IMG/VR virus record: IMGVR_UViG_2684622582_000004
Direction: 5' to 3' (one strand)
Source of the DNA: a virus
Lineage: Duplodnaviria; Heunggongvirae; Uroviricota; Caudoviricetes
DNA length: 35,256 nucleotides
Notes under the pieces: generated by a model
What the model was told of the DNA's origin: nothing
The model's database searches: none
The model's input: the letters and a program-made list of their open reading frames with translations, nothing else
Position numbers and translations under genes: made by a program
Shown here: positions 1 through 35,256 of the stretch, piece after piece
Numbering within the stretch: position 1 is the stretch's first letter
Layout: each line of letters begins with the position of its first letter

Positions 1-1215
1 TTATTTTTCAACCTCTGACAGGGGTAAGTAATGAGATGTCTGTAATGTCAAACTCTCTATCTCAAAGGAAATGTTGCTGATATTTTGACCTGCAAATTGC
101 GGATGCCACTCAGCGCCAAGGAATAACATTTCCGCAGAAGTAGCAACTATAGGGTCAATAGCATTAAGATAATGTAACTTATCAGGTGCGCTGTGTAACA
201 GTAACCACTGCAACTCCACTGAAGGATTTGTAAAATGTTCTAATAAATGAAAGTTATTATGTAGTACGCTTAGTAAAAAACTGGTTTCGTATACTTCCGT
301 TACATATTTCCACCCCTGATATTCAGGTGTATTTTCATAAACAATACCCATACCTTCACAATCACTATGTCGAACTGCTTGTGGTGATAATAGTTGCAAA
401 AGAGACAAAACATCGTCCGCATATTTTTTAACTGGATGACGATTTTGCTTACCTTTTATTTGATCAATTTCAAGTGAATCACCAACAACATTGAGAGCAA
501 TAGTAACATGAGGAATATTATTATTATCACGCAAACTGAATAACCGTAATTTATGTTGCTCAATTTGATTTGCATAATACTCACCATAACCACCGGTAAG
601 ATTTTTTCGATCATCAAACTGGCCTACGCAATGTTGCATATGCCATGATTCATAAGCCATTTCACGACGAAGGTTCGAATGACTGGCATCAAACTCAACA
701 ATTTTTCCGTCTGGCACATCAAGTATTGACTTTACAGTATTTTGTTCACTCGGCTGCCACCCTTTCTCGCGTCGTTGAAGCATCTTTTCATGCTCTTCTT
801 CACGCATTCTGAACGCAACGTAGCAGGTTATGCGCTGTAGTTTTGATTCCAGACGGGTACCACATTTCCTGGAAAGAAATTCCACCAACTCCCGTTCTTT
901 GGTTAATATTTGTTGATGATCGGTTTCGATATAATAAAGTGTCGCAGTTGATACTGAGGCAGTATTAAACTTCGATACCAGCCATTCCGGGATTACATCA
1001 TCATTTTTATTAAACAGTGAATATTCTGCAAGCGAGTTAATTTGTTGCACCATTGGAAAGTCACTAATTAGCCATCGATAAAAATGGTTGAGTAACCATT
1101 TTTGGATGGTCTCATTATCCTGGCGAAACAGACTTCTTTGCAAAATTGCTGTTTTTACTTCCGGGGCATTAATTACATCCCTTGCATTATAATTCTGGTG
1201 AATATTTCCAGTCAT
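1..1215 (-). CDS. hypothetical protein, 404 aa, AT-rich accessory gene of unknown function
   Basis: ATG at 1215-1213, TAA at 3-1. A hand-counted 60-nt sample (1-60) is ~35% GC versus >50% in neighbouring yegQ. No family recognised by eye. The gene ends at the window edge so upstream partners are unseen. Confidence 0.55.
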   Translation of the reverse strand: MTGNIHQNYNARDVINAPEVKTAILQRSLFRQDNETIQKWLLNHFYRWLISDFPMVQQINSLAEYSLFNKNDDVIPEWLVSKFNTASVSTATLYYIETDHQQILTKERELVEFLSRKCGTRLESKLQRITCYVAFRMREEEHEKMLQRREKGWQPSEQNTVKSILDVPDGKIVEFDASHSNLRREMAYESWHMQHCVGQFDDRKNLTGGYGEYYANQIEQHKLRLFSLRDNNNIPHVTIALNVVGDSLEIDQIKGKQNRHPVKKYADDVLSLLQLLSPQAVRHSDCEGMGIVYENTPEYQGWKYVTEVYETSFLLSVLHNNFHLLEHFTNPSVELQWLLLHSAPDKLHYLNAIDPIVATSAEMLFLGAEWHPQFAGQNISNISFEIESLTLQTSHYLPLSEVEK

Positions 1216-1702
1216 AACATCCGCCCGTGTTTATTATATCACTCAAAGCAATAATTGTTGACTATAGATTTTTTATCTAAATCAGCATGGTTGCAGGTAC
1301 ATACTCAAGTAAGCCACTCAAGAAAATAACGTAAACTCAATAGTGGCAGCGTCACAAACTTTGGAAATTATGTCTTATATTTGCAGTTTATTTTAGTGAA
1401 TAATTGAGATAAATGACATTATTTTACATCCTCAATAATTCAGGCTGTAAGAGGACGGCAAATACATTCATAATTATCAGGGGATGAACATTCAGGAAAG
1501 TAGTCAGTATCGTCAACTTTTTCTTTTATCACTACATGAAGATTTCGTGTAGATACTCCCATCTCTGCCACTTCTCCCCTCACATTTACACTGGAGCTAA
1601 ACCCGCCGATTGCGCTACAATGCCCGCCCTTAAAGTGGGGGCACTCCCCTAACCGCTTCATCAGGTGAAGCGGCTCTGACCTGTCATCAGAACGAGAGAA
1701 TT

Positions 1703-3064
1703 ATGTTTAAACCGGAACTCCTTTCCCCGGCGGGAACGCTGAAAAATATGCGTTACGCTTTCGCTTATGGCGCAGATGCTGTTTATGCGGGCCAGCCGCG
1801 TTACTCCCTGCGTGTACGCAACAACGAATTCAACCACGAAAATCTTCAGCTCGGCATCAATGAAGCCCACGCGCTGGGGAAAAAGTTTTATGTCGTGGTC
1901 AACATTGCACCGCACAACGCCAAGCTGAAAACCTTTATCCGTGACCTGAAACCGGTGGTGGAAATGGGGCCGGATGCGCTGATTATGTCCGATCCAGGGC
2001 TGATTATGCTGGTGCGTGAGCACTTCCCGGAAATGCCAATCCACCTCTCGGTACAGGCTAACGCCGTAAACTGGGCGACGGTGAAATTCTGGCAGCAAAT
2101 GGGTCTGACCCGCGTGATCCTCTCTCGCGAACTGTCACTGGAAGAGATTGAAGAGATCCGCAATCAGGTGCCGGATATGGAGATCGAAATCTTCGTTCAC
2201 GGCGCGCTGTGCATGGCCTACTCCGGTCGCTGCCTGCTCTCTGGCTATATCAACAAGCGCGACCCGAACCAGGGCACCTGCACCAACGCCTGCCGCTGGG
2301 AGTATAACGTCCAGGAAGGGAAAGAAGATGACGTCGGCAACATCGTACACAAGTACGAGCCGATTCCGGTGCAAAATGTTGAGCCGACGCTGGGTATCGG
2401 CGCGCCAACCGACAAAGTGTTTATGATCGAAGAAGCCCAGCGTCCGGGCGAGTATATGACCGCGTTTGAAGATGAGCACGGCACTTACATCATGAACTCG
2501 AAAGATCTGCGCGCCATCGCCCATGTTGAACGCCTGACCAAAATGGGCGTGCATTCGCTGAAAATCGAAGGCCGTACCAAATCTTTCTACTATTGCGCAC
2601 GCACCGCGCAGGTTTACCGTAAAGCTATCGATGACGCCGCTGCGGGCAAACCGTTCGATACCAGCCTGCTGGAAACTCTGGAAGGTCTGGCGCATCGTGG
2701 CTATACCGAAGGTTTCCTGCGTCGTCATACCCACGACGATTATCAGAACTACGAATACGGTTATTCGGTTTCTGACCGTCAGCAGTTTGTTGGTGAGTTT
2801 ACCGGTGAGCGCAAGGGGGAGCTCGCGGCGGTAGCGGTGAAAAATAAATTCTCCGTTGGCGACAGCCTTGAGCTGATGACGCCGCAAGGCAACATTAACT
2901 TTACCCTTGAGCACATGGAAAACGCCAAAGGTGAAGCAATGCCGGTCGCACCAGGCGATGGTTATACTGTGTGGCTCCCGGTGCCGCAGGATCTTGAGCT
3001 AAATTACGCGCTGCTGATGCGTAATTTCTCCGGGGAAACCACGCGTAACCCCCACGGTAAGTGA
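1703..3064 (+). CDS. yegQ: peptidase U32 family protein YegQ (tRNA-modification TrhP-like)
   Basis: 453-aa ORF with ATG at 1703. The sequence (MFKPELLSPAGTLKNMRYAFAYGADAVYAGQPRYSLRVRN...) matches my recollection of E. coli YegQ. Synteny yegQ-cyaR-ogr is as in E. coli K-12. Confidence 0.87.
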   Translation: MFKPELLSPAGTLKNMRYAFAYGADAVYAGQPRYSLRVRNNEFNHENLQLGINEAHALGKKFYVVVNIAPHNAKLKTFIRDLKPVVEMGPDALIMSDPGLIMLVREHFPEMPIHLSVQANAVNWATVKFWQQMGLTRVILSRELSLEEIEEIRNQVPDMEIEIFVHGALCMAYSGRCLLSGYINKRDPNQGTCTNACRWEYNVQEGKEDDVGNIVHKYEPIPVQNVEPTLGIGAPTDKVFMIEEAQRPGEYMTAFEDEHGTYIMNSKDLRAIAHVERLTKMGVHSLKIEGRTKSFYYCARTAQVYRKAIDDAAAGKPFDTSLLETLEGLAHRGYTEGFLRRHTHDDYQNYEYGYSVSDRQQFVGEFTGERKGELAAVAVKNKFSVGDSLELMTPQGNINFTLEHMENAKGEAMPVAPGDGYTVWLPVPQDLELNYALLMRNFSGETTRNPHGK

Positions 3065-3148
3065 TTAATTTCGATTATTTTTCCCGGATGGAAAATTCTT
3101 AGAAACCGATCACATACAGCTGCATTTATTAAGGTTATCATCCGTTTC

Positions 3149-3235
3149 GCTGAAAAACATAACCCATAAAATGCTAGCTGTACCAGGAACCACCTCCTTA
3201 GCCTGTGTAATCGCCCTTACACGGGCTTATTTTTT
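3149..3235 (+). ncRNA. cyaR: CyaR (RyeE) Hfq-dependent small RNA
   Basis: Sequence GCTGAAAAACATAACCCATAAAATGCTAGCTGTACCAGGAACCACCTCCTTAGCCTGTGTAATCGCCCTTACACGGGCTTATTTTTT matches remembered E. coli cyaR. It ends in a terminator hairpin (stem 3201-3210 / 3217-3226) plus a U-run. It lies between yegQ and an ogr homolog as in K-12. Confidence 0.8.
3209..3235. repeat. prophage att core copy at the ogr end (AATCGCCCTTACACGGGCTTATTTTTT)
   Basis: 27-bp segment repeated at 34755-34781 with a single mismatch (G at 3213 versus T at 34759). It matches my recollection of the 27-bp P2 attP core (AATCTCCCTTACACGGGCTTATTTTTT). Confidence 0.8.
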
Positions 3236-3299
3236 ACGCGTAATACAATGAAATAAAAGGATTTATTTCTGGTCACGTCCACACATTGACCACATCGAC

Positions 3300-3323
3300 A
3301 AAAAAGCCCCTCGACTGAGGGGC
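3300..3323 (-). terminator. rho-independent terminator downstream of ogr
   Basis: Stem GCCCCTC (3306-3312) / GAGGGGC (3317-3323) with loop GACT, followed on the minus strand by six U (complement of A 3300-3305). Confidence 0.6.
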
Positions 3324-3336
3324 TTCCTGTTTGTAA

Positions 3337-3555
3337 TTACATCCACATAATTTGCTGCCCTGACGGCAACGGGTGCGGTCTTACGGCGTGGACTTCTCCC
3401 GGCTTCACGATGTATCGCTGTACCGACTCATAAGTGATGAACGTGGCGCTGCAATTCACGTTCTGACACTGGTGATAACGCTCTTTTGTCGTGTCAGTGA
3501 TATAGCGGCTTGTACGCGCATGTGCGGCATGCTGGCATAAAGGACAATGAAACAT
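3337..3555 (-). CDS. ogr: Ogr late-gene transcriptional activator (C4 zinc finger), 72 aa
   Basis: MFHCPLCQHAAHARTSRYITDTTKERYHQCQNVNCSATF... with a C-x2-C...C-x4-C zinc finger. ATG at 3555 (the ORF-track start at 3618 is TTG). Length matches P2 Ogr. Confidence 0.9.
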   Translation of the reverse strand: MFHCPLCQHAAHARTSRYITDTTKERYHQCQNVNCSATFITYESVQRYIVKPGEVHAVRPHPLPSGQQIMWM

Positions 3556-3636
3556 CGCGAGCACCTCTTCCGGTTTTGTTGATGGTGCCATTTTAGTTAA
3601 TTTATCCTTATAAAACAAACAGATAAAATAAAAACA

Positions 3637-4800
3637 TCACTCATCATCTTCTGTTTCGTACTCCACATCAGAAAGCCTGACCTCAAGCTCCAAGGACGTC
3701 GTGAAGCCGCTATTATTCAGAAAATGTGTCACCTTAGTGATTGTCCAGTCCTGCTCGTCTATGACGCGCTTAAAGCCTGACACTTTAACCGGTGTTTCCG
3801 TGTAAATATCAGCACGACCGGTAGCCAGACTGATGGAGAACTCCGCAACGCCCCGTTGCAGCTTATCCCACTTCGCCTGAGCGGCGCGCATGGCCTGCGC
3901 TTTCGTGGCATATACCGTGGTCAGGGCAAAAACGTTGTCAGCCTCACCGGCCATGTATTCACCTTCACGCGCTTCCGGTACTTTAGGCGCTTTCTTCTGC
4001 CTGACCGGTTTCGCGTTCGGGTGCTCCAGTGCGCGCAGGTGTTTCTCTTTCTTTTTGCGTTTCAGTTTTACCTTCTGCTTTTGCGGTTTCGGGTCTTTGG
4101 TGTGTAACCACTTTGCCGTTACGCCTGTATAGGCTCCGCGGTCAGCAATCGCAAAATGATGACGGTCGCCGTCGCTGCGGGTGATGGTAATCTGCGGGAT
4201 TTTTTTACCGCTGGCCGTCACCCCCTGCCCCGCTTTGAGAAACAGCAGTTTTCCCATTTTTACCGACACCTCACCGCCGTTGCGTTCAGCAAGACGGGTC
4301 AGGAATTTCGCATCAGACTCCTGCGACTGGTCGATGTGCGGGATTTTAATTCCTGCCAGTGACGGCGCGACACTGGCTTCCAGCCTGTTACGGGAGGCTA
4401 TCGCCTCAACAATCGCACCGAGCGTGGTGTCATGCCATGAGCCTTCACGGCGGGAATTGAGCGTCCCGCGAAAATCTGCACTCCGGGCGCGGATGGTGAC
4501 CACATCCGGTGCGCCCCGGTGTTCAACCTCATCAACGGTGAATTTCCCTTTGCATACCAGGGCAAAACCTTTCCAGCCGATATACACCGTCAGGACAGCG
4601 CCACGAACCGGCAGCCCGACCTGCCCGTCGGTATCGTTCAGTTCAATATCAAGCTGGTCAGCCTCAAAGCCCCGGTTATCCGTCAGGGTCATACTCATCA
4701 GACGGTCGCTGATATTGCCGGTAATATCCCTGCTGTCGAGCATCAGCATGTAATCCGGCGTCAGCGTACTGCCTGCATCAAATGTCAGTGCATCCAGCAT
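3637..4800 (-). CDS. D: tail protein D (P2 gpD-like), 387 aa
   Basis: Position next to ogr and length identical to P2 gpD. Its ATG overlaps the U stop (TAATG). Confidence 0.87.
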   Translation of the reverse strand: MLDALTFDAGSTLTPDYMLMLDSRDITGNISDRLMSMTLTDNRGFEADQLDIELNDTDGQVGLPVRGAVLTVYIGWKGFALVCKGKFTVDEVEHRGAPDVVTIRARSADFRGTLNSRREGSWHDTTLGAIVEAIASRNRLEASVAPSLAGIKIPHIDQSQESDAKFLTRLAERNGGEVSVKMGKLLFLKAGQGVTASGKKIPQITITRSDGDRHHFAIADRGAYTGVTAKWLHTKDPKPQKQKVKLKRKKKEKHLRALEHPNAKPVRQKKAPKVPEAREGEYMAGEADNVFALTTVYATKAQAMRAAQAKWDKLQRGVAEFSISLATGRADIYTETPVKVSGFKRVIDEQDWTITKVTHFLNNSGFTTSLELEVRLSDVEYETEDDE

Positions 4801-5279
4801 TATTCCGCCCCCGTCATCCCCGTGAATTTAGTCGCCATACTGCCAGCCTTACCGATGAGCGATTCTGCCTGTTTACCGATATCGCCATAAAGCGCGGCCA
4901 GTGATTCATCCACGCGGGTGAGTGACAGCGTAAAATCAATTTTCCGGGGTGTGCCGTCTGCAAAGAAAATACTCCCTGTTTCACTCACCCTGCTGATGAC
5001 ATACATGCCGTAAATCATGCCTGTGCCATCCAGCAACGGCCACGCCCGGCCTTCCTCTGCCATCAGTCTGAGCGTGGTCATCGTCAGCTTGCCGCCGGTC
5101 AGTTCGGGATAAAGCACACCGGCAAGCGTCATGTTTTCCTCACCAACGCCGAGAAACTGGTAGGCATCCCGTTTACCGATACGGGAATTTGACGGCCAGC
5201 GATAATCTGATTCACGCTGCATGGTCTGGTGTGGCAGCGTCTGGCGCATAAAAACAAACATACCTAACGCGAGCATCAT
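4800..5279 (-). CDS. U: tail protein U (P2 gpU-like), 159 aa
   Basis: Synteny and P2-matching length. Confidence 0.87.
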   Translation of the reverse strand: MMLALGMFVFMRQTLPHQTMQRESDYRWPSNSRIGKRDAYQFLGVGEENMTLAGVLYPELTGGKLTMTTLRLMAEEGRAWPLLDGTGMIYGMYVISRVSETGSIFFADGTPRKIDFTLSLTRVDESLAALYGDIGKQAESLIGKAGSMATKFTGMTGAE

Positions 5280-5293
5280 TTTTCGTCACCTCC

Positions 5294-7741
5294 TTAACCG
5301 TCATGCATCATGCTGGCACGGGCGCGCGCACGTTTATCCCGCTCGTATTTTTCGAGCGCATCCTGTAACTGGCGGTCAAGCTGTGTCCCCGGTGCAGTAC
5401 CACCCGTCAGGCTGATGTGATATTCGTTTTTACTCTGGTCCACATAAGAGCGGCCAGCCGGTGCCGTGACCGGCTGATAAGCCTGATAACCTGCATAAGA
5501 GCTGGTCGCCGGAATATAACCACCGCTGCCATACGTGGCGGCTTGAGTTCTGGCGGCGGTCTGGTCAAGTGTGTCTGACTCTTTGTTGATAACACCGAGT
5601 TTTTCCAGTACCCAGTCAATACCACTGCGCAGTTTGTTGAACGCATTAAGCGGCAGCATCAGCGCGTCAGCCAGTGCCTGCCCGAACATGACGCCCGTGT
5701 CACGGCAACGGTTCAGGGTGTCCTGGGTAGCTTTGACCGGGGCAATCAGGTTTTTAAACCACTGCCACGCGGCCTGTAACTTTTCACCCAGCCAGTCAAA
5801 CACCGGCTTAAGTGGCGTGAACAGTTCCCCCACTGGCGCAAATGCTGCTTTCAGCCCTTCAACCACACCGCCAAAGAATGCGCTGACAGGCTCCCAGTAT
5901 TTACGGATAAGCAACGCCCCGGCGACAATGGTGGCCACCACGGCCACAACCGGCCAGCTAATCGCCCCGATGGCGGTCATAACAGCACTGCCAACCGTCG
6001 TGAAGACTGCCCCCATTGCGCCTGCTGCCGCGATGATGGCATTAATGCCGGTGATAACCGGCCAGGCTACAAGACCAATTGCACCGATGATGCCAGTAAG
6101 CGCCAGTGCACCACCGACAATAAGGCCGATGGTTGACGCCAGTGATTTGTTTTTCTGGATCCAGCCGTCGAGTTTTAACACATACTTTGTGGCCGTCTGC
6201 GTGAGCTTACGCAGTGCGCCTGCCTGCTGGTCAAACAGGTCAGTCCCCACCGCCTCATAAGCGGACTGAAACTCCTTAAAGTCACCGCCGAGGTTGTCCT
6301 GCATGATATTTACCAGCTCTGCGGTCTTTCCGTCTGAGGCTTTAAACGCAGCGGTCAGTTTGTCCAGCTTTCCGGTTGAGGCGGCAGTCATCAGCACGGC
6401 GGCGGCTGAACTGGCCTCCTCCCCGAAAATGGTTTTCATGTATTCAGCCTGCTGGGCAGTACCGAGCCGGTTTTTCTCAAAGCTGGCCTGCATTTCTTTC
6501 AGAATGGTAAATACTGGCCGGGTGTTTCCCTTACTGTCTGAGGTTTTCACGCCAAGCTCTTTCAGTGCATCCCATGCTTTTCCCGTCGGTGCCTGCAGGC
6601 GGCTTAACACGGCACGGCTTCCCGTCCCCGCCATTGAACCGGTAATTTTTGCATCATGCAGCGCCCCGACCATTGCGGCGGTTTCTTCAATGCTGACACC
6701 AGCATTTTTTGACACAGGTGCGGCATAGGTCAGCGCATCGCTCATGCCATCAAAATCGGCGGCGGTTTTGTTCATCGTCATGGAGAGAACATCCCCGATA
6801 TGAGCGACCTTATCGTTTGAAAGCTGAAAGGCGGATTTCATCCCCATCAGCAGGGCGGCGTTTTCTTCCATCGTGCGGCGGTTCGCCAGCGCCATGTTCA
6901 GCGTGACCGGCGTTGCCGCCTGAATGGCATCAACATCCCCACCCGCTTTCGCGATGATAATCTGTGCACCGGCTGCATCATCTGCCGAGGCGGCGGTATT
7001 GTCGCCGAGCTGGCGCGCCTGCTTGCGTAGCGCGGCCATTTCGGCAGAGTCTTTTTCCACACCGAGCACGGCCTGTAATTCTGAGTTTTTCTGCGCAAAC
7101 TCATAACCGGGCATCAGCAGCTTAACTCCGGCCATCGTTCCCGCCGCCGCAATACCCACACCGGCAGCGCCCACCGAGGCCATATTTCCGGCCAGTTCCT
7201 TTCCGACCTGATAACGCTGTTTTACTGCATTAAGTTTTGCCTGTTGCGCACTGACACGCGCCAGCGCATCACGCTGACGGTTAAGCTGTGTGGTGGTTTC
7301 GCTGATACGATTTTTCAGCCCTCGTTCATCATGCGCCAGATTACGGGTATTAATACCCGCCTGACTCAATTCCTGACGCTGGCGCTGTACCGACAATCTC
7401 AGGCTGTTATATTTCGCCTGTAACTCAGACGCGTTTTTACGCGCGGCTTCCATTGCCTTTGCCTGTGCATTTGTCGGTCGTTCAGTATTTGTAAACTGGA
7501 CAGCCAGAGCTGCGGCTTCCTGTCTGGCTTTTTTCAGTTCCTGACCAGTCACGGCTAGCTGTGCACTGGTCTTGCGGAATCCCTCAATACGGGATGCGTG
7601 ACCGTTCAGCTCGCGCAGCGATTTTTGTGTTTCCCGGATGTCCCCCGACAGCGACTTACTCGCTGTGCGGATGGATTTAAACGGGCGGGATGCCTGGTCA
7701 ACAGCCCTGAGCAATACCTTTAATTTTACATTGTTACTCAT
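5294..7741 (-). CDS. T: tail tape-measure protein (P2 gpT-like), 815 aa
   Basis: Long Ala/Gln-rich coiled-coil-like N-terminal part and hydrophobic Gly/Ala-rich middle, typical of tape-measure proteins. Position between E/E' and U; P2 gpT length. Confidence 0.88.
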   Translation of the reverse strand: MSNNVKLKVLLRAVDQASRPFKSIRTASKSLSGDIRETQKSLRELNGHASRIEGFRKTSAQLAVTGQELKKARQEAAALAVQFTNTERPTNAQAKAMEAARKNASELQAKYNSLRLSVQRQRQELSQAGINTRNLAHDERGLKNRISETTTQLNRQRDALARVSAQQAKLNAVKQRYQVGKELAGNMASVGAAGVGIAAAGTMAGVKLLMPGYEFAQKNSELQAVLGVEKDSAEMAALRKQARQLGDNTAASADDAAGAQIIIAKAGGDVDAIQAATPVTLNMALANRRTMEENAALLMGMKSAFQLSNDKVAHIGDVLSMTMNKTAADFDGMSDALTYAAPVSKNAGVSIEETAAMVGALHDAKITGSMAGTGSRAVLSRLQAPTGKAWDALKELGVKTSDSKGNTRPVFTILKEMQASFEKNRLGTAQQAEYMKTIFGEEASSAAAVLMTAASTGKLDKLTAAFKASDGKTAELVNIMQDNLGGDFKEFQSAYEAVGTDLFDQQAGALRKLTQTATKYVLKLDGWIQKNKSLASTIGLIVGGALALTGIIGAIGLVAWPVITGINAIIAAAGAMGAVFTTVGSAVMTAIGAISWPVVAVVATIVAGALLIRKYWEPVSAFFGGVVEGLKAAFAPVGELFTPLKPVFDWLGEKLQAAWQWFKNLIAPVKATQDTLNRCRDTGVMFGQALADALMLPLNAFNKLRSGIDWVLEKLGVINKESDTLDQTAARTQAATYGSGGYIPATSSYAGYQAYQPVTAPAGRSYVDQSKNEYHISLTGGTAPGTQLDRQLQDALEKYERDKRARARASMMHDG

Positions 7742-8161
7742 TCGTGTTTCCGCTTCGCCGGAGCGCCTTTTCGCGCCATGTGATGAGTTCGCTCAGACTC
7801 ATGGGATACAGTTCTGATGGCGGCCAGTGAAATATCACTGCCACATCCGCCATCAGGTCATCGACCGACAGATTTTTCGGAAACGTCACTGCACCGAGTT
7901 CGGCGACAAAAAACCGACCACCTTACCGGCCAGCGCCACAAGGTCAGGCAGTTCCAGCGCGGCGACTTCCTGCTCGGTCAGCATCGGTGCCGTCATGCGC
8001 GGCAGCACTTTAATCAGTGCATCGACTTCGGAGTTTGCGACCGCAGCCAGACTGACACCGCGCAGCGTCCCGGCATTGGGTTTCATCAGCGTGACCTGTT
8101 CGATGACCTGCTCACCACGCTTGACCGGATTGTCCAGGGTAATCACATTTTCTTTGTTCAT
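7734..8161 (-). CDS. E+E': frameshift-extended tail chaperone E+E' (142 aa), product of -1 programmed ribosomal frameshift
   Basis: Heptamer T TTT TTG (minus strand, 7913-7907) is in the zero frame of E. Hand translation of the -1 frame continues ...GFL-VAELGAVTFPKNLSVDDLMADVAVIFHWPPSELYPMSLSELITWREKALRRSGNTNE to TAA at 7736-7734, giving 142 aa, the P2 E+E' length. Confidence 0.75.
7886..8161 (-). CDS. E: tail assembly chaperone E (P2 gpE-like), 91 aa
   Basis: 91-aa ORF ending ...GFLSPNSVQ, with a slippery heptamer near its 3' end. Confidence 0.85.
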   Translation of the reverse strand: MNKENVITLDNPVKRGEQVIEQVTLMKPNAGTLRGVSLAAVANSEVDALIKVLPRMTAPMLTEQEVAALELPDLVALAGKVVGFLSPNSVQ

Positions 8162-8218
8162 GGTTTTCTCACTTCTGAATCGGGGGTTAACCGGTCAGCC
8201 TGGCTGACCGGATGAAAA

Positions 8219-8737
8219 TCACAGGCCGATATTGCGGCGGTGTTGCTCCAGCCGGTCGACGCCGTTCACCTTCTCAATCATGTTGATGGTGTCAATTTCG
8301 ACCAGCTCCTTACCGTCCATCGTCAGCCGGAAATAGGTGCAGACCACGGAGATTTTCGACTCGGTGTCTTCTCCCTGCTTACCCTCGCCGGTGTCGATTT
8401 CTTTCTGACGTCCACGCATGACCACTTCGACGGCCACCGTTTCGCCGGTATCGTCGCGCTGGTAAGAGCCTGCAAAACGAATCGGCACGGCATCCACACC
8501 GGTTGCGGCGTAAAGCTCCCAGATAACCGAATCCGGGAATCCACCGAGCGACCACTCCATTGACAGCGCATCGTCATCAAGGCCGAGGTCTACCGGTGCG
8601 CTGCCGTTCATCCCCGCACCGCGATAGTTTTCGAGCTTACGGGTCAGTTTTGGCAGCGTGACGGACTTTGCAACGCCCTGATAGCTGTAGCCGTTCAGAA
8701 AGACGTTCATTAACTTGAGTTTGCGCGGCATTGCCAT
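8219..8737 (-). CDS. FII: tail tube protein (P2 gpFII-like), 172 aa
   Basis: Synteny and P2-matching length; ATG at 8737. Confidence 0.87.
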   Translation of the reverse strand: MAMPRKLKLMNVFLNGYSYQGVAKSVTLPKLTRKLENYRGAGMNGSAPVDLGLDDDALSMEWSLGGFPDSVIWELYAATGVDAVPIRFAGSYQRDDTGETVAVEVVMRGRQKEIDTGEGKQGEDTESKISVVCTYFRLTMDGKELVEIDTINMIEKVNGVDRLEQHRRNIGL

Positions 8738-8749
8738 CGGTCAGGCTCC

Positions 8750-9940
8750 TTAATTGCTGTTAACCGAGGTAACCAGACTTGCCAGGTATCTGGAAGTAAT
8801 ACGCTGGCGCAGGGTCAGGTTTTCGAGAGGAGGCACCGGGGTATAGTCGTAGTCGATATACAGTTTTCCGGCCTTGAGGGTTTCCGCATCATTGGCTTCT
8901 TCACTGAACCAGCATGTGCCATCCACGATATAACCGTTGTTTTTCAGTTCGCGGAATTTGGCATTAATGCCATCAATGATGTCACGAATCAGCGTTGCGG
9001 TAATTGGCTTATCAATAGCCCACATGTGCGCCTCGGCCATCGTGTCGGCCAGTACCTGCGCGGTGCGGGTGTAGCTTTCAAAGAGGAACAGCGGGTCATC
9101 AGAGCAGGTACGGTTACCCCAGAAGCGGAAGCCGTCGCGGCGAATCAGCGTAGTGATGCCTGACTCGTTAAGCAGGTCAGCATCAGTGCCGGACTTCTGC
9201 AAATCCCAGAATACAGAGGCGCTGATGCCGGTAACACCATTTACCCCGACGTTGGACAGCGTTTTATGCCAGCCCTGCTCCTGGTCGATTTTGGCACGCA
9301 GCCCCAGCGCACGGGCGGTGGCATACGCGGTGGCAGTGGTACTGGTAACCGTATCCCATGCGAGGAAATCCGGCCAGATGACCATCAGCTCACGCTGGCT
9401 GAAATTCTGACGGTAGGCTTTTGCCTCGGAAATGGTTTTACAGCCCCATGCGCTGATATACCCGAATGCATTCAGTTCCTGGCATACCGATGCCAGTGCG
9501 ACGGCAACCTCTTTGGTGTCCAGCCCCGGCACACCAAGAATGCGCGGTTTAACGCCGGTAACCGACTCAGCCCCCATCAGGGCTTTCAGTCCGGTGTACT
9601 GACCGTTTTCGTCAGTGGTGCCGATGATATTGGAAACGGTCTGCGCGAGTTTCGTTTCCTCGTCGTCGCCGGTGCTGTCTTCCACACGCACGACAACGGT
9701 GACCGGTTTTGACTGGTCGGCGATAGCCTGCAACGATGCCGCCAGCGTGCCTTTTTTACCGGCCTTTGCAATCGCGCTCTGCACATTGGTAATCAGCACC
9801 GGTTTATTGAGGGGAAAGGTTTCCGCATCCGCATCGCTGGCCGTGCAGACCATGCCGACAATGGCAGTGGATACGGTGGAAATGACGCGGGTGCCGTCGT
9901 TAATCTCCAGCACCTGCACGCCGTGATGATAGTCACTCAT
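8750..9940 (-). CDS. FI: tail sheath protein (P2 gpFI-like), 396 aa
   Basis: Synteny and P2-matching length; ATG at 9940. Confidence 0.88.
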   Translation of the reverse strand: MSDYHHGVQVLEINDGTRVISTVSTAIVGMVCTASDADAETFPLNKPVLITNVQSAIAKAGKKGTLAASLQAIADQSKPVTVVVRVEDSTGDDEETKLAQTVSNIIGTTDENGQYTGLKALMGAESVTGVKPRILGVPGLDTKEVAVALASVCQELNAFGYISAWGCKTISEAKAYRQNFSQRELMVIWPDFLAWDTVTSTTATAYATARALGLRAKIDQEQGWHKTLSNVGVNGVTGISASVFWDLQKSGTDADLLNESGITTLIRRDGFRFWGNRTCSDDPLFLFESYTRTAQVLADTMAEAHMWAIDKPITATLIRDIIDGINAKFRELKNNGYIVDGTCWFSEEANDAETLKAGKLYIDYDYTPVPPLENLTLRQRITSRYLASLVTSVNSN

Positions 9941-10105
9941 CCGTTTAACTCCGTGGTTAATGGGTGAGTGGTATTTTCTGTTGTGCCGGAGATGTCAGGC
10001 TATTTGTCCCGGTTGGCTAATCGACAGCACAACCACCGGTAAAGAAAAGGCGGGCAATTCGCTCACCTGCCCTGATTTGTACTCACTTATTTTCCGACTG
10101 ACAAT

Positions 10106-10213
10106 TTATTTACCTTCCAACTCAAGTCTAATCCGGATCCCCCAGATATGAGATATCTGAAGTGGCCTTTTTTGACCGATGGTACGGTCTTTATTCCACG
10201 GTGATGTTTTCAT
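10106..10213 (-). CDS. possible small basic protein (35 aa), speculative
   Basis: ATG at 10213 preceded by GGAGA about 7 nt upstream. The SD lies in the arm of a 9-bp-stem hairpin (10217-10225 / 10235-10243). No homology recognised. Confidence 0.2.
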   Translation of the reverse strand: MKTSPWNKDRTIGQKRPLQISHIWGIRIRLELEGK

Positions 10214-10319
10214 ATTCAAATCTCCTGCAATGTGGGAGATTTGAGTATGGTTGTCTCTCAAGAGCGAAAATAAGTCAACTATCACTAGTTGTTGCGCATG
10301 TACGTATTCTGTCAATTAA

Positions 10320-11162
10320 TTATTGACAATCATCAATTCTGGAATGATCAAAATCATCATATCGAATTATAGTCTGGTTGACTGTATCTATTGTTGGTGT
10401 CATTTCTGTTATAATATCCTGATAACCTAAAGAGTTAAATACATTTACTAAGGCCTCACACCGAAGGGCCGTAGCAATTACAAAATTATAAATTGCCAGC
10501 CGTTTATTTTCTTGTTTAACTGCAAGAATGAATTCGATAGCAGTAGTTTCATCACTTTGGATTGCATTATATAGAGATACTATATTTACCATATCATCAG
10601 AGAATGTATGTATTGAATCACAAAGGGGAACGTAATGGGCATGATAGTGTGTTTCCCAGCCAATTAATTCAAAAAGTTTTCTGGTTCCTGGATATTCAGG
10701 TGTATTTGGCCACAATCTATTAAATAGATCAGTTAGTTCTTTTCCCATGCGAATCCTTTCATTTGCTGCTGGATTAGTCATTCCTTTGGATTTTAAACAC
10801 TCCAGCCACCGTTTTCCATTACTATGAACTAATTTCTTACTAGCCTTGAGTAATGCTTGTGCATTTTCGCCATCATCTATTGCTATATAAAATTGATTGG
10901 CAGCCTGTTCTATTATAACCCTAGCTAATACTTCCGATGCTGAAAAGGCTCCTATATTCAAAGAAGAGATAGCCTGATTACTAAGTTCATTCAGTACATT
11001 AAAGTACTGTAAGACCATCAATTTTTGTTCCACACCCTTTAGGTTGTCTATTTTATTTTTATGCTCCTCAAATTTTGCATGGATATATTTATTTATCGCG
11101 GCTATTTTTTTTACATCTTCGTCAAGATCAAACGGGCAACGTCCAAACAATTCTTTTTTCAT
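10320..11162 (-). CDS. hypothetical protein, 280 aa, AT-rich cargo gene in the P2 Z/fun moron slot (function unknown)
   Basis: ATG at 11162 with AGGAGA SD 7 nt upstream and a TATAAT -10 at 11206-11201 (minus strand). Hand-counted sample lines are ~28-42% GC versus ~55% in flanking tail genes. No family motif recognised. Confidence 0.7.
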   Translation of the reverse strand: MKKELFGRCPFDLDEDVKKIAAINKYIHAKFEEHKNKIDNLKGVEQKLMVLQYFNVLNELSNQAISSLNIGAFSASEVLARVIIEQAANQFYIAIDDGENAQALLKASKKLVHSNGKRWLECLKSKGMTNPAANERIRMGKELTDLFNRLWPNTPEYPGTRKLFELIGWETHYHAHYVPLCDSIHTFSDDMVNIVSLYNAIQSDETTAIEFILAVKQENKRLAIYNFVIATALRCEALVNVFNSLGYQDIITEMTPTIDTVNQTIIRYDDFDHSRIDDCQ

Positions 11163-11200
11163 ATATTTCTCCTGTTGTACAAGCTTCCATAAGTTGGCAG

Positions 11201-11206
11201 ATTATA
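11201..11206 (-). promoter_or_regulatory. candidate sigma70 -10 hexamer (TATAAT) for the 280-aa cargo gene
   Basis: Perfect TATAAT about 35 nt upstream of the ATG. No good -35 seen. Confidence 0.3.
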
Positions 11207-11583
11207 CACTGAAGATTACCTATAAATAGCTGTGCGGGATAGCAGATCAGTGCAAGAAGTACAACCAAGTGAACTGTGCGTATTCAGATACCTGGCCTAA
11301 CGTTCGCGATAGCCGTCCCCTGCACAAAGCCATATATTAGATGTATTAGCTCAGACCTTATCTGACAGGTTGAGTAGGTAGAATCTAATCAAAGCTGACA
11401 GTCTGGTTTGGACTGTGAGTTCAACCGATGGATGCAACACACAGCGATCTACGGACATTACTAGCATAGCTGTGTATTAATCATCGGGGAGCAGGTCAGT
11501 CCGCTCCTAGCACAGAGCAGACTGTCAGATTAGGCTTTACTCTGTGCTATAGATACGTTAGCTCACTCCAGAGATCATACAAC

Positions 11584-12111
11584 TTATTGCGGCATTTCCG
11601 GCCATTCAGGATTTGCAGGATCCACACGGCTGACCAGAACACTGTAGCGTTCCCATGCTTCCAGTCGGCTACGCTCCTCATCTGTTGCCATATTCAGTCT
11701 GACAGAGCGTTCCAGTGGCTGAATGATAGTTTCAGCTTCGGAAAGCAAAGCTGACTTCTGTAATTCCGCCAGTTGCAGCTGTTCGTCTGCCGTATAAATC
11801 CGCTTAATCACAGCACCATCCTTAAACATCCATTTACCTGAGTCATCAGCACGTCGGTTGGCGGTAATATCAGGAACCTCGACAACGCTAAAACCTTCAG
11901 GGTTAAGCGTTGAAGCATCTCTGGTGATGCCGACAATTATATTATTCTCGTCGTAAACAATCTTTATCGTGTCTTCCTGAAAATTACTTACTTCCTCATA
12001 CCAGTTTTTTCCCTCTTCGGACCATAACCAGATAACATCAAAATTTTTTGTCAGTTGATATTGGGCAACAGTTTTTGGATTACCCGCAGTAATATTTTTT
12101 AAATGCTGCAT
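11584..12111 (-). CDS. G: tail fiber assembly chaperone (P2 gpG-like), 175 aa
   Basis: Immediately downstream of the tail fiber gene; P2 gpG length. Confidence 0.85.
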
Positions 12112-12114
12112 AAA

Positions 12115-14856
12115 TTACACCTGTGCAACGTTATACCATGTGCCATTGATGTATTTTTGTATTGGTCTGAATACTGCGGGGTCATCACCATCGACTTCAC
12201 CGACAATACCAAGCCCTGTAATTACGTGCCCTGCTTTCTCATACATCACCCCTTTCTGCATGGTCTGAACAACACGAGTGCCAAGTCTGACATCTCTCAC
12301 ATAGCGGGAATCAAAGTTACCGTAATCCGAAGGATTAACACGCCCCGTAATATTTATGGTTTTATTACTTTGAATGCTTCCGGAGACAAAGCGCATAACA
12401 TGGACGCTATTAGCATAAACATCCAGATTACCATCACCATTTTGTTTAAAGCCCGTGTCATTATCACCCAAAACAATCGAATTACCGCCAAGAGCACTGG
12501 ATGTTCCGATGCCCAGTGCACCATTCAATTGACCACCAGATAACGACAGTGCACCGACATCTCCCGCTGTAGGTTTTCGCGTTGTGGTATAAAACTCAGA
12601 CCAGTCAGCCTCGAATCCGTAACCATCACGAGCAGAACGATAAAAAATACCGCCGTTCTTATAATTAACGCGGAACTGGGCTGCGGGACAACTTCCTTCA
12701 CCGATATTAAAATGAAGAATTAACGTTGATGCCCCACCAGTAGTTGCGTTATAGGCTCCGCTACTCCAGTTCCATCCAACGGCTTTATCATTCGCAACGG
12801 TGTCTCCTGTTTTTCCTGAAGCAAATGCACCAATATTTTTCGGCGTCAGGTTAATATCTGATGTTCCATCAAACGAAACGTTATTAATTTTACGGGCTGT
12901 TTTCAGCTTTGTTGCTGTCGCCGCATTGCCGGACAGTTCACCAGAGAGGCCTGCACTGAATGTCTGTTTTGCCTCCCATGTCTGGGCTTCGTCGATAATT
13001 GGTAGCCGACGAATATTGAAGCTACGCTCCCCAGGATTGCCATATAAGCGGACTGTAAAAAAACGATAGTTGGTTTTGTTTGAGGTGCTGCGCCATACCT
13101 GCATTGAACGGGCGACACCTCCACCTTCACTGGGGCCAACAGTGATATTTATCAGGTTAGTATCAATGACGCCCCATTCCATCCCATCGGGGATATTGGT
13201 CATATCGGAGAGTCTGACAGTTATCATGCTGCCCGGCACAAAGTCGTAGGTCTGCCAGTCCAGACTGGATAACCTGTCGGTAACACCGCCGACACCTAAT
13301 TTAGTGAGTAATGATTTTGAGTTGTAAACTTCCGCCCATTCCCCCCAGTCAGCTTCACCGCTGGCACGAGTTCGTTGAAATGTCCGGTTTTTATAGGCAT
13401 CCGTTGCAGAAACTGTCGTATATGTCTGGATATACGATTCAATATCACAACGTTTTTTCACTTCAACTATTGAGCCAACAGCAAGATCTTTAGAGTCGGT
13501 GACTGGTGCGTTTGTGGCCTGTTTCGTGACGCTATAAATACCAGGCTTTAAAAGGTCATCAAGATCCCCTGAATAAGTCCATCCCGTGGACTGATACCCA
13601 ACAGCAATCCAGTCCTCCCATTGTGGATTCTCTGCATCCCATGAGGCAGTCAGTCCGCGAATGTACATAGTCCCACTACGGGTGGTGTAACGTTGCATTC
13701 TCCCATACAGACCGCCTTCAAAGACTTCCAGAATACCCTGACCAAAGCTCCCGTCCTCCGGGAAATGACGTTCAAATGAGGCTATTGATGTACTGCTATT
13801 GCGCCATATTCCCAGGTGTTCCGCGCCACCTAAAGAATTCAGGTCAATTGACGTGCTTAATGGTCGAGTCCCGCTTGTAATAACTCTCCATGCACTCCAT
13901 GTTGGACTGGCTGGGTTCCATTCTGCATCAAGCATCCGAATGTAAATATTACCGGTTCGGGTGGTGTAGCGTTGTGTGCAGTGAAAGCGACCAGCATTGA
14001 ATACTTCCAGAACCCCATTGCCTTTATCTTCAGGGTAACCAGACTCTGGTTTTGCAGTGGATTGTGACGGACATGACCACGTTCCAAGATATTTTTCTTC
14101 TGGGCCATAGGAGTCAAGATTGTCAGTGGTTGGAATCATTCCATTGTGTTTCATAAACGTCAGGCTGGTAACGCCAATATTGTCCAGAAAAGCTGATTTA
14201 TCCTGGATATCTGCACCGTTCTGATTTTTCGCCAGACGTGAATTTGCGTTGTCATTTGCTGCCTTGACCGCTTTTGGCGTTGCCGCCAGCTTTTCACTGG
14301 TGCTGTTTGTTGCACTGCTTAACTGAGTAAAACCTTTTTCTGTCAGCGTGGCGTCAGGATGGCGGCGGGACTGCTCATGCTCTGCGATTTTGTCATCGAC
14401 GTAATCCTGCGTCGCCATCACCGTGCTGGCATCAATACTCAGCTCAACGGACGCCACGTTGCTGAGAATAATAACCATGCGGCAGGTCTGCGCACGTCCG
14501 GAGCCTTCAGCCAGTTCTGGCTTATAGCTTTCTGCCATGTTGGATACCGCAATCAGTGTTCCGGCATCGTCATACAGACCAAGTTCACGCATCCAGAAGC
14601 CGCCCACTTCTGGCGGTACAACCAGTTCAGCCACGATATAGTTTTTATTCTTGTTATCCACGCTGACTTTATTCAGAGCGTGACGCCAGACCTCATGCAC
14701 CAGTTTCGTCTGACCGGCATCCGGCACCGGCAATTTGCCATTACCGTCACCCACGGCCATTGCAGACAGGTTTACTTTTTTCCCGCCGGGGACAGTGGCG
14801 GCTGCCAGCTTTGCGGCTCCGGCAGTAGTGATAACGGTTTTAAATTTCGTGCTCAT
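12115..14856 (-). CDS. H: tail fiber protein (P2 gpH-like, mosaic), 913 aa
   Basis: N-terminus (MSTKFKTVITTAGAAKLAAAT...) and C-terminus (...NFDSRYVRDVRLGTRVVQ...FRPIQKYINGTWYNVAQV) resemble P2 gpH as I recall it. The central region differs and contains an internal tandem domain repeat. Confidence 0.85.
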   Translation of the reverse strand: MSTKFKTVITTAGAAKLAAATVPGGKKVNLSAMAVGDGNGKLPVPDAGQTKLVHEVWRHALNKVSVDNKNKNYIVAELVVPPEVGGFWMRELGLYDDAGTLIAVSNMAESYKPELAEGSGRAQTCRMVIILSNVASVELSIDASTVMATQDYVDDKIAEHEQSRRHPDATLTEKGFTQLSSATNSTSEKLAATPKAVKAANDNANSRLAKNQNGADIQDKSAFLDNIGVTSLTFMKHNGMIPTTDNLDSYGPEEKYLGTWSCPSQSTAKPESGYPEDKGNGVLEVFNAGRFHCTQRYTTRTGNIYIRMLDAEWNPASPTWSAWRVITSGTRPLSTSIDLNSLGGAEHLGIWRNSSTSIASFERHFPEDGSFGQGILEVFEGGLYGRMQRYTTRSGTMYIRGLTASWDAENPQWEDWIAVGYQSTGWTYSGDLDDLLKPGIYSVTKQATNAPVTDSKDLAVGSIVEVKKRCDIESYIQTYTTVSATDAYKNRTFQRTRASGEADWGEWAEVYNSKSLLTKLGVGGVTDRLSSLDWQTYDFVPGSMITVRLSDMTNIPDGMEWGVIDTNLINITVGPSEGGGVARSMQVWRSTSNKTNYRFFTVRLYGNPGERSFNIRRLPIIDEAQTWEAKQTFSAGLSGELSGNAATATKLKTARKINNVSFDGTSDINLTPKNIGAFASGKTGDTVANDKAVGWNWSSGAYNATTGGASTLILHFNIGEGSCPAAQFRVNYKNGGIFYRSARDGYGFEADWSEFYTTTRKPTAGDVGALSLSGGQLNGALGIGTSSALGGNSIVLGDNDTGFKQNGDGNLDVYANSVHVMRFVSGSIQSNKTINITGRVNPSDYGNFDSRYVRDVRLGTRVVQTMQKGVMYEKAGHVITGLGIVGEVDGDDPAVFRPIQKYINGTWYNVAQV

Positions 14857-14866
14857 TGTTTCTCAC

Positions 14867-15397
14867 TTATCCGGGATAAACAGTAATAACATCACCATCA
14901 CAGACCACACCGCCTGTATACAGATAGCCGGGAATGTCCTGGATAATGTTCAGGCCAATAAGGTGGCGGCTTGCAGGTTTGGCATCAGCAATCAGCCGTT
15001 CCATTTCCTGATACATTGCCTCTGTGATACCGCTTTCCAGTACACCAATATCAAGCCGGAAGGTGCCGGGCGGGTCACTGGTTTCCCACCACTCCGTCAC
15101 GTTGATGAGATAGCCCAGCGGCTCCACCACACGCCGGATTGCACCTATAGTGCCTTTATGACAGTGGATGAAATAGGCATCGCGGATAACGGCGCGTTTG
15201 GTCGCTTCCGGCCACTTTTCATCCCATCTGTCGACCGAAAACGCCCACGCCAGCCACGGCAGCAGATTTGCCGGGCAGGTGTCCGGGTTCCACAGCTCAC
15301 GAATACTGACCGGCGTTTTTTCAATTTCCGCACAGGCTTTTGCAGCGGCGACTTCAAGCGGTGATGAGCCGGTCGGCAGCAGTCGCGAATCACTCAT
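14867..15397 (-). CDS. I: baseplate assembly protein (P2 gpI-like), 176 aa
   Basis: Synteny and P2 length. Confidence 0.85.
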   Translation of the reverse strand: MSDSRLLPTGSSPLEVAAAKACAEIEKTPVSIRELWNPDTCPANLLPWLAWAFSVDRWDEKWPEATKRAVIRDAYFIHCHKGTIGAIRRVVEPLGYLINVTEWWETSDPPGTFRLDIGVLESGITEAMYQEMERLIADAKPASRHLIGLNIIQDIPGYLYTGGVVCDGDVITVYPG

Positions 15398-16298
15398 CCG
15401 AGCCTCCGGTCACGACGCGGTATTCGGTACAGAAAGACGCCTGCGTACTGTTGAGCACGATATCGGCCAGTGGTGCCGCCAGCTCGACACGCTGCACGCC
15501 TTCCACATGCAAAGCGGCATAAATGGCAGACAGACGGATGTCGCGCCCCAGCCGGTGCTGTGCCGTGATGTACGCTTCCAGCTTTTTCACGGCGGCCGCG
15601 CGGATGGGTTCGCTTTCGGGACCAGGGTAAAGGTAAAGCGTGGCGTTTATCTGGTATTCAACAATGGCGGCAGACTGCACGGTCACACGGTCAGCCACCG
15701 GCCTGACGTCCTCACCATTAAGGGCGTTACGCACCACGGCCAGCAGGTCTTCGGATGCGACACCGTTATTTTCACGTGACAGCACAGAGATGGTGACGCA
15801 GGCCGGAGACGGACTGGTGACAGAAATATCCGCGACACGCCCGTCGGCACTGCGACCATGATACTGATAGGCTCCCACCGACCCGGCGACGCTTAAGCCC
15901 TCAAACGCCTGCTGAATACGCAGACGATAATCGGTGTCAGACTCCATCACTGCCGGTGTCGGCGGGATGGTCGAATCATCTGCCGGGGTGATAGTCAGGC
16001 GCGTGGTGTTGTAATTGGCACCAATCACATCAAGGTCATTACCGGCTGCACAGGCCAGCATCACCGCCCGTGCAGCCTCATTCACACGCTGACGCCAGAT
16101 AAGCTCGCGATACGCATTTTCCTCCAGCAGTTTGACGAGAGGCTCGGATTCCAGCGTCAGGGTACGGGCGACCGCCTCCTGCTGGTCTTCCGGGTAAAGG
16201 GAAATCAGTGTCGCCTTGCGTTCGGCAAGAATGGTTTCAAAGTCCAGCTCCTCAACCACATCCGGTGCGGGTAGCTGGTTCAGGTCGATAATCTGCAT
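15390..16298 (-). CDS. J: baseplate wedge protein (P2 gpJ-like), 302 aa
   Basis: Synteny and P2 length. Confidence 0.87.
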   Translation of the reverse strand: MQIIDLNQLPAPDVVEELDFETILAERKATLISLYPEDQQEAVARTLTLESEPLVKLLEENAYRELIWRQRVNEAARAVMLACAAGNDLDVIGANYNTTRLTITPADDSTIPPTPAVMESDTDYRLRIQQAFEGLSVAGSVGAYQYHGRSADGRVADISVTSPSPACVTISVLSRENNGVASEDLLAVVRNALNGEDVRPVADRVTVQSAAIVEYQINATLYLYPGPESEPIRAAAVKKLEAYITAQHRLGRDIRLSAIYAALHVEGVQRVELAAPLADIVLNSTQASFCTEYRVVTGGSDE

Positions 16299-16302
16299 GG
16301 TT

Positions 16303-16650
16303 TCAACTCACAGGGATGGTTAACGAAAGTGGCTGGCCGGTGTCGTTGTGCTGACCGGTTAACGTGACCGTCATTCGCCCGTCAAAACTGCGCGCCGTGG
16401 TGACGGATGACAGGGTGACGCGGGGTTCCCATTTCAGCACCGCCATGTAACAGGCGACCTTAATCTGCAACTCAAGCGCGGGGGTCTGCGGCTGGTCAAT
16501 CATTGATGCCAGCAACGAGCCGTAATCACGACGCATCACCCGTGAGCCGACCGGCGTGCGCAGGATATCGCCGATACTCTGGCTGATATGCTCAAGGTCA
16601 GTGACAGTCAGACCATCACTGCGATTCATTCCGAGATAACGCGCTGTCAT
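16303..16650 (-). CDS. W: baseplate protein (P2 gpW-like), 115 aa
   Basis: Synteny and P2 length. Confidence 0.85.
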   Translation of the reverse strand: MTARYLGMNRSDGLTVTDLEHISQSIGDILRTPVGSRVMRRDYGSLLASMIDQPQTPALELQIKVACYMAVLKWEPRVTLSSVTTARSFDGRMTVTLTGQHNDTGQPLSLTIPVS

Positions 16651-17282
16651 AGAGGACTCCCGGTTGTGCCGCCGCTGTCGCCGGGGTGTTTATGGGTATG
16701 CAGTACCTTACCGTTTGATGAGAGTTCACCGCCGGTGTGTTCAATGTTGCCGCGCATCGTCCCGCCCTTCTGCACTTCCAGCGTGCCGGTAATCAGCCTG
16801 TTGGTGCAGACCACCTCTGGTGTGTCCAGGGTGACGCGGGTTGATGCTTTCACCGTGACCACCGGCACCGTGGCAGTAACAGAATCAGAAGCCGTCACGC
16901 TGGCCGTTTTAATTCCGCTTACCGTAAGTGCACTGGTTTCGGGTTCATACTCAATCACCGCCCCGTCAGGGAAACGGATATGCAGGGCATCCGCCGACGC
17001 AGACGGCGCGGGGTTATCGCCGGAATAAATCCCCGGCAGAACGAACGCCGTGTCAAGTTCACCACCCACGGCCAGAATCAGCACCTGTTCCCCCACGGAA
17101 GGTGCCCACCATGTGCGCGAACGCCCGGCGCGATGGGTCAGCCACTGAAGCCAGTCGGTGCACATGCCGCCGGTCTGCACACGGCAGCGACCGGCGTTAA
17201 GGTCGGTTTCGACGACAAGGCCGGTGCGAATCATGTTGCGCAGTGCGCGCGCGAGTTCCTGAATATTTGCGAGAGTGTTCAT
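16647..17282 (-). CDS. V: baseplate central spike protein (P2 gpV-like), 211 aa
   Basis: Synteny and P2 length; ATG at 17282. Confidence 0.87.
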   Translation of the reverse strand: MNTLANIQELARALRNMIRTGLVVETDLNAGRCRVQTGGMCTDWLQWLTHRAGRSRTWWAPSVGEQVLILAVGGELDTAFVLPGIYSGDNPAPSASADALHIRFPDGAVIEYEPETSALTVSGIKTASVTASDSVTATVPVVTVKASTRVTLDTPEVVCTNRLITGTLEVQKGGTMRGNIEHTGGELSSNGKVLHTHKHPGDSGGTTGSPL

Positions 17283-17348
17283 AACGGGAAGGATGCCGCC
17301 GGGTCATACCGGCGGCAATGTGACGATGAGGTGTCGGGAATGGCACAA

Positions 17349-17801
17349 CTAACGGTCGAGGTGAGCCAGGATAATCTCTTCAATCATCTGCACATCCTCA
17401 CCGGTAAAGCCGAGCAGAGGACGCGCCGGATAATCAATTTTCTTACCGTCTTTCCGGTTTTCTTCCGACAGACCGAACTGATGCACACTGGCGATTTTCG
17501 GTGACTTCCCGCCGTAAAACTCCATTGCTGCCTGTTCAGGGCTGGCGCGGATATGCAAAAAACGACTGGTGATAAGTTTCGCAAACATTTTTCGCTTAAC
17601 GCGACCGGTCTTTTTTCTGGCGCTCTGCTGCTGGCGTGGTGCGTAGGGTGTGCCGTCCGGGGCTTTCTGTGCCATCACCCGGCGCTGCTGACTCTGCCGC
17701 AGACGTTTCGCCAGTTCGGCGCTCAGTCGCCGACGCCCTGACGGTGACAGCGATTCAATAAGTCCGGTCAGCCGGTCTTCAAAACGCTTAAACTCATTCA
17801 T
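17349..17801 (-). CDS. S: tail completion protein (P2 gpS-like), 150 aa
   Basis: Synteny and P2 length. Confidence 0.85.
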   Translation of the reverse strand: MNEFKRFEDRLTGLIESLSPSGRRRLSAELAKRLRQSQQRRVMAQKAPDGTPYAPRQQQSARKKTGRVKRKMFAKLITSRFLHIRASPEQAAMEFYGGKSPKIASVHQFGLSEENRKDGKKIDYPARPLLGFTGEDVQMIEEIILAHLDR

Positions 17802-18261
17802 CCCACTTGCTCACCAGTTCGCCATTGATATAAAGCTCCACCGGGCGGGTGACCGGCTCCGGCGGCGGAGGTTCCGGGATATTCTTCACATGCAGTGCGC
17901 CGTCCACCTCACTGACCAGCGTGCGCTCGGTCAGCATCAGGCTGATGCTGATATCAAAGCTGCTGTCATTGTTGATGTCCGCATAAAACGTGAAGCCCTT
18001 TTTCTGGCCTTCGTCGGTGGTCATGATGTCGGGCTGATTTTCCCGCAGCCACGCCAGCACCGGCACGATGAGCAGGTCAAAATCACCGGTAAAGTCGGTC
18101 ACAATGACATTGAGCGTGTAACGCTTTTCGAATGACAGCGACGTCGCCAGTGTGGAGGCAATACTCCCGTTATCCACGAATATCCGCAGCATCTCGGGGC
18201 TGGTTTTCAGCACCGTGACGGCATCAGTCAGTGCCCTGCGCAGGCTGTCGGGTTTGAGCAT
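17794..18261 (-). CDS. R: tail completion protein (P2 gpR-like), 155 aa
   Basis: Synteny and P2 length. Confidence 0.85.
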   Translation of the reverse strand: MLKPDSLRRALTDAVTVLKTSPEMLRIFVDNGSIASTLATSLSFEKRYTLNVIVTDFTGDFDLLIVPVLAWLRENQPDIMTTDEGQKKGFTFYADINNDSSFDISISLMLTERTLVSEVDGALHVKNIPEPPPPEPVTRPVELYINGELVSKWDE

Positions 18262-18514
18262 CGTTTTCGTCCTGACAGTGTTTAATCATTTTTACCTGGC
18301 TGGCACAGCGTGCCAGCGCGTTCTCAAGCTGCCGGATATCGGCACTTAAATCACCGTTCGTCTCCGGGTCACTGCCCGGCATCGGGCAAAGGCTCACTTT
18401 CGGGCAGGCGTTGTGGACAATCACTGGCGTCGGTGCAGGCCGGGCGCTGGTGCAACCGGCGCACAGCATCAGGCAGGTCAGCACCGTACCAGCGGCGAAA
18501 ATCTTCGTTTTCAT
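18224..18514 (-). CDS. lysC: LysC-like outer-membrane lipoprotein spanin (Rz1-like), 96 aa, out-of-frame overlap with lysB and R
   Basis: ATG at 18514. N-terminus MKTKIFAAGTVLTCLMLCAGC has a lipobox-like LCAGC and a Pro-rich body. It overlaps the lysB 3' end and the R 5' end. Confidence 0.65.
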   Translation of the reverse strand: MKTKIFAAGTVLTCLMLCAGCTSARPAPTPVIVHNACPKVSLCPMPGSDPETNGDLSADIRQLENALARCASQVKMIKHCQDENDAQTRQPAQGTD

Positions 18515-18794
18515 TAAGTAATCTCGTGATGGTTTTCTCGCGCTGAGCTTCACGCTTCGCGGCGTTCTCCAGTTCCTGACGCAGTGCCACCTGCGCCAGC
18601 TCGTTTTTGTCTGCCCTGGTGAGGGCAACATGAAGCTGGTTTTTCAGCATGGTGATGGTCGTCTGCTGTTCACTGGCGACGCTGTTCGCCCTGTCCAGCA
18701 AGGCGCGCAGGCTGGCATTTTTGTGTTTCACCAGAAACAGACCGGCCACCGCCAGCGATAACAACACAACCAGCACAATCATCAGTTTTGACAT
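18369..18794 (-). CDS. lysB: LysB-like inner-membrane spanin (Rz-like), 141 aa
   Basis: N-terminal TM helix (MSKLMIVLVVLLSLAVAGLFL) followed by a coiled-coil-like region; position after lysA. Confidence 0.75.
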   Translation of the reverse strand: MSKLMIVLVVLLSLAVAGLFLVKHKNASLRALLDRANSVASEQQTTITMLKNQLHVALTRADKNELAQVALRQELENAAKREAQREKTITRLLNENEDFRRWYGADLPDAVRRLHQRPACTDASDCPQRLPESEPLPDAGQ

Positions 18795-19207
18795 GGTTCC
18801 CGCCCCTCAAGACGCTGACGGCAGGCCGTACGTATCAGCCGGAAGAACACCGACGCCACGAGGTAAATCAGTGCGGTAAAAATCCACCCGGCAGCGACCA
18901 GCGAGATAAACGTCGCCACCATCACCATCAGAGCCGCTGCCCGTCTGCGCCACGGCACCGGCTGCAAAAACAGCGACGTGACAATCTTCACGGCCAGCGA
19001 TTCCGGCGGCAGCTCCCGCCTGTAGCGTTCCAGCACATACTCAGTGGCATACACGCCGACACCACCGGCAACCACACAGATAACCGTCGCCAGAATCGCC
19101 CAGGCGGCGACAAAACTGACGGCCACGCTCTGCGGGTAAATCAGGGACAGTGCCAGCATCAGCGCCAGCGACACGTTCAGCATCAGTGAAAGGGATAATT
19201 TCTTCAT
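18782..19207 (-). CDS. lysA: LysA-like membrane protein (lysis timing), 141 aa
   Basis: Multi-TM hydrophobic protein between endolysin K and lysB. Confidence 0.7.
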   Translation of the reverse strand: MKKLSLSLMLNVSLALMLALSLIYPQSVAVSFVAAWAILATVICVVAGGVGVYATEYVLERYRRELPPESLAVKIVTSLFLQPVPWRRRAAALMVMVATFISLVAAGWIFTALIYLVASVFFRLIRTACRQRLEGREPCQN

Positions 19208-19221
19208 GGTGTTTACTCCGT

Positions 19222-19719
19222 TTAAGCCGGTACGCCGCCAGCGGTACGCCAGACGGTGACCAGTTTTTCCAGTGAATGCTCACGCTGACCGTAACCGGCT
19301 CCCGGCAGGGACGCCCAGATATTGCGACAGCGTGCAATGGCGCGCTCAATGCGCCCCGCCCGGATGTCATCCAGCGCACCGCGTTCGCGGATCAACTGAA
19401 TGGCGAGTCTGTCCTGTGACAGCGGACTGAAATCCGGCAGGGCAAGCTGTTTGCGGTAGTGCGGCCAGAACAGGTAAAGCTGCTGATAGCGACCGGAGGC
19501 CGTGGATTTTTCACCGCGACGGTTAAACACCTTCGCCGGTCGGCCATGCGCGAACGGGTGGTCACTGTAGTCGGTGAATATTTCCGGCTTTCCGTCCAGT
19601 CCGGTGACTATCACGTCATAGCCCCGGTTTTTCGTCAGCGGGTGATTCGCCGTCCCTTCGGACACGGCCAGCATGTCGAGAAAGGCGGCGATATTCTGAT
19701 GCGTGTTAATTACCGGCAT
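19222..19719 (-). CDS. K: endolysin (P2 gpK-like lysozyme), 165 aa
   Basis: Synteny (after holin Y) and P2 length. Confidence 0.87.
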   Translation of the reverse strand: MPVINTHQNIAAFLDMLAVSEGTANHPLTKNRGYDVIVTGLDGKPEIFTDYSDHPFAHGRPAKVFNRRGEKSTASGRYQQLYLFWPHYRKQLALPDFSPLSQDRLAIQLIRERGALDDIRAGRIERAIARCRNIWASLPGAGYGQREHSLEKLVTVWRTAGGVPA

Positions 19720-20000
19720 TACGGTTTCCCCCTGCCCTTAAAGCGGCGCTGAATGGCAATCTCAATCACCTGATAACCGGCGATACCCAGCATGGAGCCG
19801 ATACCGCACACCGCAGGCAGTGACAGGTCAGGAAACTGCACCAGAACAACACCGGCAACCATCGAGACAAAACCACCGAGCAACATGCGCCCGATAAACA
19901 GACGCGGGGTGATGGGTTCACCACCGGCAAGCACCTTGCCGACAACAATCAGCACTCCAATCATGAAAAGCGACAGGACGCTTTTTTCTTCTGCTGTCAT
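19719..20000 (-). CDS. Y: holin (P2 gpY-like), 93 aa
   Basis: Hydrophobic TM-rich 93-aa protein immediately upstream of the endolysin. Confidence 0.85.
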   Translation of the reverse strand: MTAEEKSVLSLFMIGVLIVVGKVLAGGEPITPRLFIGRMLLGGFVSMVAGVVLVQFPDLSLPAVCGIGSMLGIAGYQVIEIAIQRRFKGRGKP

Positions 20001-20003
20001 GCG

Positions 20004-20207
20004 TTACTCCCACAGATTGACAGTTTCAGCCACGGGCGCGGTCTGAACGTCGGGCAGTTCGACGGCGGTGCCGTGCGGCAGCACCGCGCCCAGTTCAGCC
20101 AGTCCCGGATTTGCGGCGAGCACGGCCTCGACCACGCGCTCAGTGCGCCCGTAATACCGGACACAAATGGCGTCGAGCGTGTCGCCCTGTAGCGCAAAGG
20201 TCTTCAT
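20004..20207 (-). CDS. X: tail protein X (P2 gpX-like), 67 aa
   Basis: In-frame ATG at 20207 (MKTFALQGDTLDAICVRYYG...) overlapping the L stop (TGATG). Confidence 0.8.
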   Translation of the reverse strand: MKTFALQGDTLDAICVRYYGRTERVVEAVLAANPGLAELGAVLPHGTAVELPDVQTAPVAETVNLWE

Positions 20208-20716
20208 CAGATTTGACTCACGATGCAGCGCGGCTTGTCCTGGATACGCGCCACCGCCCAGCGCATATCCCGCCACAGTTCATCAATGGTGCTGTCAATG
20301 CTGTCGGCCTTCTTGTCGCCTTTCGCACTGGCATCCACGCCGCGATAACGCTCATAAAGCGACGCGGTCGCCATCGCACACACGGCGCGCTCGTAGTAAA
20401 AAACCTTGATGCTTTCACCGTCGATATCGTCTGCCGGGACGTCAGCCAGACGCGTAAAACCGGCGGCAATTTTCTGTTCGCGGTACTCGTACAGCTCCGC
20501 ATTCGTCTCCGCCATGCCTGACTTGATGGCCTCACGCAGACGGGCAGGGGCGACGGTCTGCTCAAGGCGCATACGTTCCCGGACGCGCTTCGGGTCGATA
20601 TCGGGAAAAAAGAACGTGTTTTTAATCACCGGCTCGTCGCCTGCCGGTTGCGGGATGACCACCGTACCCTCACCGGATACAGGAGCCTCCTTTCGCGGAA
20701 TAATCAGCGTCATCAT
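20207..20716 (-). CDS. L: head completion/stabilisation protein (P2 gpL-like), 169 aa
   Basis: The ORF-track start at 20776 is GTG. In-frame ATG at 20716 (MMTLIIPRKEAPVSG...) gives 169 aa, the P2 gpL length. Confidence 0.85.
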   Translation of the reverse strand: MMTLIIPRKEAPVSGEGTVVIPQPAGDEPVIKNTFFFPDIDPKRVRERMRLEQTVAPARLREAIKSGMAETNAELYEYREQKIAAGFTRLADVPADDIDGESIKVFYYERAVCAMATASLYERYRGVDASAKGDKKADSIDSTIDELWRDMRWAVARIQDKPRCIVSQI

Positions 20717-20815
20717 GACCACCTCTGAAAAGTCGGGCGGTGGACGCCGGTACAGTGTCAGGTGATTCACCCTCACTGACCGGCGTGCCGCCCTGGCGCG
20801 GGGCGCATTCGGTTG

Positions 20816-21559
20816 TTAACTGGCTTTCTTTTTCGGGCGTCCACGTTTTGCCGGGGTCACGCTCCGGGTCTTACGCGGGGCGCGGGTGACCGCTTTTGGC
20901 TGCGGCTCCGGCTTCGGTTTCAGCTCCCGCTCCAGTCGTTCAATCTCTTTTTTGACGCCTGCCTGACAGTCGAGCTGTGTCGCACGTTGCAGGTGAGCCA
21001 GCGCACCGGCGGCATCACCAGCGTCACGCAGAAACAGACCGGTGATTTTGTGCAGCTTTGCGCGCACTTCATCAGGCATGTCAGCCGTGGCGGTCAGTTC
21101 AAGGGTCTCCGTCAGCAGGCGGGTATCCACAGACTCACCGGCAGCGTGGGCGCGCATGGCCGCAAGCGCCACCTCCTCGGTGAACATGTACGGCGGGGTG
21201 CGGCGGTGTTTACCCGGCATGGTCAGACCGTACTTCAGGGCATAACGGGCAATCTCCAGCGCACCGGCAATATCGCCGGTATCCAGACGCCACAGCATGA
21301 CCGTCATCAGAATGTCATCCTGTGCGCCTTTGCCCTGCTCCAGCACGCCGTTCACCCATGGCAACCAGAACGGCAGCAGTTCGCGTTTTTTCGCGGCCTT
21401 CAGCTCTTTTGAATAAATCGCTTTCAGTGTGCGCTGGTCTGCGGCCAGCTTGACCAGCATCTGCTCATAGACAGTTGCATGTCGCAGCGGGGCGGCTTCC
21501 CGCTGCGCGGTCATCGCTGCCGAGACCCGCATCATGTGGCGCTGTGCGGGACTCGTCAT
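20816..21559 (-). CDS. M: terminase small (endonuclease) subunit (P2 gpM-like), 247 aa
   Basis: Synteny and P2 length. Confidence 0.87.
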   Translation of the reverse strand: MTSPAQRHMMRVSAAMTAQREAAPLRHATVYEQMLVKLAADQRTLKAIYSKELKAAKKRELLPFWLPWVNGVLEQGKGAQDDILMTVMLWRLDTGDIAGALEIARYALKYGLTMPGKHRRTPPYMFTEEVALAAMRAHAAGESVDTRLLTETLELTATADMPDEVRAKLHKITGLFLRDAGDAAGALAHLQRATQLDCQAGVKKEIERLERELKPKPEPQPKAVTRAPRKTRSVTPAKRGRPKKKAS

Positions 21560-21562
21560 CGG

Positions 21563-22636
21563 TTACGCTCCCGGCTCTGCGGTCGCTTTAGCCGGTGTGG
21601 AGAAATCACCGACCTTAATTTTTTCCACCAGACAACCGGCGGCGTAGTCCTCCACCACGTAATCAATGTTCATTGACTCGTAGTTCTCCACGCGGTCGAG
21701 TTTCGGGTTTTCCTCAATCACGCGGCGATGGCTGTCATCCATGTAGTAGATGGACAGGTTTTCCAGCTTCGTGATGAGCATCGCATCCGCCGGGAAGTAC
21801 GGGACGCGTACCGCTGGCAGGTTGCCGATGCGTTTCTGGCTGATGATGACGTCAGCGGCCAGCATCTCGCTGTTGTCCTGCTCCTTGTTAACGATGGGGA
21901 AATACTTGTCCGCCAGTAGCTGACGCCCCACAATCACCACAAGGTCAGGGTCTTCCTGATACCACGGCTCAATCAGGTTGTTGGTCGCATCCATCACCAG
22001 TGCATCGAGGCTGGCATAATCACCGCCCTTACCCACGCGGATGACCTCAGAGGTGGTGCGGCCTTCCTCGTCAGTGACCTTGCTCATCACGCGCGCCGGG
22101 GCTTCATTGCGGTATTTCTGCAGCCAGCCGACCGCCACATCCTGCAGCATCGGATTGCTGCTGCGGTCAGAGGTTTCGGCACGCTTCACGCCGTTAAAAC
22201 CGGCCATGATGAAATCAAGGGACTGACGTTTGATAATGGCGTTACGGACACGGAGCTGGAAATCCTGATAACGCGCCCACAGGTCAAGCGTTTTGTAGCG
22301 GATATAAAAATCGAAGTTAATCTGGTCGCATTCGTACTTGTTTGACGCCAGCTTCGAGAAGTCCTTCGGCTGACGCTCGGTGCCACCGGCGGTGTCTGTG
22401 GTGCTGGCGATGGAGCCGGTGACACCGATACCAATTTTTTCCCCTTTCATTTCGCTGACCGGCACAATGTTGATGCGGGTCAGAAAGTCAGAGGACTCCT
22501 GCATGGTATTCATCAGGGTCTGGGTGACCGACGGTTCAACGGTGAATTTTTTCGACACATCACCGGCGTCGATGCCGTTCAGTTCGGCAACACGGGACAG
22601 GTAGGCATTAAATTTAAAGCGGGTTTCCTGGCGCAT
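21563..22636 (-). CDS. N: major capsid protein (P2 gpN-like), 357 aa
   Basis: Synteny and P2 length. Confidence 0.9.
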   Translation of the reverse strand: MRQETRFKFNAYLSRVAELNGIDAGDVSKKFTVEPSVTQTLMNTMQESSDFLTRINIVPVSEMKGEKIGIGVTGSIASTTDTAGGTERQPKDFSKLASNKYECDQINFDFYIRYKTLDLWARYQDFQLRVRNAIIKRQSLDFIMAGFNGVKRAETSDRSSNPMLQDVAVGWLQKYRNEAPARVMSKVTDEEGRTTSEVIRVGKGGDYASLDALVMDATNNLIEPWYQEDPDLVVIVGRQLLADKYFPIVNKEQDNSEMLAADVIISQKRIGNLPAVRVPYFPADAMLITKLENLSIYYMDDSHRRVIEENPKLDRVENYESMNIDYVVEDYAAGCLVEKIKVGDFSTPAKATAEPGA

Positions 22637-22694
22637 AGTTTTTCCTGAAATTAAGGGTTAATCGTGAAGGTTTTCCCGGACTGACTGACGCCGG

Positions 22695-23549
22695 TCAGCA
22701 GTTCGTCATCAGGGCGTCACCGCCACCGCCGGTGGCCTTGCTGCGGCGCTGCTGGGTCAGACTTTCGGTGTGGTCGAGGCTGTTTTTCAGGCGGGTGAAT
22801 GCCTGGCTGGTTTCATCCGCCCTGTCAGTCACATCCTGCTTAAGTGCGGAAAAGGCGGTTTCCATCTCAGCGAGGCGCTGCTCAGTGGCGCTCAGTTTTT
22901 CCTGCACATGTTCAGCAACAGCGGTCACCGCTTCATGCACGTCATTCAGACGGGCGTCATCGCTGGCCTGTTTGCGGCCAAAAATGGATTTCACCTTTTC
23001 GGTCAGGGCGGTGAACACGGTTTCAGGCAGGTCTTCAAATTCCAGCTCAACGGGCGTTGCCACTGAAATCAGGTTTTCAGGGCTTAATTTGAAGCGGTTC
23101 AGGGGGTTGTGTTTTGCCGTGCGGCAGAATTCCAGGTATTCCGTGCCGAGGCTTGCCGGGTCATCGGTGACGGCCAGACCCACCAGATAACATTTGCCGG
23201 TATTGGCAAAGTTCGGCTGAATTTCCATTGAGGTATAGACCTTCTGCGCGGCCTTGTTCATCGCGATAAGGTCATCGGTCGGGGTGATTTTCGCAAACAG
23301 CGCCCATTTGCCTTTCAGCGCCGAATCATCGTCAATCTTTTCGGCCTTCAGTTCGACCACATCGCCATAACGCTTAAAAATACCGTCAGGCAGGATGCCG
23401 CGCAGATGTTCCAGGTTAATGCGGCAACCATAGACTCGCGGGTCAAAGGTTTCGGCCATTTCCTGAATATCCTGCGCACTGATGACACGCCCGTCACAGG
23501 TGTCACCCTCAACGCCGATACGAAAGAATTTTGAGACTTTTTTTGCCAT
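22695..23549 (-). CDS. O: capsid scaffolding protein (P2 gpO-like), 284 aa
   Basis: In-frame ATG at 23549 (MAKKVSKFFRIGVEGDTCDGR...) gives the P2 gpO length. An upstream ATG at 23615 would add 22 aa. Confidence 0.83.
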   Translation of the reverse strand: MAKKVSKFFRIGVEGDTCDGRVISAQDIQEMAETFDPRVYGCRINLEHLRGILPDGIFKRYGDVVELKAEKIDDDSALKGKWALFAKITPTDDLIAMNKAAQKVYTSMEIQPNFANTGKCYLVGLAVTDDPASLGTEYLEFCRTAKHNPLNRFKLSPENLISVATPVELEFEDLPETVFTALTEKVKSIFGRKQASDDARLNDVHEAVTAVAEHVQEKLSATEQRLAEMETAFSALKQDVTDRADETSQAFTRLKNSLDHTESLTQQRRSKATGGGGDALMTNC

Positions 23550-23722
23550 TGTCAGGAGTCCTGAATAGTGATTAGAGGAGTCACATGTCGGCATCAGTTT
23601 CCCGACGATGCGCATCCTCCGCCATCAGTCCCGGATGGCTTATCACTGACACAACAGCACCTTAGCGAATCGCGGGGCGCGACTCAGTAGCCTTGCCGTG
23701 TATTCATCACGGCGAGGTATTC
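23550..23722. promoter_or_regulatory. divergent O/P intergenic region, expected site of Ogr-dependent late promoters
   Basis: Positional analogy to the P2 PO/PP late promoters only. I could not identify the activator dyad by eye. Confidence 0.35.
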
Positions 23723-25495
23723 ATGACCATCACCACAGACACCACTCTTTTACACGACCCGCGTCGTCAGGCGGCGCTGCTGTACTGGCAGGGGTTTTCC
23801 GTGCCGCAGATTGCCGCCATGTTGCAGATGAAACGCCCGACGGTGCAGAGCTGGAAACAGCGCGACGGCTGGGACAGCGTTGCCCCCATCAGCCGTGTCG
23901 AAATGAGTCTGGAAGCGCGGCTGACCCAGCTCATCATCAAACCGCAGAAAACCGGCGGTGACTTCAAGGAAATTGACCTGCTCGGACGCCAGATTGAACG
24001 ACTGGCACGGGTAAACCGTTACAGTCAGACCGGCAACGAGGCAGACCTTAATCCGAACGTCGCTAACCGCAACAAAGGCGGGCGGCGCAAACCGAAAAAG
24101 AATTTTTTCAGTGACGAGGCCATCGAAAAGCTGGAGCAGATTTTCTTTGAGCAGTCTTTCGAATATCAGTTGCACTGGTATCGCGCCGGGCTTGAGCACC
24201 GCATCCGCGATATCCTGAAATCCCGCCAGATTGGCGCGACGTTTTATTTTTCCCGCGAGGCGCTGCTGCGCGCCCTGAAAACCGGCCATAACCAGATTTT
24301 TCTGTCGGCCAGTAAAACGCAGGCGTATGTGTTCCGTGAATACATCATCGCCTTTGCCCGGCTGGTTGACGTTGACCTGACCGGTGACCCGATTGTCCTG
24401 GGCAATAACGGCGCAAAACTGATTTTTCTCGGCACCAACTCCAACACCGCACAGAGCCATAACGGCGACCTGTACGTCGACGAGATTTTCTGGATCCCGA
24501 ATTTTCAGGTACTGCGTAAGGTGGCATCAGGTATGGCCTCACAGAGTCACCTGCGCTCGACCTATTTCTCCACCCCGTCCACGCTGGCGCACGACGCCTA
24601 CCCGTTCTGGTCGGGTGAACTGTTCAACCGGGGACGCGCCAGCGCCGCCGAACGCGTGGAAATCGACGTCAGTCATAACGCCCTTGCCGGTGGGCTTCTC
24701 TGTGCGGACGGCCAGTGGCGGCAGATTGTCACCATTGAGGACGCACTGAAAGGCGGCTGCACGCTGTTCGACATTGAGCAGCTCAAACGCGAAAACAGCG
24801 CCGACGATTTTAAAAACCTGTTCATGTGTGAATTTGTTGACGACAAGGCGTCGGTATTCCCGTTCGAGGAGCTGCAACGCTGCATGGTCGACACGCTGGA
24901 AGAATGGGAAGACTATGCGCCGTTTGCCGCCAATCCGTTCGGCTCCCGCCCGGTATGGATTGGTTACGACCCGTCACACCGTGGCGACAGCGCCGGATGC
25001 GTGGTGCTGGCACCGCCGGTGGTGGCCGGTGGCAAATTCAGAATACTTGAGCGTCACCAGTGGAAAGGCATGGACTTTGCCACCCAGGCGGAATCCATCC
25101 GCAAACTCACCGAAAAATACAACGTCGAATACATCGGTATTGATGCCACCGGCCTCGGTGTCGGCGTGTTCCAGCTCGTGCGCTCGTTCTATCCCGCCGC
25201 GCGCGATATCCGCTACACGCCGGAAATGAAAACCGCAATGGTGCTCAAGGCAAAAGACGTCATCCGCCGTGGCTGTCTGGAATATGACGTCAGCGCCACC
25301 GACATCACCAGCTCGTTTATGGCTATCCGCAAGACCATGACCAGCAGCGGACGCAGCGCCACTTATGAGGCCAGCCGCAGCGAGGAAGCCAGCCACGCCG
25401 ACCTCGCCTGGGCGACCATGCACGCCCTGTTAAATGAGCCACTCACCGCCGGTATCAGCACCCCGCTGACATCCACCATTCTGGAGTTTTACTGA
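23723..25495 (+). CDS. P: terminase large (ATPase) subunit (P2 gpP-like), 590 aa
   Basis: ATG at 23723 with GAGGT SD (the ORF-track start at 23693 is TTG); 590 aa as in P2. Its stop overlaps the Q start (TGATG). Confidence 0.9.
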   Translation: MTITTDTTLLHDPRRQAALLYWQGFSVPQIAAMLQMKRPTVQSWKQRDGWDSVAPISRVEMSLEARLTQLIIKPQKTGGDFKEIDLLGRQIERLARVNRYSQTGNEADLNPNVANRNKGGRRKPKKNFFSDEAIEKLEQIFFEQSFEYQLHWYRAGLEHRIRDILKSRQIGATFYFSREALLRALKTGHNQIFLSASKTQAYVFREYIIAFARLVDVDLTGDPIVLGNNGAKLIFLGTNSNTAQSHNGDLYVDEIFWIPNFQVLRKVASGMASQSHLRSTYFSTPSTLAHDAYPFWSGELFNRGRASAAERVEIDVSHNALAGGLLCADGQWRQIVTIEDALKGGCTLFDIEQLKRENSADDFKNLFMCEFVDDKASVFPFEELQRCMVDTLEEWEDYAPFAANPFGSRPVWIGYDPSHRGDSAGCVVLAPPVVAGGKFRILERHQWKGMDFATQAESIRKLTEKYNVEYIGIDATGLGVGVFQLVRSFYPAARDIRYTPEMKTAMVLKAKDVIRRGCLEYDVSATDITSSFMAIRKTMTSSGRSATYEASRSEEASHADLAWATMHALLNEPLTAGISTPLTSTILEFY

Positions 25496-26529
25496 TGAGC
25501 AAGAAAAAAGGGAAAACACTGCAACCTGCGGCAAAAAAAATGACCGCCAGCGCCCCGAAAATGGAGGCATTCACCTTTGGCGAACCGGTGCCGGTACTCG
25601 ACCGCCGTGACATTCTGGATTACGTCGAATGCATCAGTAACGGCAGATGGTATGAGCCACCGGTCAGCTTTACCGGTCTGGCAAAAAGTCTGCGTGCTGC
25701 CGTGCATCACAGCTCACCGATTTACGTCAAACGTAATATTCTGGCTTCAACGTTTATCCCGCACCCGTGGCTTTCCCAGCAGGATTTCAGCCGCTTTGTG
25801 CTGGATTTTCTGGTGTTCGGTAATGCGTTTCTGGAAAAGCGTTACAGCACCACCGGTAAGGTCATCAGACTGGAAACCTCACCGGCAAAATATACCCGCC
25901 GTGGCGTGGAGGAGGATGTTTACTGGTGGGTGCCGTCCTTCAACGAGCCGACAGCCTTCGCGCCCGGTTCCGTGTTTCACCTGCTGGAGCCCGATATTAA
26001 TCAGGAGCTGTACGGCCTGCCGGAATATCTCAGCGCCCTTAACTCTGCCTGGCTGAATGAGTCAGCCACGCTGTTCCGCCGCAAGTATTACGAAAACGGC
26101 GCACATGCCGGATACATCATGTACGTCACCGATGCCGTGCAGGACCGCAACGATATCGAAATGCTTCGCGAAAACATGGTGAAGTCGAAAGGCCGCAACA
26201 ACTTTAAAAACCTGTTTCTCTATGCCCCGCAGGGGAAAGCCGACGGCATTAAAATTATCCCGCTCAGTGAAGTGGCGACGAAGGACGATTTTTTTAATAT
26301 CAAAAAAGCCAGCGCCGCTGACCTGCTGGACGCGCACCGCATCCCCTTTCAGTTGATGGGCGGCAAGCCGGAGAACGTCGGGTCGCTGGGTGATATTGAG
26401 AAAGTGGCAAAGGTCTTTGTCCGCAATGAGCTTATCCCGCTACAGGACAGGATCCGCGAGATAAACGGCTGGCTCGGTCAGGAGGTCATCCGCTTTAAAA
26501 ACTACTCACTGGACACTGACAACGGCTGA
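25495..26529 (+). CDS. Q: portal protein (P2 gpQ-like), 344 aa
   Basis: Synteny and P2 length. Confidence 0.9.
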   Translation: MSKKKGKTLQPAAKKMTASAPKMEAFTFGEPVPVLDRRDILDYVECISNGRWYEPPVSFTGLAKSLRAAVHHSSPIYVKRNILASTFIPHPWLSQQDFSRFVLDFLVFGNAFLEKRYSTTGKVIRLETSPAKYTRRGVEEDVYWWVPSFNEPTAFAPGSVFHLLEPDINQELYGLPEYLSALNSAWLNESATLFRRKYYENGAHAGYIMYVTDAVQDRNDIEMLRENMVKSKGRNNFKNLFLYAPQGKADGIKIIPLSEVATKDDFFNIKKASAADLLDAHRIPFQLMGGKPENVGSLGDIEKVAKVFVRNELIPLQDRIREINGWLGQEVIRFKNYSLDTDNG

Positions 26530-26534
26530 ACATC

Positions 26535-26556
26535 GCCGCCTGCGGGCGGCTTTTTT
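26535..26556 (+). terminator. rho-independent terminator after Q
   Basis: GCCGCC-TGCG-GGCGGC hairpin followed by TTTTTT. Confidence 0.65.
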
Positions 26557-26698
26557 ACAACCCGCCATCACGCCCTCACACGCTCACCACCGCACAAAAC
26601 ATCCCACAGACACACCAACGCCCCGGCGAACAATCTAAACGCCATCACGACGCGCTCAGGCGCTGAAAAAATAAAATCAGCACCACCGCCAGCGCGCA

Positions 26699-26717
26699 GT
26701 GCTTTCCCCGCCTCGCC
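26699..26717. other. cos site (19-nt cohesive end sequence of P2-type phages)
   Basis: GTGCTTTCCCCGCCTCGCC is the reverse complement of GGCGAGGCGGGGAAAGCAC, which I recall as the P2 cohesive end. It sits downstream of Q where cos is expected. Confidence 0.65.
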
Positions 26718-26868
26718 CGCCCGCTTCATGGGTCGGTTTGAATGCAGTTGAATTACAACTACCAAACCAAGCAATCCCTACTATTACGCAGAAAATGCAT
26801 ACTGAAATACCTCGTGCAAATTGATGCAGCTAAGTATGCATAGGTTTTATGCCTCAACGTATACGTTA

Positions 26869-28701
26869 TCAAACAGAGCCCTGTTCAAAAACAGTATCAA
26901 AATATGGTAGGAGAGGATAAGCACACAGAAAGAAAATCAGGATGCATGCATATGTCGTTGTTTCATCGTAACAAGCATCAGTATATAAATTACCATGTGC
27001 TAATTTATGTCTTAAGGTTGCCCCACTCTTTCTGTTAAAAAGAACATCGATAGTCAAAACAAGATTTTTAGAAAAGATACTTTCCAAATCATCTCTGCAT
27101 TTATCTAGAAGCTGAGAAATACTTGTTGACTCCTCTAATCCCTTATCCAAATATCTAGTAGCATCCTTTCCACTAAGCTCATAATAATAACGAACCATAC
27201 CTTCCATTTGTGGTATTAAAAGATAAGCTGCACTGATGTAATCTCCCTGCCATAATTTGTAAAAGCCCAAATTAAAAATCTCCCTAAACTCCGGCTTGAC
27301 AATTGGACTAGTTGTAACCAATTTAACGAATGTTGACAACGTCAAGCCATGTTCTTGAGAAAGTACATAGCGAGCAGGTTCAAAGACACCGTTTACAAAA
27401 ATCTTATGAGTAATCTCGAAATTTCTTAGATATTGATCAATAACAACATCATCACTCATATCTTTTTTATTATCCAACGGCGGGATTGTATATATCTTAC
27501 GCCCACTCTCATCATTAATTTCTGTTCCAACAAAACTAGAGAATAAACTTTTTTCTGATAATCTTAAAACTTGTTCCCTCATGCTTTCAATATTTTCAAT
27601 CGGTGTTTCACTCATTAAAACTTTGAATATATCGGGCAAAGAACGCCCCGTCAGTTTTTTTTCACTTTCAGCAACCAAGTCACTAATATCAATAGAATGG
27701 CTTAAAGTGACATATTCACTCCTTACTTCTTCTCTCAAATTAGCAAGTTGTTCCTTTAAATCTTCTATCTGTTGGCTATCACCACCGTACTGTCTTAATT
27801 CAGAGATAGCTGTTCTTAACCAAGAGATCTTACCCATATTATCAGGTCGTTCTGTTGCAACTTTAATAGTAATATTTGCAGATGCCAGTTTACATCTCTT
27901 GGCACGTTCATACTCACCATTTTTTTCATAAATAACTGCACTTGTCATATAAAGTGATTTTACAGCATCATAATATTTTTTATCTTTATGCTGCTCAGCC
28001 ATCTTCTCAGCATTTTCCGCATACTGCAGATTATACCCATCAAAATCACGCACCATAAACCAAGTCAAATTATTGAAACCTTCAAAGATTAATCTTTCAT
28101 TTTGAATACTATAAAGAGAATGAATGGCATTTTTAATCGCCATGTTTCCTTCTGATTTTCTAGGGTAGACCATTTTATTAATGTGCAAAGCCCTAGCAAT
28201 ATAATCACGAGCAAAAATAAAGCAATTTAAATCACTTTCATCCATGCTTTCGTTTTTTATTATTAGCTTTTCAATTGCTATATTTAGCATTTCAGCATAG
28301 GAATCAATTGCTTTAATTGCCACGTCTTTATTTTTCCGATTATTACACCAAACAACATCATATATTCTTGATAACAAAAATGGATTGGTTATTTTTTGAG
28401 AAACATATAAAAGACAGTCATTCACCTGCTCATCAAAATCTTCAGGCAATATTGATCTTTTATTACCCCAAATCATTTGGGGTTCAAATGATGGAGTGTT
28501 GTTAACAACTTGCAAATTGAAACTATATAGCATACCAAAAAGAGATGCTAATTTTTTCTCTTTGGGGTTTTCTGATGACTCAGCAATCCCATCCAGATAT
28601 TTTTTTATTTTATGTGCATGAAATGTAACTGGTATATACATAAAAACACTATAATCTAGTGTTTCAAGCTCTTCCCTTGTAAGAACAAAGATATCATTCA
28701 T
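26869..28701 (-). CDS. hypothetical protein, ~610 aa, AT-rich cargo gene in the P2 old/tin moron slot (function unknown)
   Basis: ATG at 28701 preceded by AAGGTG SD (the ORF-track start at 28806 is TTG). A hand-counted sample (27001-27060) is ~33% GC. No Walker A, so not Old-like. C-terminal ...TLRHKLAHGNLY contains an R-x4-H pattern. Confidence 0.7.
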   Translation of the reverse strand: MNDIFVLTREELETLDYSVFMYIPVTFHAHKIKKYLDGIAESSENPKEKKLASLFGMLYSFNLQVVNNTPSFEPQMIWGNKRSILPEDFDEQVNDCLLYVSQKITNPFLLSRIYDVVWCNNRKNKDVAIKAIDSYAEMLNIAIEKLIIKNESMDESDLNCFIFARDYIARALHINKMVYPRKSEGNMAIKNAIHSLYSIQNERLIFEGFNNLTWFMVRDFDGYNLQYAENAEKMAEQHKDKKYYDAVKSLYMTSAVIYEKNGEYERAKRCKLASANITIKVATERPDNMGKISWLRTAISELRQYGGDSQQIEDLKEQLANLREEVRSEYVTLSHSIDISDLVAESEKKLTGRSLPDIFKVLMSETPIENIESMREQVLRLSEKSLFSSFVGTEINDESGRKIYTIPPLDNKKDMSDDVVIDQYLRNFEITHKIFVNGVFEPARYVLSQEHGLTLSTFVKLVTTSPIVKPEFREIFNLGFYKLWQGDYISAAYLLIPQMEGMVRYYYELSGKDATRYLDKGLEESTSISQLLDKCRDDLESIFSKNLVLTIDVLFNRKSGATLRHKLAHGNLYTDACYDETTTYACILIFFLCAYPLLPYFDTVFEQGSV

Positions 28702-28820
28702 CGTTTTCACCTTTTTCAGTATAAATTTGCACGCATTATTATTAGCAACATAATCATCAATAGTTAACACATGCAGATAGACAGCAATTTTACTATTATG
28801 CAACAAATTAAATCAGATGT

Positions 28821-31103
28821 TTATTGCTCTGAATAACAATAAAACCAACTCCACTCATCAGCGACCGGATACGTAAATTTTTTCCCGTTGTAATTTACGG
28901 TCGCTCCACGCGCCAGCGCCTCCATCTCCCATCGCTGCGGCCTGATACCGTTCTGAGCAAGGTCAACGCGGATACGGATAATTTGCATTCGTTCCGACCG
29001 GGTCAGTCTGGCCGATGGCGCTATTTCATGCGGTTTTAGCGGGCTTCCGTTTCTTTGCTGACGATTTAGCGTTCTCAGCCCGTGTTTTAATGCGCCCCTG
29101 AGCGCCTTCACGACCTCCGGGTCATTCCATTCGATAACACCGTCATTAACCAGATTAAGCACTGCTGCGGCGTGCTCAGAAGGTGTGGGAGCCGGTAACG
29201 AAGTATCACCACCAGTGAGCTTTCCACAGTTATTGACAGGACTCCGAGGCGCGGCGATGCCGCTTTTTAAAGTCAAAGGCTCAACGACCGGAACTTTCGG
29301 CACAATGCGCCAGTCCGTCGTTCTGGTGATATGAATATGACGCGCGCCGAGATGCGGCGCGTAAATGCCGACCACTCTCTCGACTTCTTCCTCGTACTCG
29401 TTAACTTCATCCGACGGGCTACGGGCGACTCTGACAGTCTGACAATCGCGCGGGACATTTGCCCCACCCTGCGCGCTGATATACAACGCAAAATCACCAC
29501 TGTCTGCGGCGGCGCGTGCAGCCTCGACGCGCTCGTCAAACTCATCAGCAATGCTGACGCCGCGCGGCAATTTGCGTAGTTCACGGTAAGCCCCCATTGT
29601 CGGCAGGCCAACCGTTTTAAATTGCGGGATGCGCCACGTTGACGCCCATGCGGTAACAGCCGCTGCAGTGTCTTTCAGCGGCCTGCCGGTGTCGTTATCG
29701 AGCTGACCATCCAGTGCATAGCCGTCGATGTTTTTTGAAATGTATTTCGCGATATATCCCGCAGCACCGCCCCGGTTAAGGTGTTTTGCCTGAAAACGGT
29801 TTCGCGCGGCTCCTCTTTCGTCGCCATCCTCTTTGAGCGCATAGCGACGCATGATTTCGATAATCTGGTTACGCTGGCGTGAATTACAAAAAAGCATCAT
29901 ATGCCAGTGCGGCGTTCCGTCGTGGTGTGGCTCGACGACACGCAAACCGTAGACCTGTAAATCATTATCCTTGAATGCCGTGCGCATCAGGCTCCAGATA
30001 CGGCAGAGATAACGCTGCGCATCCTTTGGATTAAATGCCTCATCGTTCCAGCCGTGATTAAGCTGCACGGTTTTACTTTCGCCTTTTCCTACCTGACGTG
30101 TCGGGTGATACTTTGACGGCGCGGTCAGCGTGATAAACATCCCCACATCACCCTCTGCAGCGGCGTAACGCTCAATACCGGCAATGGTGTTCATCAGCTC
30201 CATCCGGCGAATTTCAGGATTAGAAATACTGCCCATCACCTTACTGATAAGGTCGATGCGCTCGCCGGTTTCCCTGTTTTCAAGGTCACACGATTTAAGA
30301 AATTCCAGATTTGCCTGGCGGCGCGCACGCACATCACGAATGGCGTGTTTACTGGCATAAGGAGAACGGTCTTTATTGACCTCCCCGACAGCTATCAGTA
30401 ACGCTTCATGCCAGCGCATACGCTGGCCTTTAAGCTGATGAGTCCACCACTCATCGTTAAACAGACGGGCAATGGCAGAATATGCCTGCCTCGTGGTCAT
30501 CTGTCCTTTACGGTATTTTTTCCAGTAGAGCGGGGAAATATTGAAAGCACGTGCAGCGCCAGCAACATGACCATACAGGTGAGCCTGCGCCTCATCCGTA
30601 AACAGCGATTCTTTTTCACCATGCGCATCAACCCATGCATCGCAGAGTTCCTCATACATCATGAAAAGCTGCGATGAGATACGGGCGGCAAACTTTTTCA
30701 GCTCCTTGTCATTCATTCCCGGCAGGCGCGCATAGTGGTCACGCTCTGCCAGAAACAGCAACGACGCGTCGGTGTTCATTTCATGGCGCTGATTCACACG
30801 CTCAATGCGCGGCCATAAACGACGCTGAAAAGTAGATGTGAGGAAATAAAACCCGTGCACCGGGCTTTTATTGCGCCGGATGTAGTCATAGCGTGAAGTA
30901 AACAGCGAGCGCAAAAAGTAAGGCAGGCGGTTAATCGTGGATAAAACACCTTGCACCTGACGCATCTCGTCACGTGTAAGAGGTCTTTCGCGCCCGACAG
31001 CCTCGCGTGGCGCGTTCCATGCATAAGCACCGGTAAACGCCTTACCGGTGCCTGCGGTAAATGCTGACGGAGGGACAAAACGCCCGGAGGCTTTAACGGC
31101 CAT
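28821..31103 (-). CDS. A: replication initiation endonuclease (P2 gpA-like), 760 aa
   Basis: ATG at 31103 (MAVKASGRFVPP...); the ORF-track start at 31145 is TTG. Size and position as P2 gpA. Confidence 0.87.
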   Translation of the reverse strand: MAVKASGRFVPPSAFTAGTGKAFTGAYAWNAPREAVGRERPLTRDEMRQVQGVLSTINRLPYFLRSLFTSRYDYIRRNKSPVHGFYFLTSTFQRRLWPRIERVNQRHEMNTDASLLFLAERDHYARLPGMNDKELKKFAARISSQLFMMYEELCDAWVDAHGEKESLFTDEAQAHLYGHVAGAARAFNISPLYWKKYRKGQMTTRQAYSAIARLFNDEWWTHQLKGQRMRWHEALLIAVGEVNKDRSPYASKHAIRDVRARRQANLEFLKSCDLENRETGERIDLISKVMGSISNPEIRRMELMNTIAGIERYAAAEGDVGMFITLTAPSKYHPTRQVGKGESKTVQLNHGWNDEAFNPKDAQRYLCRIWSLMRTAFKDNDLQVYGLRVVEPHHDGTPHWHMMLFCNSRQRNQIIEIMRRYALKEDGDERGAARNRFQAKHLNRGGAAGYIAKYISKNIDGYALDGQLDNDTGRPLKDTAAAVTAWASTWRIPQFKTVGLPTMGAYRELRKLPRGVSIADEFDERVEAARAAADSGDFALYISAQGGANVPRDCQTVRVARSPSDEVNEYEEEVERVVGIYAPHLGARHIHITRTTDWRIVPKVPVVEPLTLKSGIAAPRSPVNNCGKLTGGDTSLPAPTPSEHAAAVLNLVNDGVIEWNDPEVVKALRGALKHGLRTLNRQQRNGSPLKPHEIAPSARLTRSERMQIIRIRVDLAQNGIRPQRWEMEALARGATVNYNGKKFTYPVADEWSWFYCYSEQ

Positions 31104-31368
31104 ATGAGCCAAAAGCCTCTGAACAACGCTTGCTGAGTTGCTCAACCTGCGCGTTTAAATCAGCAAAAGATTTTGCGCTTCCGGTCAGAATATCGTGATG
31201 CATCAGGCCGGAAACGAGCTGGCCTAATTTCGGGTAATAACCAACCACCGCCAGCCATTCCTGACCGGCGTTTTTACCGCTTTCCGCTCTCTTTTTCTCG
31301 TGGAGAATAAACTGAAAGCTGTCACTGGTAACGACATAACGTTCGCCAATTTCAATACGAATACTCAT
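31093..31368 (-). CDS. small early protein (P2 orf83 position), 91 aa
   Basis: Synteny only. Confidence 0.6.
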   Translation of the reverse strand: MSIRIEIGERYVVTSDSFQFILHEKKRAESGKNAGQEWLAVVGYYPKLGQLVSGLMHHDILTGSAKSFADLNAQVEQLSKRCSEAFGSYGR

Positions 31369-31589
31369 GCCGTTCTCCGGTAATGTTTGTTTTTTGCTTC
31401 AAAGACTGACTGACAGGAAACACAACGCGTGGCTGACGGATAAGCCGCACGACGGGCAGCAGGTATTGGCGCGTCACACTCTTCGCAAACCAGCGCAGAA
31501 ACACCGCAATGTTTTACCCTTGCCGCGTTAATCTGGCGCTCCAGTAATTCAGCCTGTTGTTCCTGAATAAAATCCACGTTGTCCGGCAT
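31365..31589 (-). CDS. TraR/DksA-type C4 zinc-finger protein (P2 orf82 position), 74 aa
   Basis: CEEC-x17-CVSC motif; synteny. Confidence 0.7.
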   Translation of the reverse strand: MPDNVDFIQEQQAELLERQINAARVKHCGVSALVCEECDAPIPAARRAAYPSATRCVSCQSVFEAKNKHYRRTA

Positions 31590-31894
31590 TACCAGCTCCT
31601 TTTGTCGTTCAGCTTCTTAAATTCATCAGCGCAATAACTGGCGAGTTCTGTCGTTAATTTTGTCAGTTCATCCACTGAGGAAATTTGCTTGTGGAATACA
31701 GCGCGTTTAACAAGTAAATTGACCACATCAGACAGGAGGTTTAATTCACTCTGATAAATCGCGATAACAGATTCAGTTATTTCGCGCTTCTCTTTATCAA
31801 TACCAAGTTGAATAAGAGACAAATCACCATTTTTCATAACGGCGATTTTTAAGGCGTTATTCAGTAATACAACCGAACGAGAACAGGACATCAA
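31589..31894 (-). CDS. small early protein (P2 orf81 position), 101 aa
   Basis: Synteny only. Confidence 0.6.
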
Positions 31895-32115
31895 AGCACC
31901 TCCCCGCGAGACAATCCGATATTGTGAAATTTTTCCGACTCCTGACTGAGCAGCTCAACTATCTCCACGCGGGATAACTCCGCCTTTGTGATGTGGCGAA
32001 TCATGGCGTCAAGATGAGAAGAAAAGCGCGTCGCAGCGTCGGCCTGTGCTTCGGTTCTGGCCTGTTGCAGCAGTAATGCGTATTTACCGCACTGATTTTC
32101 AGAAACTGTATGCAT
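31891..32115 (-). CDS. small early protein (P2 orf80 position), 74 aa
   Basis: Synteny only. Confidence 0.6.
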
Positions 32116-32178
32116 GACTTTCTCCAGGCAAAAAGAAGCCCCGCACGATTAAGTGCGTTAAAAACTCTGGTTAATTAT

Positions 32179-32685
32179 TTAATGCAGATATTGCTCTGGT
32201 TTTACCGACGTCAGAATTGTCGGTGCATACTCAAACAGACTGAATAATTCACGTAATGCACGGAATAAAGCATCACGCCAGTAACATGATTCTTCATTAA
32301 TTCGCCAGTACGGCTGATTGAATTCTTTTTCTGTCAATCCCGCATGCATAAATAAAGTACGACGCTGACTGACTGTTAAAAAACTAATATATGCATACTC
32401 ACTTGCGCCGACCTGACGGCGTTTTGAGAATGCGCCACGCAATTCATCAATTGCACAAACCAGTCGTTCACGTTCGACGTCGTTCATTTCTTCAAAACGC
32501 ATCGTTGCGTGACGCTGTTTTAACTGTGCATGAAAGCAAACCGTTAGCCGTTCGCGCTCCATCATCTGATTATAATAATCACATGTATCCAGCCAGCGAG
32601 GGACGGCAAGATGCTTGCCAATTATCCGGCGCATAGCTGCTGGCTGTTTTTCAACGAGATTGAGCGTCATCACTGTCATTTCCAT
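32179..32685 (-). CDS. B: replication protein B (P2 gpB-like), 166-168 aa
   Basis: ATG at 32685 or 32679; synteny and P2-like length. Confidence 0.75.
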   Translation of the reverse strand: MEMTVMTLNLVEKQPAAMRRIIGKHLAVPRWLDTCDYYNQMMERERLTVCFHAQLKQRHATMRFEEMNDVERERLVCAIDELRGAFSKRRQVGASEYAYISFLTVSQRRTLFMHAGLTEKEFNQPYWRINEESCYWRDALFRALRELFSLFEYAPTILTSVKPEQYLH

Positions 32686-32846
32686 ACCCTCCGGCTTTTC
32701 AGAAAGGTCAGAGCCTTTTTTAACGGACTCTGTTTTTTGGTGCGGATAATGATTCCCTTACGCCCCTTACCGTGGGTGATGGTGAAGTCAATCGCCCTGG
32801 GGCTTTCGTTACGCAGTAACTGAGCAATACAACGAGGCTCATTCAT
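32676..32846 (-). CDS. small early protein (P2 orf78 position), 56 aa
   Basis: In-frame ATG at 32846 with AAGGAG SD; the ORF-track start at 32870 is GTG. Confidence 0.5.
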   Translation of the reverse strand: MNEPRCIAQLLRNESPRAIDFTITHGKGRKGIIIRTKKQSPLKKALTFLKSRRVWK

Positions 32847-32856
32847 ACGGTTCTCC

Positions 32857-33132
32857 TTAACGTGGTTCACCGAGACCTAACCACATCAACCAGCCGTCAC
32901 GAATCTCTTTAGGTCGGCTTTCATAAGCCAGTTTTAGTCCGTTATTCCATGCCGGAAGGTATACCCAATATTCACCTGCACGACCTGAAGCTGATTGTGG
33001 ATCGGTCATATCAATTACAGGCAGCTTTCCTTTATCGATCATCCGACGAACCGCTCCTGTCGATTTTCCTATTAGTTTTGCGAACTCCTGATAAGGAATC
33101 GCATCAGTCATGAGTGTTACTTGCTTGCTCAT
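32857..33132 (-). CDS. cox: Cox excisionase / early-promoter regulator, 91 aa
   Basis: First gene of the early operon, divergent from C; 91 aa as P2 Cox. Confidence 0.85.
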   Translation of the reverse strand: MSKQVTLMTDAIPYQEFAKLIGKSTGAVRRMIDKGKLPVIDMTDPQSASGRAGEYWVYLPAWNNGLKLAYESRPKEIRDGWLMWLGLGEPR

Positions 33133-33246
33133 GTCGTCCTCTAGCCCTCATGAATTGCGTTTAATGTCTTATAATGCCTTTTAGTGCCCACATCCAAGCA
33201 CTAAACAATCTACATCTAAACTAAATACTATTGAGATCTAAACACC
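33133..33246. promoter_or_regulatory. immunity switch region with two direct ATCTAAAC repeats (candidate C operators) and face-to-face promoters
   Basis: ATCTAAAC at 33214-33221 and 33236-33243, 22 bp centre to centre. Perfect plus-strand TATAAT at 33170-33175 (candidate Pc). Candidate Pe -10 on the minus strand lies between the repeats. Confidence 0.55.
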
Positions 33247-33546
33247 ATGTCAAACACGATAAGCGAGAAGATAGTCTTAATGCGAAAATCAGAGTATTTG
33301 AGCAGACAACAACTTGCTGATTTAACAGGGGTTCCGTATGGCACGCTGAGTTACTATGAAAGTGGTCGTTCAACACCTCCAACAGATGTCATGATGAACA
33401 TCCTGCAGACCCCACAATTCACCAAATACACTTTATGGTTCATGACCAATCAGATCGCTCCTGAGTCCGGGCAAATTGCGCCCGCTCTCGCACACTTTGG
33501 GCAAAACGAAACAACGTCGCCCCACTCCGGTCAAAAGACTGGTTAA
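33247..33546 (+). CDS. C: immunity repressor C (P2 C-like), 99 aa
   Basis: 99 aa; divergent from cox; immediately upstream of int. Confidence 0.87.
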   Translation: MSNTISEKIVLMRKSEYLSRQQLADLTGVPYGTLSYYESGRSTPPTDVMMNILQTPQFTKYTLWFMTNQIAPESGQIAPALAHFGQNETTSPHSGQKTG

Positions 33547-33661
33547 CAATTCATCGTGAATATATTCATCACAAGTGCCTACTATTGGTGGCTAAATTTC
33601 AGCCACCACGAAAAAAGCGATTAGTAGTCGCAAAAAAACACACCACTCGGAGGGTTTTCTG

Positions 33662-34675
33662 ATGGCAATCAAAAAACTCGATGATGGTCGATATGAAGTG
33701 GACATCCGCCCTACTGGACGTAATGGAAAACGCATCCGTAGGAAGTTTGATAAGAAAAGCGAAGCTGTCGCTTTCGAGAAATACACGTTGTACAACCACC
33801 ACAATAAAGAATGGCTATCAAAACCAACAGACAAGCGACGTCTGTCGGAGCTGACACAGATCTGGTGGGATTTAAAGGGTAAACACGAAGAGCATGGGAA
33901 ATCTAATCTTGGAAAAATTGAAATCTTCACAAAAATAACGAATGACCCATGCGCATTTCAAATTACGAAATCGCTTATCAGCCAGTACTGCGCCACCCGA
34001 AGAAGTCAGGGTATTAAACCTTCGAGTATCAATCGTGATTTAACATGTATTAGCGGCATGTTTACAGCCCTGATTGAAGCGGAGTTATTCTTTGGTGAGC
34101 ACCCTATCAGAGGGACAAAAAGGCTTAAGGAGGAAAAACCAGACACAGGCTATCTCACGCAGGAAGAAATTGCCTTACTGCTTGCTGCTCTTGACGGCGA
34201 CAACAAAAAGATTGCGATTCTTTGCCTGAGTACTGGAGCACGTTGGGGAGAAGCAGCTCGTTTGAAAGCAGAAAATATCATCCATAACCGCGTCACGTTT
34301 GTTAAAACGAAAACAAACAAACCACGCACCGTCCCGATCTCAGAGGCTGTTGCCAAAATGATCGCGGATAACAAACGAGGTTTTTTATTCCCTGATGCTG
34401 ATTACCCTCGCTTCAGACGAACAATGAAAGCAATAAAACCGGATTTGCCAATGGGGCAAGCCACACATGCACTAAGGCACAGCTTTGCCACTCATTTCAT
34501 GATTAATGGAGGAAGTATTATCACGCTACAACGGATACTAGGTCACACGCGGATTGAGCAAACTATGGTTTACGCTCATTTTGCGCCAGAGTACCTTCAG
34601 GACGCCATTTCTCTTAATCCGCTAAGAGGTGGTACTGAGGCCGAGAGTGTCCACACAGTGTCCACAGTAGAGTAA
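33662..34675 (+). CDS. int: tyrosine integrase (P2 Int-like), 337 aa
   Basis: C-terminal catalytic signature ...ATHALRHSFATHF...LGHTRIEQTMVYAHF (R, H-x-x-R, Y); adjacent to an att core; P2 Int length. Confidence 0.9.
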   Translation: MAIKKLDDGRYEVDIRPTGRNGKRIRRKFDKKSEAVAFEKYTLYNHHNKEWLSKPTDKRRLSELTQIWWDLKGKHEEHGKSNLGKIEIFTKITNDPCAFQITKSLISQYCATRRSQGIKPSSINRDLTCISGMFTALIEAELFFGEHPIRGTKRLKEEKPDTGYLTQEEIALLLAALDGDNKKIAILCLSTGARWGEAARLKAENIIHNRVTFVKTKTNKPRTVPISEAVAKMIADNKRGFLFPDADYPRFRRTMKAIKPDLPMGQATHALRHSFATHFMINGGSIITLQRILGHTRIEQTMVYAHFAPEYLQDAISLNPLRGGTEAESVHTVSTVE

Positions 34676-34754
34676 CGTTTAAGGGCTTTCAGTGGTAATT
34701 TATGCCGCTCAAACCCGCATTGTACCGTTGAAAGCCCCTACTGGTGACACCCTA

Positions 34755-34781
34755 AATCTCCCTTACACGGGCTTATTTTTT
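34755..34781. repeat. prophage att core copy at the int end (AATCTCCCTTACACGGGCTTATTTTTT)
   Basis: Direct repeat of 3209-3235 with one mismatch. Confidence 0.8.
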
Positions 34782-34938
34782 ATGTATAAGCCGTATCCTG
34801 GTAACCGTCTTCCATTGACCACATCGAAAGAATCTCCCTTCATAGCACGATGCCTTTCACTTATTGGCATCGTGCTCGCACAGGTTCCGGTTACGCACAG
34901 CCAGAACGCGCATGTTTGATGCTTACCAAAAAATATTC

Positions 34939-35256
34939 TCACTCTCCACATTTGAATGTCAGACGAGCGACGCCATGTAATCCTGCACCTTCTGTCTTCA
35001 GGTCAACTATCTGCATTTTTTTGCCCTGAGTAACACAGAAATGAACTGCATCATTTTTTACTATATTTTCTGCACCAGATATTCTACCCCTGGCTAAAGA
35101 AGCTTCGGCTTCGGTGTAGTATTGGTTATCGAGTTTACGCTGAATATTACTTTTATATGCAAGACCAAATTTACCGATACTTGTCTCATCATTATGTACA
35201 GCACACCCAGACATAAGAAAAACACTAATTAATGATATAGCAGCTATCTTTTTCAT
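34939..35256 (-). CDS. yegR: small lipoprotein (YegR-like), 105 aa
   Basis: Signal peptide with lipobox (MKKIAAISLISVFLMSGC). Position downstream of the cyaR/ogr locus as yegR in K-12. Identity is from memory and moderate. Confidence 0.6.
   Translation of the reverse strand: MKKIAAISLISVFLMSGCAVHNDETSIGKFGLAYKSNIQRKLDNQYYTEAEASLARGRISGAENIVKNDAVHFCVTQGKKMQIVDLKTEGAGLHGVARLTFKCGE

Follow-up and report, generated by a model that had tools for sequence, protein, structure and literature searches.

An apparently complete and functional P2-type prophage at the cyaR small RNA gene, with distinct cargo in two hotspots

Prophages of the P2 type occupy the yegQ-cyaR/yegR site in the B2-type Escherichia coli strains S88, MS7163, N53 and N62 and, as Wphi2, in E. 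coli W. The small RNA gene cyaR is listed as a P2 site for the P2-type Wphi2 of E. coli W (Archer et al. 2011, PMC3032704 Table 2), and the hotspot between gpA and gpQ has been described as a defence reservoir (PMC9122126). Strain K-12 keeps an ogr/D remnant alone, as a preliminary description of the present locus had stated: MG1655 reads cyaR-ogrK-yegZ and is annotated 'cryptic prophage PR-X'. Earlier publications already cover prophages of the P2 type at cyaR as well as the K-12 remnant and the cargo hotspots of P2, and insertion at this site is common.

Here we describe a stretch of 35,256 nucleotides (IMGVR_UViG_2684622582_000004; hereafter the window), in which positions 3209-34781 very probably constitute the complete prophage of a P2-type (Peduovirus) temperate myovirus, apparently functional, at cyaR. 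Its core-to-core length is 31,546 bp, and the 31.5 kb between the cores is collinear with phage P2 (Table 1). For annotation, this means that the 31.5 kb should be treated as a single mobile element whose ends are precise, and that cyaR is intact.

Insertion site and gene set

The completeness of the prophage, the identity of its sites and its insertion boundaries can be read from the sequence itself. An intact P2-like prophage had been proposed at the 3' end of cyaR, and CyaR, two att cores and a gene set in P2 order were all found; the core lies over the 3' end of cyaR, empty sites hold one core, and two bound the element. The two 27-bp core copies of the preliminary description are both present, within a direct repeat (3209-3243 and 34755-34789), but they agree at 26 of 27 positions and are not identical. 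The attR core, AATCTCCCTTACACGGGCTTATTTTTT, corresponds base for base to the opposite strand of the attP core annotated in P2 (P2 24356-24382), and the sole mismatch between the two copies falls at position 3213, where attL has G and attR has T; other strains whose sites are empty carry T at the matching base. By our own arithmetic, about 3e-6 such pairs of 27-mers with one mismatch are expected by chance in 35 kb. As described, part of the CyaR terminator is formed by the left core, which supplies its loop, 3' stem arm and T-run, and the fold is unchanged by G or T at 3213 (-20.0 kcal/mol either way). We take this site to be the locI of Barreiro & Haggard-Ljungquist 1992. P2 Int would have integrated the prophage at this classical P2 attachment site overlapping the terminator, and recombination of the phage core with an identical bacterial core would have rebuilt the 3' end of CyaR, so that the small RNA stays intact.

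A sequence modelling excision, with 2800-3235 fused to 34782-35256, was sought in E. coli genomes. It was found as one piece in E. coli 95-3322 (911/911 nt, 99.9%), and at least 80% of it lay in one place in 4565 of 5426 genomes. In about 16% of the complete E. coli genomes the distance between the flanks exceeds that expected with a remnant, and the elements there have varied cargo.

Downstream of the core, a degenerate P-arm of P2 Int and a partial core of 10 nt are present even at 'empty' cyaR sites of E. coli. They suggest that the standard attB may itself be a scar left by an older prophage of the P2 type.

Gene content was assessed by tblastn of 42 P2 proteins against the window. Single full-length matches in P2 order were obtained for every essential gene, with the mosaic tail fibre H, an open frame of 913 codons, matched in two pieces; altogether 37 of the 42 proteins are present, all full length, at 89-100% identity except for H. 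The search returned no match for orf30, orf91, fun(Z), tin and old, all of them non-essential. The essential genes Q, P, O, N, M, L, X, Y, K, R, S, V, W, J, I, H, G, FI and FII are intact by tblastn and frame check, as are E, E', T, U, D, ogr, int, C, cox, B and A. Disrupted essential genes were looked for on alignment, and no stop, frameshift or insertion sequence appeared in the 39 frames checked; full-length matches and open frames thus bear out the complete P2-collinear gene set previously described between the att cores. Nucleotide blocks 92.8-97.8% identical to P2 cover about 27 of the 31.5 kb, and 65 phage records span at least 80% of 3209-25000 (the first 21.8 kb) at up to 96.7% identity.

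Annotated P2 features were locally aligned to the window for comparison of cis sites. The E/E' slip site matches P2 exactly, as do two of the three annotated Ogr-binding sites tested (pF and pO/pP), whereas the pV site is unlike that of P2 and matches that of Yersinia phage L-413C, with which the S-V (pV) spacer at 17283-17348 agrees at 66/66 positions. The position of cos, between Q and the right-end hotspot, fits P2-like phages. Of the att elements, the IHF site has diverged most from P2.

Table 1. Features of the prophage and its flanks (window coordinates)
Feature	Position	Strand	Basis
yegQ/trhP, left bacterial flank	1703-3064	+	Pfam Peptidase_U32 5e-89; PGAP name in matching genomes; aligns to K-12 trhP
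cyaR sRNA gene, terminator overlaps attL	3147-3232	+	Rfam RF00112, 96.8 bits vs gathering 47, model 1-85 of 85
attL core	3209-3235		26/27 vs P2 core; G at 3213
IHF site	3234-3267	-	diverged from P2, alignment score 24 of 34
Int P arm	3271-3298	-	28/28 vs P2
ogr terminator	3303-3325	-	23/24 vs P2
ogr, late-gene activator, 72 aa	3337-3555	-	100% identical to P2; Pfam Ogr_Delta
F operon, tail genes	3637-9940	-	tblastn 94.4-100%, full length; no internal stops
D	3637-4800	-	
U	4800-5279	-	
T	5294-7741	-	
E+E' (-1 frameshift), 142 aa	7734-8161	-	exact slip site
E	7886-8161	-	
FII	8219-8737	-	
FI	8750-9940	-	
Ogr-binding site of late promoter pF	10009-10037	-	29/29 vs P2
Stub of small tyrosine recombinase, 35 codons	10106-10213	-	
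Z/fun slot cargo	10109-11498	-	no P2 homology; GC about 0.37
DUF5677 gene, 280 aa	10320-11162	-	Pfam DUF5677; phrog_4167; PGAP annotation in IHE3034, S88
V operon	11584-17282	-	tblastn, frame check
G	11584-12111	-	
H, 913 aa, L-413C type	12115-14856	-	
I	14867-15397	-	
J	15390-16298	-	
W	16303-16650	-	
V	16647-17282	-	
O operon: S, R, lysC, lysB, lysA, K, Y, X, L, M, N, O	17349-23549	-	tblastn 94-100%, full length; no internal stops
Ogr-binding site common to pO and pP	23629-23659	-	31/31 vs P2
P and Q	23723-26529	+	
P, large terminase	23723-25495	+	99.8% aa identity to P2
Q, portal	25495-26529	+	99.1% aa identity to P2
cos, 19-nt cohesive-end sequence	26699-26717	-	19/19 vs P2
tin/old hotspot cargo	26762-28850	-	no P2 homology; GC 0.33
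DUF7380/HEPN-like gene, 610 aa, single gene	26869-28701	-	Pfam DUF7380 2e-38; phrog_5183
Early operon: A, orf83, orf82, orf81, orf80, B, orf78, cox	28821-33132	-	
A	28821-31103	-	
ori nick region, in A	29230-29260	-	31/31 vs P2
B	32179-32679	-	
cox	32857-33132	-	Cox 100% identical to P2
Pc promoter	33150-33175		26/26 vs P2
Pe promoter with operators O1, O2	33214-33253		40/40 vs P2
C and int	33247-34675	+	
C, immunity repressor	33247-33546	+	100% vs P2
int	33662-34675	+	99.7% vs P2
Int P' arm and Cox-binding sites	34641-34738	-	27/27 and 74/74 vs P2
attR core	34755-34781		identical to P2 attP core
yegR, right bacterial flank	34939-35256	-	aligns to K-12 yegR; PGAP name in empty-site genomes

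Relation to the K-12 remnant

The alignment of K-12 to the window runs over 1612-3849 and resumes only at 34764-35256, and because of this jump the ogrK/yegZ remnant is, as judged from the alignment, such a prophage minus 3850-34763. PR-X is like the window prophage in orientation and in its attL junction in cyaR (97.4% identity over 611 nt), and is without everything from inside D (3850) to inside the attR core (34763), its deletion junction reading ...GAACTCTGC joined directly to TACACGGGC....

The locus had been presented as the ancestral state of the decayed K-12 element. This holds in kind; direct descent, on the other hand, is not shown, because over about 610 nt the remnant is as near to P2 (97.2% identity) as to the window prophage (97.4%). 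We rather favor an independent P2-type integration as the source of the K-12 remnant, with the window prophage a parallel event and not an ancestor: these near-equal identities, and the genomes with distant flanks and varied cargo, suggest that integration here has happened repeatedly and independently. On the other side, K-12 and the window prophage share site, orientation and left junction, and the K-12 deletion ends inside a genuine attR core, so the window displays in kind what K-12 once had.

Cargo of the two hotspots

Different cargo in both moron slots had been noted from the sequence, and non-P2 DNA is indeed found at 10109-11498 and 26762-28850. Both cargo genes recur in other P2-family prophages. 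The S88 and MS7163 prophages (97.6% identity over 96% of 25 kb) have both the DUF5677 and the DUF7380 gene; S88-type copies differ from the window prophage in an ISEc12 insertion and in a Z slot that holds an intact 194-aa tyrosine recombinase and a 125-aa ORF, both deleted in the window prophage, whose Z-slot cargo is already shorter by a deletion of about 1 kb.

The 610-aa protein of the gpA-gpQ hotspot combines DUF7380, TPR-like repeats and a HEPN-like C-terminus with an R-x4-H motif. PADLOC matched it to the PDC-S39 profile (2.8e-84, residues 75-633), which denotes a candidate defence system, and for which no test was found in the literature searched. The motif, R564-HKLA-H569, is invariant in 20 homologous sequences and lies in a region modelled as helical. 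DUF4209 (PF13910) falls below the Pfam gathering threshold in the window protein (19.8 vs 22.3 bits) and is matched at E<0.01 by 10 of the 20 homologues, while structure searches with the cargo gave generic helical or TPR matches alone, with no solved HEPN protein among them. The HEPN abortive-infection/toxin proteins of the C6orf70/DUF4209 family are alike in an R-x4-H motif invariant in the family and in a marginal DUF4209 match, which is sub-threshold in the window protein; a TPR-like fusion was noted for this family by Anantharaman et al. 2013 and is likewise present in the window protein. The isolated P2-type Escherichia phage vB_EcoM-569R9 (ON470601.1) has this hotspot gene too, under the annotation of a DUF4209 domain protein; the phage is 97.7% identical over 25000-32847, and its record leaves the int/C end and attachment region unmatched. 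A Kosakonia 186-like prophage has a 54%-identical HEPN-like homologue in the same A-Q hotspot. The PDC-S39 protein could be a single-gene abortive-infection RNase recurring in this hotspot across genera, its most likely action being that of a sensor-coupled RNase that would abort infection.

The DUF5677 gene of the Z/fun slot follows a 336-nt AT-rich upstream region. Its product scores 40.1 bits against PF18928 (gathering 27.1), a domain found in 10 of 10 full-length or near-full-length database homologues (P0001-P0010), and contains the invariant motif H173 ... C180-D181-S182-x-H184 ... D188-D189. PADLOC returned no match for this gene, and the ORFs that showed defence in the one published test did not include an Enterococcus-type DUF5677 gene. 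Formerly paired with a small tyrosine recombinase, the DUF5677 protein could have a second anti-phage or a recombinase-linked function.

The prophage adds no new principle, and its cargo, the sole room for novelty, has its only forward-looking value in genes that are reasonable candidates for defence screens. Both genes would serve lysogenic conversion against other phages, but a PDC-S39 RNase together with a DUF5677 anti-phage or recombinase-linked function is put forward tentatively, as a joint proposal that may well fail. It is a serious possibility, though short of an even chance, that the cargo is instead not anti-phage, its genes being selfish or neutral passengers or serving the phage itself in host takeover or regulation. 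DUF5677 is without a PADLOC match, the structural matches are generic, and regulation is conceivable given the former recombinase partner; moreover, the HEPN-like gene, unlike old and tin, is co-oriented with early gene A, and could for that reason be expressed early in the lytic cycle. Against this stand the location of both genes in documented hotspots rich in defence genes, the strength of the PDC-S39 match, the invariance of R-x4-H among the homologues, and the low GC that marks both as horizontally acquired morons.

Predicted life cycle and comparison with P2 and L-413C

From P2 biology we infer that lysogeny would be held by the P2 C repressor at O1/O2 over Pe and that the lytic switch would operate via Cox, which with Int and IHF would also drive excision; A, together with B, would replicate the genome after nicking ori, Ogr would activate four late operons, and the P/M terminase would cut cos. 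P2 is not known to be SOS-inducible. In the repressor Pfam finds an HTH domain alone, with the S24 peptidase absent, and since this is P2 C, without an autocleavage domain, the window prophage should not be SOS-inducible either and mitomycin C would make a poor induction test. The strain is probably a lysogen immune to P2, and one that can help satellites of the P4 type, Cox and Ogr being identical to those of P2. The attL/attR mismatch could in principle lower excision efficiency; it sits at the core edge, and P2 Int tolerates far poorer secondary sites.

That the prophage is defective, recently grounded by a missense change or by the attL mismatch at an earlier stage of K-12-type decay, is improbable: the single attL-attR mismatch, the diverged IHF site, T and FI at only 94-95% identity to P2, the roughly 1-kb cargo deletion and the ISEc12 of the close S88 and MS7163 copies, a sign that decay does occur at this locus, are outweighed by open frames throughout those checked, by tested cis sites exact to P2 in all but two cases, by the match of the diverged parts to viable isolated phages such as L-413C, and by the confinement of the deletion to non-essential DNA.

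The apparently functional prophage is, on these alignments, a mosaic in which P2 early, immunity and integration genes are joined to late genes and a tail fibre of the L-413C type. Bacteriophage P2 (NC_001895) is alike in gene order, attP core, Int arms, Cox sites, operators, cos and ori, and differs in the cargo of both hotspots and in the pV upstream region; G is 89% identical to its P2 counterpart, and the tail fibre H has 913 aa rather than the 669 aa of P2, and the C-terminal two-thirds of the two fibres differ. Yersinia phage L-413C (NC_004745), an isolated viable relative of P2, is 97.7% identical across the late region (11499-26717), has an H identical at 912 of 913 aa, and likewise lacks orf30. 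Its cargo, however, differs in both slots, and its int/C/cox module is only 70-80% identical or unalignable, whereas that of the window prophage is the module of P2.

Gene content and control sites

When all 42 annotated P2 proteins were searched against the window, 37 were matched in the order in which P2 carries them, each by a single, full-length counterpart except for the tail fibre H, which is matched in two pieces. Identity to the P2 equivalents reaches 100% for Ogr, C, Cox, orf78, W, Y and FII and nearly that for Int (99.7%), P (99.8%) and N (99.7%), the lowest figures being those of G (89%) and of FI, lysA, T and lysC (~94-95%). The five proteins that found no match in the window in this search, orf30, fun(Z), orf91, tin and old, are all annotated as non-essential in P2, and all 39 defined reading frames are open. 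On these counts the complete P2-collinear gene set claimed in the preliminary description is borne out. The product of the -1 frameshift, E+E', has the same length as in P2 (142 aa). Alignment of the annotated P2 cis sites to the window gave the agreement shown in the table; the region upstream of pV, where orf30 is absent, gave no match to the annotated P2 site.

Because its parts exactly match those of P2, the prophage would be expected to follow standard P2 biology: Int would integrate it at the core shared with cyaR, regenerating the small-RNA terminator; lysogeny would be maintained by C; Cox, Int and IHF would excise it; A and B would carry out rolling-circle replication; Ogr would switch on the late operons; and packaging would proceed via cos. 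A prophage with a P2-type C should give no response to mitomycin C. Since the C encoded here is identical to P2 C and has an HTH domain only, such a response is not expected, and the induction test proposed in the preliminary description would therefore not be decisive.

Features of the window, with the agreement of control sites with P2
Feature	Position	Strand	Length	Agreement with P2
PcfJ-like gene	1-1215	minus	404 aa	
DUF1266 ORF	1440-1661	minus	73 aa	
CyaR small RNA	3147-3232	plus		
Direct repeat (repeat finder)	3209-3243 / 34755-34789			
attL core	3209-3235		27 bp	
attR core	34755-34781		27 bp	
Z/fun slot	10109-11498			
Small tyrosine recombinase stub	10106-10213		35 codons	
DUF5677 gene	10320-11162		280 aa	
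Tail fibre H	12115-14856		913 aa	
tin/old slot	26762-28850			
DUF7380 gene	26869-28701		610 aa	
Promoter-like sites of DUF7380 gene	28823-28795, 28767-28738			
cos				19/19
ori nick region				31/31
Pe with O1/O2				40/40
Pc				26/26
Int P arm				28/28
Int P' arm				27/27
Cox sites				74/74
E' slip site				31/31
Ogr site of pO/pP				31/31
Ogr site of pF				29/29
IHF site				alignment score 24 of 34

The cyaR site and the K-12 remnant

An Rfam scan of the whole window (E<=0.1) found the CyaR small RNA at full length (96.8 bits; gathering score 47) and no other RNA family. Reverse-complemented, the annotated P2 attP core (P2 24356-24382) is exactly the attR core, AATCTCCCTTACACGGGCTTATTTTTT, from which the attL core differs only at 3213, where it has G for T; the two 27-bp copies noted earlier are thus both present, but one base apart. 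The left core does form the 3' part of the CyaR terminator, as had been claimed, supplying its loop, 3' stem arm and T-run. The variable base sits in the loop, and the G and T versions take the same fold (-20.0 kcal/mol). T occupies the equivalent position in K-12 and in two empty-site strains. That G reflects a difference between attB and attP was ruled out, since the two empty sites in other strains carry T like the phage; G at 3213 is therefore a strain-specific SNP.

A synthetic empty site of 911 nt, made by joining 2800-3235 to 34782-35256 with one core kept, is found unbroken between yegQ and yegR in E. coli 95-3322 (99.9% identity), so the cores are the exact ends of the element. Of 5426 complete E. 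coli genomes, 4565 have at least 80% of this sequence in one place, and about one-sixth, a figure that is an upper bound, carry something large at the cyaR site. The outer part of the left flank (1-1611), in place of K-12 yegP, is low-GC DNA (0.37-0.42 over 1-1661), whose arrangement of a PcfJ-like gene with a DUF1266 ORF is common to ~298 of 5426 complete genomes.

Downstream of the core, the bacterial flank to the right of attR (34798-34841) resembles the Int P arm region of the phage (3269-3312). Their local alignment scores 19, whereas 2000 shuffles gave a mean of 7.5 (s.d. 1.3) and at most 14. The flank sequence has a partial att core of 10 nt at its end, AATCTCCCTT (34832-34841). Because the P-arm-like sequence, with its partial core, is also present in empty sites of other strains, the usual cyaR attB may itself be a scar left by an older P2-type prophage. 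When one genome per species was scanned for the exact pattern, only those of E. coli and Shigella flexneri matched; a scan this strict has little to say on more distant species.

What K-12 MG1655 carries at the site is cyaR with ogrK and a pseudogene, yegZ, under the annotation 'cryptic prophage PR-X'; as stated in the preliminary description, only an ogrK/yegZ remnant is present there. The K-12 sequence aligns to 1612-3849 of the window and resumes at 34764-35256, and therefore resembles such a prophage minus 3850-34763; by this alignment, the K-12 site looks like a P2-type prophage from which that segment was deleted. At the junction (4300-4330 of the K-12 sequence compared), D (...GAACTCTGC) is fused to the second half of the attR core (TACACGGGCTTATTTTTT). 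The deletion endpoint lies inside the attR core, and a short microhomology of the CTCC type marks the join of the half core to the D gene (window 3849/34764). The remnant is 97.4% identical to the window prophage, 97.2% to P2 and 91.9% to L-413C, an isolated Yersinia relative of P2. The preliminary description took the window for the ancestral state of the K-12 element; these identities show the same kind of element, but do not imply the same lineage.

Cargo in the two variable slots

The TO and Z regions have been described as cargo hotspots of P2, and gpA-gpQ as a defence hotspot (Rousset et al. 2022, PMC9122126). Different cargo in both slots, as first described, was recovered here: a DUF5677 gene in the Z/fun slot and a DUF7380/HEPN-like gene in the tin/old slot, both most likely with a lysogenic-conversion or anti-phage function.

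The Z/fun slot has a GC of ~0.37 and a sole intact gene, whose product falls in Pfam DUF5677 (40.1 bits) and in phrog_4167; PADLOC and NCBIfam gave it no match, and PDB sequences nothing below E 0.1. Downstream of it lies the recombinase stub, preceded by an inverted repeat with a 19-bp stem (10210-10250). At the identical site, the prophage of E. coli S88 has, over 1621-2605 of the S88 sequence (L006) against 10106-10261 here, the tyrosine recombinase intact (194 aa) and then a 125-aa ORF, and the window has therefore lost ~1 kb of cargo; the intact recombinase in the same slot also argues that the DUF5677 gene was originally paired with it. Invariant in nine DUF5677 homologues are H173, C180-D181-S182, H184 and D188-D189. 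In the family, the invariant cluster also takes in E84/Q85/N88, Y176, P178-L179 and S187; it looks like a metal or catalytic site, but lies in a low-confidence part of the structure model. A homologue of 42% identity belongs to a lambdoid-type prophage; encoded nearby are a dCTP-deaminase/dUTPase-like protein (weak Pfam matches), a HAD hydrolase, a DNA methylase and an AAA_15/AAA_21 ATPase. A single paper was found to test a DUF5677 gene, from lactic-acid bacteria, and there it fell outside the five ORFs showing defence.

The single gene of the tin/old slot (GC 0.33) begins at an ATG that PGAP also uses as the start. Its product matches DUF7380 (2e-38), phrog_5183 and the PADLOC candidate PDC-S39 (2.8e-84) and, marginally, DUF4209 (19.8 bits against a cut-off of 22.3), which has been placed in the HEPN RNase superfamily, with TPR fusions noted (Anantharaman et al. 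2013). R564-x4-H569 is invariant in 20 homologues, and the middle of the structure model weakly resembles TPR-like repeats (Z <=9.6); a structure search with this model recovered no solved HEPN structure, and the protein had no NCBIfam match and nothing below E 0.1 among PDB sequences. In Kosakonia, a 186-like prophage has a 54%-identical homologue in its gpA-gpQ hotspot, and the isolated phage vB_EcoM-569R9 carries the same hotspot gene. The gene is co-oriented with A, whereas old and tin of P2 point the opposite way, and lies 120 nt downstream of A, where P2 has orf91. Its transcription might combine read-through from the early operon with initiation at promoter-like sites of its own.

Relation to known P2-type elements

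The preliminary description is correct, but what it reads is ordinary and has been described before. Archer et al. 2011 (PMC3032704, Table 2) name 'cyaR RNA' as an insertion site, occupied by Wphi2 (P2) in strain W, by 'ogr-D'' in K-12 and by P2*B in strain B, and the title of Barreiro & Haggard-Ljungquist 1992 records a P2-like remnant in K-12. Prophages of 97.6% identity, with both cargo genes present, occupy the cyaR site in S88, MS7163 and others. Over the first 21.8 kb (3209-25000), coverage of at least 80% is reached by 65 phage records.

Within the prophage, the S-V spacer (66 nt) matches that of L-413C at every position, H is identical at 912/913 residues, and the block 11499-26717 is 97.7% identical overall, whereas the int/C/cox region of L-413C is only 70-80% identical or unalignable. 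The prophage is thus a mosaic, in which a P2 early, immunity and integration module is joined to a late module of the L-413C type. Here an E. coli prophage whose immunity is that of P2 carries an H of the type known from L-413C, a plague-diagnostic Yersinia phage.

Follow-up and report, generated by a model that had tools for sequence, protein, structure and literature searches.

The gene that separates the tail sheath gene FI from the tail-fibre assembly gene G in the 35,256-nt stretch of DNA analysed here (the window) is mobile cargo with a cassette structure, and its product belongs to the DUF5677 family. The best explanation that we can offer, with a probability of about 0.5, is that it is the cargo of a small recombination cassette in the Z/fun slot of a P2-like prophage and encodes a single-protein anti-phage determinant. 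The accessory Z/fun slot of the prophage would have received a cassette made up of a 24-nt palindrome, a leader of ~335 nt (with a ribosome site and a −10 box), the DUF5677 gene and the gene for a small tyrosine recombinase, the last of which a deletion of ~1 kb has shortened in the window to 35 codons. The DUF5677 protein would be expressed from the prophage and be of the superinfection-exclusion or abortive-infection type. Judging from its sequence and predicted structure, it is a soluble, acidic, all-helical protein and probably an enzyme, whose putative target would be phage or host nucleic acid or a nucleotide. Expression in the lysogen, a defence phenotype, enzymatic activity and its substrate are what we infer for the protein.

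An intact DUF5677 gene in the Z/fun slot

The features of the locus, in window coordinates, are as follows.

8750-9940: flank, tail sheath gene FI (Phage_sheath_1, E 8e-33)
9941..10108: P2 backbone, 97.6% identical to P2 17484-17651, including the region of late promoter pF and its activator site
10106..10213, minus strand: remnant of a small tyrosine recombinase, 35 codons followed by a TAA from the P2 backbone
10211..10249: 15-bp inverted repeat (hairpin I3), 93% complementary, spanning the ribosome site and start codon of the recombinase
10320..11162, minus strand: stand-alone DUF5677 coding sequence (ORF; PF18928; phrog_4167; RefSeq WP_000711882.1)
11163..11498, minus strand: non-coding leader of ~335 nt, conserved and travelling with the DUF5677 gene
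11168..11173, minus strand: Shine-Dalgarno sequence AGGAGA, read from the sequence, five nt upstream of the ATG
11201..11206, minus strand: −10 box of sequence TATAAT, preceded by a poor −35; CAGTGTATAAT is invariant in 5/5 aligned copies
11499..11522, minus strand: 24-nt palindromic site GTCTGCTC-TGTGCTAG-GAGCGGAC, located where the cassette joins the G side
11584-12111: flank, tail-fibre assembly gene G (Caudo_TAP, E 7e-34)

The ORF starts with ATG, is intact over its 280 codons and has the same orientation as the tail genes around it. Its product, which RefSeq names "DUF5677 domain-containing protein," has a mass of 32 kDa, a pI of 5.7 and no membrane segment. An earlier, sequence-only reading of this DNA had placed a 280-aa, AT-rich ORF of deviant composition between FI and G, and this was borne out by the intact frame, by the sheath and fibre-assembly Pfam matches on its flanks and by base composition. 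The GC content (300-nt windows) is 0.32-0.38 in the cassette region 10150-11350 (~35% in the ORF itself), versus 0.55-0.59 in FI and ~0.47-0.49 at the start of G. The same reading had correctly recognised the FI-G junction as the Z/fun slot, since P2 carries fun(Z) there, a gene annotated with T5 exclusion and altered sensitivity to FUdR. The ORF is not a chance frame, since it has homologues down to ~20% identity and a dN/dS of 0.20-0.36 among five close copies, which shows that the DUF5677 gene is a genuine one on which purifying selection acts.

As for its distribution, the gene is cargo rather than a structural gene, since it occurs in only 57 of the 5,426 complete genomes of E. coli; the frame is intact in each of the 57. 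Among the 1,671 E. coli genomes with P2-type flanks, it is present in 55 and missing from 97%, which agrees with the swappable cargo that had been proposed, and a DNA and protein search of 50,697 deposited phage genomes returned no match. The comparison of the junction across genomes thus gave no sign of a conserved structural or assembly role.

Cassette anatomy, recombinase and leader

The window contains a single copy of the 24-nt palindrome, where chance would predict 0. The palindrome sits within the "left inverted repeat" annotated among the GenBank features of P2-EC46 and P2-EC58, and in P2-EC46 it recurs between the two cargo ORFs. In all 21 loci with a match, the 14-nt core of the palindrome marks one boundary of the DUF5677 cassette, and the site is, from its sequence, a candidate tyrosine-recombinase core site. 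The FI-proximal junction lies at 10108|10109. In the annotation of P2, the segment to which the adjoining backbone aligns holds the activator site of pF and its start of transcription, and positions 10071-10108 correspond to the last 38 nt of the "right inverted repeat," as judged by a match to the right repeat of P2-EC58.

The recombinase is a catalytic-domain-only protein encoded inside the cassette. E. coli S88, 51 other genomes and a Buttiauxella copy have it as an intact Phage_integrase gene of 194 codons' length (194 aa), whereas the window lacks 1,046 bp relative to S88, which cuts the recombinase to 35 codons. RefSeq labels what is left "integrase, incomplete," and the cassette in the window has no other intact ORF than the DUF5677 gene. 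The truncated pseudogene (10106-10213, minus strand) had been overlooked in the sequence-only reading.

The order leader-DUF5677-recombinase is common to the copies in the P2 slot, in Buttiauxella and in lambdoid prophages. In Buttiauxella, the module is 96.5% identical and lies beside a Tn3 transposase and resolvase; in lambdoid prophages, it is ~90% identical. The recombinase has degenerated on two independent occasions, once through a deletion (in the window) and once through frameshifts (in lambdoid copies), with DUF5677 intact in both.

Z-region cassettes of P2-like coliphages were reportedly described by Nilsson et al. in 2004. The locus resembles these cassettes (GenBank AJ512680 and AJ512683) and integron cassettes in that unrelated cargo ORFs occur between the same bounding repeats, and it shares with the former the palindrome at the left junction, the S88-type cassette having a tyrosine recombinase as well. 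The locus differs in that the 194-aa recombinase lies in the cassette and not in the platform, and it is truncated in the window. This anatomy provides a concrete, testable route by which cargo could be swapped at the G-FI hotspot and shared with lambdoid prophages. In a 2026 survey of P2/P4 hotspots, the recombination processes at work there were described as yet to be elucidated (PMC13586616).

Upstream of the gene, the ribosome site reads AGGAGA or AGGAGG in four of five independent copies that were aligned (an S88 row in the wrong orientation being disregarded), and it is weakened to AGGGGA in the fifth, BS0013. The TATAAT box is probably the gene's own promoter, to go by its sequence and position. 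The gene had been credited with its own TATAAT and AGGAGA, and both are present, but a consensus promoter scan called no full sigma-70 promoter upstream of it because the −35 region is poor. Since the promoter is without a good −35, expression in the lysogen is an assumption on our part. As for the leader, to which a possible role alongside the gene had been ascribed, it does travel with the gene; its origin, however, is the imported cassette and not P2. It is 96.5% identical in the Buttiauxella locus, an unrelated context, and the lambdoid copies can be aligned to it. Within the leader lie a long but imperfect hairpin (~11425-11487), repeats of the type CTGTCAG/CTGACAG and an ORF of 38 codons (11351-11467), and an Rfam scan of 9800-11800 at E <= 1 returned nothing.

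Family, fold and the likeness to Aditi

The sequence-only reading had found no motif that it could assign to the protein, which no longer holds: residues 50-194 match PF18928 with 40.1 bits, against a gathering cutoff of 27.1, and each of 67 aligned relatives matches the model above cutoff (best E 3e-20). The family is rare, with 80 cluster representatives among 1.84 billion. These representatives are all single-domain proteins of ~260-340 aa, the sub-family of the window protein ranging from 261 to 330 aa. A pattern scan with a closer alignment gave matches in only two species-representative genomes, and a second, word-indexed protein search gave nothing further and no long proteins like DitA of the Aditi defence system. 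The sole PHROGs match of the window protein, phrog_4167, is of "unknown function," and no function was assigned to the protein by PADLOC, NCBIfam or PHROGs profiles.

The AlphaFold2 (AF2) model of the protein has a pLDDT of 95.3 and is all-helical, with ten helices. A Foldseek comparison of the model, which had been proposed as a check, gave nothing at E <= 1e-3 in the Protein Data Bank (PDB) or in BFVD, and a PDB profile search with the sequence gave nothing relevant; no convincing solved relative thus emerged from the PDB sequence and fold searches. Among aligned relatives, the invariant or nearly invariant polar residues are R81, E85, N89, Y173, H185, D190 and N193, with E59, E77, E170, D182, S183 and E218 conserved in addition, and two patterns stand out, R-x3-E-x3-N and D-S-x-H-x4-D-x2-N. 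This conserved cluster of Arg, Glu and Asn with His, Asp and Asn suggests an enzyme. A pocket is predicted between the face of helix 3 that carries Arg81, Glu85 and Asn89 and the turn between helices 7 and 8 that carries Asp182, Ser183, His185, Asp190 and Asn193. The confident model and the few invariant residues make for clear mutation targets.

Profile scans, the 67 relatives and the conserved columns contain no canonical nuclease or ATPase motif and no HEPN Rx4-6H motif, in keeping with the earlier remark that no ATPase or nuclease signature is visible. For a HEPN RNase, the catalytic motif is missing, as no conserved Arg is followed by a His 4-6 residues further on (R81 is followed by E85 and N89). 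HEPN Pfam models are matched by none of the 67 relatives, and when the folds were compared, generic helical bundles scored as high as HEPN or higher.

The Aditi defence system, with its protein DitA, was reportedly described by Millman et al. in 2022, and we know of no mechanism for it. The closest known relative of the window protein would be DitA of this two-gene system, since a profile comparison in the literature places the protein's sole recognisable domain in the C-terminal part of DitA. In DefensePredictor Table S5, residues 276-427 of DitA map to PF18928 with a probability of 99, and in Table S10, a DUF5677 cluster has an HHblits hit to DitA with a probability of 96 and a coverage of 0.37 (PMC13092281). 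The likeness is that DitA is reported, in these published tables only, to carry DUF5677, of which the window protein is a member. The difference is that the window protein has 280 aa and is without the N-terminal ~275 residues of DitA, as its sub-family is of 261-330 aa. The full DitA architecture (> ~430 aa, with DUF5677 at 276-427) is ruled out by this length. A second gene like DitB is absent, the cassette having no further intact ORF and the genes downstream of relatives being unrelated. If the protein proved protective, DUF5677 would gain a function, and its 280 residues would offer a single-gene handle on the chemistry of Aditi.

The case for defence and its rivals

The window gene is a plausible single-gene anti-phage defence candidate. 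The case is circumstantial and is made up of its hotspot, its defence neighbours, its dN/dS, a machine-learning prediction and the domain reported in DitA. Copies of the DUF5677 gene are found repeatedly in prophage hotspots alongside known defence systems. For example, the lambdoid copies directly adjoin Septu (PtuA, E 2e-165; PtuB, E 1e-83), a relative of 44% identity lies 3 kb from Lamassu LmuACB, and one of 42% has a C5 methylase and an OLD/Gabija-like ATPase in its vicinity. Relatives of 41% and 22% are beside a C5-methylase/HATPase_c_3/PF20553 module, and a copy of 94% identity has a PLD nuclease next downstream. None of these neighbourhoods reveals a conserved partner gene, the downstream genes of relatives being mutually unrelated and without PADLOC hits, so that the single-gene nature claimed for the determinant agrees with its stand-alone behaviour.

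Among the predictions, DefensePredictor (Table S10; 3,000 E. coli strains) gives a mean log-odds of 5.74, versus a cutoff of 4, to a DUF5677 cluster whose representative, WP_235778200.1, is a 219-aa partial protein that may differ from the window protein (PMC13092281). The defence-profile scan that had been suggested was negative, as PADLOC-DB 2.0.0, a release that may hold no DitA models, matched the window protein and four relatives to 0 families at E <= 1.

Stand-alone, low-GC genes have been described in P2-like prophage hotspots, e.g., for a DUF4238 protein, by Rousset et al. (2022), who tested the cos-proximal hotspot and not the G-FI slot (PMC9122126). The window gene, stand-alone and low-GC itself, is like such single-gene defences (the DUF4238 protein and the PADLOC candidate PDC-S39), the difference being that its protein has no relation to any PADLOC model. 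The other hotspot of the host prophage carries a PDC-S39 gene. The resemblance to P2 Fun(Z) is one of place and role, both being non-essential lysogenic-conversion cargo in the same G-FI position. In contrast to the window protein, Fun(Z) is 528 aa long and is encoded on the strand opposite to FI and G. Homology to it (NP_046777) was rejected, with an hhalign probability of 0.2%.

A stronger version of the preferred reading, which we put forward tentatively and think unlikely to hold as a whole, is that this minimal DUF5677 protein would by itself be the anti-phage effector and also the catalytic core of Aditi. It would be carried on a mobile "defence cassette" (made of the promoter-bearing leader, the catalytic-domain-only tyrosine recombinase and the 24-nt palindrome) that would shuttle among P2-like prophages, lambdoid prophages and transposon-bearing islands, and the G-FI slot would be an integron-like platform for immunity genes.

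The neighbourhood evidence is guilt by association, since prophage hotspots also hold anti-defence and conversion genes. The rival that survives best, although we consider it improbable, is a lysogenic-conversion or counter-defence gene, the product of which would inhibit a defence of the host or of a competitor, modify a metabolite or aid the fitness of extra-intestinal E. coli. The carriers in the P2 slot are indeed mostly human and avian extra-intestinal isolates (e.g., IHE3034, S88 and APEC O1/O2:K1), and P2 fun(Z), with its effect on FUdR sensitivity, and the lack of a PADLOC hit fit this view. However, DUF5677 genes are also found on non-phage islands (a Leptospira integrase island, a guaA island and a fragment of a conjugative element), and the gene lies beside, not opposite to, defence systems. 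The sole experimental test of a DUF5677 protein was negative: of nine candidates, five gave protection from six phages, and the Bacillota ORF, which was assayed in E. faecalis, was not one of these (PMC12632615). The machine-learning score points to defence, and DitA, in which DUF5677 is reported, belongs to a validated defence system (PMC13092281). If no phenotype were found, the gene would be an ordinary orphan moron.

The leader is the ground for a second rival, which we find distinctly less credible, namely, a selfish stabilisation module in which a toxin-like effector would be restrained by leader RNA or by the 38-codon ORF, any phage phenotype being secondary. Across three unrelated contexts, the leader shows about the same degree of conservation as the coding sequence, its sense strand folds better than all 100 shuffled sequences (z = −2.59), and the small ORF stays open in the lambdoid copies, as read from the alignment. 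This ORF, however, has no ribosome site, and in BS0013, whose DUF5677 gene is intact, only the proximal ~225 nt of the leader are left, the hairpin and the start of the small ORF being missing. Furthermore, the leader has no Rfam match and no ToxI-type tandem repeats, its three known sequence variants are too few for covariation, and the regions upstream of distant homologues are unrelated.

Very unlikely, in our view, is a third rival, in which the protein would be an accessory (directionality or regulatory) factor of the neighbouring small tyrosine recombinase and hence part of the mobility machinery. The shared gene order of the P2-slot, Buttiauxella and lambdoid copies would suit such a factor, as would the enrichment of DUF5677 beside serine recombinases in Bacillota (PMC12632615). 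Yet purifying selection keeps DUF5677 whole even in copies with a dead recombinase, no recombinase adjoins the gene in relatives at 22-53% identity or in the BS0013 copy, and the same small-integrase family occurs on at least 155 plasmids without DUF5677. Known directionality factors are small and basic; a 280-aa acidic protein with an enzyme-like predicted pocket is unlike them.

Finally, it is extremely improbable that the gene is a passenger without function or that it serves P2 in structure or assembly, as the position between tail genes in the same orientation might suggest, since absence from most genomes with P2 flanks and from all phage records effectively refutes a structural role, and the composition of the gene is foreign, its dN/dS well below 1 and its frame preserved in every complete genome that carries it.

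A DUF5677 protein between FI and G

The sequence-only reading had described a 280-aa ORF of low GC content, with its own TATAAT box and AGGAGA ribosome site, between the tail sheath gene FI and the fibre-assembly gene G, and this is confirmed by ORF calling, GC windows and neighbour profiles. The ORF has 280 codons and an ATG start, and GC content in 300-nt windows is 0.32-0.38 across ~10150-11350, 0.55-0.59 in the left gene and ~0.47-0.49 to the right. The relevant features are as follows.

8750-9940, minus strand: tail sheath protein, left neighbour (profile match)
10320-11162, minus strand: the DUF5677 ORF
11168-11173, minus strand: AGGAGA ribosome site (read from sequence)
11201-11206, minus strand: TATAAT box (read from sequence)
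11584-12111, minus strand: lambda-gpK-type tail-fibre assembly protein, right neighbour (profile match)

The TATAAT box is kept in all five independent copies aligned, and the ribosome site is retained in four of the five, being weakened to AGGGGA in BS0013, a 94% copy with a shortened leader. A consensus scan reported no full sigma-70 promoter at the TATAAT box because the -35 region is poor.

The initial view that no motif could be assigned did not hold: the protein is a member of DUF5677 (PF18928), which it matches in Pfam at 40.1 bits (cutoff 27.1), and its RefSeq name, WP_000711882.1, is likewise DUF5677. A scan of NCBIfam gave nothing useful, and the sole match in PHROGs, phrog_4167, is of "unknown function." When 1.84 billion cluster representatives were searched exhaustively with a profile, only 80 relatives came up at E <= 1e-3; these are ~260-340 residues long, fragments aside. 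DUF5677 is matched by 67 of the 67 relatives aligned and no other family is matched consistently. The family is therefore rare and single-domain.

A confident AlphaFold2 model built from the 67-sequence alignment (pLDDT 95.3, pTM 0.92) is all-helical, with ten helices and without strands. The protein itself is acidic (pI 5.7) and lacks membrane segments. Conserved positions among its relatives are nearly all polar, with R81 invariant, E85, N89, Y173, H185, D190 and N193 at least 94% conserved, and E59, E77, E170, D182, S183 and E218 conserved at 76-88%. On helix 3, R81, E85 and N89 follow one another at i, i+4 and i+8, and D182, S183, H185, D190 and N193 cluster at the junction of helices 7 and 8. 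We infer that the conserved residues form a carboxylate- and histidine-rich pocket for catalysis or ligand binding. Nothing significant was found by PDB sequence search, or by Foldseek against the PDB and viral models. The protein may work like a small helical-bundle nuclease, which is a candidate mode. It is not demonstrably HEPN, an assignment that we did not adopt since the Rx4-6H motif is missing from the window protein and none of the 67 aligned relatives matched a HEPN profile.

Mobile cargo on a recombinase cassette

The occurrence of the gene bears out the proposal that it is swappable cargo in the Z/fun slot. Phage genomes match the window in its flanks only, and the gene is found in 0 of 50,697 phage records, also by protein search. 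Among 5,426 complete E. coli genomes, the flanks are present in 1,671, 55 of which carry the insert; the gene itself occurs in 57. Window 9941-10108 is the P2 pF promoter region, and 11497-11583 corresponds to an element annotated "left inverted repeat" in P2-EC58. The P2-like prophages of E. coli IHE3034 and MS7163 are 99.9% identical to the window across 9941-11583. In P2 itself, the corresponding junction is occupied by fun(Z); kinship between the two proteins was ruled out, Fun(Z) being unrelated to the window protein. The ORF is a genuine gene, carried as cargo in a prophage hotspot that was already known.

Most inserts (52/55) are longer by 1 kb and encode an intact 194-aa tyrosine recombinase downstream of DUF5677, together with a 125-aa membrane protein on the opposite strand. 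In E. coli S88 (locus L002, 5121-5498), this multi-pass protein lies between the recombinase and the right repeat, and it matched nothing in Pfam and PADLOC scans. Its gene is deleted in the window: S88 positions L002 4955-6000 are missing, as they are from IHE3034, MS7163 and AST215, and what remains is 35 recombinase codons (window 10106-10213), joined to the final 38 nt of the element annotated "right inverted repeat."

Leader, DUF5677 and recombinase also occur as a block in other settings. A Buttiauxella genome has it at 96.6% identity, adjoining a Tn3 transposase and resolvase, and Qin/Rac-like lambdoid prophages (e.g. EPEC E2348/69) have it at ~90% identity, directly after replication gene P and with a frameshifted recombinase. 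The BS0013 copy lies downstream of guaA in another bacterium, without the recombinase and with only the proximal ~225 nt of the leader. Members of the small recombinase family are often found on enterobacterial plasmids that lack DUF5677 (its first ~160 nt are matched by 155 further plasmid records), and the recombinase appears to be a mobility gene of general use, not a functional partner of DUF5677. Window 10109-10268, the recombinase 5' end and an upstream hairpin, has counterparts at 88-93% identity on at least 155 enterobacterial plasmids, mostly conjugative, in genes named "site-specific integrase" (~200 aa) whose neighbours vary. One 8,461-bp circular record deposited as a plasmid (NZ_CP148379.1) is only a lambdoid prophage segment with DicC/YdaT, replication O/P, DUF5677, a dead recombinase, Septu, hokD and rem; its annotation includes no plasmid replicon gene, and either an assembly artefact or an excised circle could explain it.

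Among five close DUF5677 copies, dN/dS is 0.20-0.36, the gene is intact in all complete genomes where it is found, and the adjacent recombinase has lost function twice, independently. The cargo gene is therefore what is kept.

The G-proximal junction (window 11499-11522) is a 24-nt palindrome, GTCTGCTC-TGTGCTAG-GAGCGGAC, with 8-nt arms and an 8-nt spacer, which occurs once in the window (expected by chance, 0). Sequence matching located these copies.

Window, 11499-11522
P2-EC46 (L004), 91-114 and 1611-1634
Locus L021, 7490-7512

Its 14-nt core is present in 21 of 30 loci examined: copies in P2, Buttiauxella and the guaA island have it next to the leader, lambdoid copies of the DUF5677 module at the opposite end, by the recombinase. 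The core is found in P2-EC46 at the left junction and again between two unrelated cargo ORFs, and the palindrome borders Z-region cargo in unrelated P2-like phages. This is how gene cassettes bounded by a tyrosine-recombinase core site would be expected to look; the palindrome is a candidate for that site, and sequence comparison suggests that the G-FI slot may be an integron-like cassette platform. The title of Nilsson et al. 2004 is in keeping with such an anatomy. The cassette structure lends itself to direct tests.

Identity to E. coli S88 jumps from 90.2% (window 9701-10108) to 99.6% (10109-11800) exactly at the FI-side cassette junction, and in comparison with IHE3034 the sheath protein reaches only 95.5% identity, although the cassette, G and H match at 100%. 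Homologous exchange between P2-like prophages has therefore also had a breakpoint at this slot.

As for the leader, 335 nt upstream of the gene co-travel with it. With only ~40 nt between the TATAAT box and the ATG, the leader would consist mostly of upstream DNA rather than 5' UTR, barring late-operon read-through from G; no terminator-like site was found on the minus strand between G and the DUF5677 gene. CTGTCAG/CTGACAG repeats at 11360-11368 and 11388-11410 resemble a backbone repeat at 11516-11531. Most likely, the leader carries the promoter, regulatory sequence and putative recombinase-binding sequences. A minor rival is that it acts as an antitoxin-like RNA. Folding of its sense strand is slightly better than that of shuffled sequences (z = -2.59); it contains no Rfam match or tandem repeats, and its distal third is missing from one copy with an intact gene. 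A 38-codon ORF in the leader (11351-11467, minus strand) is open in lambdoid copies, with about as many synonymous as non-synonymous changes (counted by eye); no ribosome site precedes it, and BS0013 lacks its start.

Evidence for and against defence

The best explanation, to which we assign a probability of about one half, is that the gene encodes a single-protein anti-phage determinant. The protein would be made in the lysogen from its own promoter and would act alone against phage. The narrower claim, that the R/E/N-H/D/N pocket would give it an enzymatic mechanism, appears improbable. The proposed role in defence or exclusion is favoured by genomic context and a published machine-learning score, but a PADLOC scan for defence profiles, an analysis suggested by the sequence-only reading, found no match for the window protein or the relatives scanned, which counts against defence, and a Bacillota DUF5677 ORF gave no protection against six Enterococcus phages (PMC12632615). 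The latter result would be uninformative if the ORF tested were a DitA homologue without DitB.

Genomic contexts of DUF5677 copies and relatives
Window-type copy: P2 G-FI slot
94% copy: guaA island, then a PLD-family nuclease
~88% protein identity copy: lambdoid slot after gene P, directly adjoining a Septu pair (PtuA E 2e-165, PtuB E 1e-83)
53% relative: chromosome, in ordinary surroundings
44% relative: follows a lambda-P remnant, with Lamassu LmuA/LmuC/LmuB and an integrase 3 kb away
43% relative: near TrbL
42% relative: within a lambdoid prophage, with an OLD/Gabija-like ATPase and a C5 methylase nearby
41% relative (L035 7020-10546, enterobacterial-type prophage): after lambda P, then C5 methylase, PF20553 and HATPase_c_3 protein
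22% Leptospira relative (L033 2922-7151): integrase-bounded island, same methylase/PF20553/HATPase_c_3 set and Vsr

Mobile elements thus make up most of these contexts, and in more than half of those listed a recognised defence or restriction-like module lies within ~6 kb. The three-gene set of C5 DNA methylase, PF20553 "Methyltransf_35" and HATPase_c_3 adjoins both the 22% Leptospira and the 41% prophage relatives, which is either a coincidence of defence islands or a functional link.

In the DefensePredictor paper (Science 2026, PMC13092281), an E. coli "DUF5677 domain-containing protein" cluster is listed as a putative novel defence gene, with a mean log-odds of 5.74 (strict cutoff of the paper, 4) and a remote match to DitA of the two-gene Aditi system (probability 96, coverage 0.37), whose residues 276-427 were mapped to PF18928. 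In the accessible text of the paper's tables of units that were tested, quantified or validated, DUF5677 was not found. A 219-aa partial protein represents the cluster, and the only E. coli DUF5677 proteins returned by our searches are the window protein and an 87-88% variant, which also occurs as 218-219-aa partials. The cluster is probably the same family as the window protein. Specialists would expect a defence candidate in the G-FI slot, and the screen had already flagged the E. coli cluster. The window protein does not belong to Aditi as defined, there being no DitB, no DitA N-terminal region and no model match; it is a stand-alone DUF5677 protein on a recombinase cassette, and offers a compact, tractable entry point to an uncharacterised defence domain.

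The other hotspot of the same prophage, flanked by the portal gene and replication gene A (28821-31145), carries a 645-aa ORF of low GC content (0.34) at window 26869-28806 on the minus strand. It matches the PADLOC candidate system PDC-S39 (E 3e-84), Pfam DUF7380 and, weakly, DUF4209, and on these matches is a candidate for a second single-gene defence determinant in this prophage.

Follow-up and report, generated by a model that had tools for sequence, protein, structure and literature searches.

Why should a gene for a 280-aa cargo protein be preceded by some 420 bp of non-coding DNA, when everything needed for its expression seems to fit in a small part of it? In the window, by which we mean the whole 35,256-nucleotide stretch of the Caudoviricetes record IMGVR_UViG_2684622582_000004, this gap covers positions 11163 to 11583 and was read in the initial annotation as a possible regulator-binding array, cis-acting RNA element or small non-coding RNA going with the cargo gene. 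The features on which that reading was built are all present. A strong hairpin is formed by 11508-11517 (TAGCACAGAG), the exact reverse complement of 11540-11549 (CTCTGTGCTA), with a loop of 22 nt, and in a weaker one GGAGC (11488-11492) pairs with GCTCC (11503-11507). Three copies of CTGWCAG are found at 11361-11368 (TCTGACAG), 11395-11401 (CTGACAG) and, inside the hairpin loop, 11522-11528 (CTGTCAG). A TATAAT on the minus strand (11206-11201) lies 38 nt before the ATG (11162-11160), and the promoter and RBS look confined to the last ~40 nt. The gap itself contains only ORFs of 38-46 aa, none reaching 60 aa, and a 61-aa ORF on the plus strand (11044-11229) overlaps one of its edges by 67 bp. 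The GC content is also distinct, being 0.43-0.47 in the gap versus 0.32-0.37 in the 280-aa gene. We conclude, with a probability of about 0.7, that the 421-bp gap consists of stacked sites for DNA recombination, along with remnants of such sites, which mark the left border of the P2 Z/fun cargo hotspot, and that only a short part after them is a true promoter region. An RNA or regulator reading is not supported.

The position of the gap, between the tail genes G and FI, corresponds to the Z/fun hotspot of P2 according to Pfam matches for both genes and the RefSeq annotation of an identical locus. Gene G, encoding the tail-fibre assembly protein (11584-12111, minus strand; Pfam Caudo_TAP, E=6.7e-34; RefSeq annotation of the identical locus in E. 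coli MS7163), has its stop codon at 11586-11584, which forms the upstream edge of the gap. The adjacent segment, 11499-11583, is P2 backbone and contains the perfectly complementary 10-bp-stem hairpin (11508-11549), which starts 35 nt past the G stop. Most of it (11502-11583, minus strand) is the P2 'left inverted repeat', a full-length inverted copy of an 85-bp two-box repeat, r2 (nhmmer, model positions 4-85, E=3e-5), with box 2 preserved as CTGACAG (11528-11522) and box 1 decayed to CTAACG. When positions 11497-11613 are compared with the sequences annotated as left inverted repeat in GenBank AJ512676-AJ512683, and with 72 phage records, the identity is 87-92%, over 84-87 bp in the case of the GenBank entries. 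Among 79 P2-like contigs, 76 have the left repeat behind G, no matter which cargo follows. The hairpin and one of the motif copies ascribed to the cargo gene are P2 backbone, conserved beside ~30 unrelated cargoes.

On the other side, the P2 'right inverted repeat' is reduced to its outer 34 bp (10075-10108, plus strand; nhmmer model positions 3-36), this outer third being truncated just past the first CTGACA box. The right repeat is whole in the sibling contigs L010, L012, L014, L016 and L017, which carry ~1 kb of extra cargo. A single 85-bp element, whose boxes are spaced by 33 bp, serves as the left repeat and, inverted, as the right one, and nhmmer finds it three times in the window, only at 10075-10108, 11338-11419 and 11502-11583. 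The P2 relative L018 lacks any such repeat in the interval from G to the FI promoter region. Within the window, homology to P2 breaks off at 10108 and is picked up again at 11497/11499, so the region is a mosaic. Left and right inverted repeats were annotated in AJ512676-AJ512683, deposited in 2003-4, and a review, with reference to Nilsson 2004, describes inverted repeats on both sides of fun that allow site-specific recombination (PMC8987985). The original observation is a rediscovery of the inverted repeats bounding the P2 Z/fun hotspot, known since 2004.

The remaining two motif copies, read before as part of a possible regulator-binding array, come from a further copy of the 85-bp boundary repeat, of which they form the two boxes. 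This internal third copy (11338-11419, plus strand; nhmmer E=1.2e-20) aligns with the right repeats of P2-EC58/EC46 and with an island copy in L009. It is oriented as the P2 right repeat and has CTGACAG boxes at 11362-11368 and 11395-11401, 33 bp apart, while its own core is decayed. The repeated motif is real and is kept at homologous loci. The 35-kb window contains 13 copies of CTGWCAG where 3.0 would be expected; 0 of 100 shuffles reach 13, and three of the 13 copies fall within the 421 bp. The other copies mark no further elements in the prophage. An exact 12-mer, TCTGACAGTCTG, at 29430 proved to be a chance occurrence inside a 774-aa ORF, with no repeat around it. Short matches at 11401-11441 under the annotation 'ISCfr4 transposase' (H90) were considered as a pseudogene remnant, but they lie at the edge of a truncated pseudogene and belong to the repeated junction sequence, with no coding homology. 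A tRNA/tmRNA scan of the window, bearing on the idea of an att-site origin, found none.

What is left of the gap after these repeats is the true promoter-proximal leader of the cargo gene (11163-11337, minus strand), with the -10 TATAAT at 11206-11201 and the RBS AGGAG at 11173-11169; no good -35 was found in it. The downstream gene (10320-11162, minus strand) encodes the 280-aa protein with a DUF5677 domain (Pfam PF18928, E=5.3e-10; phrog_4167, unknown function), for which PADLOC, NCBIfam and PHROGs gave no function.

The joints between cargo and backbone are dyads with 9-bp arms and a 6-bp spacer, the spacer being of two types, GTGCCA (A) and TCGCTC (B). At 11499-11522 (minus strand) an A-type core site, GTCTGCTCT-GTGCTA-GGAGCGGAC, coincides with the backbone/cargo breakpoint, and the hairpin arm 11508-11517 overlaps its spacer and inner arm. 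The P2 consensus, GTCCGCTCT-GTGCCA-AGAGCGGAC, is a perfect 9-6-9 dyad, and the cargoes of P2-like loci part immediately past AGCGGAC. Among 71 P2 sites, the A spacer is GTGCCA in 38 and GTGCTA in 13; downstream of the recombinase gene described below, it is GTGCCA in 52 of 58 sites. The B spacer is TCGCTC in 47 of 53 sites, and the cargo-side arm RRAGCGGAC is kept across 86 unrelated cargo starts. This geometry fits that of a generic tyrosine-recombinase core, in which inverted arms of 9-13 bp surround an asymmetric spacer of 6-8 bp, with the junction switching at the spacer, as far as can be read from sequence. Neither dyad shows covariation in the closely related P2 set.

Just inside the A site lies a 45-bp boundary element, E45 (GACATT..TAACAT..GTATTAAT..GGGGAGCAGGTCA; 11454-11498, plus strand; nhmmer E=8e-13), which is the sole 'cargo' between that site and a B-type junction, and whose tail makes the weak hairpin with the A-site arm. 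We found 46 distinct copies of E45, every one with its head abutting a core-site arm. It is present in ~200 E. coli records and recurs at set positions beside the recombinase gene, but only at a minority of cargo ends. Some simple explanations for E45 were discarded. A sigma-70 promoter, TTGATA-N17-TTTATA, fits one variant (L029) and its -10 is not kept in others; the dyad TAACAT-N6-ATGTTA holds for a subset of copies only; and AATCAA was rejected as an IHF site for its misfit to the consensus.

Beyond E45 there is half a B-type site, GTCCGTAGA-TCGCT (11443-11456, minus strand), recognized by comparison with 'empty' loci as the upstream junction of the DUF5677 cassette. In the latter (L008, L099, L101, L108 and L164), the same E45 head runs on ..TCGCTC-ATAAGGGAC-int. 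The cassette (1175 bp; 10268-11442, minus strand) is missing between the integrase 5' region and E45 in L008, and it is composed of a 23-bp end, the internal r2 copy, the 175-bp proximal leader and the 280-aa gene with its 3' flank. At its far side, a B-type site, GACTTATTT-TCGCTC-TTGAGAGAC (10253-10276, minus strand), stands beside the recombinase gene with a degenerate cargo-side arm. The cassette shows the signature of an insertion, being flanked by direct TCGCT repeats (AGCGA at 10263-10267 and 11443-11447) and absent from the 'empty' loci. It is found in two other contexts, the block 10109-11499 being 90% identical to a lambdoid prophage locus of E2348/69 and the block 10109-11522 being 96.5% identical to a Buttiauxella chromosomal island. 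Among the three contexts, the internal repeat copy is 94-98% conserved; in the leader, TATAAT and RBS are kept, while identity in the remainder is 87% and the lambdoid copy has lost 19 bp. The junction arms of the cassette, GACTTATTT and TGTGTTGCA, barely resemble the consensus. The cassette itself probably entered by the site-specific route, poor as its own arms are, although microhomology-mediated events at TCGCT could account for the insertion or for the 'empty' state.

Next to the B site, the first 35 codons of a ~200-aa tyrosine recombinase are preserved (10109-10213, minus strand), cut off at 10109 where RefSeq annotates an integrase pseudogene (10109-10261). Between them is a conserved palindrome, ACTCAAATCTCC-N8-GGAGATTTGA(G/A)T (10214-10252, minus strand), whose 3' arm contains the RBS of the recombinase. 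Intact homologues are found in L008 and L010, and intact forms of the enzyme include WP_001324664 of E. coli MS 115-1 and WP_001305361 of Nissle. The full protein matches Pfam Phage_integrase (PF00589, E=1.9e-18), with HxxR and a C-terminal Y visible in the sequence; a PDB sequence search with it gave no match. Across ~50 genomes that span many genera, conservation of the recombinase module has exact limits, TCGCTC-ATAAGGGAC on one side and AGCAGCCCT-GTGCCA on the other, with unrelated flanks beyond; upstream of the gene, the conservation extends to GTCCGCTnn-TCGCTC-ATAAGGGAC. The same was seen in 752 E. coli genomes, where module homology begins and ends at the TCGCTC and GTGCCA spacers. About 15% of the complete genomes of E. 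coli carry the module.

Around this gene, the sites form arrays of strict polarity. In all, 211 sites (125 B and 86 A) point the same way as the recombinase gene, against 5 in the opposite orientation, with ~3 in shuffles, and this strand bias is independent of the fact that the site regexes were built after data inspection. The B-to-A gaps cluster at 33-37 bp and at ~678 bp, the latter being the recombinase module, and in Buttiauxella three tandem [A cargo B] units were found. Cargo ends are shared between the phage and recombinase contexts and switch partner at the spacer. One cargo end, identical over 100 of 100 nt, has the P2 backbone as its neighbour in L049 and L052 and, in Leclercia (L098), the recombinase module, the switch falling at TCGCTC; a second such pair is L025/L026 versus L113. 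Only two cargo types were common to both contexts in the sample.

Site-specific cassette exchange is the best reading of these traces taken together: a mosaic with its families of repeats, sharply defined breakpoints, spacers of two classes, a recombinase gene linked to the sites, arrays of one polarity, and cargo ends that change partner at the spacer. From G along the minus strand, the locus consists of an 82-bp left repeat ending in the A-type core, E45, the B junction, the DUF5677 cassette, the B site and the recombinase stump. The recombinase would cut and rejoin DNA inside the 6-bp spacers, where strand exchange most probably takes place; the acting enzyme is presumably the ~200-aa recombinase, although it could be another one. 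If A sites recombine with A only and B with B only, then any segment bounded by A and B would be swappable between any two replicons carrying the pair, and a circle with one site could insert at a matching site. Since the P2 backbone occupies the place that the recombinase module takes in the chromosomal arrays, the phage hotspot may be a docking bay served in trans. The recombinase is truncated in the window, hence the present arrangement is frozen unless the enzyme comes in trans. Accessory binding sites may be provided by the CTGACAG boxes, which adjoin the core as a direct pair at 33-bp spacing, and both they and E45 are likely to bind protein. The role of the boxes is the weakest link, because the 85-bp repeat is rare beside the recombinase gene (13 weak matches in 80 loci). 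A protein-binding array, as suggested before, is in this sense plausible for a recombinase acting on DNA, but not for a regulator of the 280-aa gene.

The idea of a cis-acting RNA, in which hairpin and motifs lie in a long 5' UTR or in a separate sRNA controlling the 280-aa gene, draws on the perfect and sequence-conserved 10-bp stem and on a minus-strand folding somewhat better than shuffles (z = -2.9; 0 of 100 as stable), though excess folding is expected from DNA palindromes. We regard it as very unlikely. The covariation of the stem that was looked for is absent. In 35 variants 91% of the cells are paired, but this percentage is reached by 114 of 500 shuffles and the covariation score by 159, with low power given how close the sequences are; and two pairs of the stem are lost with no compensation, 36-75 in 15 of the variants and 42-69 in 7. 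Rfam 15 (positions 9800-12300, E up to 10) gave only three chance-level matches, none on the hairpin. The hairpin stays with the P2 backbone across its ~30 unrelated cargoes and, since the likely -10 is 38 nt from the ATG, it would fall outside the cargo mRNA. Hardly more probable is an operator array in which a repressor or activator bound to the CTGWCAG boxes tunes the cargo promoter. The near-palindromic 7-mer, its enrichment above chance and its 33-bp spacing, equal to three helical turns, would suit such a role. However, the boxes are 150-320 bp upstream of the -10, no regulator gene accompanies them, and the same boxes are found in both boundary repeats of P2 relatives, whatever the cargo or its orientation, also beside FI. 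The same low likelihood as for the RNA applies to the hairpin being the 3' end signal, either terminator or mRNA stabiliser, of the late V-W-J-I-H-G operon. Its position 35 nt past the G stop and its conservation together with G in P2 relatives would fit; against it, no T-run or U-tract follows the hairpin on either strand, the stem shows no covariation, and a consensus promoter/terminator scan returned neither the hairpin nor the TATAAT promoter. Moreover, in the repeat-free L018 a GC hairpin followed by TTTTCTTT comes directly after G, and the same TTTTCTTT with its downstream sequence sits beyond the right repeat in occupied loci.

A transposon origin deserves more weight, although we still consider it improbable. 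The repeats would then be the ends of an old DDE transposon or MITE that landed between G and its terminator, with the cargo turned over by homologous recombination in place of a dedicated recombinase. The outer ends do read TGTA, the ends are inverted and each contains two direct sub-terminal boxes, a repeat-free relative (L018) exists, and 85 bp of homology could serve RecA or Red exchange among P2 phages. Nevertheless, we found no transposase, and comparison with the empty site of L018 did not define a target duplication. What non-P2 partners have in common with the phage is limited to a 9-bp arm and the 6-bp spacer; homologous recombination would need more than this, and still the junctions are exact. 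The strict A/B polarity and the regular spacing around a tyrosine recombinase gene would also be unexpected for a relic.

Regarding known systems, the P2 Z/fun inverted repeats (Nilsson, Karlsson & Haggard-Ljungquist 2004, Mol Biol Evol 21:1; AJ512676-AJ512683) are at the same site, between G and FI, and have the same sequence. The 9-6-9 cores, the spacer classes, the third repeat copy, E45, the recombinase link and the co-oriented arrays were found here and may overlap with Nilsson 2004. Of these, the architecture of the arrays and their link with the recombinase are possibly new, no description of recombinase-linked arrays having been found in the literature searched. The arrays resemble integrons in having a tyrosine recombinase gene by a docking site, followed by co-oriented tandem cassettes with short conserved sites between them, and in the enrichment of the cargo in defence-like genes. 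In attI1 of integrons, the direct repeats DR1 and DR2 stand beside the core, comparable to the two direct repeats beside the core here. On the other hand, the recombinase of ~200 aa scores far below the integron integrase models (16.2 bits for TIGR02249 versus a cut-off of 265; 15.5 for NF011946 versus 435). Compared by eye with the consensus, the junctions contain no GTTRRRY core and no attC-like long imperfect hairpins, unlike attC sites with their R''-L''/L'-R' boxes, and the site cores read GTCCGCTnn-GTGCCA/TCGCTC-nnAGCGGAC. There are two heterospecific site types here in place of attI plus attC, and the cassettes lie on both sides of the recombinase gene and may carry their own promoters.

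The pdif modules of Acinetobacter plasmids, which depend on XerC/XerD, are also accessory-gene modules bounded by dyads with 6-bp spacers and moving between unrelated replicons. They differ from the present arrays, where a dedicated recombinase gene is linked to the sites and the sites are co-oriented and of two spacer classes, while pdif sites are alternately inverted (XerC-XerD / XerD-XerC). By eye, dif arms are unlike GTCCGCTnn and nnAGCGGAC. As functional analogies only, two spacer-differing lox or FRT sites flanking a segment permit its swap with no deletion in engineered cassette exchange, and TnpI-IRS of Tn4430 has a core dyad adjoining direct accessory repeats of the same motif.

To a broader proposal we would give somewhat less than even odds. 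Cassette arrays may form a widespread, as yet unnamed system in Enterobacterales, with the gap as part of one of its docking bays. In such a system, a ~200-aa recombinase module sits between heterospecific 9-6-9 sites, and promoter-bearing, often defence-like cassettes would be shuttled among islands of the chromosome, plasmids, lambdoid prophages and the Z/fun hotspot of P2, where the phage has the sites and not the enzyme. The sites flanking the recombinase in many gut bacteria suggest how cassettes move. P2 hotspots are reservoirs of anti-phage genes, and a 2026 survey of thousands of P2 and P4 elements left unresolved how defence genes move between these phages and unrelated elements (PMC13586616). 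If true, the cassette-array system would be the missing mechanism for the exchange of defence genes between P2 hotspots and unrelated mobile elements. The two-site architecture common to the phage hotspot and the conserved small recombinase module makes this a testable hypothesis, with an enzyme, 24-bp sites and compatible partners. If confirmed, it would provide a rule to delimit cassettes, and hence to find new defence genes in islands and prophages.

The window belongs to a P2-like prophage of E. coli, and the region studied here is 100% identical to the chromosome of strain MS7163. On the minus strand, the tail fibre gene H (14856-12115) and the tail-fibre assembly gene G (12111-11584) are followed by a 421-bp gap (11163-11583), the gene of a 280-aa DUF5677 protein (11162-10320), a 153-bp 'integrase' pseudogene (10261-10109) and the tail sheath gene FI (9940-8750). 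The place between G and FI is the Z/fun position of P2, a hotspot for accessory (cargo) genes and one of the two classical variable loci in P2-like phages (PMC9122126). All features that the initial annotation listed for the gap are present: two perfectly paired hairpins (11508-11517/11540-11549 and 11488-11492/11503-11507), three copies of CTGWCAG (11361-11368, 11395-11401 and 11522-11528), a TATAAT 38 nt ahead of the ATG, a GC content of 0.43-0.47 against 0.32-0.37 in the DUF5677 gene, and no internal ORF of at least 60 aa. Its proposal that this is an RNA leader or regulator array of the cargo gene was unsupported, the hairpin and motif being known hotspot boundary repeats plus cassette-junction elements. 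We consider the gap a mosaic of recombination sites and not RNA, with a probability of about 0.85.

Judged by its sequence, the 10-bp-stem hairpin belongs to the 'left inverted repeat' already known from P2, so annotated in the P2-EC isolates (GenBank AJ512676-83, 'proviral Z-region'), where a 'right inverted repeat' adjoins FI; these repeats were deposited about 2003-4. According to a review that cites Nilsson 2004 (PMC8987985), inverted repeats lie on both sides of fun and allow site-specific recombination. Among 80 P2-like contigs collected through gpG, 76 of 79 read GTTGTATGA..CTAT-RGCACAGAG-TAAAGCCTAATCTGACAGTCYG-CTCTGTGCY-ARGAGCGGAC after the G stop, and about 30 unrelated cargoes start directly after AGCGGAC. 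The right-repeat profile matches the left repeat across the full 85 bp in inverted orientation, and each copy has an outer end TGTA and a pair of CTGACA(G) boxes spaced by 33 bp. Three copies matching this boundary-repeat profile occur in the window, the left repeat (11502-11583, minus), an internal copy (11338-11419, plus) and the outer third of the right repeat (10075-10108, plus), so that all three CTGWCAG copies of the gap are boxes of the boundary repeat. A role of these boxes as accessory binding sites is a tentative suggestion. Across the window, CTGWCAG shows a roughly four-fold excess (13 found, 3.0 expected), with isolated matches beyond the gap, and the one examined closely (29430) falls within a 774-aa ORF. 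Sites well beyond the hotspot contribute to this excess, e.g. 15, 5883, 13214, 18272, 20963, 29431 and 31410. The left repeat is also polymorphic after the G stop for the presence or absence of 12 bp (alignment A1, columns 2-13; GTTGTATGAGCT[CTGGTGTGAGCT]): box 1 is CTGACA in the short form, and has decayed to CTTACA or CTAACG in the long form, found in the window. In one P2-like viral contig (L018, 4529-4660), 132 bp separate G from FI, an 'empty' interval that lacks boundary repeats: directly after G come a GC hairpin plus TTTTCTTT and then the sequence upstream of FI, indicating that the repeat-bounded unit as a whole was inserted there long ago.

The left repeat closes with a 24-bp dyad, GTCCGCTCT-GTGCCA-AGAGCGGAC in the P2 consensus and GTCTGCTCT-GTGCTA-GGAGCGGAC in the window (11522-11499). 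On the right side of P2 loci, the cargo terminates in GTCCGCTnn-TCGCTC, after which come the backbone arm AAAGCAGAC and TGTCAG. The two junctions thus define two types of 9-6-9 core site, A and B. The A spacer is GTGCCA in 38 and GTGCTA in 13 of 71 P2 sites, the B spacer is TCGCTC in 37 of 51, and the cargo-side arm consensus RRAGCGGAC(R)TT is kept over 86 unrelated cargo starts.

The same sites bound a gene for a small tyrosine recombinase of about 194 aa, truncated in the window. We collected 80 loci encoding its relatives, which share 88-96% amino-acid identity across Buttiauxella, Pantoea, Serratia, Pectobacterium, Klebsiella, Enterobacter and others. Upstream of the ATG, these loci are conserved through a palindrome containing the RBS up to GTCCGCTnn-TCGCTC-ATAAGGGAC, and downstream of the gene through a 9-bp-stem hairpin up to AGCAGCCCT-GTGCCA-GnAGCGGAC, being unrelated further out on both sides. 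In E. coli, homology of the 685-bp module likewise runs from the B spacer to the A spacer; it is present in 850 of 5,426 complete genomes, with 22 places on plasmids, an example being an island of strain Nissle (L173). The Nissle copy sits among hypothetical genes, close to dynamin-family and patatin-like genes. Since the bounding sites are the same, the P2 backbone topologically takes the place of the recombinase module, as [cargo]-B-(recombinase or P2)-A-[cargo]. In L049 and L052, one cargo end continues into the P2 arm; in Leclercia (L098) the same end, identical over 100/100 nt, continues into the recombinase arm, with the switch at TCGCTC. A second end (87-88% over 67 nt) is common to L025/L026 and Klebsiella L113, and on the A side L051/L065 share a cargo start with L141. 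The upstream palindrome, directly before the ATG, has a 12-bp stem (ACTCAAATCTCC-N8-GGAGATTTGAGT; window 10214-10252, around 5950-6000 in L093-L164) with the RBS AGGAG in its 3' arm, is kept in about 50 genomes, and has its 8-nt loop inverted in L136; it may serve as an operator or may lock translation of the recombinase.

A count over 58 loci of the recombinase (672 kb) gave 125 B and 86 A sites pointing the same way as the gene and 5 pointing the opposite way, with about 3 in shuffles. Distances from B to A cluster at 33-37 bp and around 678 bp, the latter being the recombinase module. The regexes were composed after the sites were seen, which inflates the counts but could not produce a bias in strand or clustered gaps. 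A Buttiauxella island (MAG contig L093, 3565-8626) is arranged as [A cargo B]-16 bp-[A cargo B]-15 bp-[A cargo B]. This array adjoins a small serine recombinase gene, and one of its units contains the DUF5677 cassette and the tyrosine recombinase. In the E2348/69 lambdoid prophage (L005, 1124-3119), an AAA-ATPase and HNH-endonuclease pair, possibly a further defence-type cargo, lies downstream of a frameshifted recombinase gene; the regex found no A site near it.

The gap is a mosaic with three histories. In a BLAST comparison, its last ~85 bp (11497-11583) are found in 430 of 5,426 E. coli genomes and the entire gap in only 54. P2 homology stops at 10108 and restarts at 11497/11499; the block between turns up in two unrelated settings, with 90% identity in the E2348/69 lambdoid prophage, as well as in a small plasmid-like record, and with 96.5% identity, reaching 11522, in Buttiauxella, where it lies in an island of the chromosome. 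Relative to the lambdoid copy, identity is 94-96% in the internal repeat and adjacent spacer, 92% in the DUF5677 coding sequence and 87%, plus a 19-bp deletion, in the proximal leader. The TATAAT and RBS are retained in all three cassette contexts (window, lambdoid, Buttiauxella), and the small tyrosine recombinase gene follows the DUF5677 gene in every context found. Five sibling viral contigs (L010, L012, L014, L016, L017) carry the same insert, in which the recombinase gene is nearly complete, the right repeat is full-length and a 129-aa membrane ORF is present. This ORF, a predicted membrane protein (phrog_4155; L010 6506-6895, minus) flanked by the recombinase gene and the right repeat, is absent from the window. 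Identity between the window and L010 is 99.6% over the G side (10109-11711) and only 86-91% in the FI-side backbone (9854-10108), and the join at 10108/10109 falls within both the recombinase ORF and the right repeat. The window is therefore a derived form, truncated or recombinant, and this split marks the prophage as a recombinant and not the product of a simple deletion.

A further piece of the gap is E45, a 45-bp cassette-boundary element (11454-11498) found in about 200 E. coli records and 26 of the 80 recombinase loci. Its head (GACATT) always adjoins a core-site arm and its tail (GGGAGCAGGTCA) faces the cargo; it recurs just within either P2 repeat, and about 60 bp upstream and 76 bp downstream of the recombinase gene. 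In the window nothing else separates the A site from a B-type junction, which makes it a unit devoid of cargo; with the internal and left repeats it forms a 246-bp shell (11338-11583). In the E. coli AR_0017 chromosome (L006, 3001-5521), two inverted E45 copies enclose a NotI-family restriction-modification pair. At 'empty' loci (L008, L099, L101, L108, L164) the E45 head continues directly into TCGCTC-ATAAGGGAC-recombinase; in the window and Buttiauxella, the 1175-bp DUF5677 cassette (window 10268-11442) stands between head and recombinase, with direct TCGCT on both flanks. We infer that it entered by site-specific recombination, graded so because the cassette's own arms are poor.

An RNA element would agree with the fold z-scores (-2.9 on the minus and -1.8 on the plus strand), values expected anyway of DNA full of palindromes. 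The Rfam search found nothing, and no U-tract follows the hairpin. Among 35 different variants of the left repeat, pairing of the 10-bp stem reaches 91%, no better than shuffles, and two of its pairs are disrupted in 15 and 7 variants with no compensating change, in a comparison of low power since these sequences are close to one another. The RNA reading thus has no positive evidence. The recombination-site mosaic, with its recombinase and co-oriented cassettes, resembles an integron, but it is not one: the recombinase scores 16 bits on integrase models with cut-offs of at least 265, a GTTRRRY core is missing, and the sites are of two types. The resemblance to pdif modules and to heterospecific cassette exchange is in logic only.

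Literature searches gave no account of the recombinase-linked arrays, and a September 2026 survey of P2/P4 hotspots gives the mechanism of exchange with other elements as unresolved (PMC13586616). In the mechanism we favour, cargo would be exchanged as cassettes by site-specific recombination at the A and B core sites, carried out by the linked small tyrosine recombinase, which probably acts at their spacers.

Follow-up and report, generated by a model that had tools for sequence, protein, structure and literature searches.

Gene H and the layout of its product

The window (the whole stretch of 35,256 nucleotides analysed) contained phage genes in the order V-W-J-I-H-G. Gene H lay between gene I (14867–15397) and gene G, as in P2, and was followed by the Caudo_TAP gene, in agreement with the annotations of phages L-413C and P2. 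Gene H is the L-413C-type tail fibre gene of a P2-like (Peduovirus) E. coli prophage. The features of genes H and G were as follows.

12115–14856, minus strand: gene H, L-413C-type tail fibre (receptor-binding) protein, 913 aa; ATG-start open reading frame, PHROG tail-fibre families
11584–12111, minus strand: gene G, tail fibre assembly protein (chaperone) for H; Pfam PF02413 Caudo_TAP, E 7e-34; PHROG 136
14404–14856, minus strand: aa 1–151, N-terminal tail-collar/baseplate-attachment domain, P2-type; PF12571 Phage_tail_fib, E 3e-57, full-length match
14224–14349, minus strand: aa 170–211, phage tail fibre repeat (helix-plus-turn rod), common to Mu S; PF03406 Phage_fiber_2, E 1e-20
13873–14121, minus strand: aa 246–328, knob domain 1; repeat alignment, five predicted beta-strands, structural matches
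13594–13845, minus strand: aa 338–421, knob domain 2; same basis as knob 1
13321–13566, minus strand: aa 431–512, knob domain 3, a diverged third copy; hhalign, three-knob HMM, 5–6 predicted strands
12982–13317, minus strand: aa 514–625, fourth beta-rich domain of the cassette; co-inherited with the knobs, aligned to T4 gp37 until ~aa 516
12832–12981, minus strand: aa 626–675, T-even-type fibre quasi-repeat containing the right recombination junction; 52% identity to T4 gp37 aa 57–106
12544–12837, minus strand: aa 674–771, Mu S′-like/gp37_C domain of the distal fibre; PDB 8ju3, Pfam PF12604 gp37_C, E 2.6e-5
12118–12543, minus strand: aa 772–913, C-terminal tip common to P2 H and Mu S; P2 H 472–669, Mu S (5yvq)

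The product of gene G was 89% identical to P2 gpG. As expected of a P2-type gpH, H carried PF12571 followed by Phage_fiber_2 repeats, and its Pfam matches were Phage_tail_fib, Phage_fiber_2, gp37_C and gp37_trimer; searching NCBIfam matched neither H nor P2 H. The part of the gene encoding aa 1–151 had a GC content of 53%, resembling the adjacent P2 backbone.

A prophage of E. coli IHE3034 was 99.9% identical to the window, whose backbone was 96.7% identical to L-413C, and the H allele (at least 95% nucleotide identity) was present in 32 complete E. coli genomes. PADLOC gave no match for the DUF5677 protein.

H and gpH of Yersinia phage L-413C (NP_839867; Garcia et al. 2008, Virology 372:85) were identical at 911 of 913 residues (99.8%). 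The L-413C protein is also 913 aa long, with I upstream and G downstream, and is the same mosaic relative to P2, its N-terminal 207 aa and C-terminal ~140 aa being P2-like; according to the summary in PMC7460101, Garcia et al. 2008 described it as a four-part mosaic. The two differences are D788 and S875 in L-413C against A788 and A875 in H, where H agrees with P2, and residue 875 falls within the equivalent of the host-range region HR2 of phage P88 (see below). The window also differs from L-413C in being an E. coli prophage with other accessory genes at the Z/fun locus. The near-identity of H and the window to an E. coli prophage agrees with a previous proposal (PMC11126057) that L-413C belongs among the phages of E. 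coli.

In P2 the gene order is the same as in the window, but gpH (NP_046775; NC_001895, 12734–14743) has 669 aa, the length given for it in the sequence-only reading of this DNA. That reading had described H as mosaic and enlarged relative to P2, with a P2-like N-terminal part and extreme C-terminus, and similarity to P2 was indeed found at the two ends only. Aa 1–207 of H were 84% identical (91% positives) to P2 gpH, and aa 772–913 were 52% identical (BLAST) to P2 gpH 472–669, the P2 tip having a 56-aa insertion; between aa 207 and 772 there was no significant match to P2 gpH. The middle of P2 gpH was Mu S-like (5yvq, E 4e-82) and, unlike H, contained no knob copies. The central region of H was absent from canonical P2 H by BLAST and HMM and so is no ordinary shaft common to all P2-like phages.

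Other parts of H resembled Mu S and S′ (PDB 5YVQ, 8JU3). Aa 167–246 matched Mu S residues 110–189, aa 674–771 matched the S′-specific residues 321–418 of 8ju3 (168 bits, E 2.7e-71), indicating homology, and aa 837–912 matched Mu S residues 425–503 of 5yvq (E 1e-32), while the knob cassette (aa 246–640) had no match in Mu S. In Mu, the tip is switched by an invertible segment. No alternative tip or assembly genes adjoining H and G were seen in the list of open reading frames of the window.

The knob repeat

Two diverged modules of ~60–70 aa had been noticed from the sequence at roughly 13597–14109, and two peptide strings had been quoted for them. Both strings occurred in H, from aa 275 and from aa 366 onward, and the position agreed with the first two knob copies. 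The duplication was real, but each module spanned ~83–85 aa and there were three copies. By segment-versus-segment BLAST, 37 of 83 residues (45%) were identical between aa 246–326 and aa 338–419 (E = 3e-22), ruling out chance similarity as the source of the repeat, and profile–profile alignment of knobs 1 and 2 gave a probability of 99.8% (E = 1e-30); the likeness of the two is far beyond chance. A self-BLAST of the whole protein returned the identity match only, and the repeat emerged from the comparison of segments.

Knob 3 aligned with knob 1 at a probability of 85.6% (E 5.6e-6) and with knob 2 at 63.5% (E 6.8e-5) in hhalign. It was not significant under an HMM built from the two sequences of knobs 1 and 2 (E 0.12), and profiles built from homologues were required. 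Under the three-knob HMM it scored E 2e-20, with a training set that partly included knob 3; T4 gp37, which was outside the training set, gave the same three matches, at 125–206, 217–299 and 310–391. With this HMM, all related fibres, T4 gp37 among them, showed three copies, and P2 H showed none. Searches of PDB sequences with H and with a profile of the cassette returned nothing for aa 246–640.

The name “pyocin knob” carried by homologues of H came from another source model, so membership was judged by fold. An AlphaFold monomer of H had a mean pLDDT of 66, with values mostly 70–89 for knobs 1 and 2 (72–86 for knob 1) and ~61–83 for knob 3. Five strands were predicted for aa 246–328, five for aa 338–421 and five or six for aa 431–512, i.e. 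~85-aa domains of antiparallel beta-sheet with loops between the strands. The top Foldseek matches of the H model were phi11 gp45 (5efv, E 1e-7), the R1 pyocin fibre (6cl5, E 1e-5) and the 80alpha RBP, and the best structural matches of the repeat were R-pyocin fibres, phi11 gp45, AS12 gp42 and T4 gp34. Judged by the predicted structure, with its likeness to solved R-pyocin knobs and to other knob-bearing proteins, the repeat of H is the known fibre “knob” fold. The knobs were 13–21% identical in sequence to R-type pyocin fibres (PDB 6CL5, 6CL6, 6CU2; Buth et al. 2018), which differ from H in having two knobs and a lectin-like foot in place of three knobs and a Mu S′/P2-type tip.

A fourth knob at aa 514–625 was rejected (hhalign probability below 1%; three-knob HMM, E = 3). 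The pLDDT of this domain, ~50 in the first model and 41 on average in a second AlphaFold run (aa 505–680), was too low for its fold to be called.

H is essentially the published L-413C fibre, and its repeat unit is a recognised mobile fibre domain; both were already known. “Pyocin knob” is among the mobile pseudo-domains of RBPseg (PMC12143355).

Exchange of cassette and tip, and receptor specificity

The H proteins of P24B2 and YpM50 were 99–100% identical to H over aa 1–207 and 641–913 but only 46–72% identical in the cassette. Nucleotide identity to P24B2/YpM50 dropped from 93–100% to ~50% near position 14140 of the window, just past the Phage_fiber_2 repeat (left junction), and was back to 98–100% from ~12970 downward (right junction). 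The H of P24A7b was 98–99% identical through aa 640 and unrelated beyond, nucleotide identity being gone below ~12880, and its assembly protein also differed. The sharp breakpoints near 14140 and 12970 indicated that the cassette and the C-terminal tip were exchanged independently. With these module boundaries and natural chimeras, junctions are already at hand for the engineering of P2-type or pyocin fibres, and the chimeras are a clean natural experiment on the share of the knob cassettes in host specificity.

Among cassette alleles, knob 2 was best conserved (69%, vs 46–49% for knobs 1 and 3), and variation was higher outside the predicted strands than within them (entropy 0.78 vs 0.56, p = 0.003). 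Variation concentrated in loops is also expected from general structural constraint.

The ~400-aa cassette was homologous to T4 gp37, the distal subunit of the long tail fibre, at aa 105–516 (44% identity over 467 aa, E 2e-134). As in H, three knobs are followed by the fourth domain in the same order. T4 gp37 differs in its N-terminus, which joins gp36 and not the baseplate, and in its receptor-binding needle and chaperones. In T4 gp37 the flanking fibre repeat comes before the cassette, in H after it. The distal half-fibre of T4 is a chain of globular domains with the receptor-binding needle at its end (PMC3004832), and the duplicated region of H corresponds to the beaded shaft of gp37, not to the receptor-binding tip.

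L-413C is a highly lytic, Y. pestis-specific diagnostic phage which on Y. pestis CO92 plates ~10^4-fold better than P2 vir1; its receptor is the LPS core, with a critical terminal GlcNAc, and P2 vir1 needs the same residue on Y. pestis (PMC3182234). The suggested host range unlike that of P2 is in line with the plating of the near-identical L-413C, but not with the shared need for this residue. Fusions of L-413C gpH bind Y. pestis (PMC7460101), and a pyocin fused to the L-413c fibre killed Y. pestis (Williams 2008, as cited in PMC11464564). For the L-413C protein, 99.8% identical to H, others have thus demonstrated Y. pestis binding and the need for LPS core, and the receptor of this particular prophage is presumably the same; because A788 and A875 differ, receptor findings for L-413C might not carry over in full.

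In P88, another P2-like phage (fibre of 764 aa), host range was assigned to the last ~50 aa, and a swap of a large upstream region (HR1) was without effect (PMC5285337). By alignment, the equivalent of the P88 host-range region HR2 was aa 865–895 of H, a mapping validated by P88 L730 and E744, which landed where PMC5285337 places them. The record of vB_YpM_50, with N- and C-terminal modules as in H and a cassette ~46–72% identical, lists Y. pestis EV76 as host.

These data make it probable that H forms a trimeric fibre of three independently exchangeable modules, with an ancient knob cassette and LPS specificity borne by the tip. The P2-type attachment domain and short rod repeat (aa 1–~240) would anchor the fibre to the baseplate. 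The three tandem ~85-aa knobs and the fourth beta-rich domain (aa ~240–630), homologous to the T4 gp37 segment, would most likely form a “beads-on-a-stick” shaft, whose exposed loops may make weak secondary contacts with sugars. The Mu S′/P2 H-like distal part (aa ~640–913) would depend for folding on the chaperone gpG encoded downstream and would bear the main determinant for the LPS-core receptor; within it, aa 772–913 are probably the chaperone-dependent trimerisation and receptor-specificity region. The tip thus appears to be the main determinant of specificity and the knobs appear to be shaft.

A receptor role for the knobs is nevertheless possible. Fibres that are otherwise 99–100% identical diverge most in knobs 1 and 3, variation clusters in the predicted loops, and Knob2 of the pyocin, the most diverse region of that fibre, was proposed to bind LPS and argued to contribute to target specificity (Buth et al. 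2018). The three-knob cassette might accordingly be an exchangeable second specificity module, more than a spacer, but we consider this unlikely. If true, the cassette could modulate the range of LPS cores or O-antigen contexts that the fibre accepts, e.g. in the discrimination of Y. pestis from Y. pseudotuberculosis by L-413C, much as in the model of two binding sites put forward for R-pyocin fibres. It is quite improbable that the tandem cassette is the primary receptor-binding region and that its exchange or duplication led to a host range unlike that of P2. The same observations, and the absence of such knobs from canonical P2 H, would fit that reading, but the homologous part of T4 gp37 lies far from its needle, the P88 determinants map to the HR2 equivalent with no change on swapping HR1, vB_YpM_50 combines another cassette allele and the same tip with Y. 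pestis EV76 as its recorded host, and L-413C and P2 vir1 depend on one and the same critical LPS residue on Y. pestis although P2 lacks the cassette.

That gene H belongs to a decaying prophage remnant with a fibre no longer functional is very improbable: its location in an E. coli chromosomal prophage would suit such a history, but the reading frame is intact and its product is two residues away from the fibre of a phage that forms plaques, the genes for the chaperone (G) and the baseplate (I, J, W and V) are likewise intact, and the same allele is kept in the 32 genomes mentioned above.

Age and spread of the knob cassette

Knobs 1 and 2 shared 54% nucleotide identity when codon-aligned, with third positions near saturation (43% third-position identity in conserved codons), indicating that the duplication is ancient; a single 38-nt stretch was detectable between the copies by blastn. 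The cassette was found in 228 phage records, with at least 80% of it covered in 222; it occurred in ~200 T-even phages and ~30 P2-like phage records. Judged from these sequences, the duplication is not specific to this phage lineage, and the cassette seems to have come ready-made by cassette exchange. Under the preferred reading of three exchangeable modules, the triplication of the knob would be older than the dispersal of the cassette to fibres of P2-like, T-even and Stf-annotated (“side tail fibre”) type, and this phage would have gained it when conserved fibre repeats recombined.

A recent, lineage-specific tandem duplication which stretched an originally P2-sized fibre, as the adjoining copies with 45% protein identity and the excess of 244 aa over P2 H might suggest, is effectively refuted by the nucleotide divergence between the copies, by the presence of all three copies, identically ordered, in T4 gp37 and ~200 T-even phages, and by the replacement of the whole P2 middle, in place of an insertion within it. 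The further step in the sequence-only reading, from duplication to a new host range, is weak in view of the independent exchange of cassette and tip and of the P88 determinants in the last ~50 aa.

Gene H and its repeated modules

An intact 913-aa ORF, gene H of a P2-like phage, was found downstream of P2-type genes I and J and upstream of gene G.

Tail fibre genes and domains of H
14867–15397: gene I, P2-type, upstream of H
12115–14856, minus strand: H, intact 913-aa ORF
11584–12111: G, 175-aa ORF downstream of H; tail fibre assembly protein (Caudo_TAP) with 89% identity to P2 gpG
H aa 1–151: Phage_tail_fib N-terminal domain, full-length match (E 3e-57)
H aa 170–211: Phage_fiber_2 repeat
H aa 681–756: gp37_C, weaker match
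H aa 806–854: gp37_trimer, weaker match

Dozens of PHROG tail-fibre families were also matched by H. By BLASTP, P2 gpH resembled H at aa 1–207 (84% identity) and aa 772–913 (52%, with a 56-aa insertion in P2), and no significant similarity to P2 gpH was detected between aa 207 and 772. A sequence-only reading of this DNA had described H as mosaic and enlarged, giving 669 aa for P2 gpH; that length was correct and the description holds, H being P2-like only in these two segments (913 versus 669 aa).

The same reading had quoted two diverged modules of ~60–70 aa. Both were present (aa 246–328 and 338–421; 45% identity over 83 residues, E 3e-22; 99.8% probability by comparison of homologue-built profiles), but the unit was ~85 aa long and occurred three times. 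The third copy (aa 431–512) was seen in the homologue consensus (motif LEV...QRYTT...W.EW) and by profile-profile comparison (85.6% and 63.5% probability, E 5.6e-6 and 6.8e-5). A three-copy HMM found exactly three copies in each related fibre examined and none in P2 H.

AlphaFold, run on a 35-sequence alignment, modelled aa 229–636 (pLDDT ~70–89 over the first two copies and ~61–83 over the third) with five or six beta-strands per module. Top-ranking Foldseek matches in PDB were 5efv (phi11 gp45, E 1e-7), 6cl5 (R1 pyocin fibre, E 1e-5) and the receptor-binding protein of 80alpha, and six top matches were carriers of the Knob domain of Buth et al. 2018 (AS12 gp42, R-pyocin fibres, phi11 gp45, T4 gp34 and phage K gp144). 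In this domain, five or six antiparallel strands form a sheet with outward-facing loops, and its two tandem copies in the pyocin fibre were attributed to duplication (PMC6116203). Many H homologues are named “pyocin knob domain-containing protein” at NCBI, and “Pyocin knob” is among the mobile pseudo-domains found in tail fibres by RBPseg (PMC12143355). An NCBIfam search gave no match, nor did the cassette sequence (the three knobs plus a fourth domain) match any solved structure. The fold of the fourth domain (aa 514–625) was not assignable from profile comparison, the three-copy HMM or AlphaFold models.

Age and spread of the duplication

Codon-aligned copies 1 and 2 were 54% identical in nucleotides and just 43% identical at third positions of conserved codons, and blastn detected one 38-nt stretch between them, so the duplication is old. 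The cassette (aa 226–636) was 44% identical to T4 gp37 aa 105–516 (E 2e-134), which carries the same three copies. By tblastn it was found in 228 phage records, the majority being T-even long-tail-fibre distal subunits (47–51% identity) and ~25–30 being P2-like phages (~60%); it was also present in a protein annotated as side tail fibre (Stf) of phage vB_EcoM-613R2. Full-length H proteins (911–919 aa) of the window architecture occurred in 30 phage records. The T4 distal half-fibre appears by EM as a chain of ~ten globular domains with a receptor-binding needle at its end (PMC3004832); given this and the homology to gp37, the cassette corresponds to part of the T4 beaded shaft. The duplication arrived within a widely shared cassette. 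Since it is much older than this phage and lies in a shaft-equivalent position, the earlier proposal that it implied a host range different from P2 was unsupported.

Mosaic structure and provenance of the fibre

H shared 911 of its 913 residues with gpH of Yersinia phage L-413C, whose backbone matched the window at 96.7% across ~21 kb, and a chromosomal prophage present in E. coli IHE3034 and MS7163 matched the H region at 99.9% identity. These matches, with the integrase and a host-like gene, identified the window as a prophage of E. coli in which the fibre allele is that of L-413C. Of 5426 complete E. coli genomes, 32 carried a closely related allele (nucleotide identity of 95% or more). L-413C gpH was described as a hybrid of four regions, P2-like over its first 207 and last 137 aa (Garcia et al. 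2008, as cited in PMC7460101), so a published protein was re-described here.

Prophage ends and codons distinguishing H from L-413C gpH
1–1215: PcfJ-like ORF, left end
1703–3064: peptidase U32 gene, apparently the host's, left end
33662–34675: integrase gene, tyrosine type, right prophage end
12493–12495: H codon 788, A (D in L-413C)
12232–12234: H codon 875, A (S in L-413C)

The P2-like backbone begins at ~3210–3250, the prophage ends being 1–3200 and 33662–35256. At both codons, the only protein differences, P2 H has the same residue as the window. The stretch ~11980–12250 (3′ end of H and 5′ part of G) was 89–93% identical in nucleotides to L-413C and 99–100% to vB_YpM_50, and is probably a further small recombination patch across the H/G boundary.

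Segment identities and sliding nucleotide identity, from which breakpoints were placed, divided H into three modules. Nucleotide identity to phages P24B2 and vB_YpM_50 was 93–100% from gene I to ~14140, 44–80% from ~14140 to ~12970, and 96–100% from there to the end of H. Their fibre proteins were 99–100% identical to H at aa 1–207 and 641–913, and the cassette was 49% (knob 1), 69% (knob 2), 46% (knob 3) and 72% (fourth domain) identical. H of phage P24A7b was 98–99% identical through aa 640 and unrelated beyond, with a different assembly protein (192 aa).

Natural chimera
P24A7b (Peduovirus, L006), 2501–5703: fibre region, attachment domain and knob cassette shared, C-terminal part different

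This chimera offers a ready-made test of module function. Both junctions fell at conserved fibre repeats, Phage_fiber_2 and a T-even-type repeat (aa 626–675, 52% identical to gp37 aa 57–106), which probably served as recombination anchors. GC content was 53–59% in the N-terminal H segment and genes I and J, 43–51% in the remainder of H and 44% in G, a drop consistent with foreign origin.

Function of the modules and accessory islands

Fluorescent L-413C gpH fusions bound Y. pestis cells (PMC7460101), and an R2-pyocin with a fused L-413c fibre killed Y. pestis (Williams 2008, as cited in PMC11464564). The Y. pestis LPS core is required by both L-413C and P2 vir1, terminal GlcNAc being critical and heptoses contributing (PMC3182234). 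In H, the N-terminal domain would dock on the baseplate and the cassette would form a rigid shaft of beads, with loops on the outside that may contribute weak contacts to sugars. A Mu S′-like domain (aa 674–771; 168 bits to 8ju3) and the P2/Mu S-like tip (aa 772–913) would fold with gpG's aid and be the main source of specificity. In P2-like phage P88, host range changed when HR2 was swapped (aa 716–746; L730 and E744 implicated) and stayed the same when the upstream HR1 was (PMC5285337), which argues for the tip as main determinant. HR2 aligned with H aa 865–895, a valid mapping because the alignment reproduced the published L730 and E744. As codon 875 lies within this region, the prophage may differ subtly in specificity from L-413C. 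A secondary binding role of the knobs is conceivable, since knobs 1 and 3 were the most variable segments among otherwise identical fibres and a specificity role was proposed for pyocin Knob2 by Buth et al. (PMC6116203), though we consider it unlikely.

Accessory ORFs
10320–11162, minus strand: protein of 280 aa with DUF5677 (Pfam E 5e-10) and a full-length match to PHROG 4167
26869–28806, minus strand: 645-aa ORF with matches to PDC-S39, a candidate defence system in PADLOC (E 3e-84), and to Pfam DUF7380 and DUF4209

Between G and FI, the DUF5677 ORF occupies an island of 34% GC. This position is the Z/fun accessory-gene locus of P2, which holds fun(Z) in P2 and an unrelated, oppositely oriented ORF of 259 aa in L-413C. 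PADLOC gave no match for this protein, possibly the product of an uncharacterised gene for lysogenic conversion or defence. Flanked by the portal gene (25495–26529) and a 774-aa ORF (28821–31145) taken as replication gene A by position and size, the 645-aa ORF lies in an island of 33–34% GC whose GC skew is strongly negative; we take this site to be the P2 old/tin accessory-gene hotspot.

Follow-up and report, generated by a model that had tools for sequence, protein, structure and literature searches.

A DUF7380 protein with a predicted DUF4209-type HEPN RNase-like domain is cargo of the gpA/cos/gpQ hotspot in a P2-like prophage

In phage P2 the slot that holds variable cargo is occupied by old and tin, both of which are exclusion genes expressed in the lysogen, and in related phages the same hotspot contains retrons, DUF4238 and other validated defences, besides cdt toxins, partition systems and other cargo unrelated to defence (Rousset et al., 2022, PMC9122126). 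The same survey lists 'DUF4209' as P2-hotspot system #13, with 193 occurrences among 18,150 P2 hotspots. A copy from E. coli S88, named pFR103 'Putative HEPN', was placed, together with its native upstream sequence, on a low-copy plasmid and challenged in MG1655 with eight phages (lambda, T4, P1, 186cIts, CLB_P2, LF82_P8, AL505_P2 and T7); the panel had neither T2 nor T5, and 186 was its sole heterologous P2-like phage. pFR103 is listed solely under 'additional tested systems' and is absent from the validated ones (PMC9122126). One PARIS system in this study was silent under its native promoter and active after induction.

Within the HEPN superfamily, DUF4209 corresponds to the C6orf70/ERMARD family, the bacterial versions of which are predicted to be active and are linked to R-M operons (Anantharaman et al., 2013, PMC3710099). 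Hallmarks of HEPN domains are an R-x4-6-H motif with a polar residue (N, D or H) after the arginine and a conserved acidic residue of helix 2 that typically belongs to E-x3-[KR]; HEPN domains also act as the toxins of toxin-antitoxin pairs and take part in RNA processing, and some families have lost catalysis (PMC3710099). Two single-chain HEPN proteins are validated defences, HEC-08 (DUF3644 HEPN with zinc ribbons) and DS-11 (CBS with HEPN), and in both defence is lost upon mutation of HEPN catalytic residues, in the case of HEC-08 the histidine of R-x4-6-H. Furthermore, PDC families have been defined by their embedding in BREX, DISARM or type I RM loci and are candidates only (Payne et al., 2024, bioRxiv 10.1101/2024.01.29.577857). 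A literature search found no functional study of DUF7380 (PF24098), DUF4209 (PF13910) or PDC-S39, and no report of RNase activity, toxicity or a trigger for any member of these families.

How does the locus described here compare? The window, a stretch of 35,256 nucleotides from a Caudoviricetes record (IMGVR_UViG_2684622582_000004), contains a gene for a 610-residue protein that is horizontally acquired cargo of the gpA/cos/gpQ hotspot in a P2-like prophage (Table 1). Replication gene A and portal gene Q flank the gene, which lies beside a 19-mer that we take to be the P2 cohesive end, and the slot has the conserved flanks and variable content by which the hotspot is recognised: the flanks are 96-97% identical to those of more than 100 P2-like phages bearing other cargo, and cdt, Fic/VbhT, DUF4238 and retron Ec48 occupy the slot in P2-like phages instead. 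Of 5426 complete E. coli genomes, 2157 have sequence that matches the flanks, and the match extends over the entire query in 55. The composition is foreign as well, with a GC content of 0.332 (GC3 0.255) as compared to 0.532 (GC3 0.548) in gene A, 0.535 in gene Q and 0.567 in positions 7021-7080, and a 500-nt GC profile is consistent with a gene of low GC. The first-pass annotation, made from the sequence alone, had proposed a single gene of foreign composition in the P2 old/tin slot between cos and gene A, and coordinates, cos 19-mer, flanks and base composition all agree with this proposal.

The widest open frame, 26869..28806 on the minus strand, begins with TTG and would encode 645 residues, but this start was dismissed because neither homologue N-termini nor the RefSeq annotation back it. 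The N-termini of homologues begin at ATG 28701, which yields 610 residues, and an identical RefSeq CDS of 1833 nt carries the name 'DUF7380 domain-containing protein'. The strong Shine-Dalgarno sequence earlier read ahead of this ATG is indeed present. Between gene A and the 610-residue gene lies a spacer of 119 nt with 29% GC, the promoter candidates of which may drive the gene; the consensus scan gave 14 promoter-like matches in the region versus 9.0 +/- 2.6 in shuffles, which is no strong enrichment.

Table 1. Positions of the cargo gene, its predicted protein domains and motifs, and the flanking elements of the hotspot in the window
Feature	Positions	Strand	Basis
Portal gene Q, downstream flank of hotspot	25495..26529	+	ORF; annotated 'phage portal protein'
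P2-type cos cohesive-end 19-mer (presumed), downstream edge of cargo slot	26699..26717	-	exact match, 0 expected in shuffles
CDS, 610 aa + stop, DUF7380 / helical-repeat / DUF4209(HEPN) protein	26869..28701	-	ORF list, homologue N-termini, RefSeq, PADLOC PDC-S39, PHROG 5183
Predicted C-terminal HEPN domain, ~aa 470-604, overlaps DUF4209 match aa 524-590	26890..27294	-	
R564-H-K-L-A-H569, HEPN R-x4-H motif, end of predicted helix 3	26995..27012	-	translation, alignment, model
E500-G-M-V-R504, E-x3-[KR] hallmark, predicted HEPN helix 2	27190..27204	-	translation, alignment, model
Central all-helical TPR/SNAP-like repeat region, ~aa 200-385, approximate bounds	27547..28104	-	
N-terminal DUF7380 domain, aa 4-184	28150..28692	-	Pfam PF24098
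Shine-Dalgarno AAGGTG, 6 nt before ATG 28701	28708..28713	-	sequence reading
Sigma-70-like promoter candidate, TTAACT / 18 nt / AATAAT	28738..28767	-	consensus scan, 9/12 matches
Second sigma-70-like promoter candidate	28795..28823		consensus scan
Replication gene A (Phage_GPA-type), upstream flank of hotspot	28821..31145	-	ORF; RefSeq genomes 'replication endonuclease'

The description of the gene as unassigned does not hold, as the protein belongs to DUF7380, to PDC-S39 and to PHROG 5183 and probably to DUF4209. The Pfam match to DUF7380 (132.5 bits, E 1.9e-38) passes the gathering score of 27 and recurs in all 49 diverse relatives, with R82, D88, R112, D115 and W118 as conserved residues in their alignment. 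The match to DUF4209 (19.8 bits, E 8.6e-4) falls slightly under the gathering score of 22.3; 45 of the 49 relatives match this family at E<=0.01 (best 9.4e-13), and a phage copy of 99.3% identity is called 'DUF4209 domain-containing protein' in GenBank. The defence-profile scan that the first-pass annotation had proposed gives a PDC-S39 candidate at near full length, since the best PADLOC profile (E 2.3e-84) aligns its positions 44-583 of 595 with aa 40-598 of 610. Both PDC-S39 profiles match (E 2e-84 and 2e-83), together covering aa 26-598 of this stand-alone gene, and the ORF612 variant of P2-EC46 likewise matches PDC-S39. PHROG 5183 matches over the full length. An NCBIfam profile search of the protein gave no match, a profile of the family found nothing significant among PDB sequences (best E 0.16), and Foldseek with the whole model gave no PDB match at E<=0.001, returning generic helical repeats only. 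A second protein search with the diverse alignment found only close relatives already known, and a related-locus search with the closer alignment found one locus.

The family is widespread. Grouped at 50% identity, proteins that combine DUF7380, helical repeats and HEPN form at least 3,364 clusters, for the most part full-length proteins of about 600-640 residues. The 90%-identity cluster has 810 member sequences, and over these and the 55 complete genomes the reading frame is intact and more than 99% conserved. Relatives of 54, 53, 31 and 28% identity occupy the same gpA-portal slot in P2/186-like prophages, and a decayed P2 remnant retains an intact homologue. Among the distant relatives, some stand alone in ordinary chromosomal surroundings outside prophages.

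That the protein has a HEPN fold with the catalytic motifs is well supported by alignment and predicted model. The first-pass annotation had noticed LRHKLAHG near the C-terminus, set it aside as expected by chance and seen no nuclease signature. About 0.46 matches to R-x4-H are indeed expected by chance in one such sequence, but this one is not due to chance because it is invariant across the family: R564 and H569 are conserved in 49 of 49 relatives that share 20-37% identity, as is E500, with R504 in 48 of 49, and there are 7 invariant columns in all. Residue 565 is polar throughout (H in 39, N in 9 and S in 1 of the 49). In the predicted model EGMVR lies inside a helix of residues 498-509 and RHKLAH in a helix of residues 560-568, followed by a loop and a helix of residues 580-604. 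The modelled domain is an up-down bundle of four helices in which an insert separates helix 2 from helix 3 and R-x4-H ends helix 3, and its best structural matches are solved HEPN structures, for example Csm6, AbiA and HEPN toxins. The view that the protein lacks a nuclease signature is thus superseded by the invariant R-x4-H, the E-x3-R hallmark and the prediction of a HEPN-like fold. Two further R-x4-6-H matches, at aa 426-432 and 444-451, were rejected as candidates for another HEPN motif, both positions being unconserved among relatives.

Several described systems are close to this gene to different degrees. P2-hotspot system #13, cloned as pFR103, is the same gene in the same gpA-gpQ slot beside cos; its upstream region equals that of the window gene, and the proteins are identical at 395 of the first 399 residues compared, the four substitutions and the strain of origin being the differences. 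PDC-S39 is likewise a single-gene system with a full-length match, whereas the PDC families were defined from genes inside BREX, DISARM or type I RM loci and the carrier here is a prophage hotspot. With C6orf70/ERMARD the protein shares R-[HN]-x3-H plus E-x3-R and the fusion to TPR-like repeats, and it has a C-terminal DUF4209 match slightly under the Pfam gathering score. Eukaryotic ERMARD is predicted to be anchored in the ER membrane, whereas the hydrophobic C-terminal helix of the window protein better fits HEPN core helix 4. An ERMARD-like transmembrane segment or tail anchor was rejected for this helix, which occupies the helix 4 position and has arginine in many relatives; its 19-residue hydropathy maximum is 1.78, with a family median of 1.45. 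HEC-08 and DS-11 each join a single HEPN domain to a putative sensory or regulatory part in one polypeptide, as the model of the window protein does by analogy; they differ in belonging to other HEPN families with other partner domains and in having a demonstrated phenotype, that of the window protein being a prediction. Old and Tin share the slot and no sequence relationship. Old consists of an ATPase and a TOPRIM domain (Rousset et al., 2022, PMC9122126), so its chemistry differs, and kinship was rejected in view of the lack of a Walker A pattern and of ATPase or TOPRIM matches in Pfam and PADLOC, where DUF7380, DUF4209 and PDC-S39 are the only families returned. On both counts, no Walker A pattern in the 610 residues and no similarity to Old or Tin, the earlier reading was right. 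A HEPN-MNT toxin-antitoxin pair, in which a small HEPN protein has a minimal nucleotidyltransferase antitoxin as its neighbour, was also rejected: the protein has 610 residues with extra domains and no partner gene, and none fits between gene A, 119 nt upstream, and cos, downstream.

As an anti-phage candidate the gene is not new: it has already been catalogued, named and tested. PADLOC, the catalogue of Rousset and colleagues and DefensePredictor independently agree with the proposal of a single-gene anti-phage candidate, DefensePredictor rating as defence genes E. coli proteins called 'DUF4209 domain-containing protein' that are linked to the window protein by name only. The cloning and plaque assays suggested in the first-pass annotation exist in reduced form, as pFR103 against eight phages, and this system was not validated. 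A defence function is plausible and stays a prediction, because the near-identical pFR103 is not among the validated systems. Position in the old/tin slot, foreign GC, the PDC-S39 match, the invariant HEPN hallmarks and the relatives in P2/186 slots speak for defence, as does persistence in the 810-member cluster and in 55/5426 complete E. coli genomes; the non-validated pFR103, the DUF4209 score under its gathering score, the non-defence cargo of the hotspot and the solitary chromosomal relatives speak against it.

How could such a protein act? The reading we favour, with slightly better than even confidence, is that the lysogen expresses the protein as a HEPN RNase coupled to a sensor, which would act as an effector of abortive infection or exclusion. 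Its component steps, lysogen expression, sensing, dimerisation, RNase activity and defence outcome, are each inferred. Transcription in the lysogen would start from the gene's own AT-rich promoter region, and the protein would stay idle until an infection is sensed through its DUF7380 and helical-repeat regions, the cue most likely being a protein that an incoming phage or another mobile element encodes. Two HEPN domains may then pair, as is usual for HEPN ribonucleases, and create a composite R-x4-H site that would cut RNA in a metal-independent manner, leaving 2',3'-cyclic phosphate ends, whereupon translation would halt and the infection abort, or the competitor be excluded. Catalytic competence of the DUF4209 (C6orf70/ERMARD) HEPN domain is predicted from its conserved residues.

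Alternatively, the RNase could serve conflict between genetic elements, with plasmids, P4-like satellites or competing P2-like prophages as targets in place of lytic coliphages, and such targets would therefore be missed by standard plaque panels. The closer relatives examined all reside in the P2/186 gpA-portal slot, the AC1 hotspot system can act against close P2 relatives (PMC9122126), and the eight-phage panel gave no validation, all of which suits this idea; yet the panel included temperate lambda, P1 and 186cIts, and more distant family members are found outside prophages, and we consider it rather unlikely. It could also be imagined that the gene has no anti-phage role and aids the prophage, for example through lysogen stability or host physiology, be it as a selfish toxin, as an addiction-type element or by regulating RNA of the host or the prophage. 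The known use of HEPN domains as toxins and in RNA processing, the non-defence cargo in the hotspot and the listing of pFR103 among non-validated systems only are in line with such a role, which is nonetheless distinctly improbable, as no antitoxin or MNT gene is adjacent, with gene A and cos directly flanking, BREX, DISARM and RM loci contain members of the family, and MG1655 evidently tolerated the pFR103 clone.

What if the HEPN-like domain is non-catalytic, acting in binding or as a scaffold, or the gene is decaying, non-functional cargo? Loss of catalysis has precedents among HEPN families (PMC3710099), the DUF4209 score is below threshold and the pFR103 copy was not validated. Against this stand the conservation of R564, H569, E500 and R504 among the few conserved columns of the 49 relatives, the frame kept intact over 55 genomes and 810 cluster members, and the survival of an intact homologue in a decayed P2 remnant, and this explanation appears very improbable.

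For the window gene itself the analysis amounts to a correction: the gene is a catalogued candidate, and the R-x4-H motif that had been dismissed is the most informative feature of its protein. The family has been flagged by three independent routes, namely as hotspot cargo, by BREX/RM embedding and by machine learning. In a wider and tentative reading, to which we give less than even chances, the family might be a widespread single-protein immune sensor-effector with a trigger outside the eight phages tested and a HEPN domain that is the bacterial counterpart of human ERMARD; if true, it would add one more defence module common to bacteria and eukaryotes. If the protein is active in defence, a family of thousands of clusters would gain a function, and the bacterial relatives of human ERMARD, itself a HEPN protein, would acquire an experimentally tractable model.

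The gene under study (hereafter the DUF4209 gene) opens with an ATG that coincides with the N-terminus of 20 aligned homologues, and RefSeq annotates the identical 1833-nt CDS. Its computed GC content is 33.2% (GC3 25.5%), next to 53.2% (GC3 54.8%) for replication gene A and 53.5% for portal gene Q, and the trough is also visible in a 500-nt profile. The first-pass annotation had described an AT-rich gene of about 610 aa with its own AAGGTG before this ATG, located between cos and gene A; both the gene and its position are borne out by the ORF coordinates, the Shine-Dalgarno sequence, the GC figures and an exact match to a 19-mer that we take to be the P2 cohesive end. More than 100 P2-like phages share the slot flanks at 96-97% identity and have different cargo there, e.g. 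cdt toxins, Fic/VbhT, DUF4238, retron Ec48 or DUF3850, and vB_EcoM-569R9 is the only phage record with the DUF4209 gene (protein identity 99.3%). The flanks were matched in 2157 of 5426 complete E. coli genomes, the whole 2.5-kb query in only 55. ORF, Shine-Dalgarno sequence, composition, slot and flank data therefore confirm the sequence-level observation. A 68-aa ORF that overlaps the cos site is probably an artefact of gene calling across cos; in vB_EcoM-569R9 its counterpart appears to be the 198-nt 'hypothetical protein' immediately downstream of the DUF4209 gene.

Coordinates of features in the window
Feature	Position	Strand	Basis or remark
Open frame	26869..28806	-	ORF list of window
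DUF4209 gene CDS, 610 aa	ATG at 28701	-	ORF list, homologue N-termini, RefSeq
AAGGTG	28708..28713	-	6 nt upstream of ATG 28701
RHKLAH (R564-H569)	26995..27012		translation
EGMVR (E500-R504)	27190..27204		translation
Replication gene A	28821..31145	-	one flank of DUF4209 gene
Portal gene Q	25495..26529	+	other flank of DUF4209 gene
Cohesive-end 19-mer GGCGAGGCGGGGAAAGCAC	26699..26717		exact match
68-aa ORF	26568..26774	-
DUF5677 gene	10320..11162	-	Pfam
ORF, tail sheath gene by position	8750..9940
Tail-fibre-sized ORFs	11584..14856
CyaR/RyeE sRNA	3147..3232	+	Rfam
Peptidase U32 gene	1703..3064		host
Small ORF, ogr by position	3337..3618
PcfJ-like ORF	1..1215	-	Pfam

The gene had been considered unassigned, a label refuted by matches of its product to Pfam DUF7380 (aa 4-184, E 1.9e-38) and DUF4209 (aa 524-590, E 8.6e-4, 19.8 bits, just below the gathering score of 22.3), to both PADLOC profiles of the phage defence candidate PDC-S39, which cover nearly the whole protein (E 2e-84), and end-to-end to PHROG 5183; an NCBIfam search of the protein gave no match. 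With an E-value cut-off of 0.001, an exhaustive profile search retrieved 3,364 cluster representatives, 615 of which reached E<=1e-30; the matches listed are almost without exception full-length proteins of about 600-640 aa. DUF7380 was found in all 49 diverse relatives aligned (20-37% identical to the query) and DUF4209 in 45 of them (best E 9.4e-13), and the DUF7380/DUF4209 architecture is therefore stable and widespread. One distant member of this alignment also matches Pfam DUF4238 (E 3.1e-6), the domain of a validated defence against T7 that consists of one protein and comes from the same P2 hotspot, a hint that DUF4238 and the HEPN family of the window protein may be remotely related.

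DUF4209 represents the C6orf70/ERMARD family of the HEPN superfamily, which is predicted to be catalytically active and fused to TPR repeats, with bacterial members in R-M related operons (Anantharaman et al., 2013; PMC3710099). HEPN domains are four-helix bundles in which an insert separates helices 2 and 3; further hallmarks are an R-x4-6-H motif ending helix 3, in which the arginine is followed by a polar residue, and an acidic residue upstream in helix 2, usually within E-x3-[KR] (PMC3710099). Only seven columns of the 49-sequence alignment are invariant (G400, L495, P497, E500, R564, H569 and G570); residue 565 is H, N or S, and R504 is kept in 48/49. Conservation of two other R-x4-6-H matches in the window protein was looked for in the 49 relatives and none was seen. 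The C-terminal R-x4-H had been set aside as expected by chance, which holds for a lone sequence (about 0.46 matches computed) but not for the family, with R564 and H569 each present in 49/49; judged from the alignment, the motif is the defining feature of the family. A membrane anchor of the kind predicted for ERMARD was considered for the hydrophobic C-terminal helix and rejected (family median hydropathy 1.45, arginine there in many relatives); the helix is better read as a putative HEPN core helix 4.

Relatives from Kosakonia (54% identity), a metagenome (53%) and Enterobacter (31%), and a further one with 28% identity, all lie between a GPA-type replication gene and a portal gene in P2/186-like prophages, and the P2-EC46 ORF612 record holds a 32.5% identical variant. 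In Enterobacter sp. ECC-219 (locus L005, 7989..9836), the 31% identical homologue is a 615-aa ORF of normal length within the decayed remains of a P2-like prophage whose gpA and terminase are truncated, and this cargo seems to have outlived its prophage. A DUF2971 gene follows it, and a GmrSD-like gene is close by. Members at greater distance occur as lone genes; one has Mu-like genes in its vicinity, and two are next to ribosomal-protein operons. The latter two (L008, 1196..3049; L013, 7001..8809) adjoin translation-apparatus operons, one directly upstream of rpsJ-L3-L4-L23-L2 and the other about 1.4 kb from rpsL-S7-EF-G-EF-Tu-S10, a neighbourhood that, with n=2, may reflect chance or an insertion hotspot. 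No recurring partner gene was found among the loci of relatives examined, consistent with a single-gene system.

Elsewhere in the window, a full-length CyaR/RyeE sRNA (96.8 bits) lies between the host peptidase U32 gene and the prophage end at a small ORF that by position is ogr. This is the yegQ-cyaR site, which in E. coli K-12 houses the P2 remnant ogrK/yegZ. Upstream of the peptidase gene, an AT-rich ORF (34-40% GC) for a PcfJ-like protein (E 7.5e-6) runs off the left window end and is possibly part of a further mobile element. At about 35-39% GC, the gene for a 280-aa DUF5677 protein (E 5e-10), for which PADLOC gave no match, is a second AT-rich cargo gene. It sits between the presumed sheath gene and tail-fibre-sized ORFs, by position the P2 Z/fun slot, described by Vassallo et al. 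(2022) as a second P2 defence hotspot.

The first-pass annotation had proposed an uncharacterised anti-phage function. The protein is indeed a predicted candidate, but one already catalogued. Rousset et al. (2022; PMC9122126) surveyed the slot between gpA and gpQ across all E. coli genomes and list this system as #13, 'DUF4209', with 193 occurrences (Table S5B). Their plasmid pFR103 ('Putative HEPN', source E. coli S88; Table S2B), a pSC101 vector in MG1655 with native upstream sequence included, encodes a protein identical to the window protein at 395/399 residues over the part compared. The panel comprised lambda, T4, P1, 186cIts, CLB_P2, LF82_P8, AL505_P2 and T7; validated systems appear in Table S2A, pFR103 only under 'additional tested systems'. 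PDC-S39 belongs to a set of 145 untested candidates that were recognised because they are embedded within BREX, DISARM or type I RM loci, and a 2026 preprint mentions it solely as a system predicted for an O157:H7 strain. DefensePredictor predicts three E. coli 'DUF4209 domain-containing protein' entries (595-617 aa), linked to the window gene by name only, as defence proteins, and these are absent from its table of validated-system domains. No study addressing the function of DUF7380, DUF4209 or PDC-S39 came up in a literature search. The gene, its family, HEPN nature and candidate status are all already in the literature and annotation resources, and a near-identical copy has already been phage-tested.

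How could such a protein act? In the best-supported reading, the prophage would express it in the lysogen (the AT-rich spacer of the gene holds promoter-like hexamers, consensus matches only), it would be kept inactive, and DUF7380 and the helical-repeat parts would sense an infection cue. Two HEPN domains would then pair to form an RNase site, and RNA cleavage would lead to translation arrest; pairing on activation is proposed because each chain has one HEPN domain and this is the general mode of HEPN enzymes. Precedent comes from HEC-08 and DS-11, validated single-chain HEPN defences in which mutation of HEPN catalytic residues abolishes protection.

We predict with high confidence that the window protein is a HEPN protein with catalytic competence; the opposite reading, a non-catalytic or decaying gene, is very improbable, since both the invariance of the catalytic residues and the conservation contradict it. 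As to function, Rousset et al. (2022; PMC9122126) noted that their small panel probably underestimates the defensive fraction, and one PARIS system was silent with its native promoter and active once induced; the pFR103 negative therefore weakens the defence hypothesis without excluding it. A role in conflicts with satellites, rival prophages or plasmids, not the tested phages, appears unlikely, and a selfish toxin or an RNA-regulatory role without defence is in our estimate quite improbable; we lean slightly towards a defence or exclusion effector. For the large DUF7380/DUF4209 family as a whole it is conceivable, and we put it forward tentatively, that it constitutes a genuine one-protein immune sensor-effector which is related to human ERMARD and responds to a trigger outside those sampled so far.
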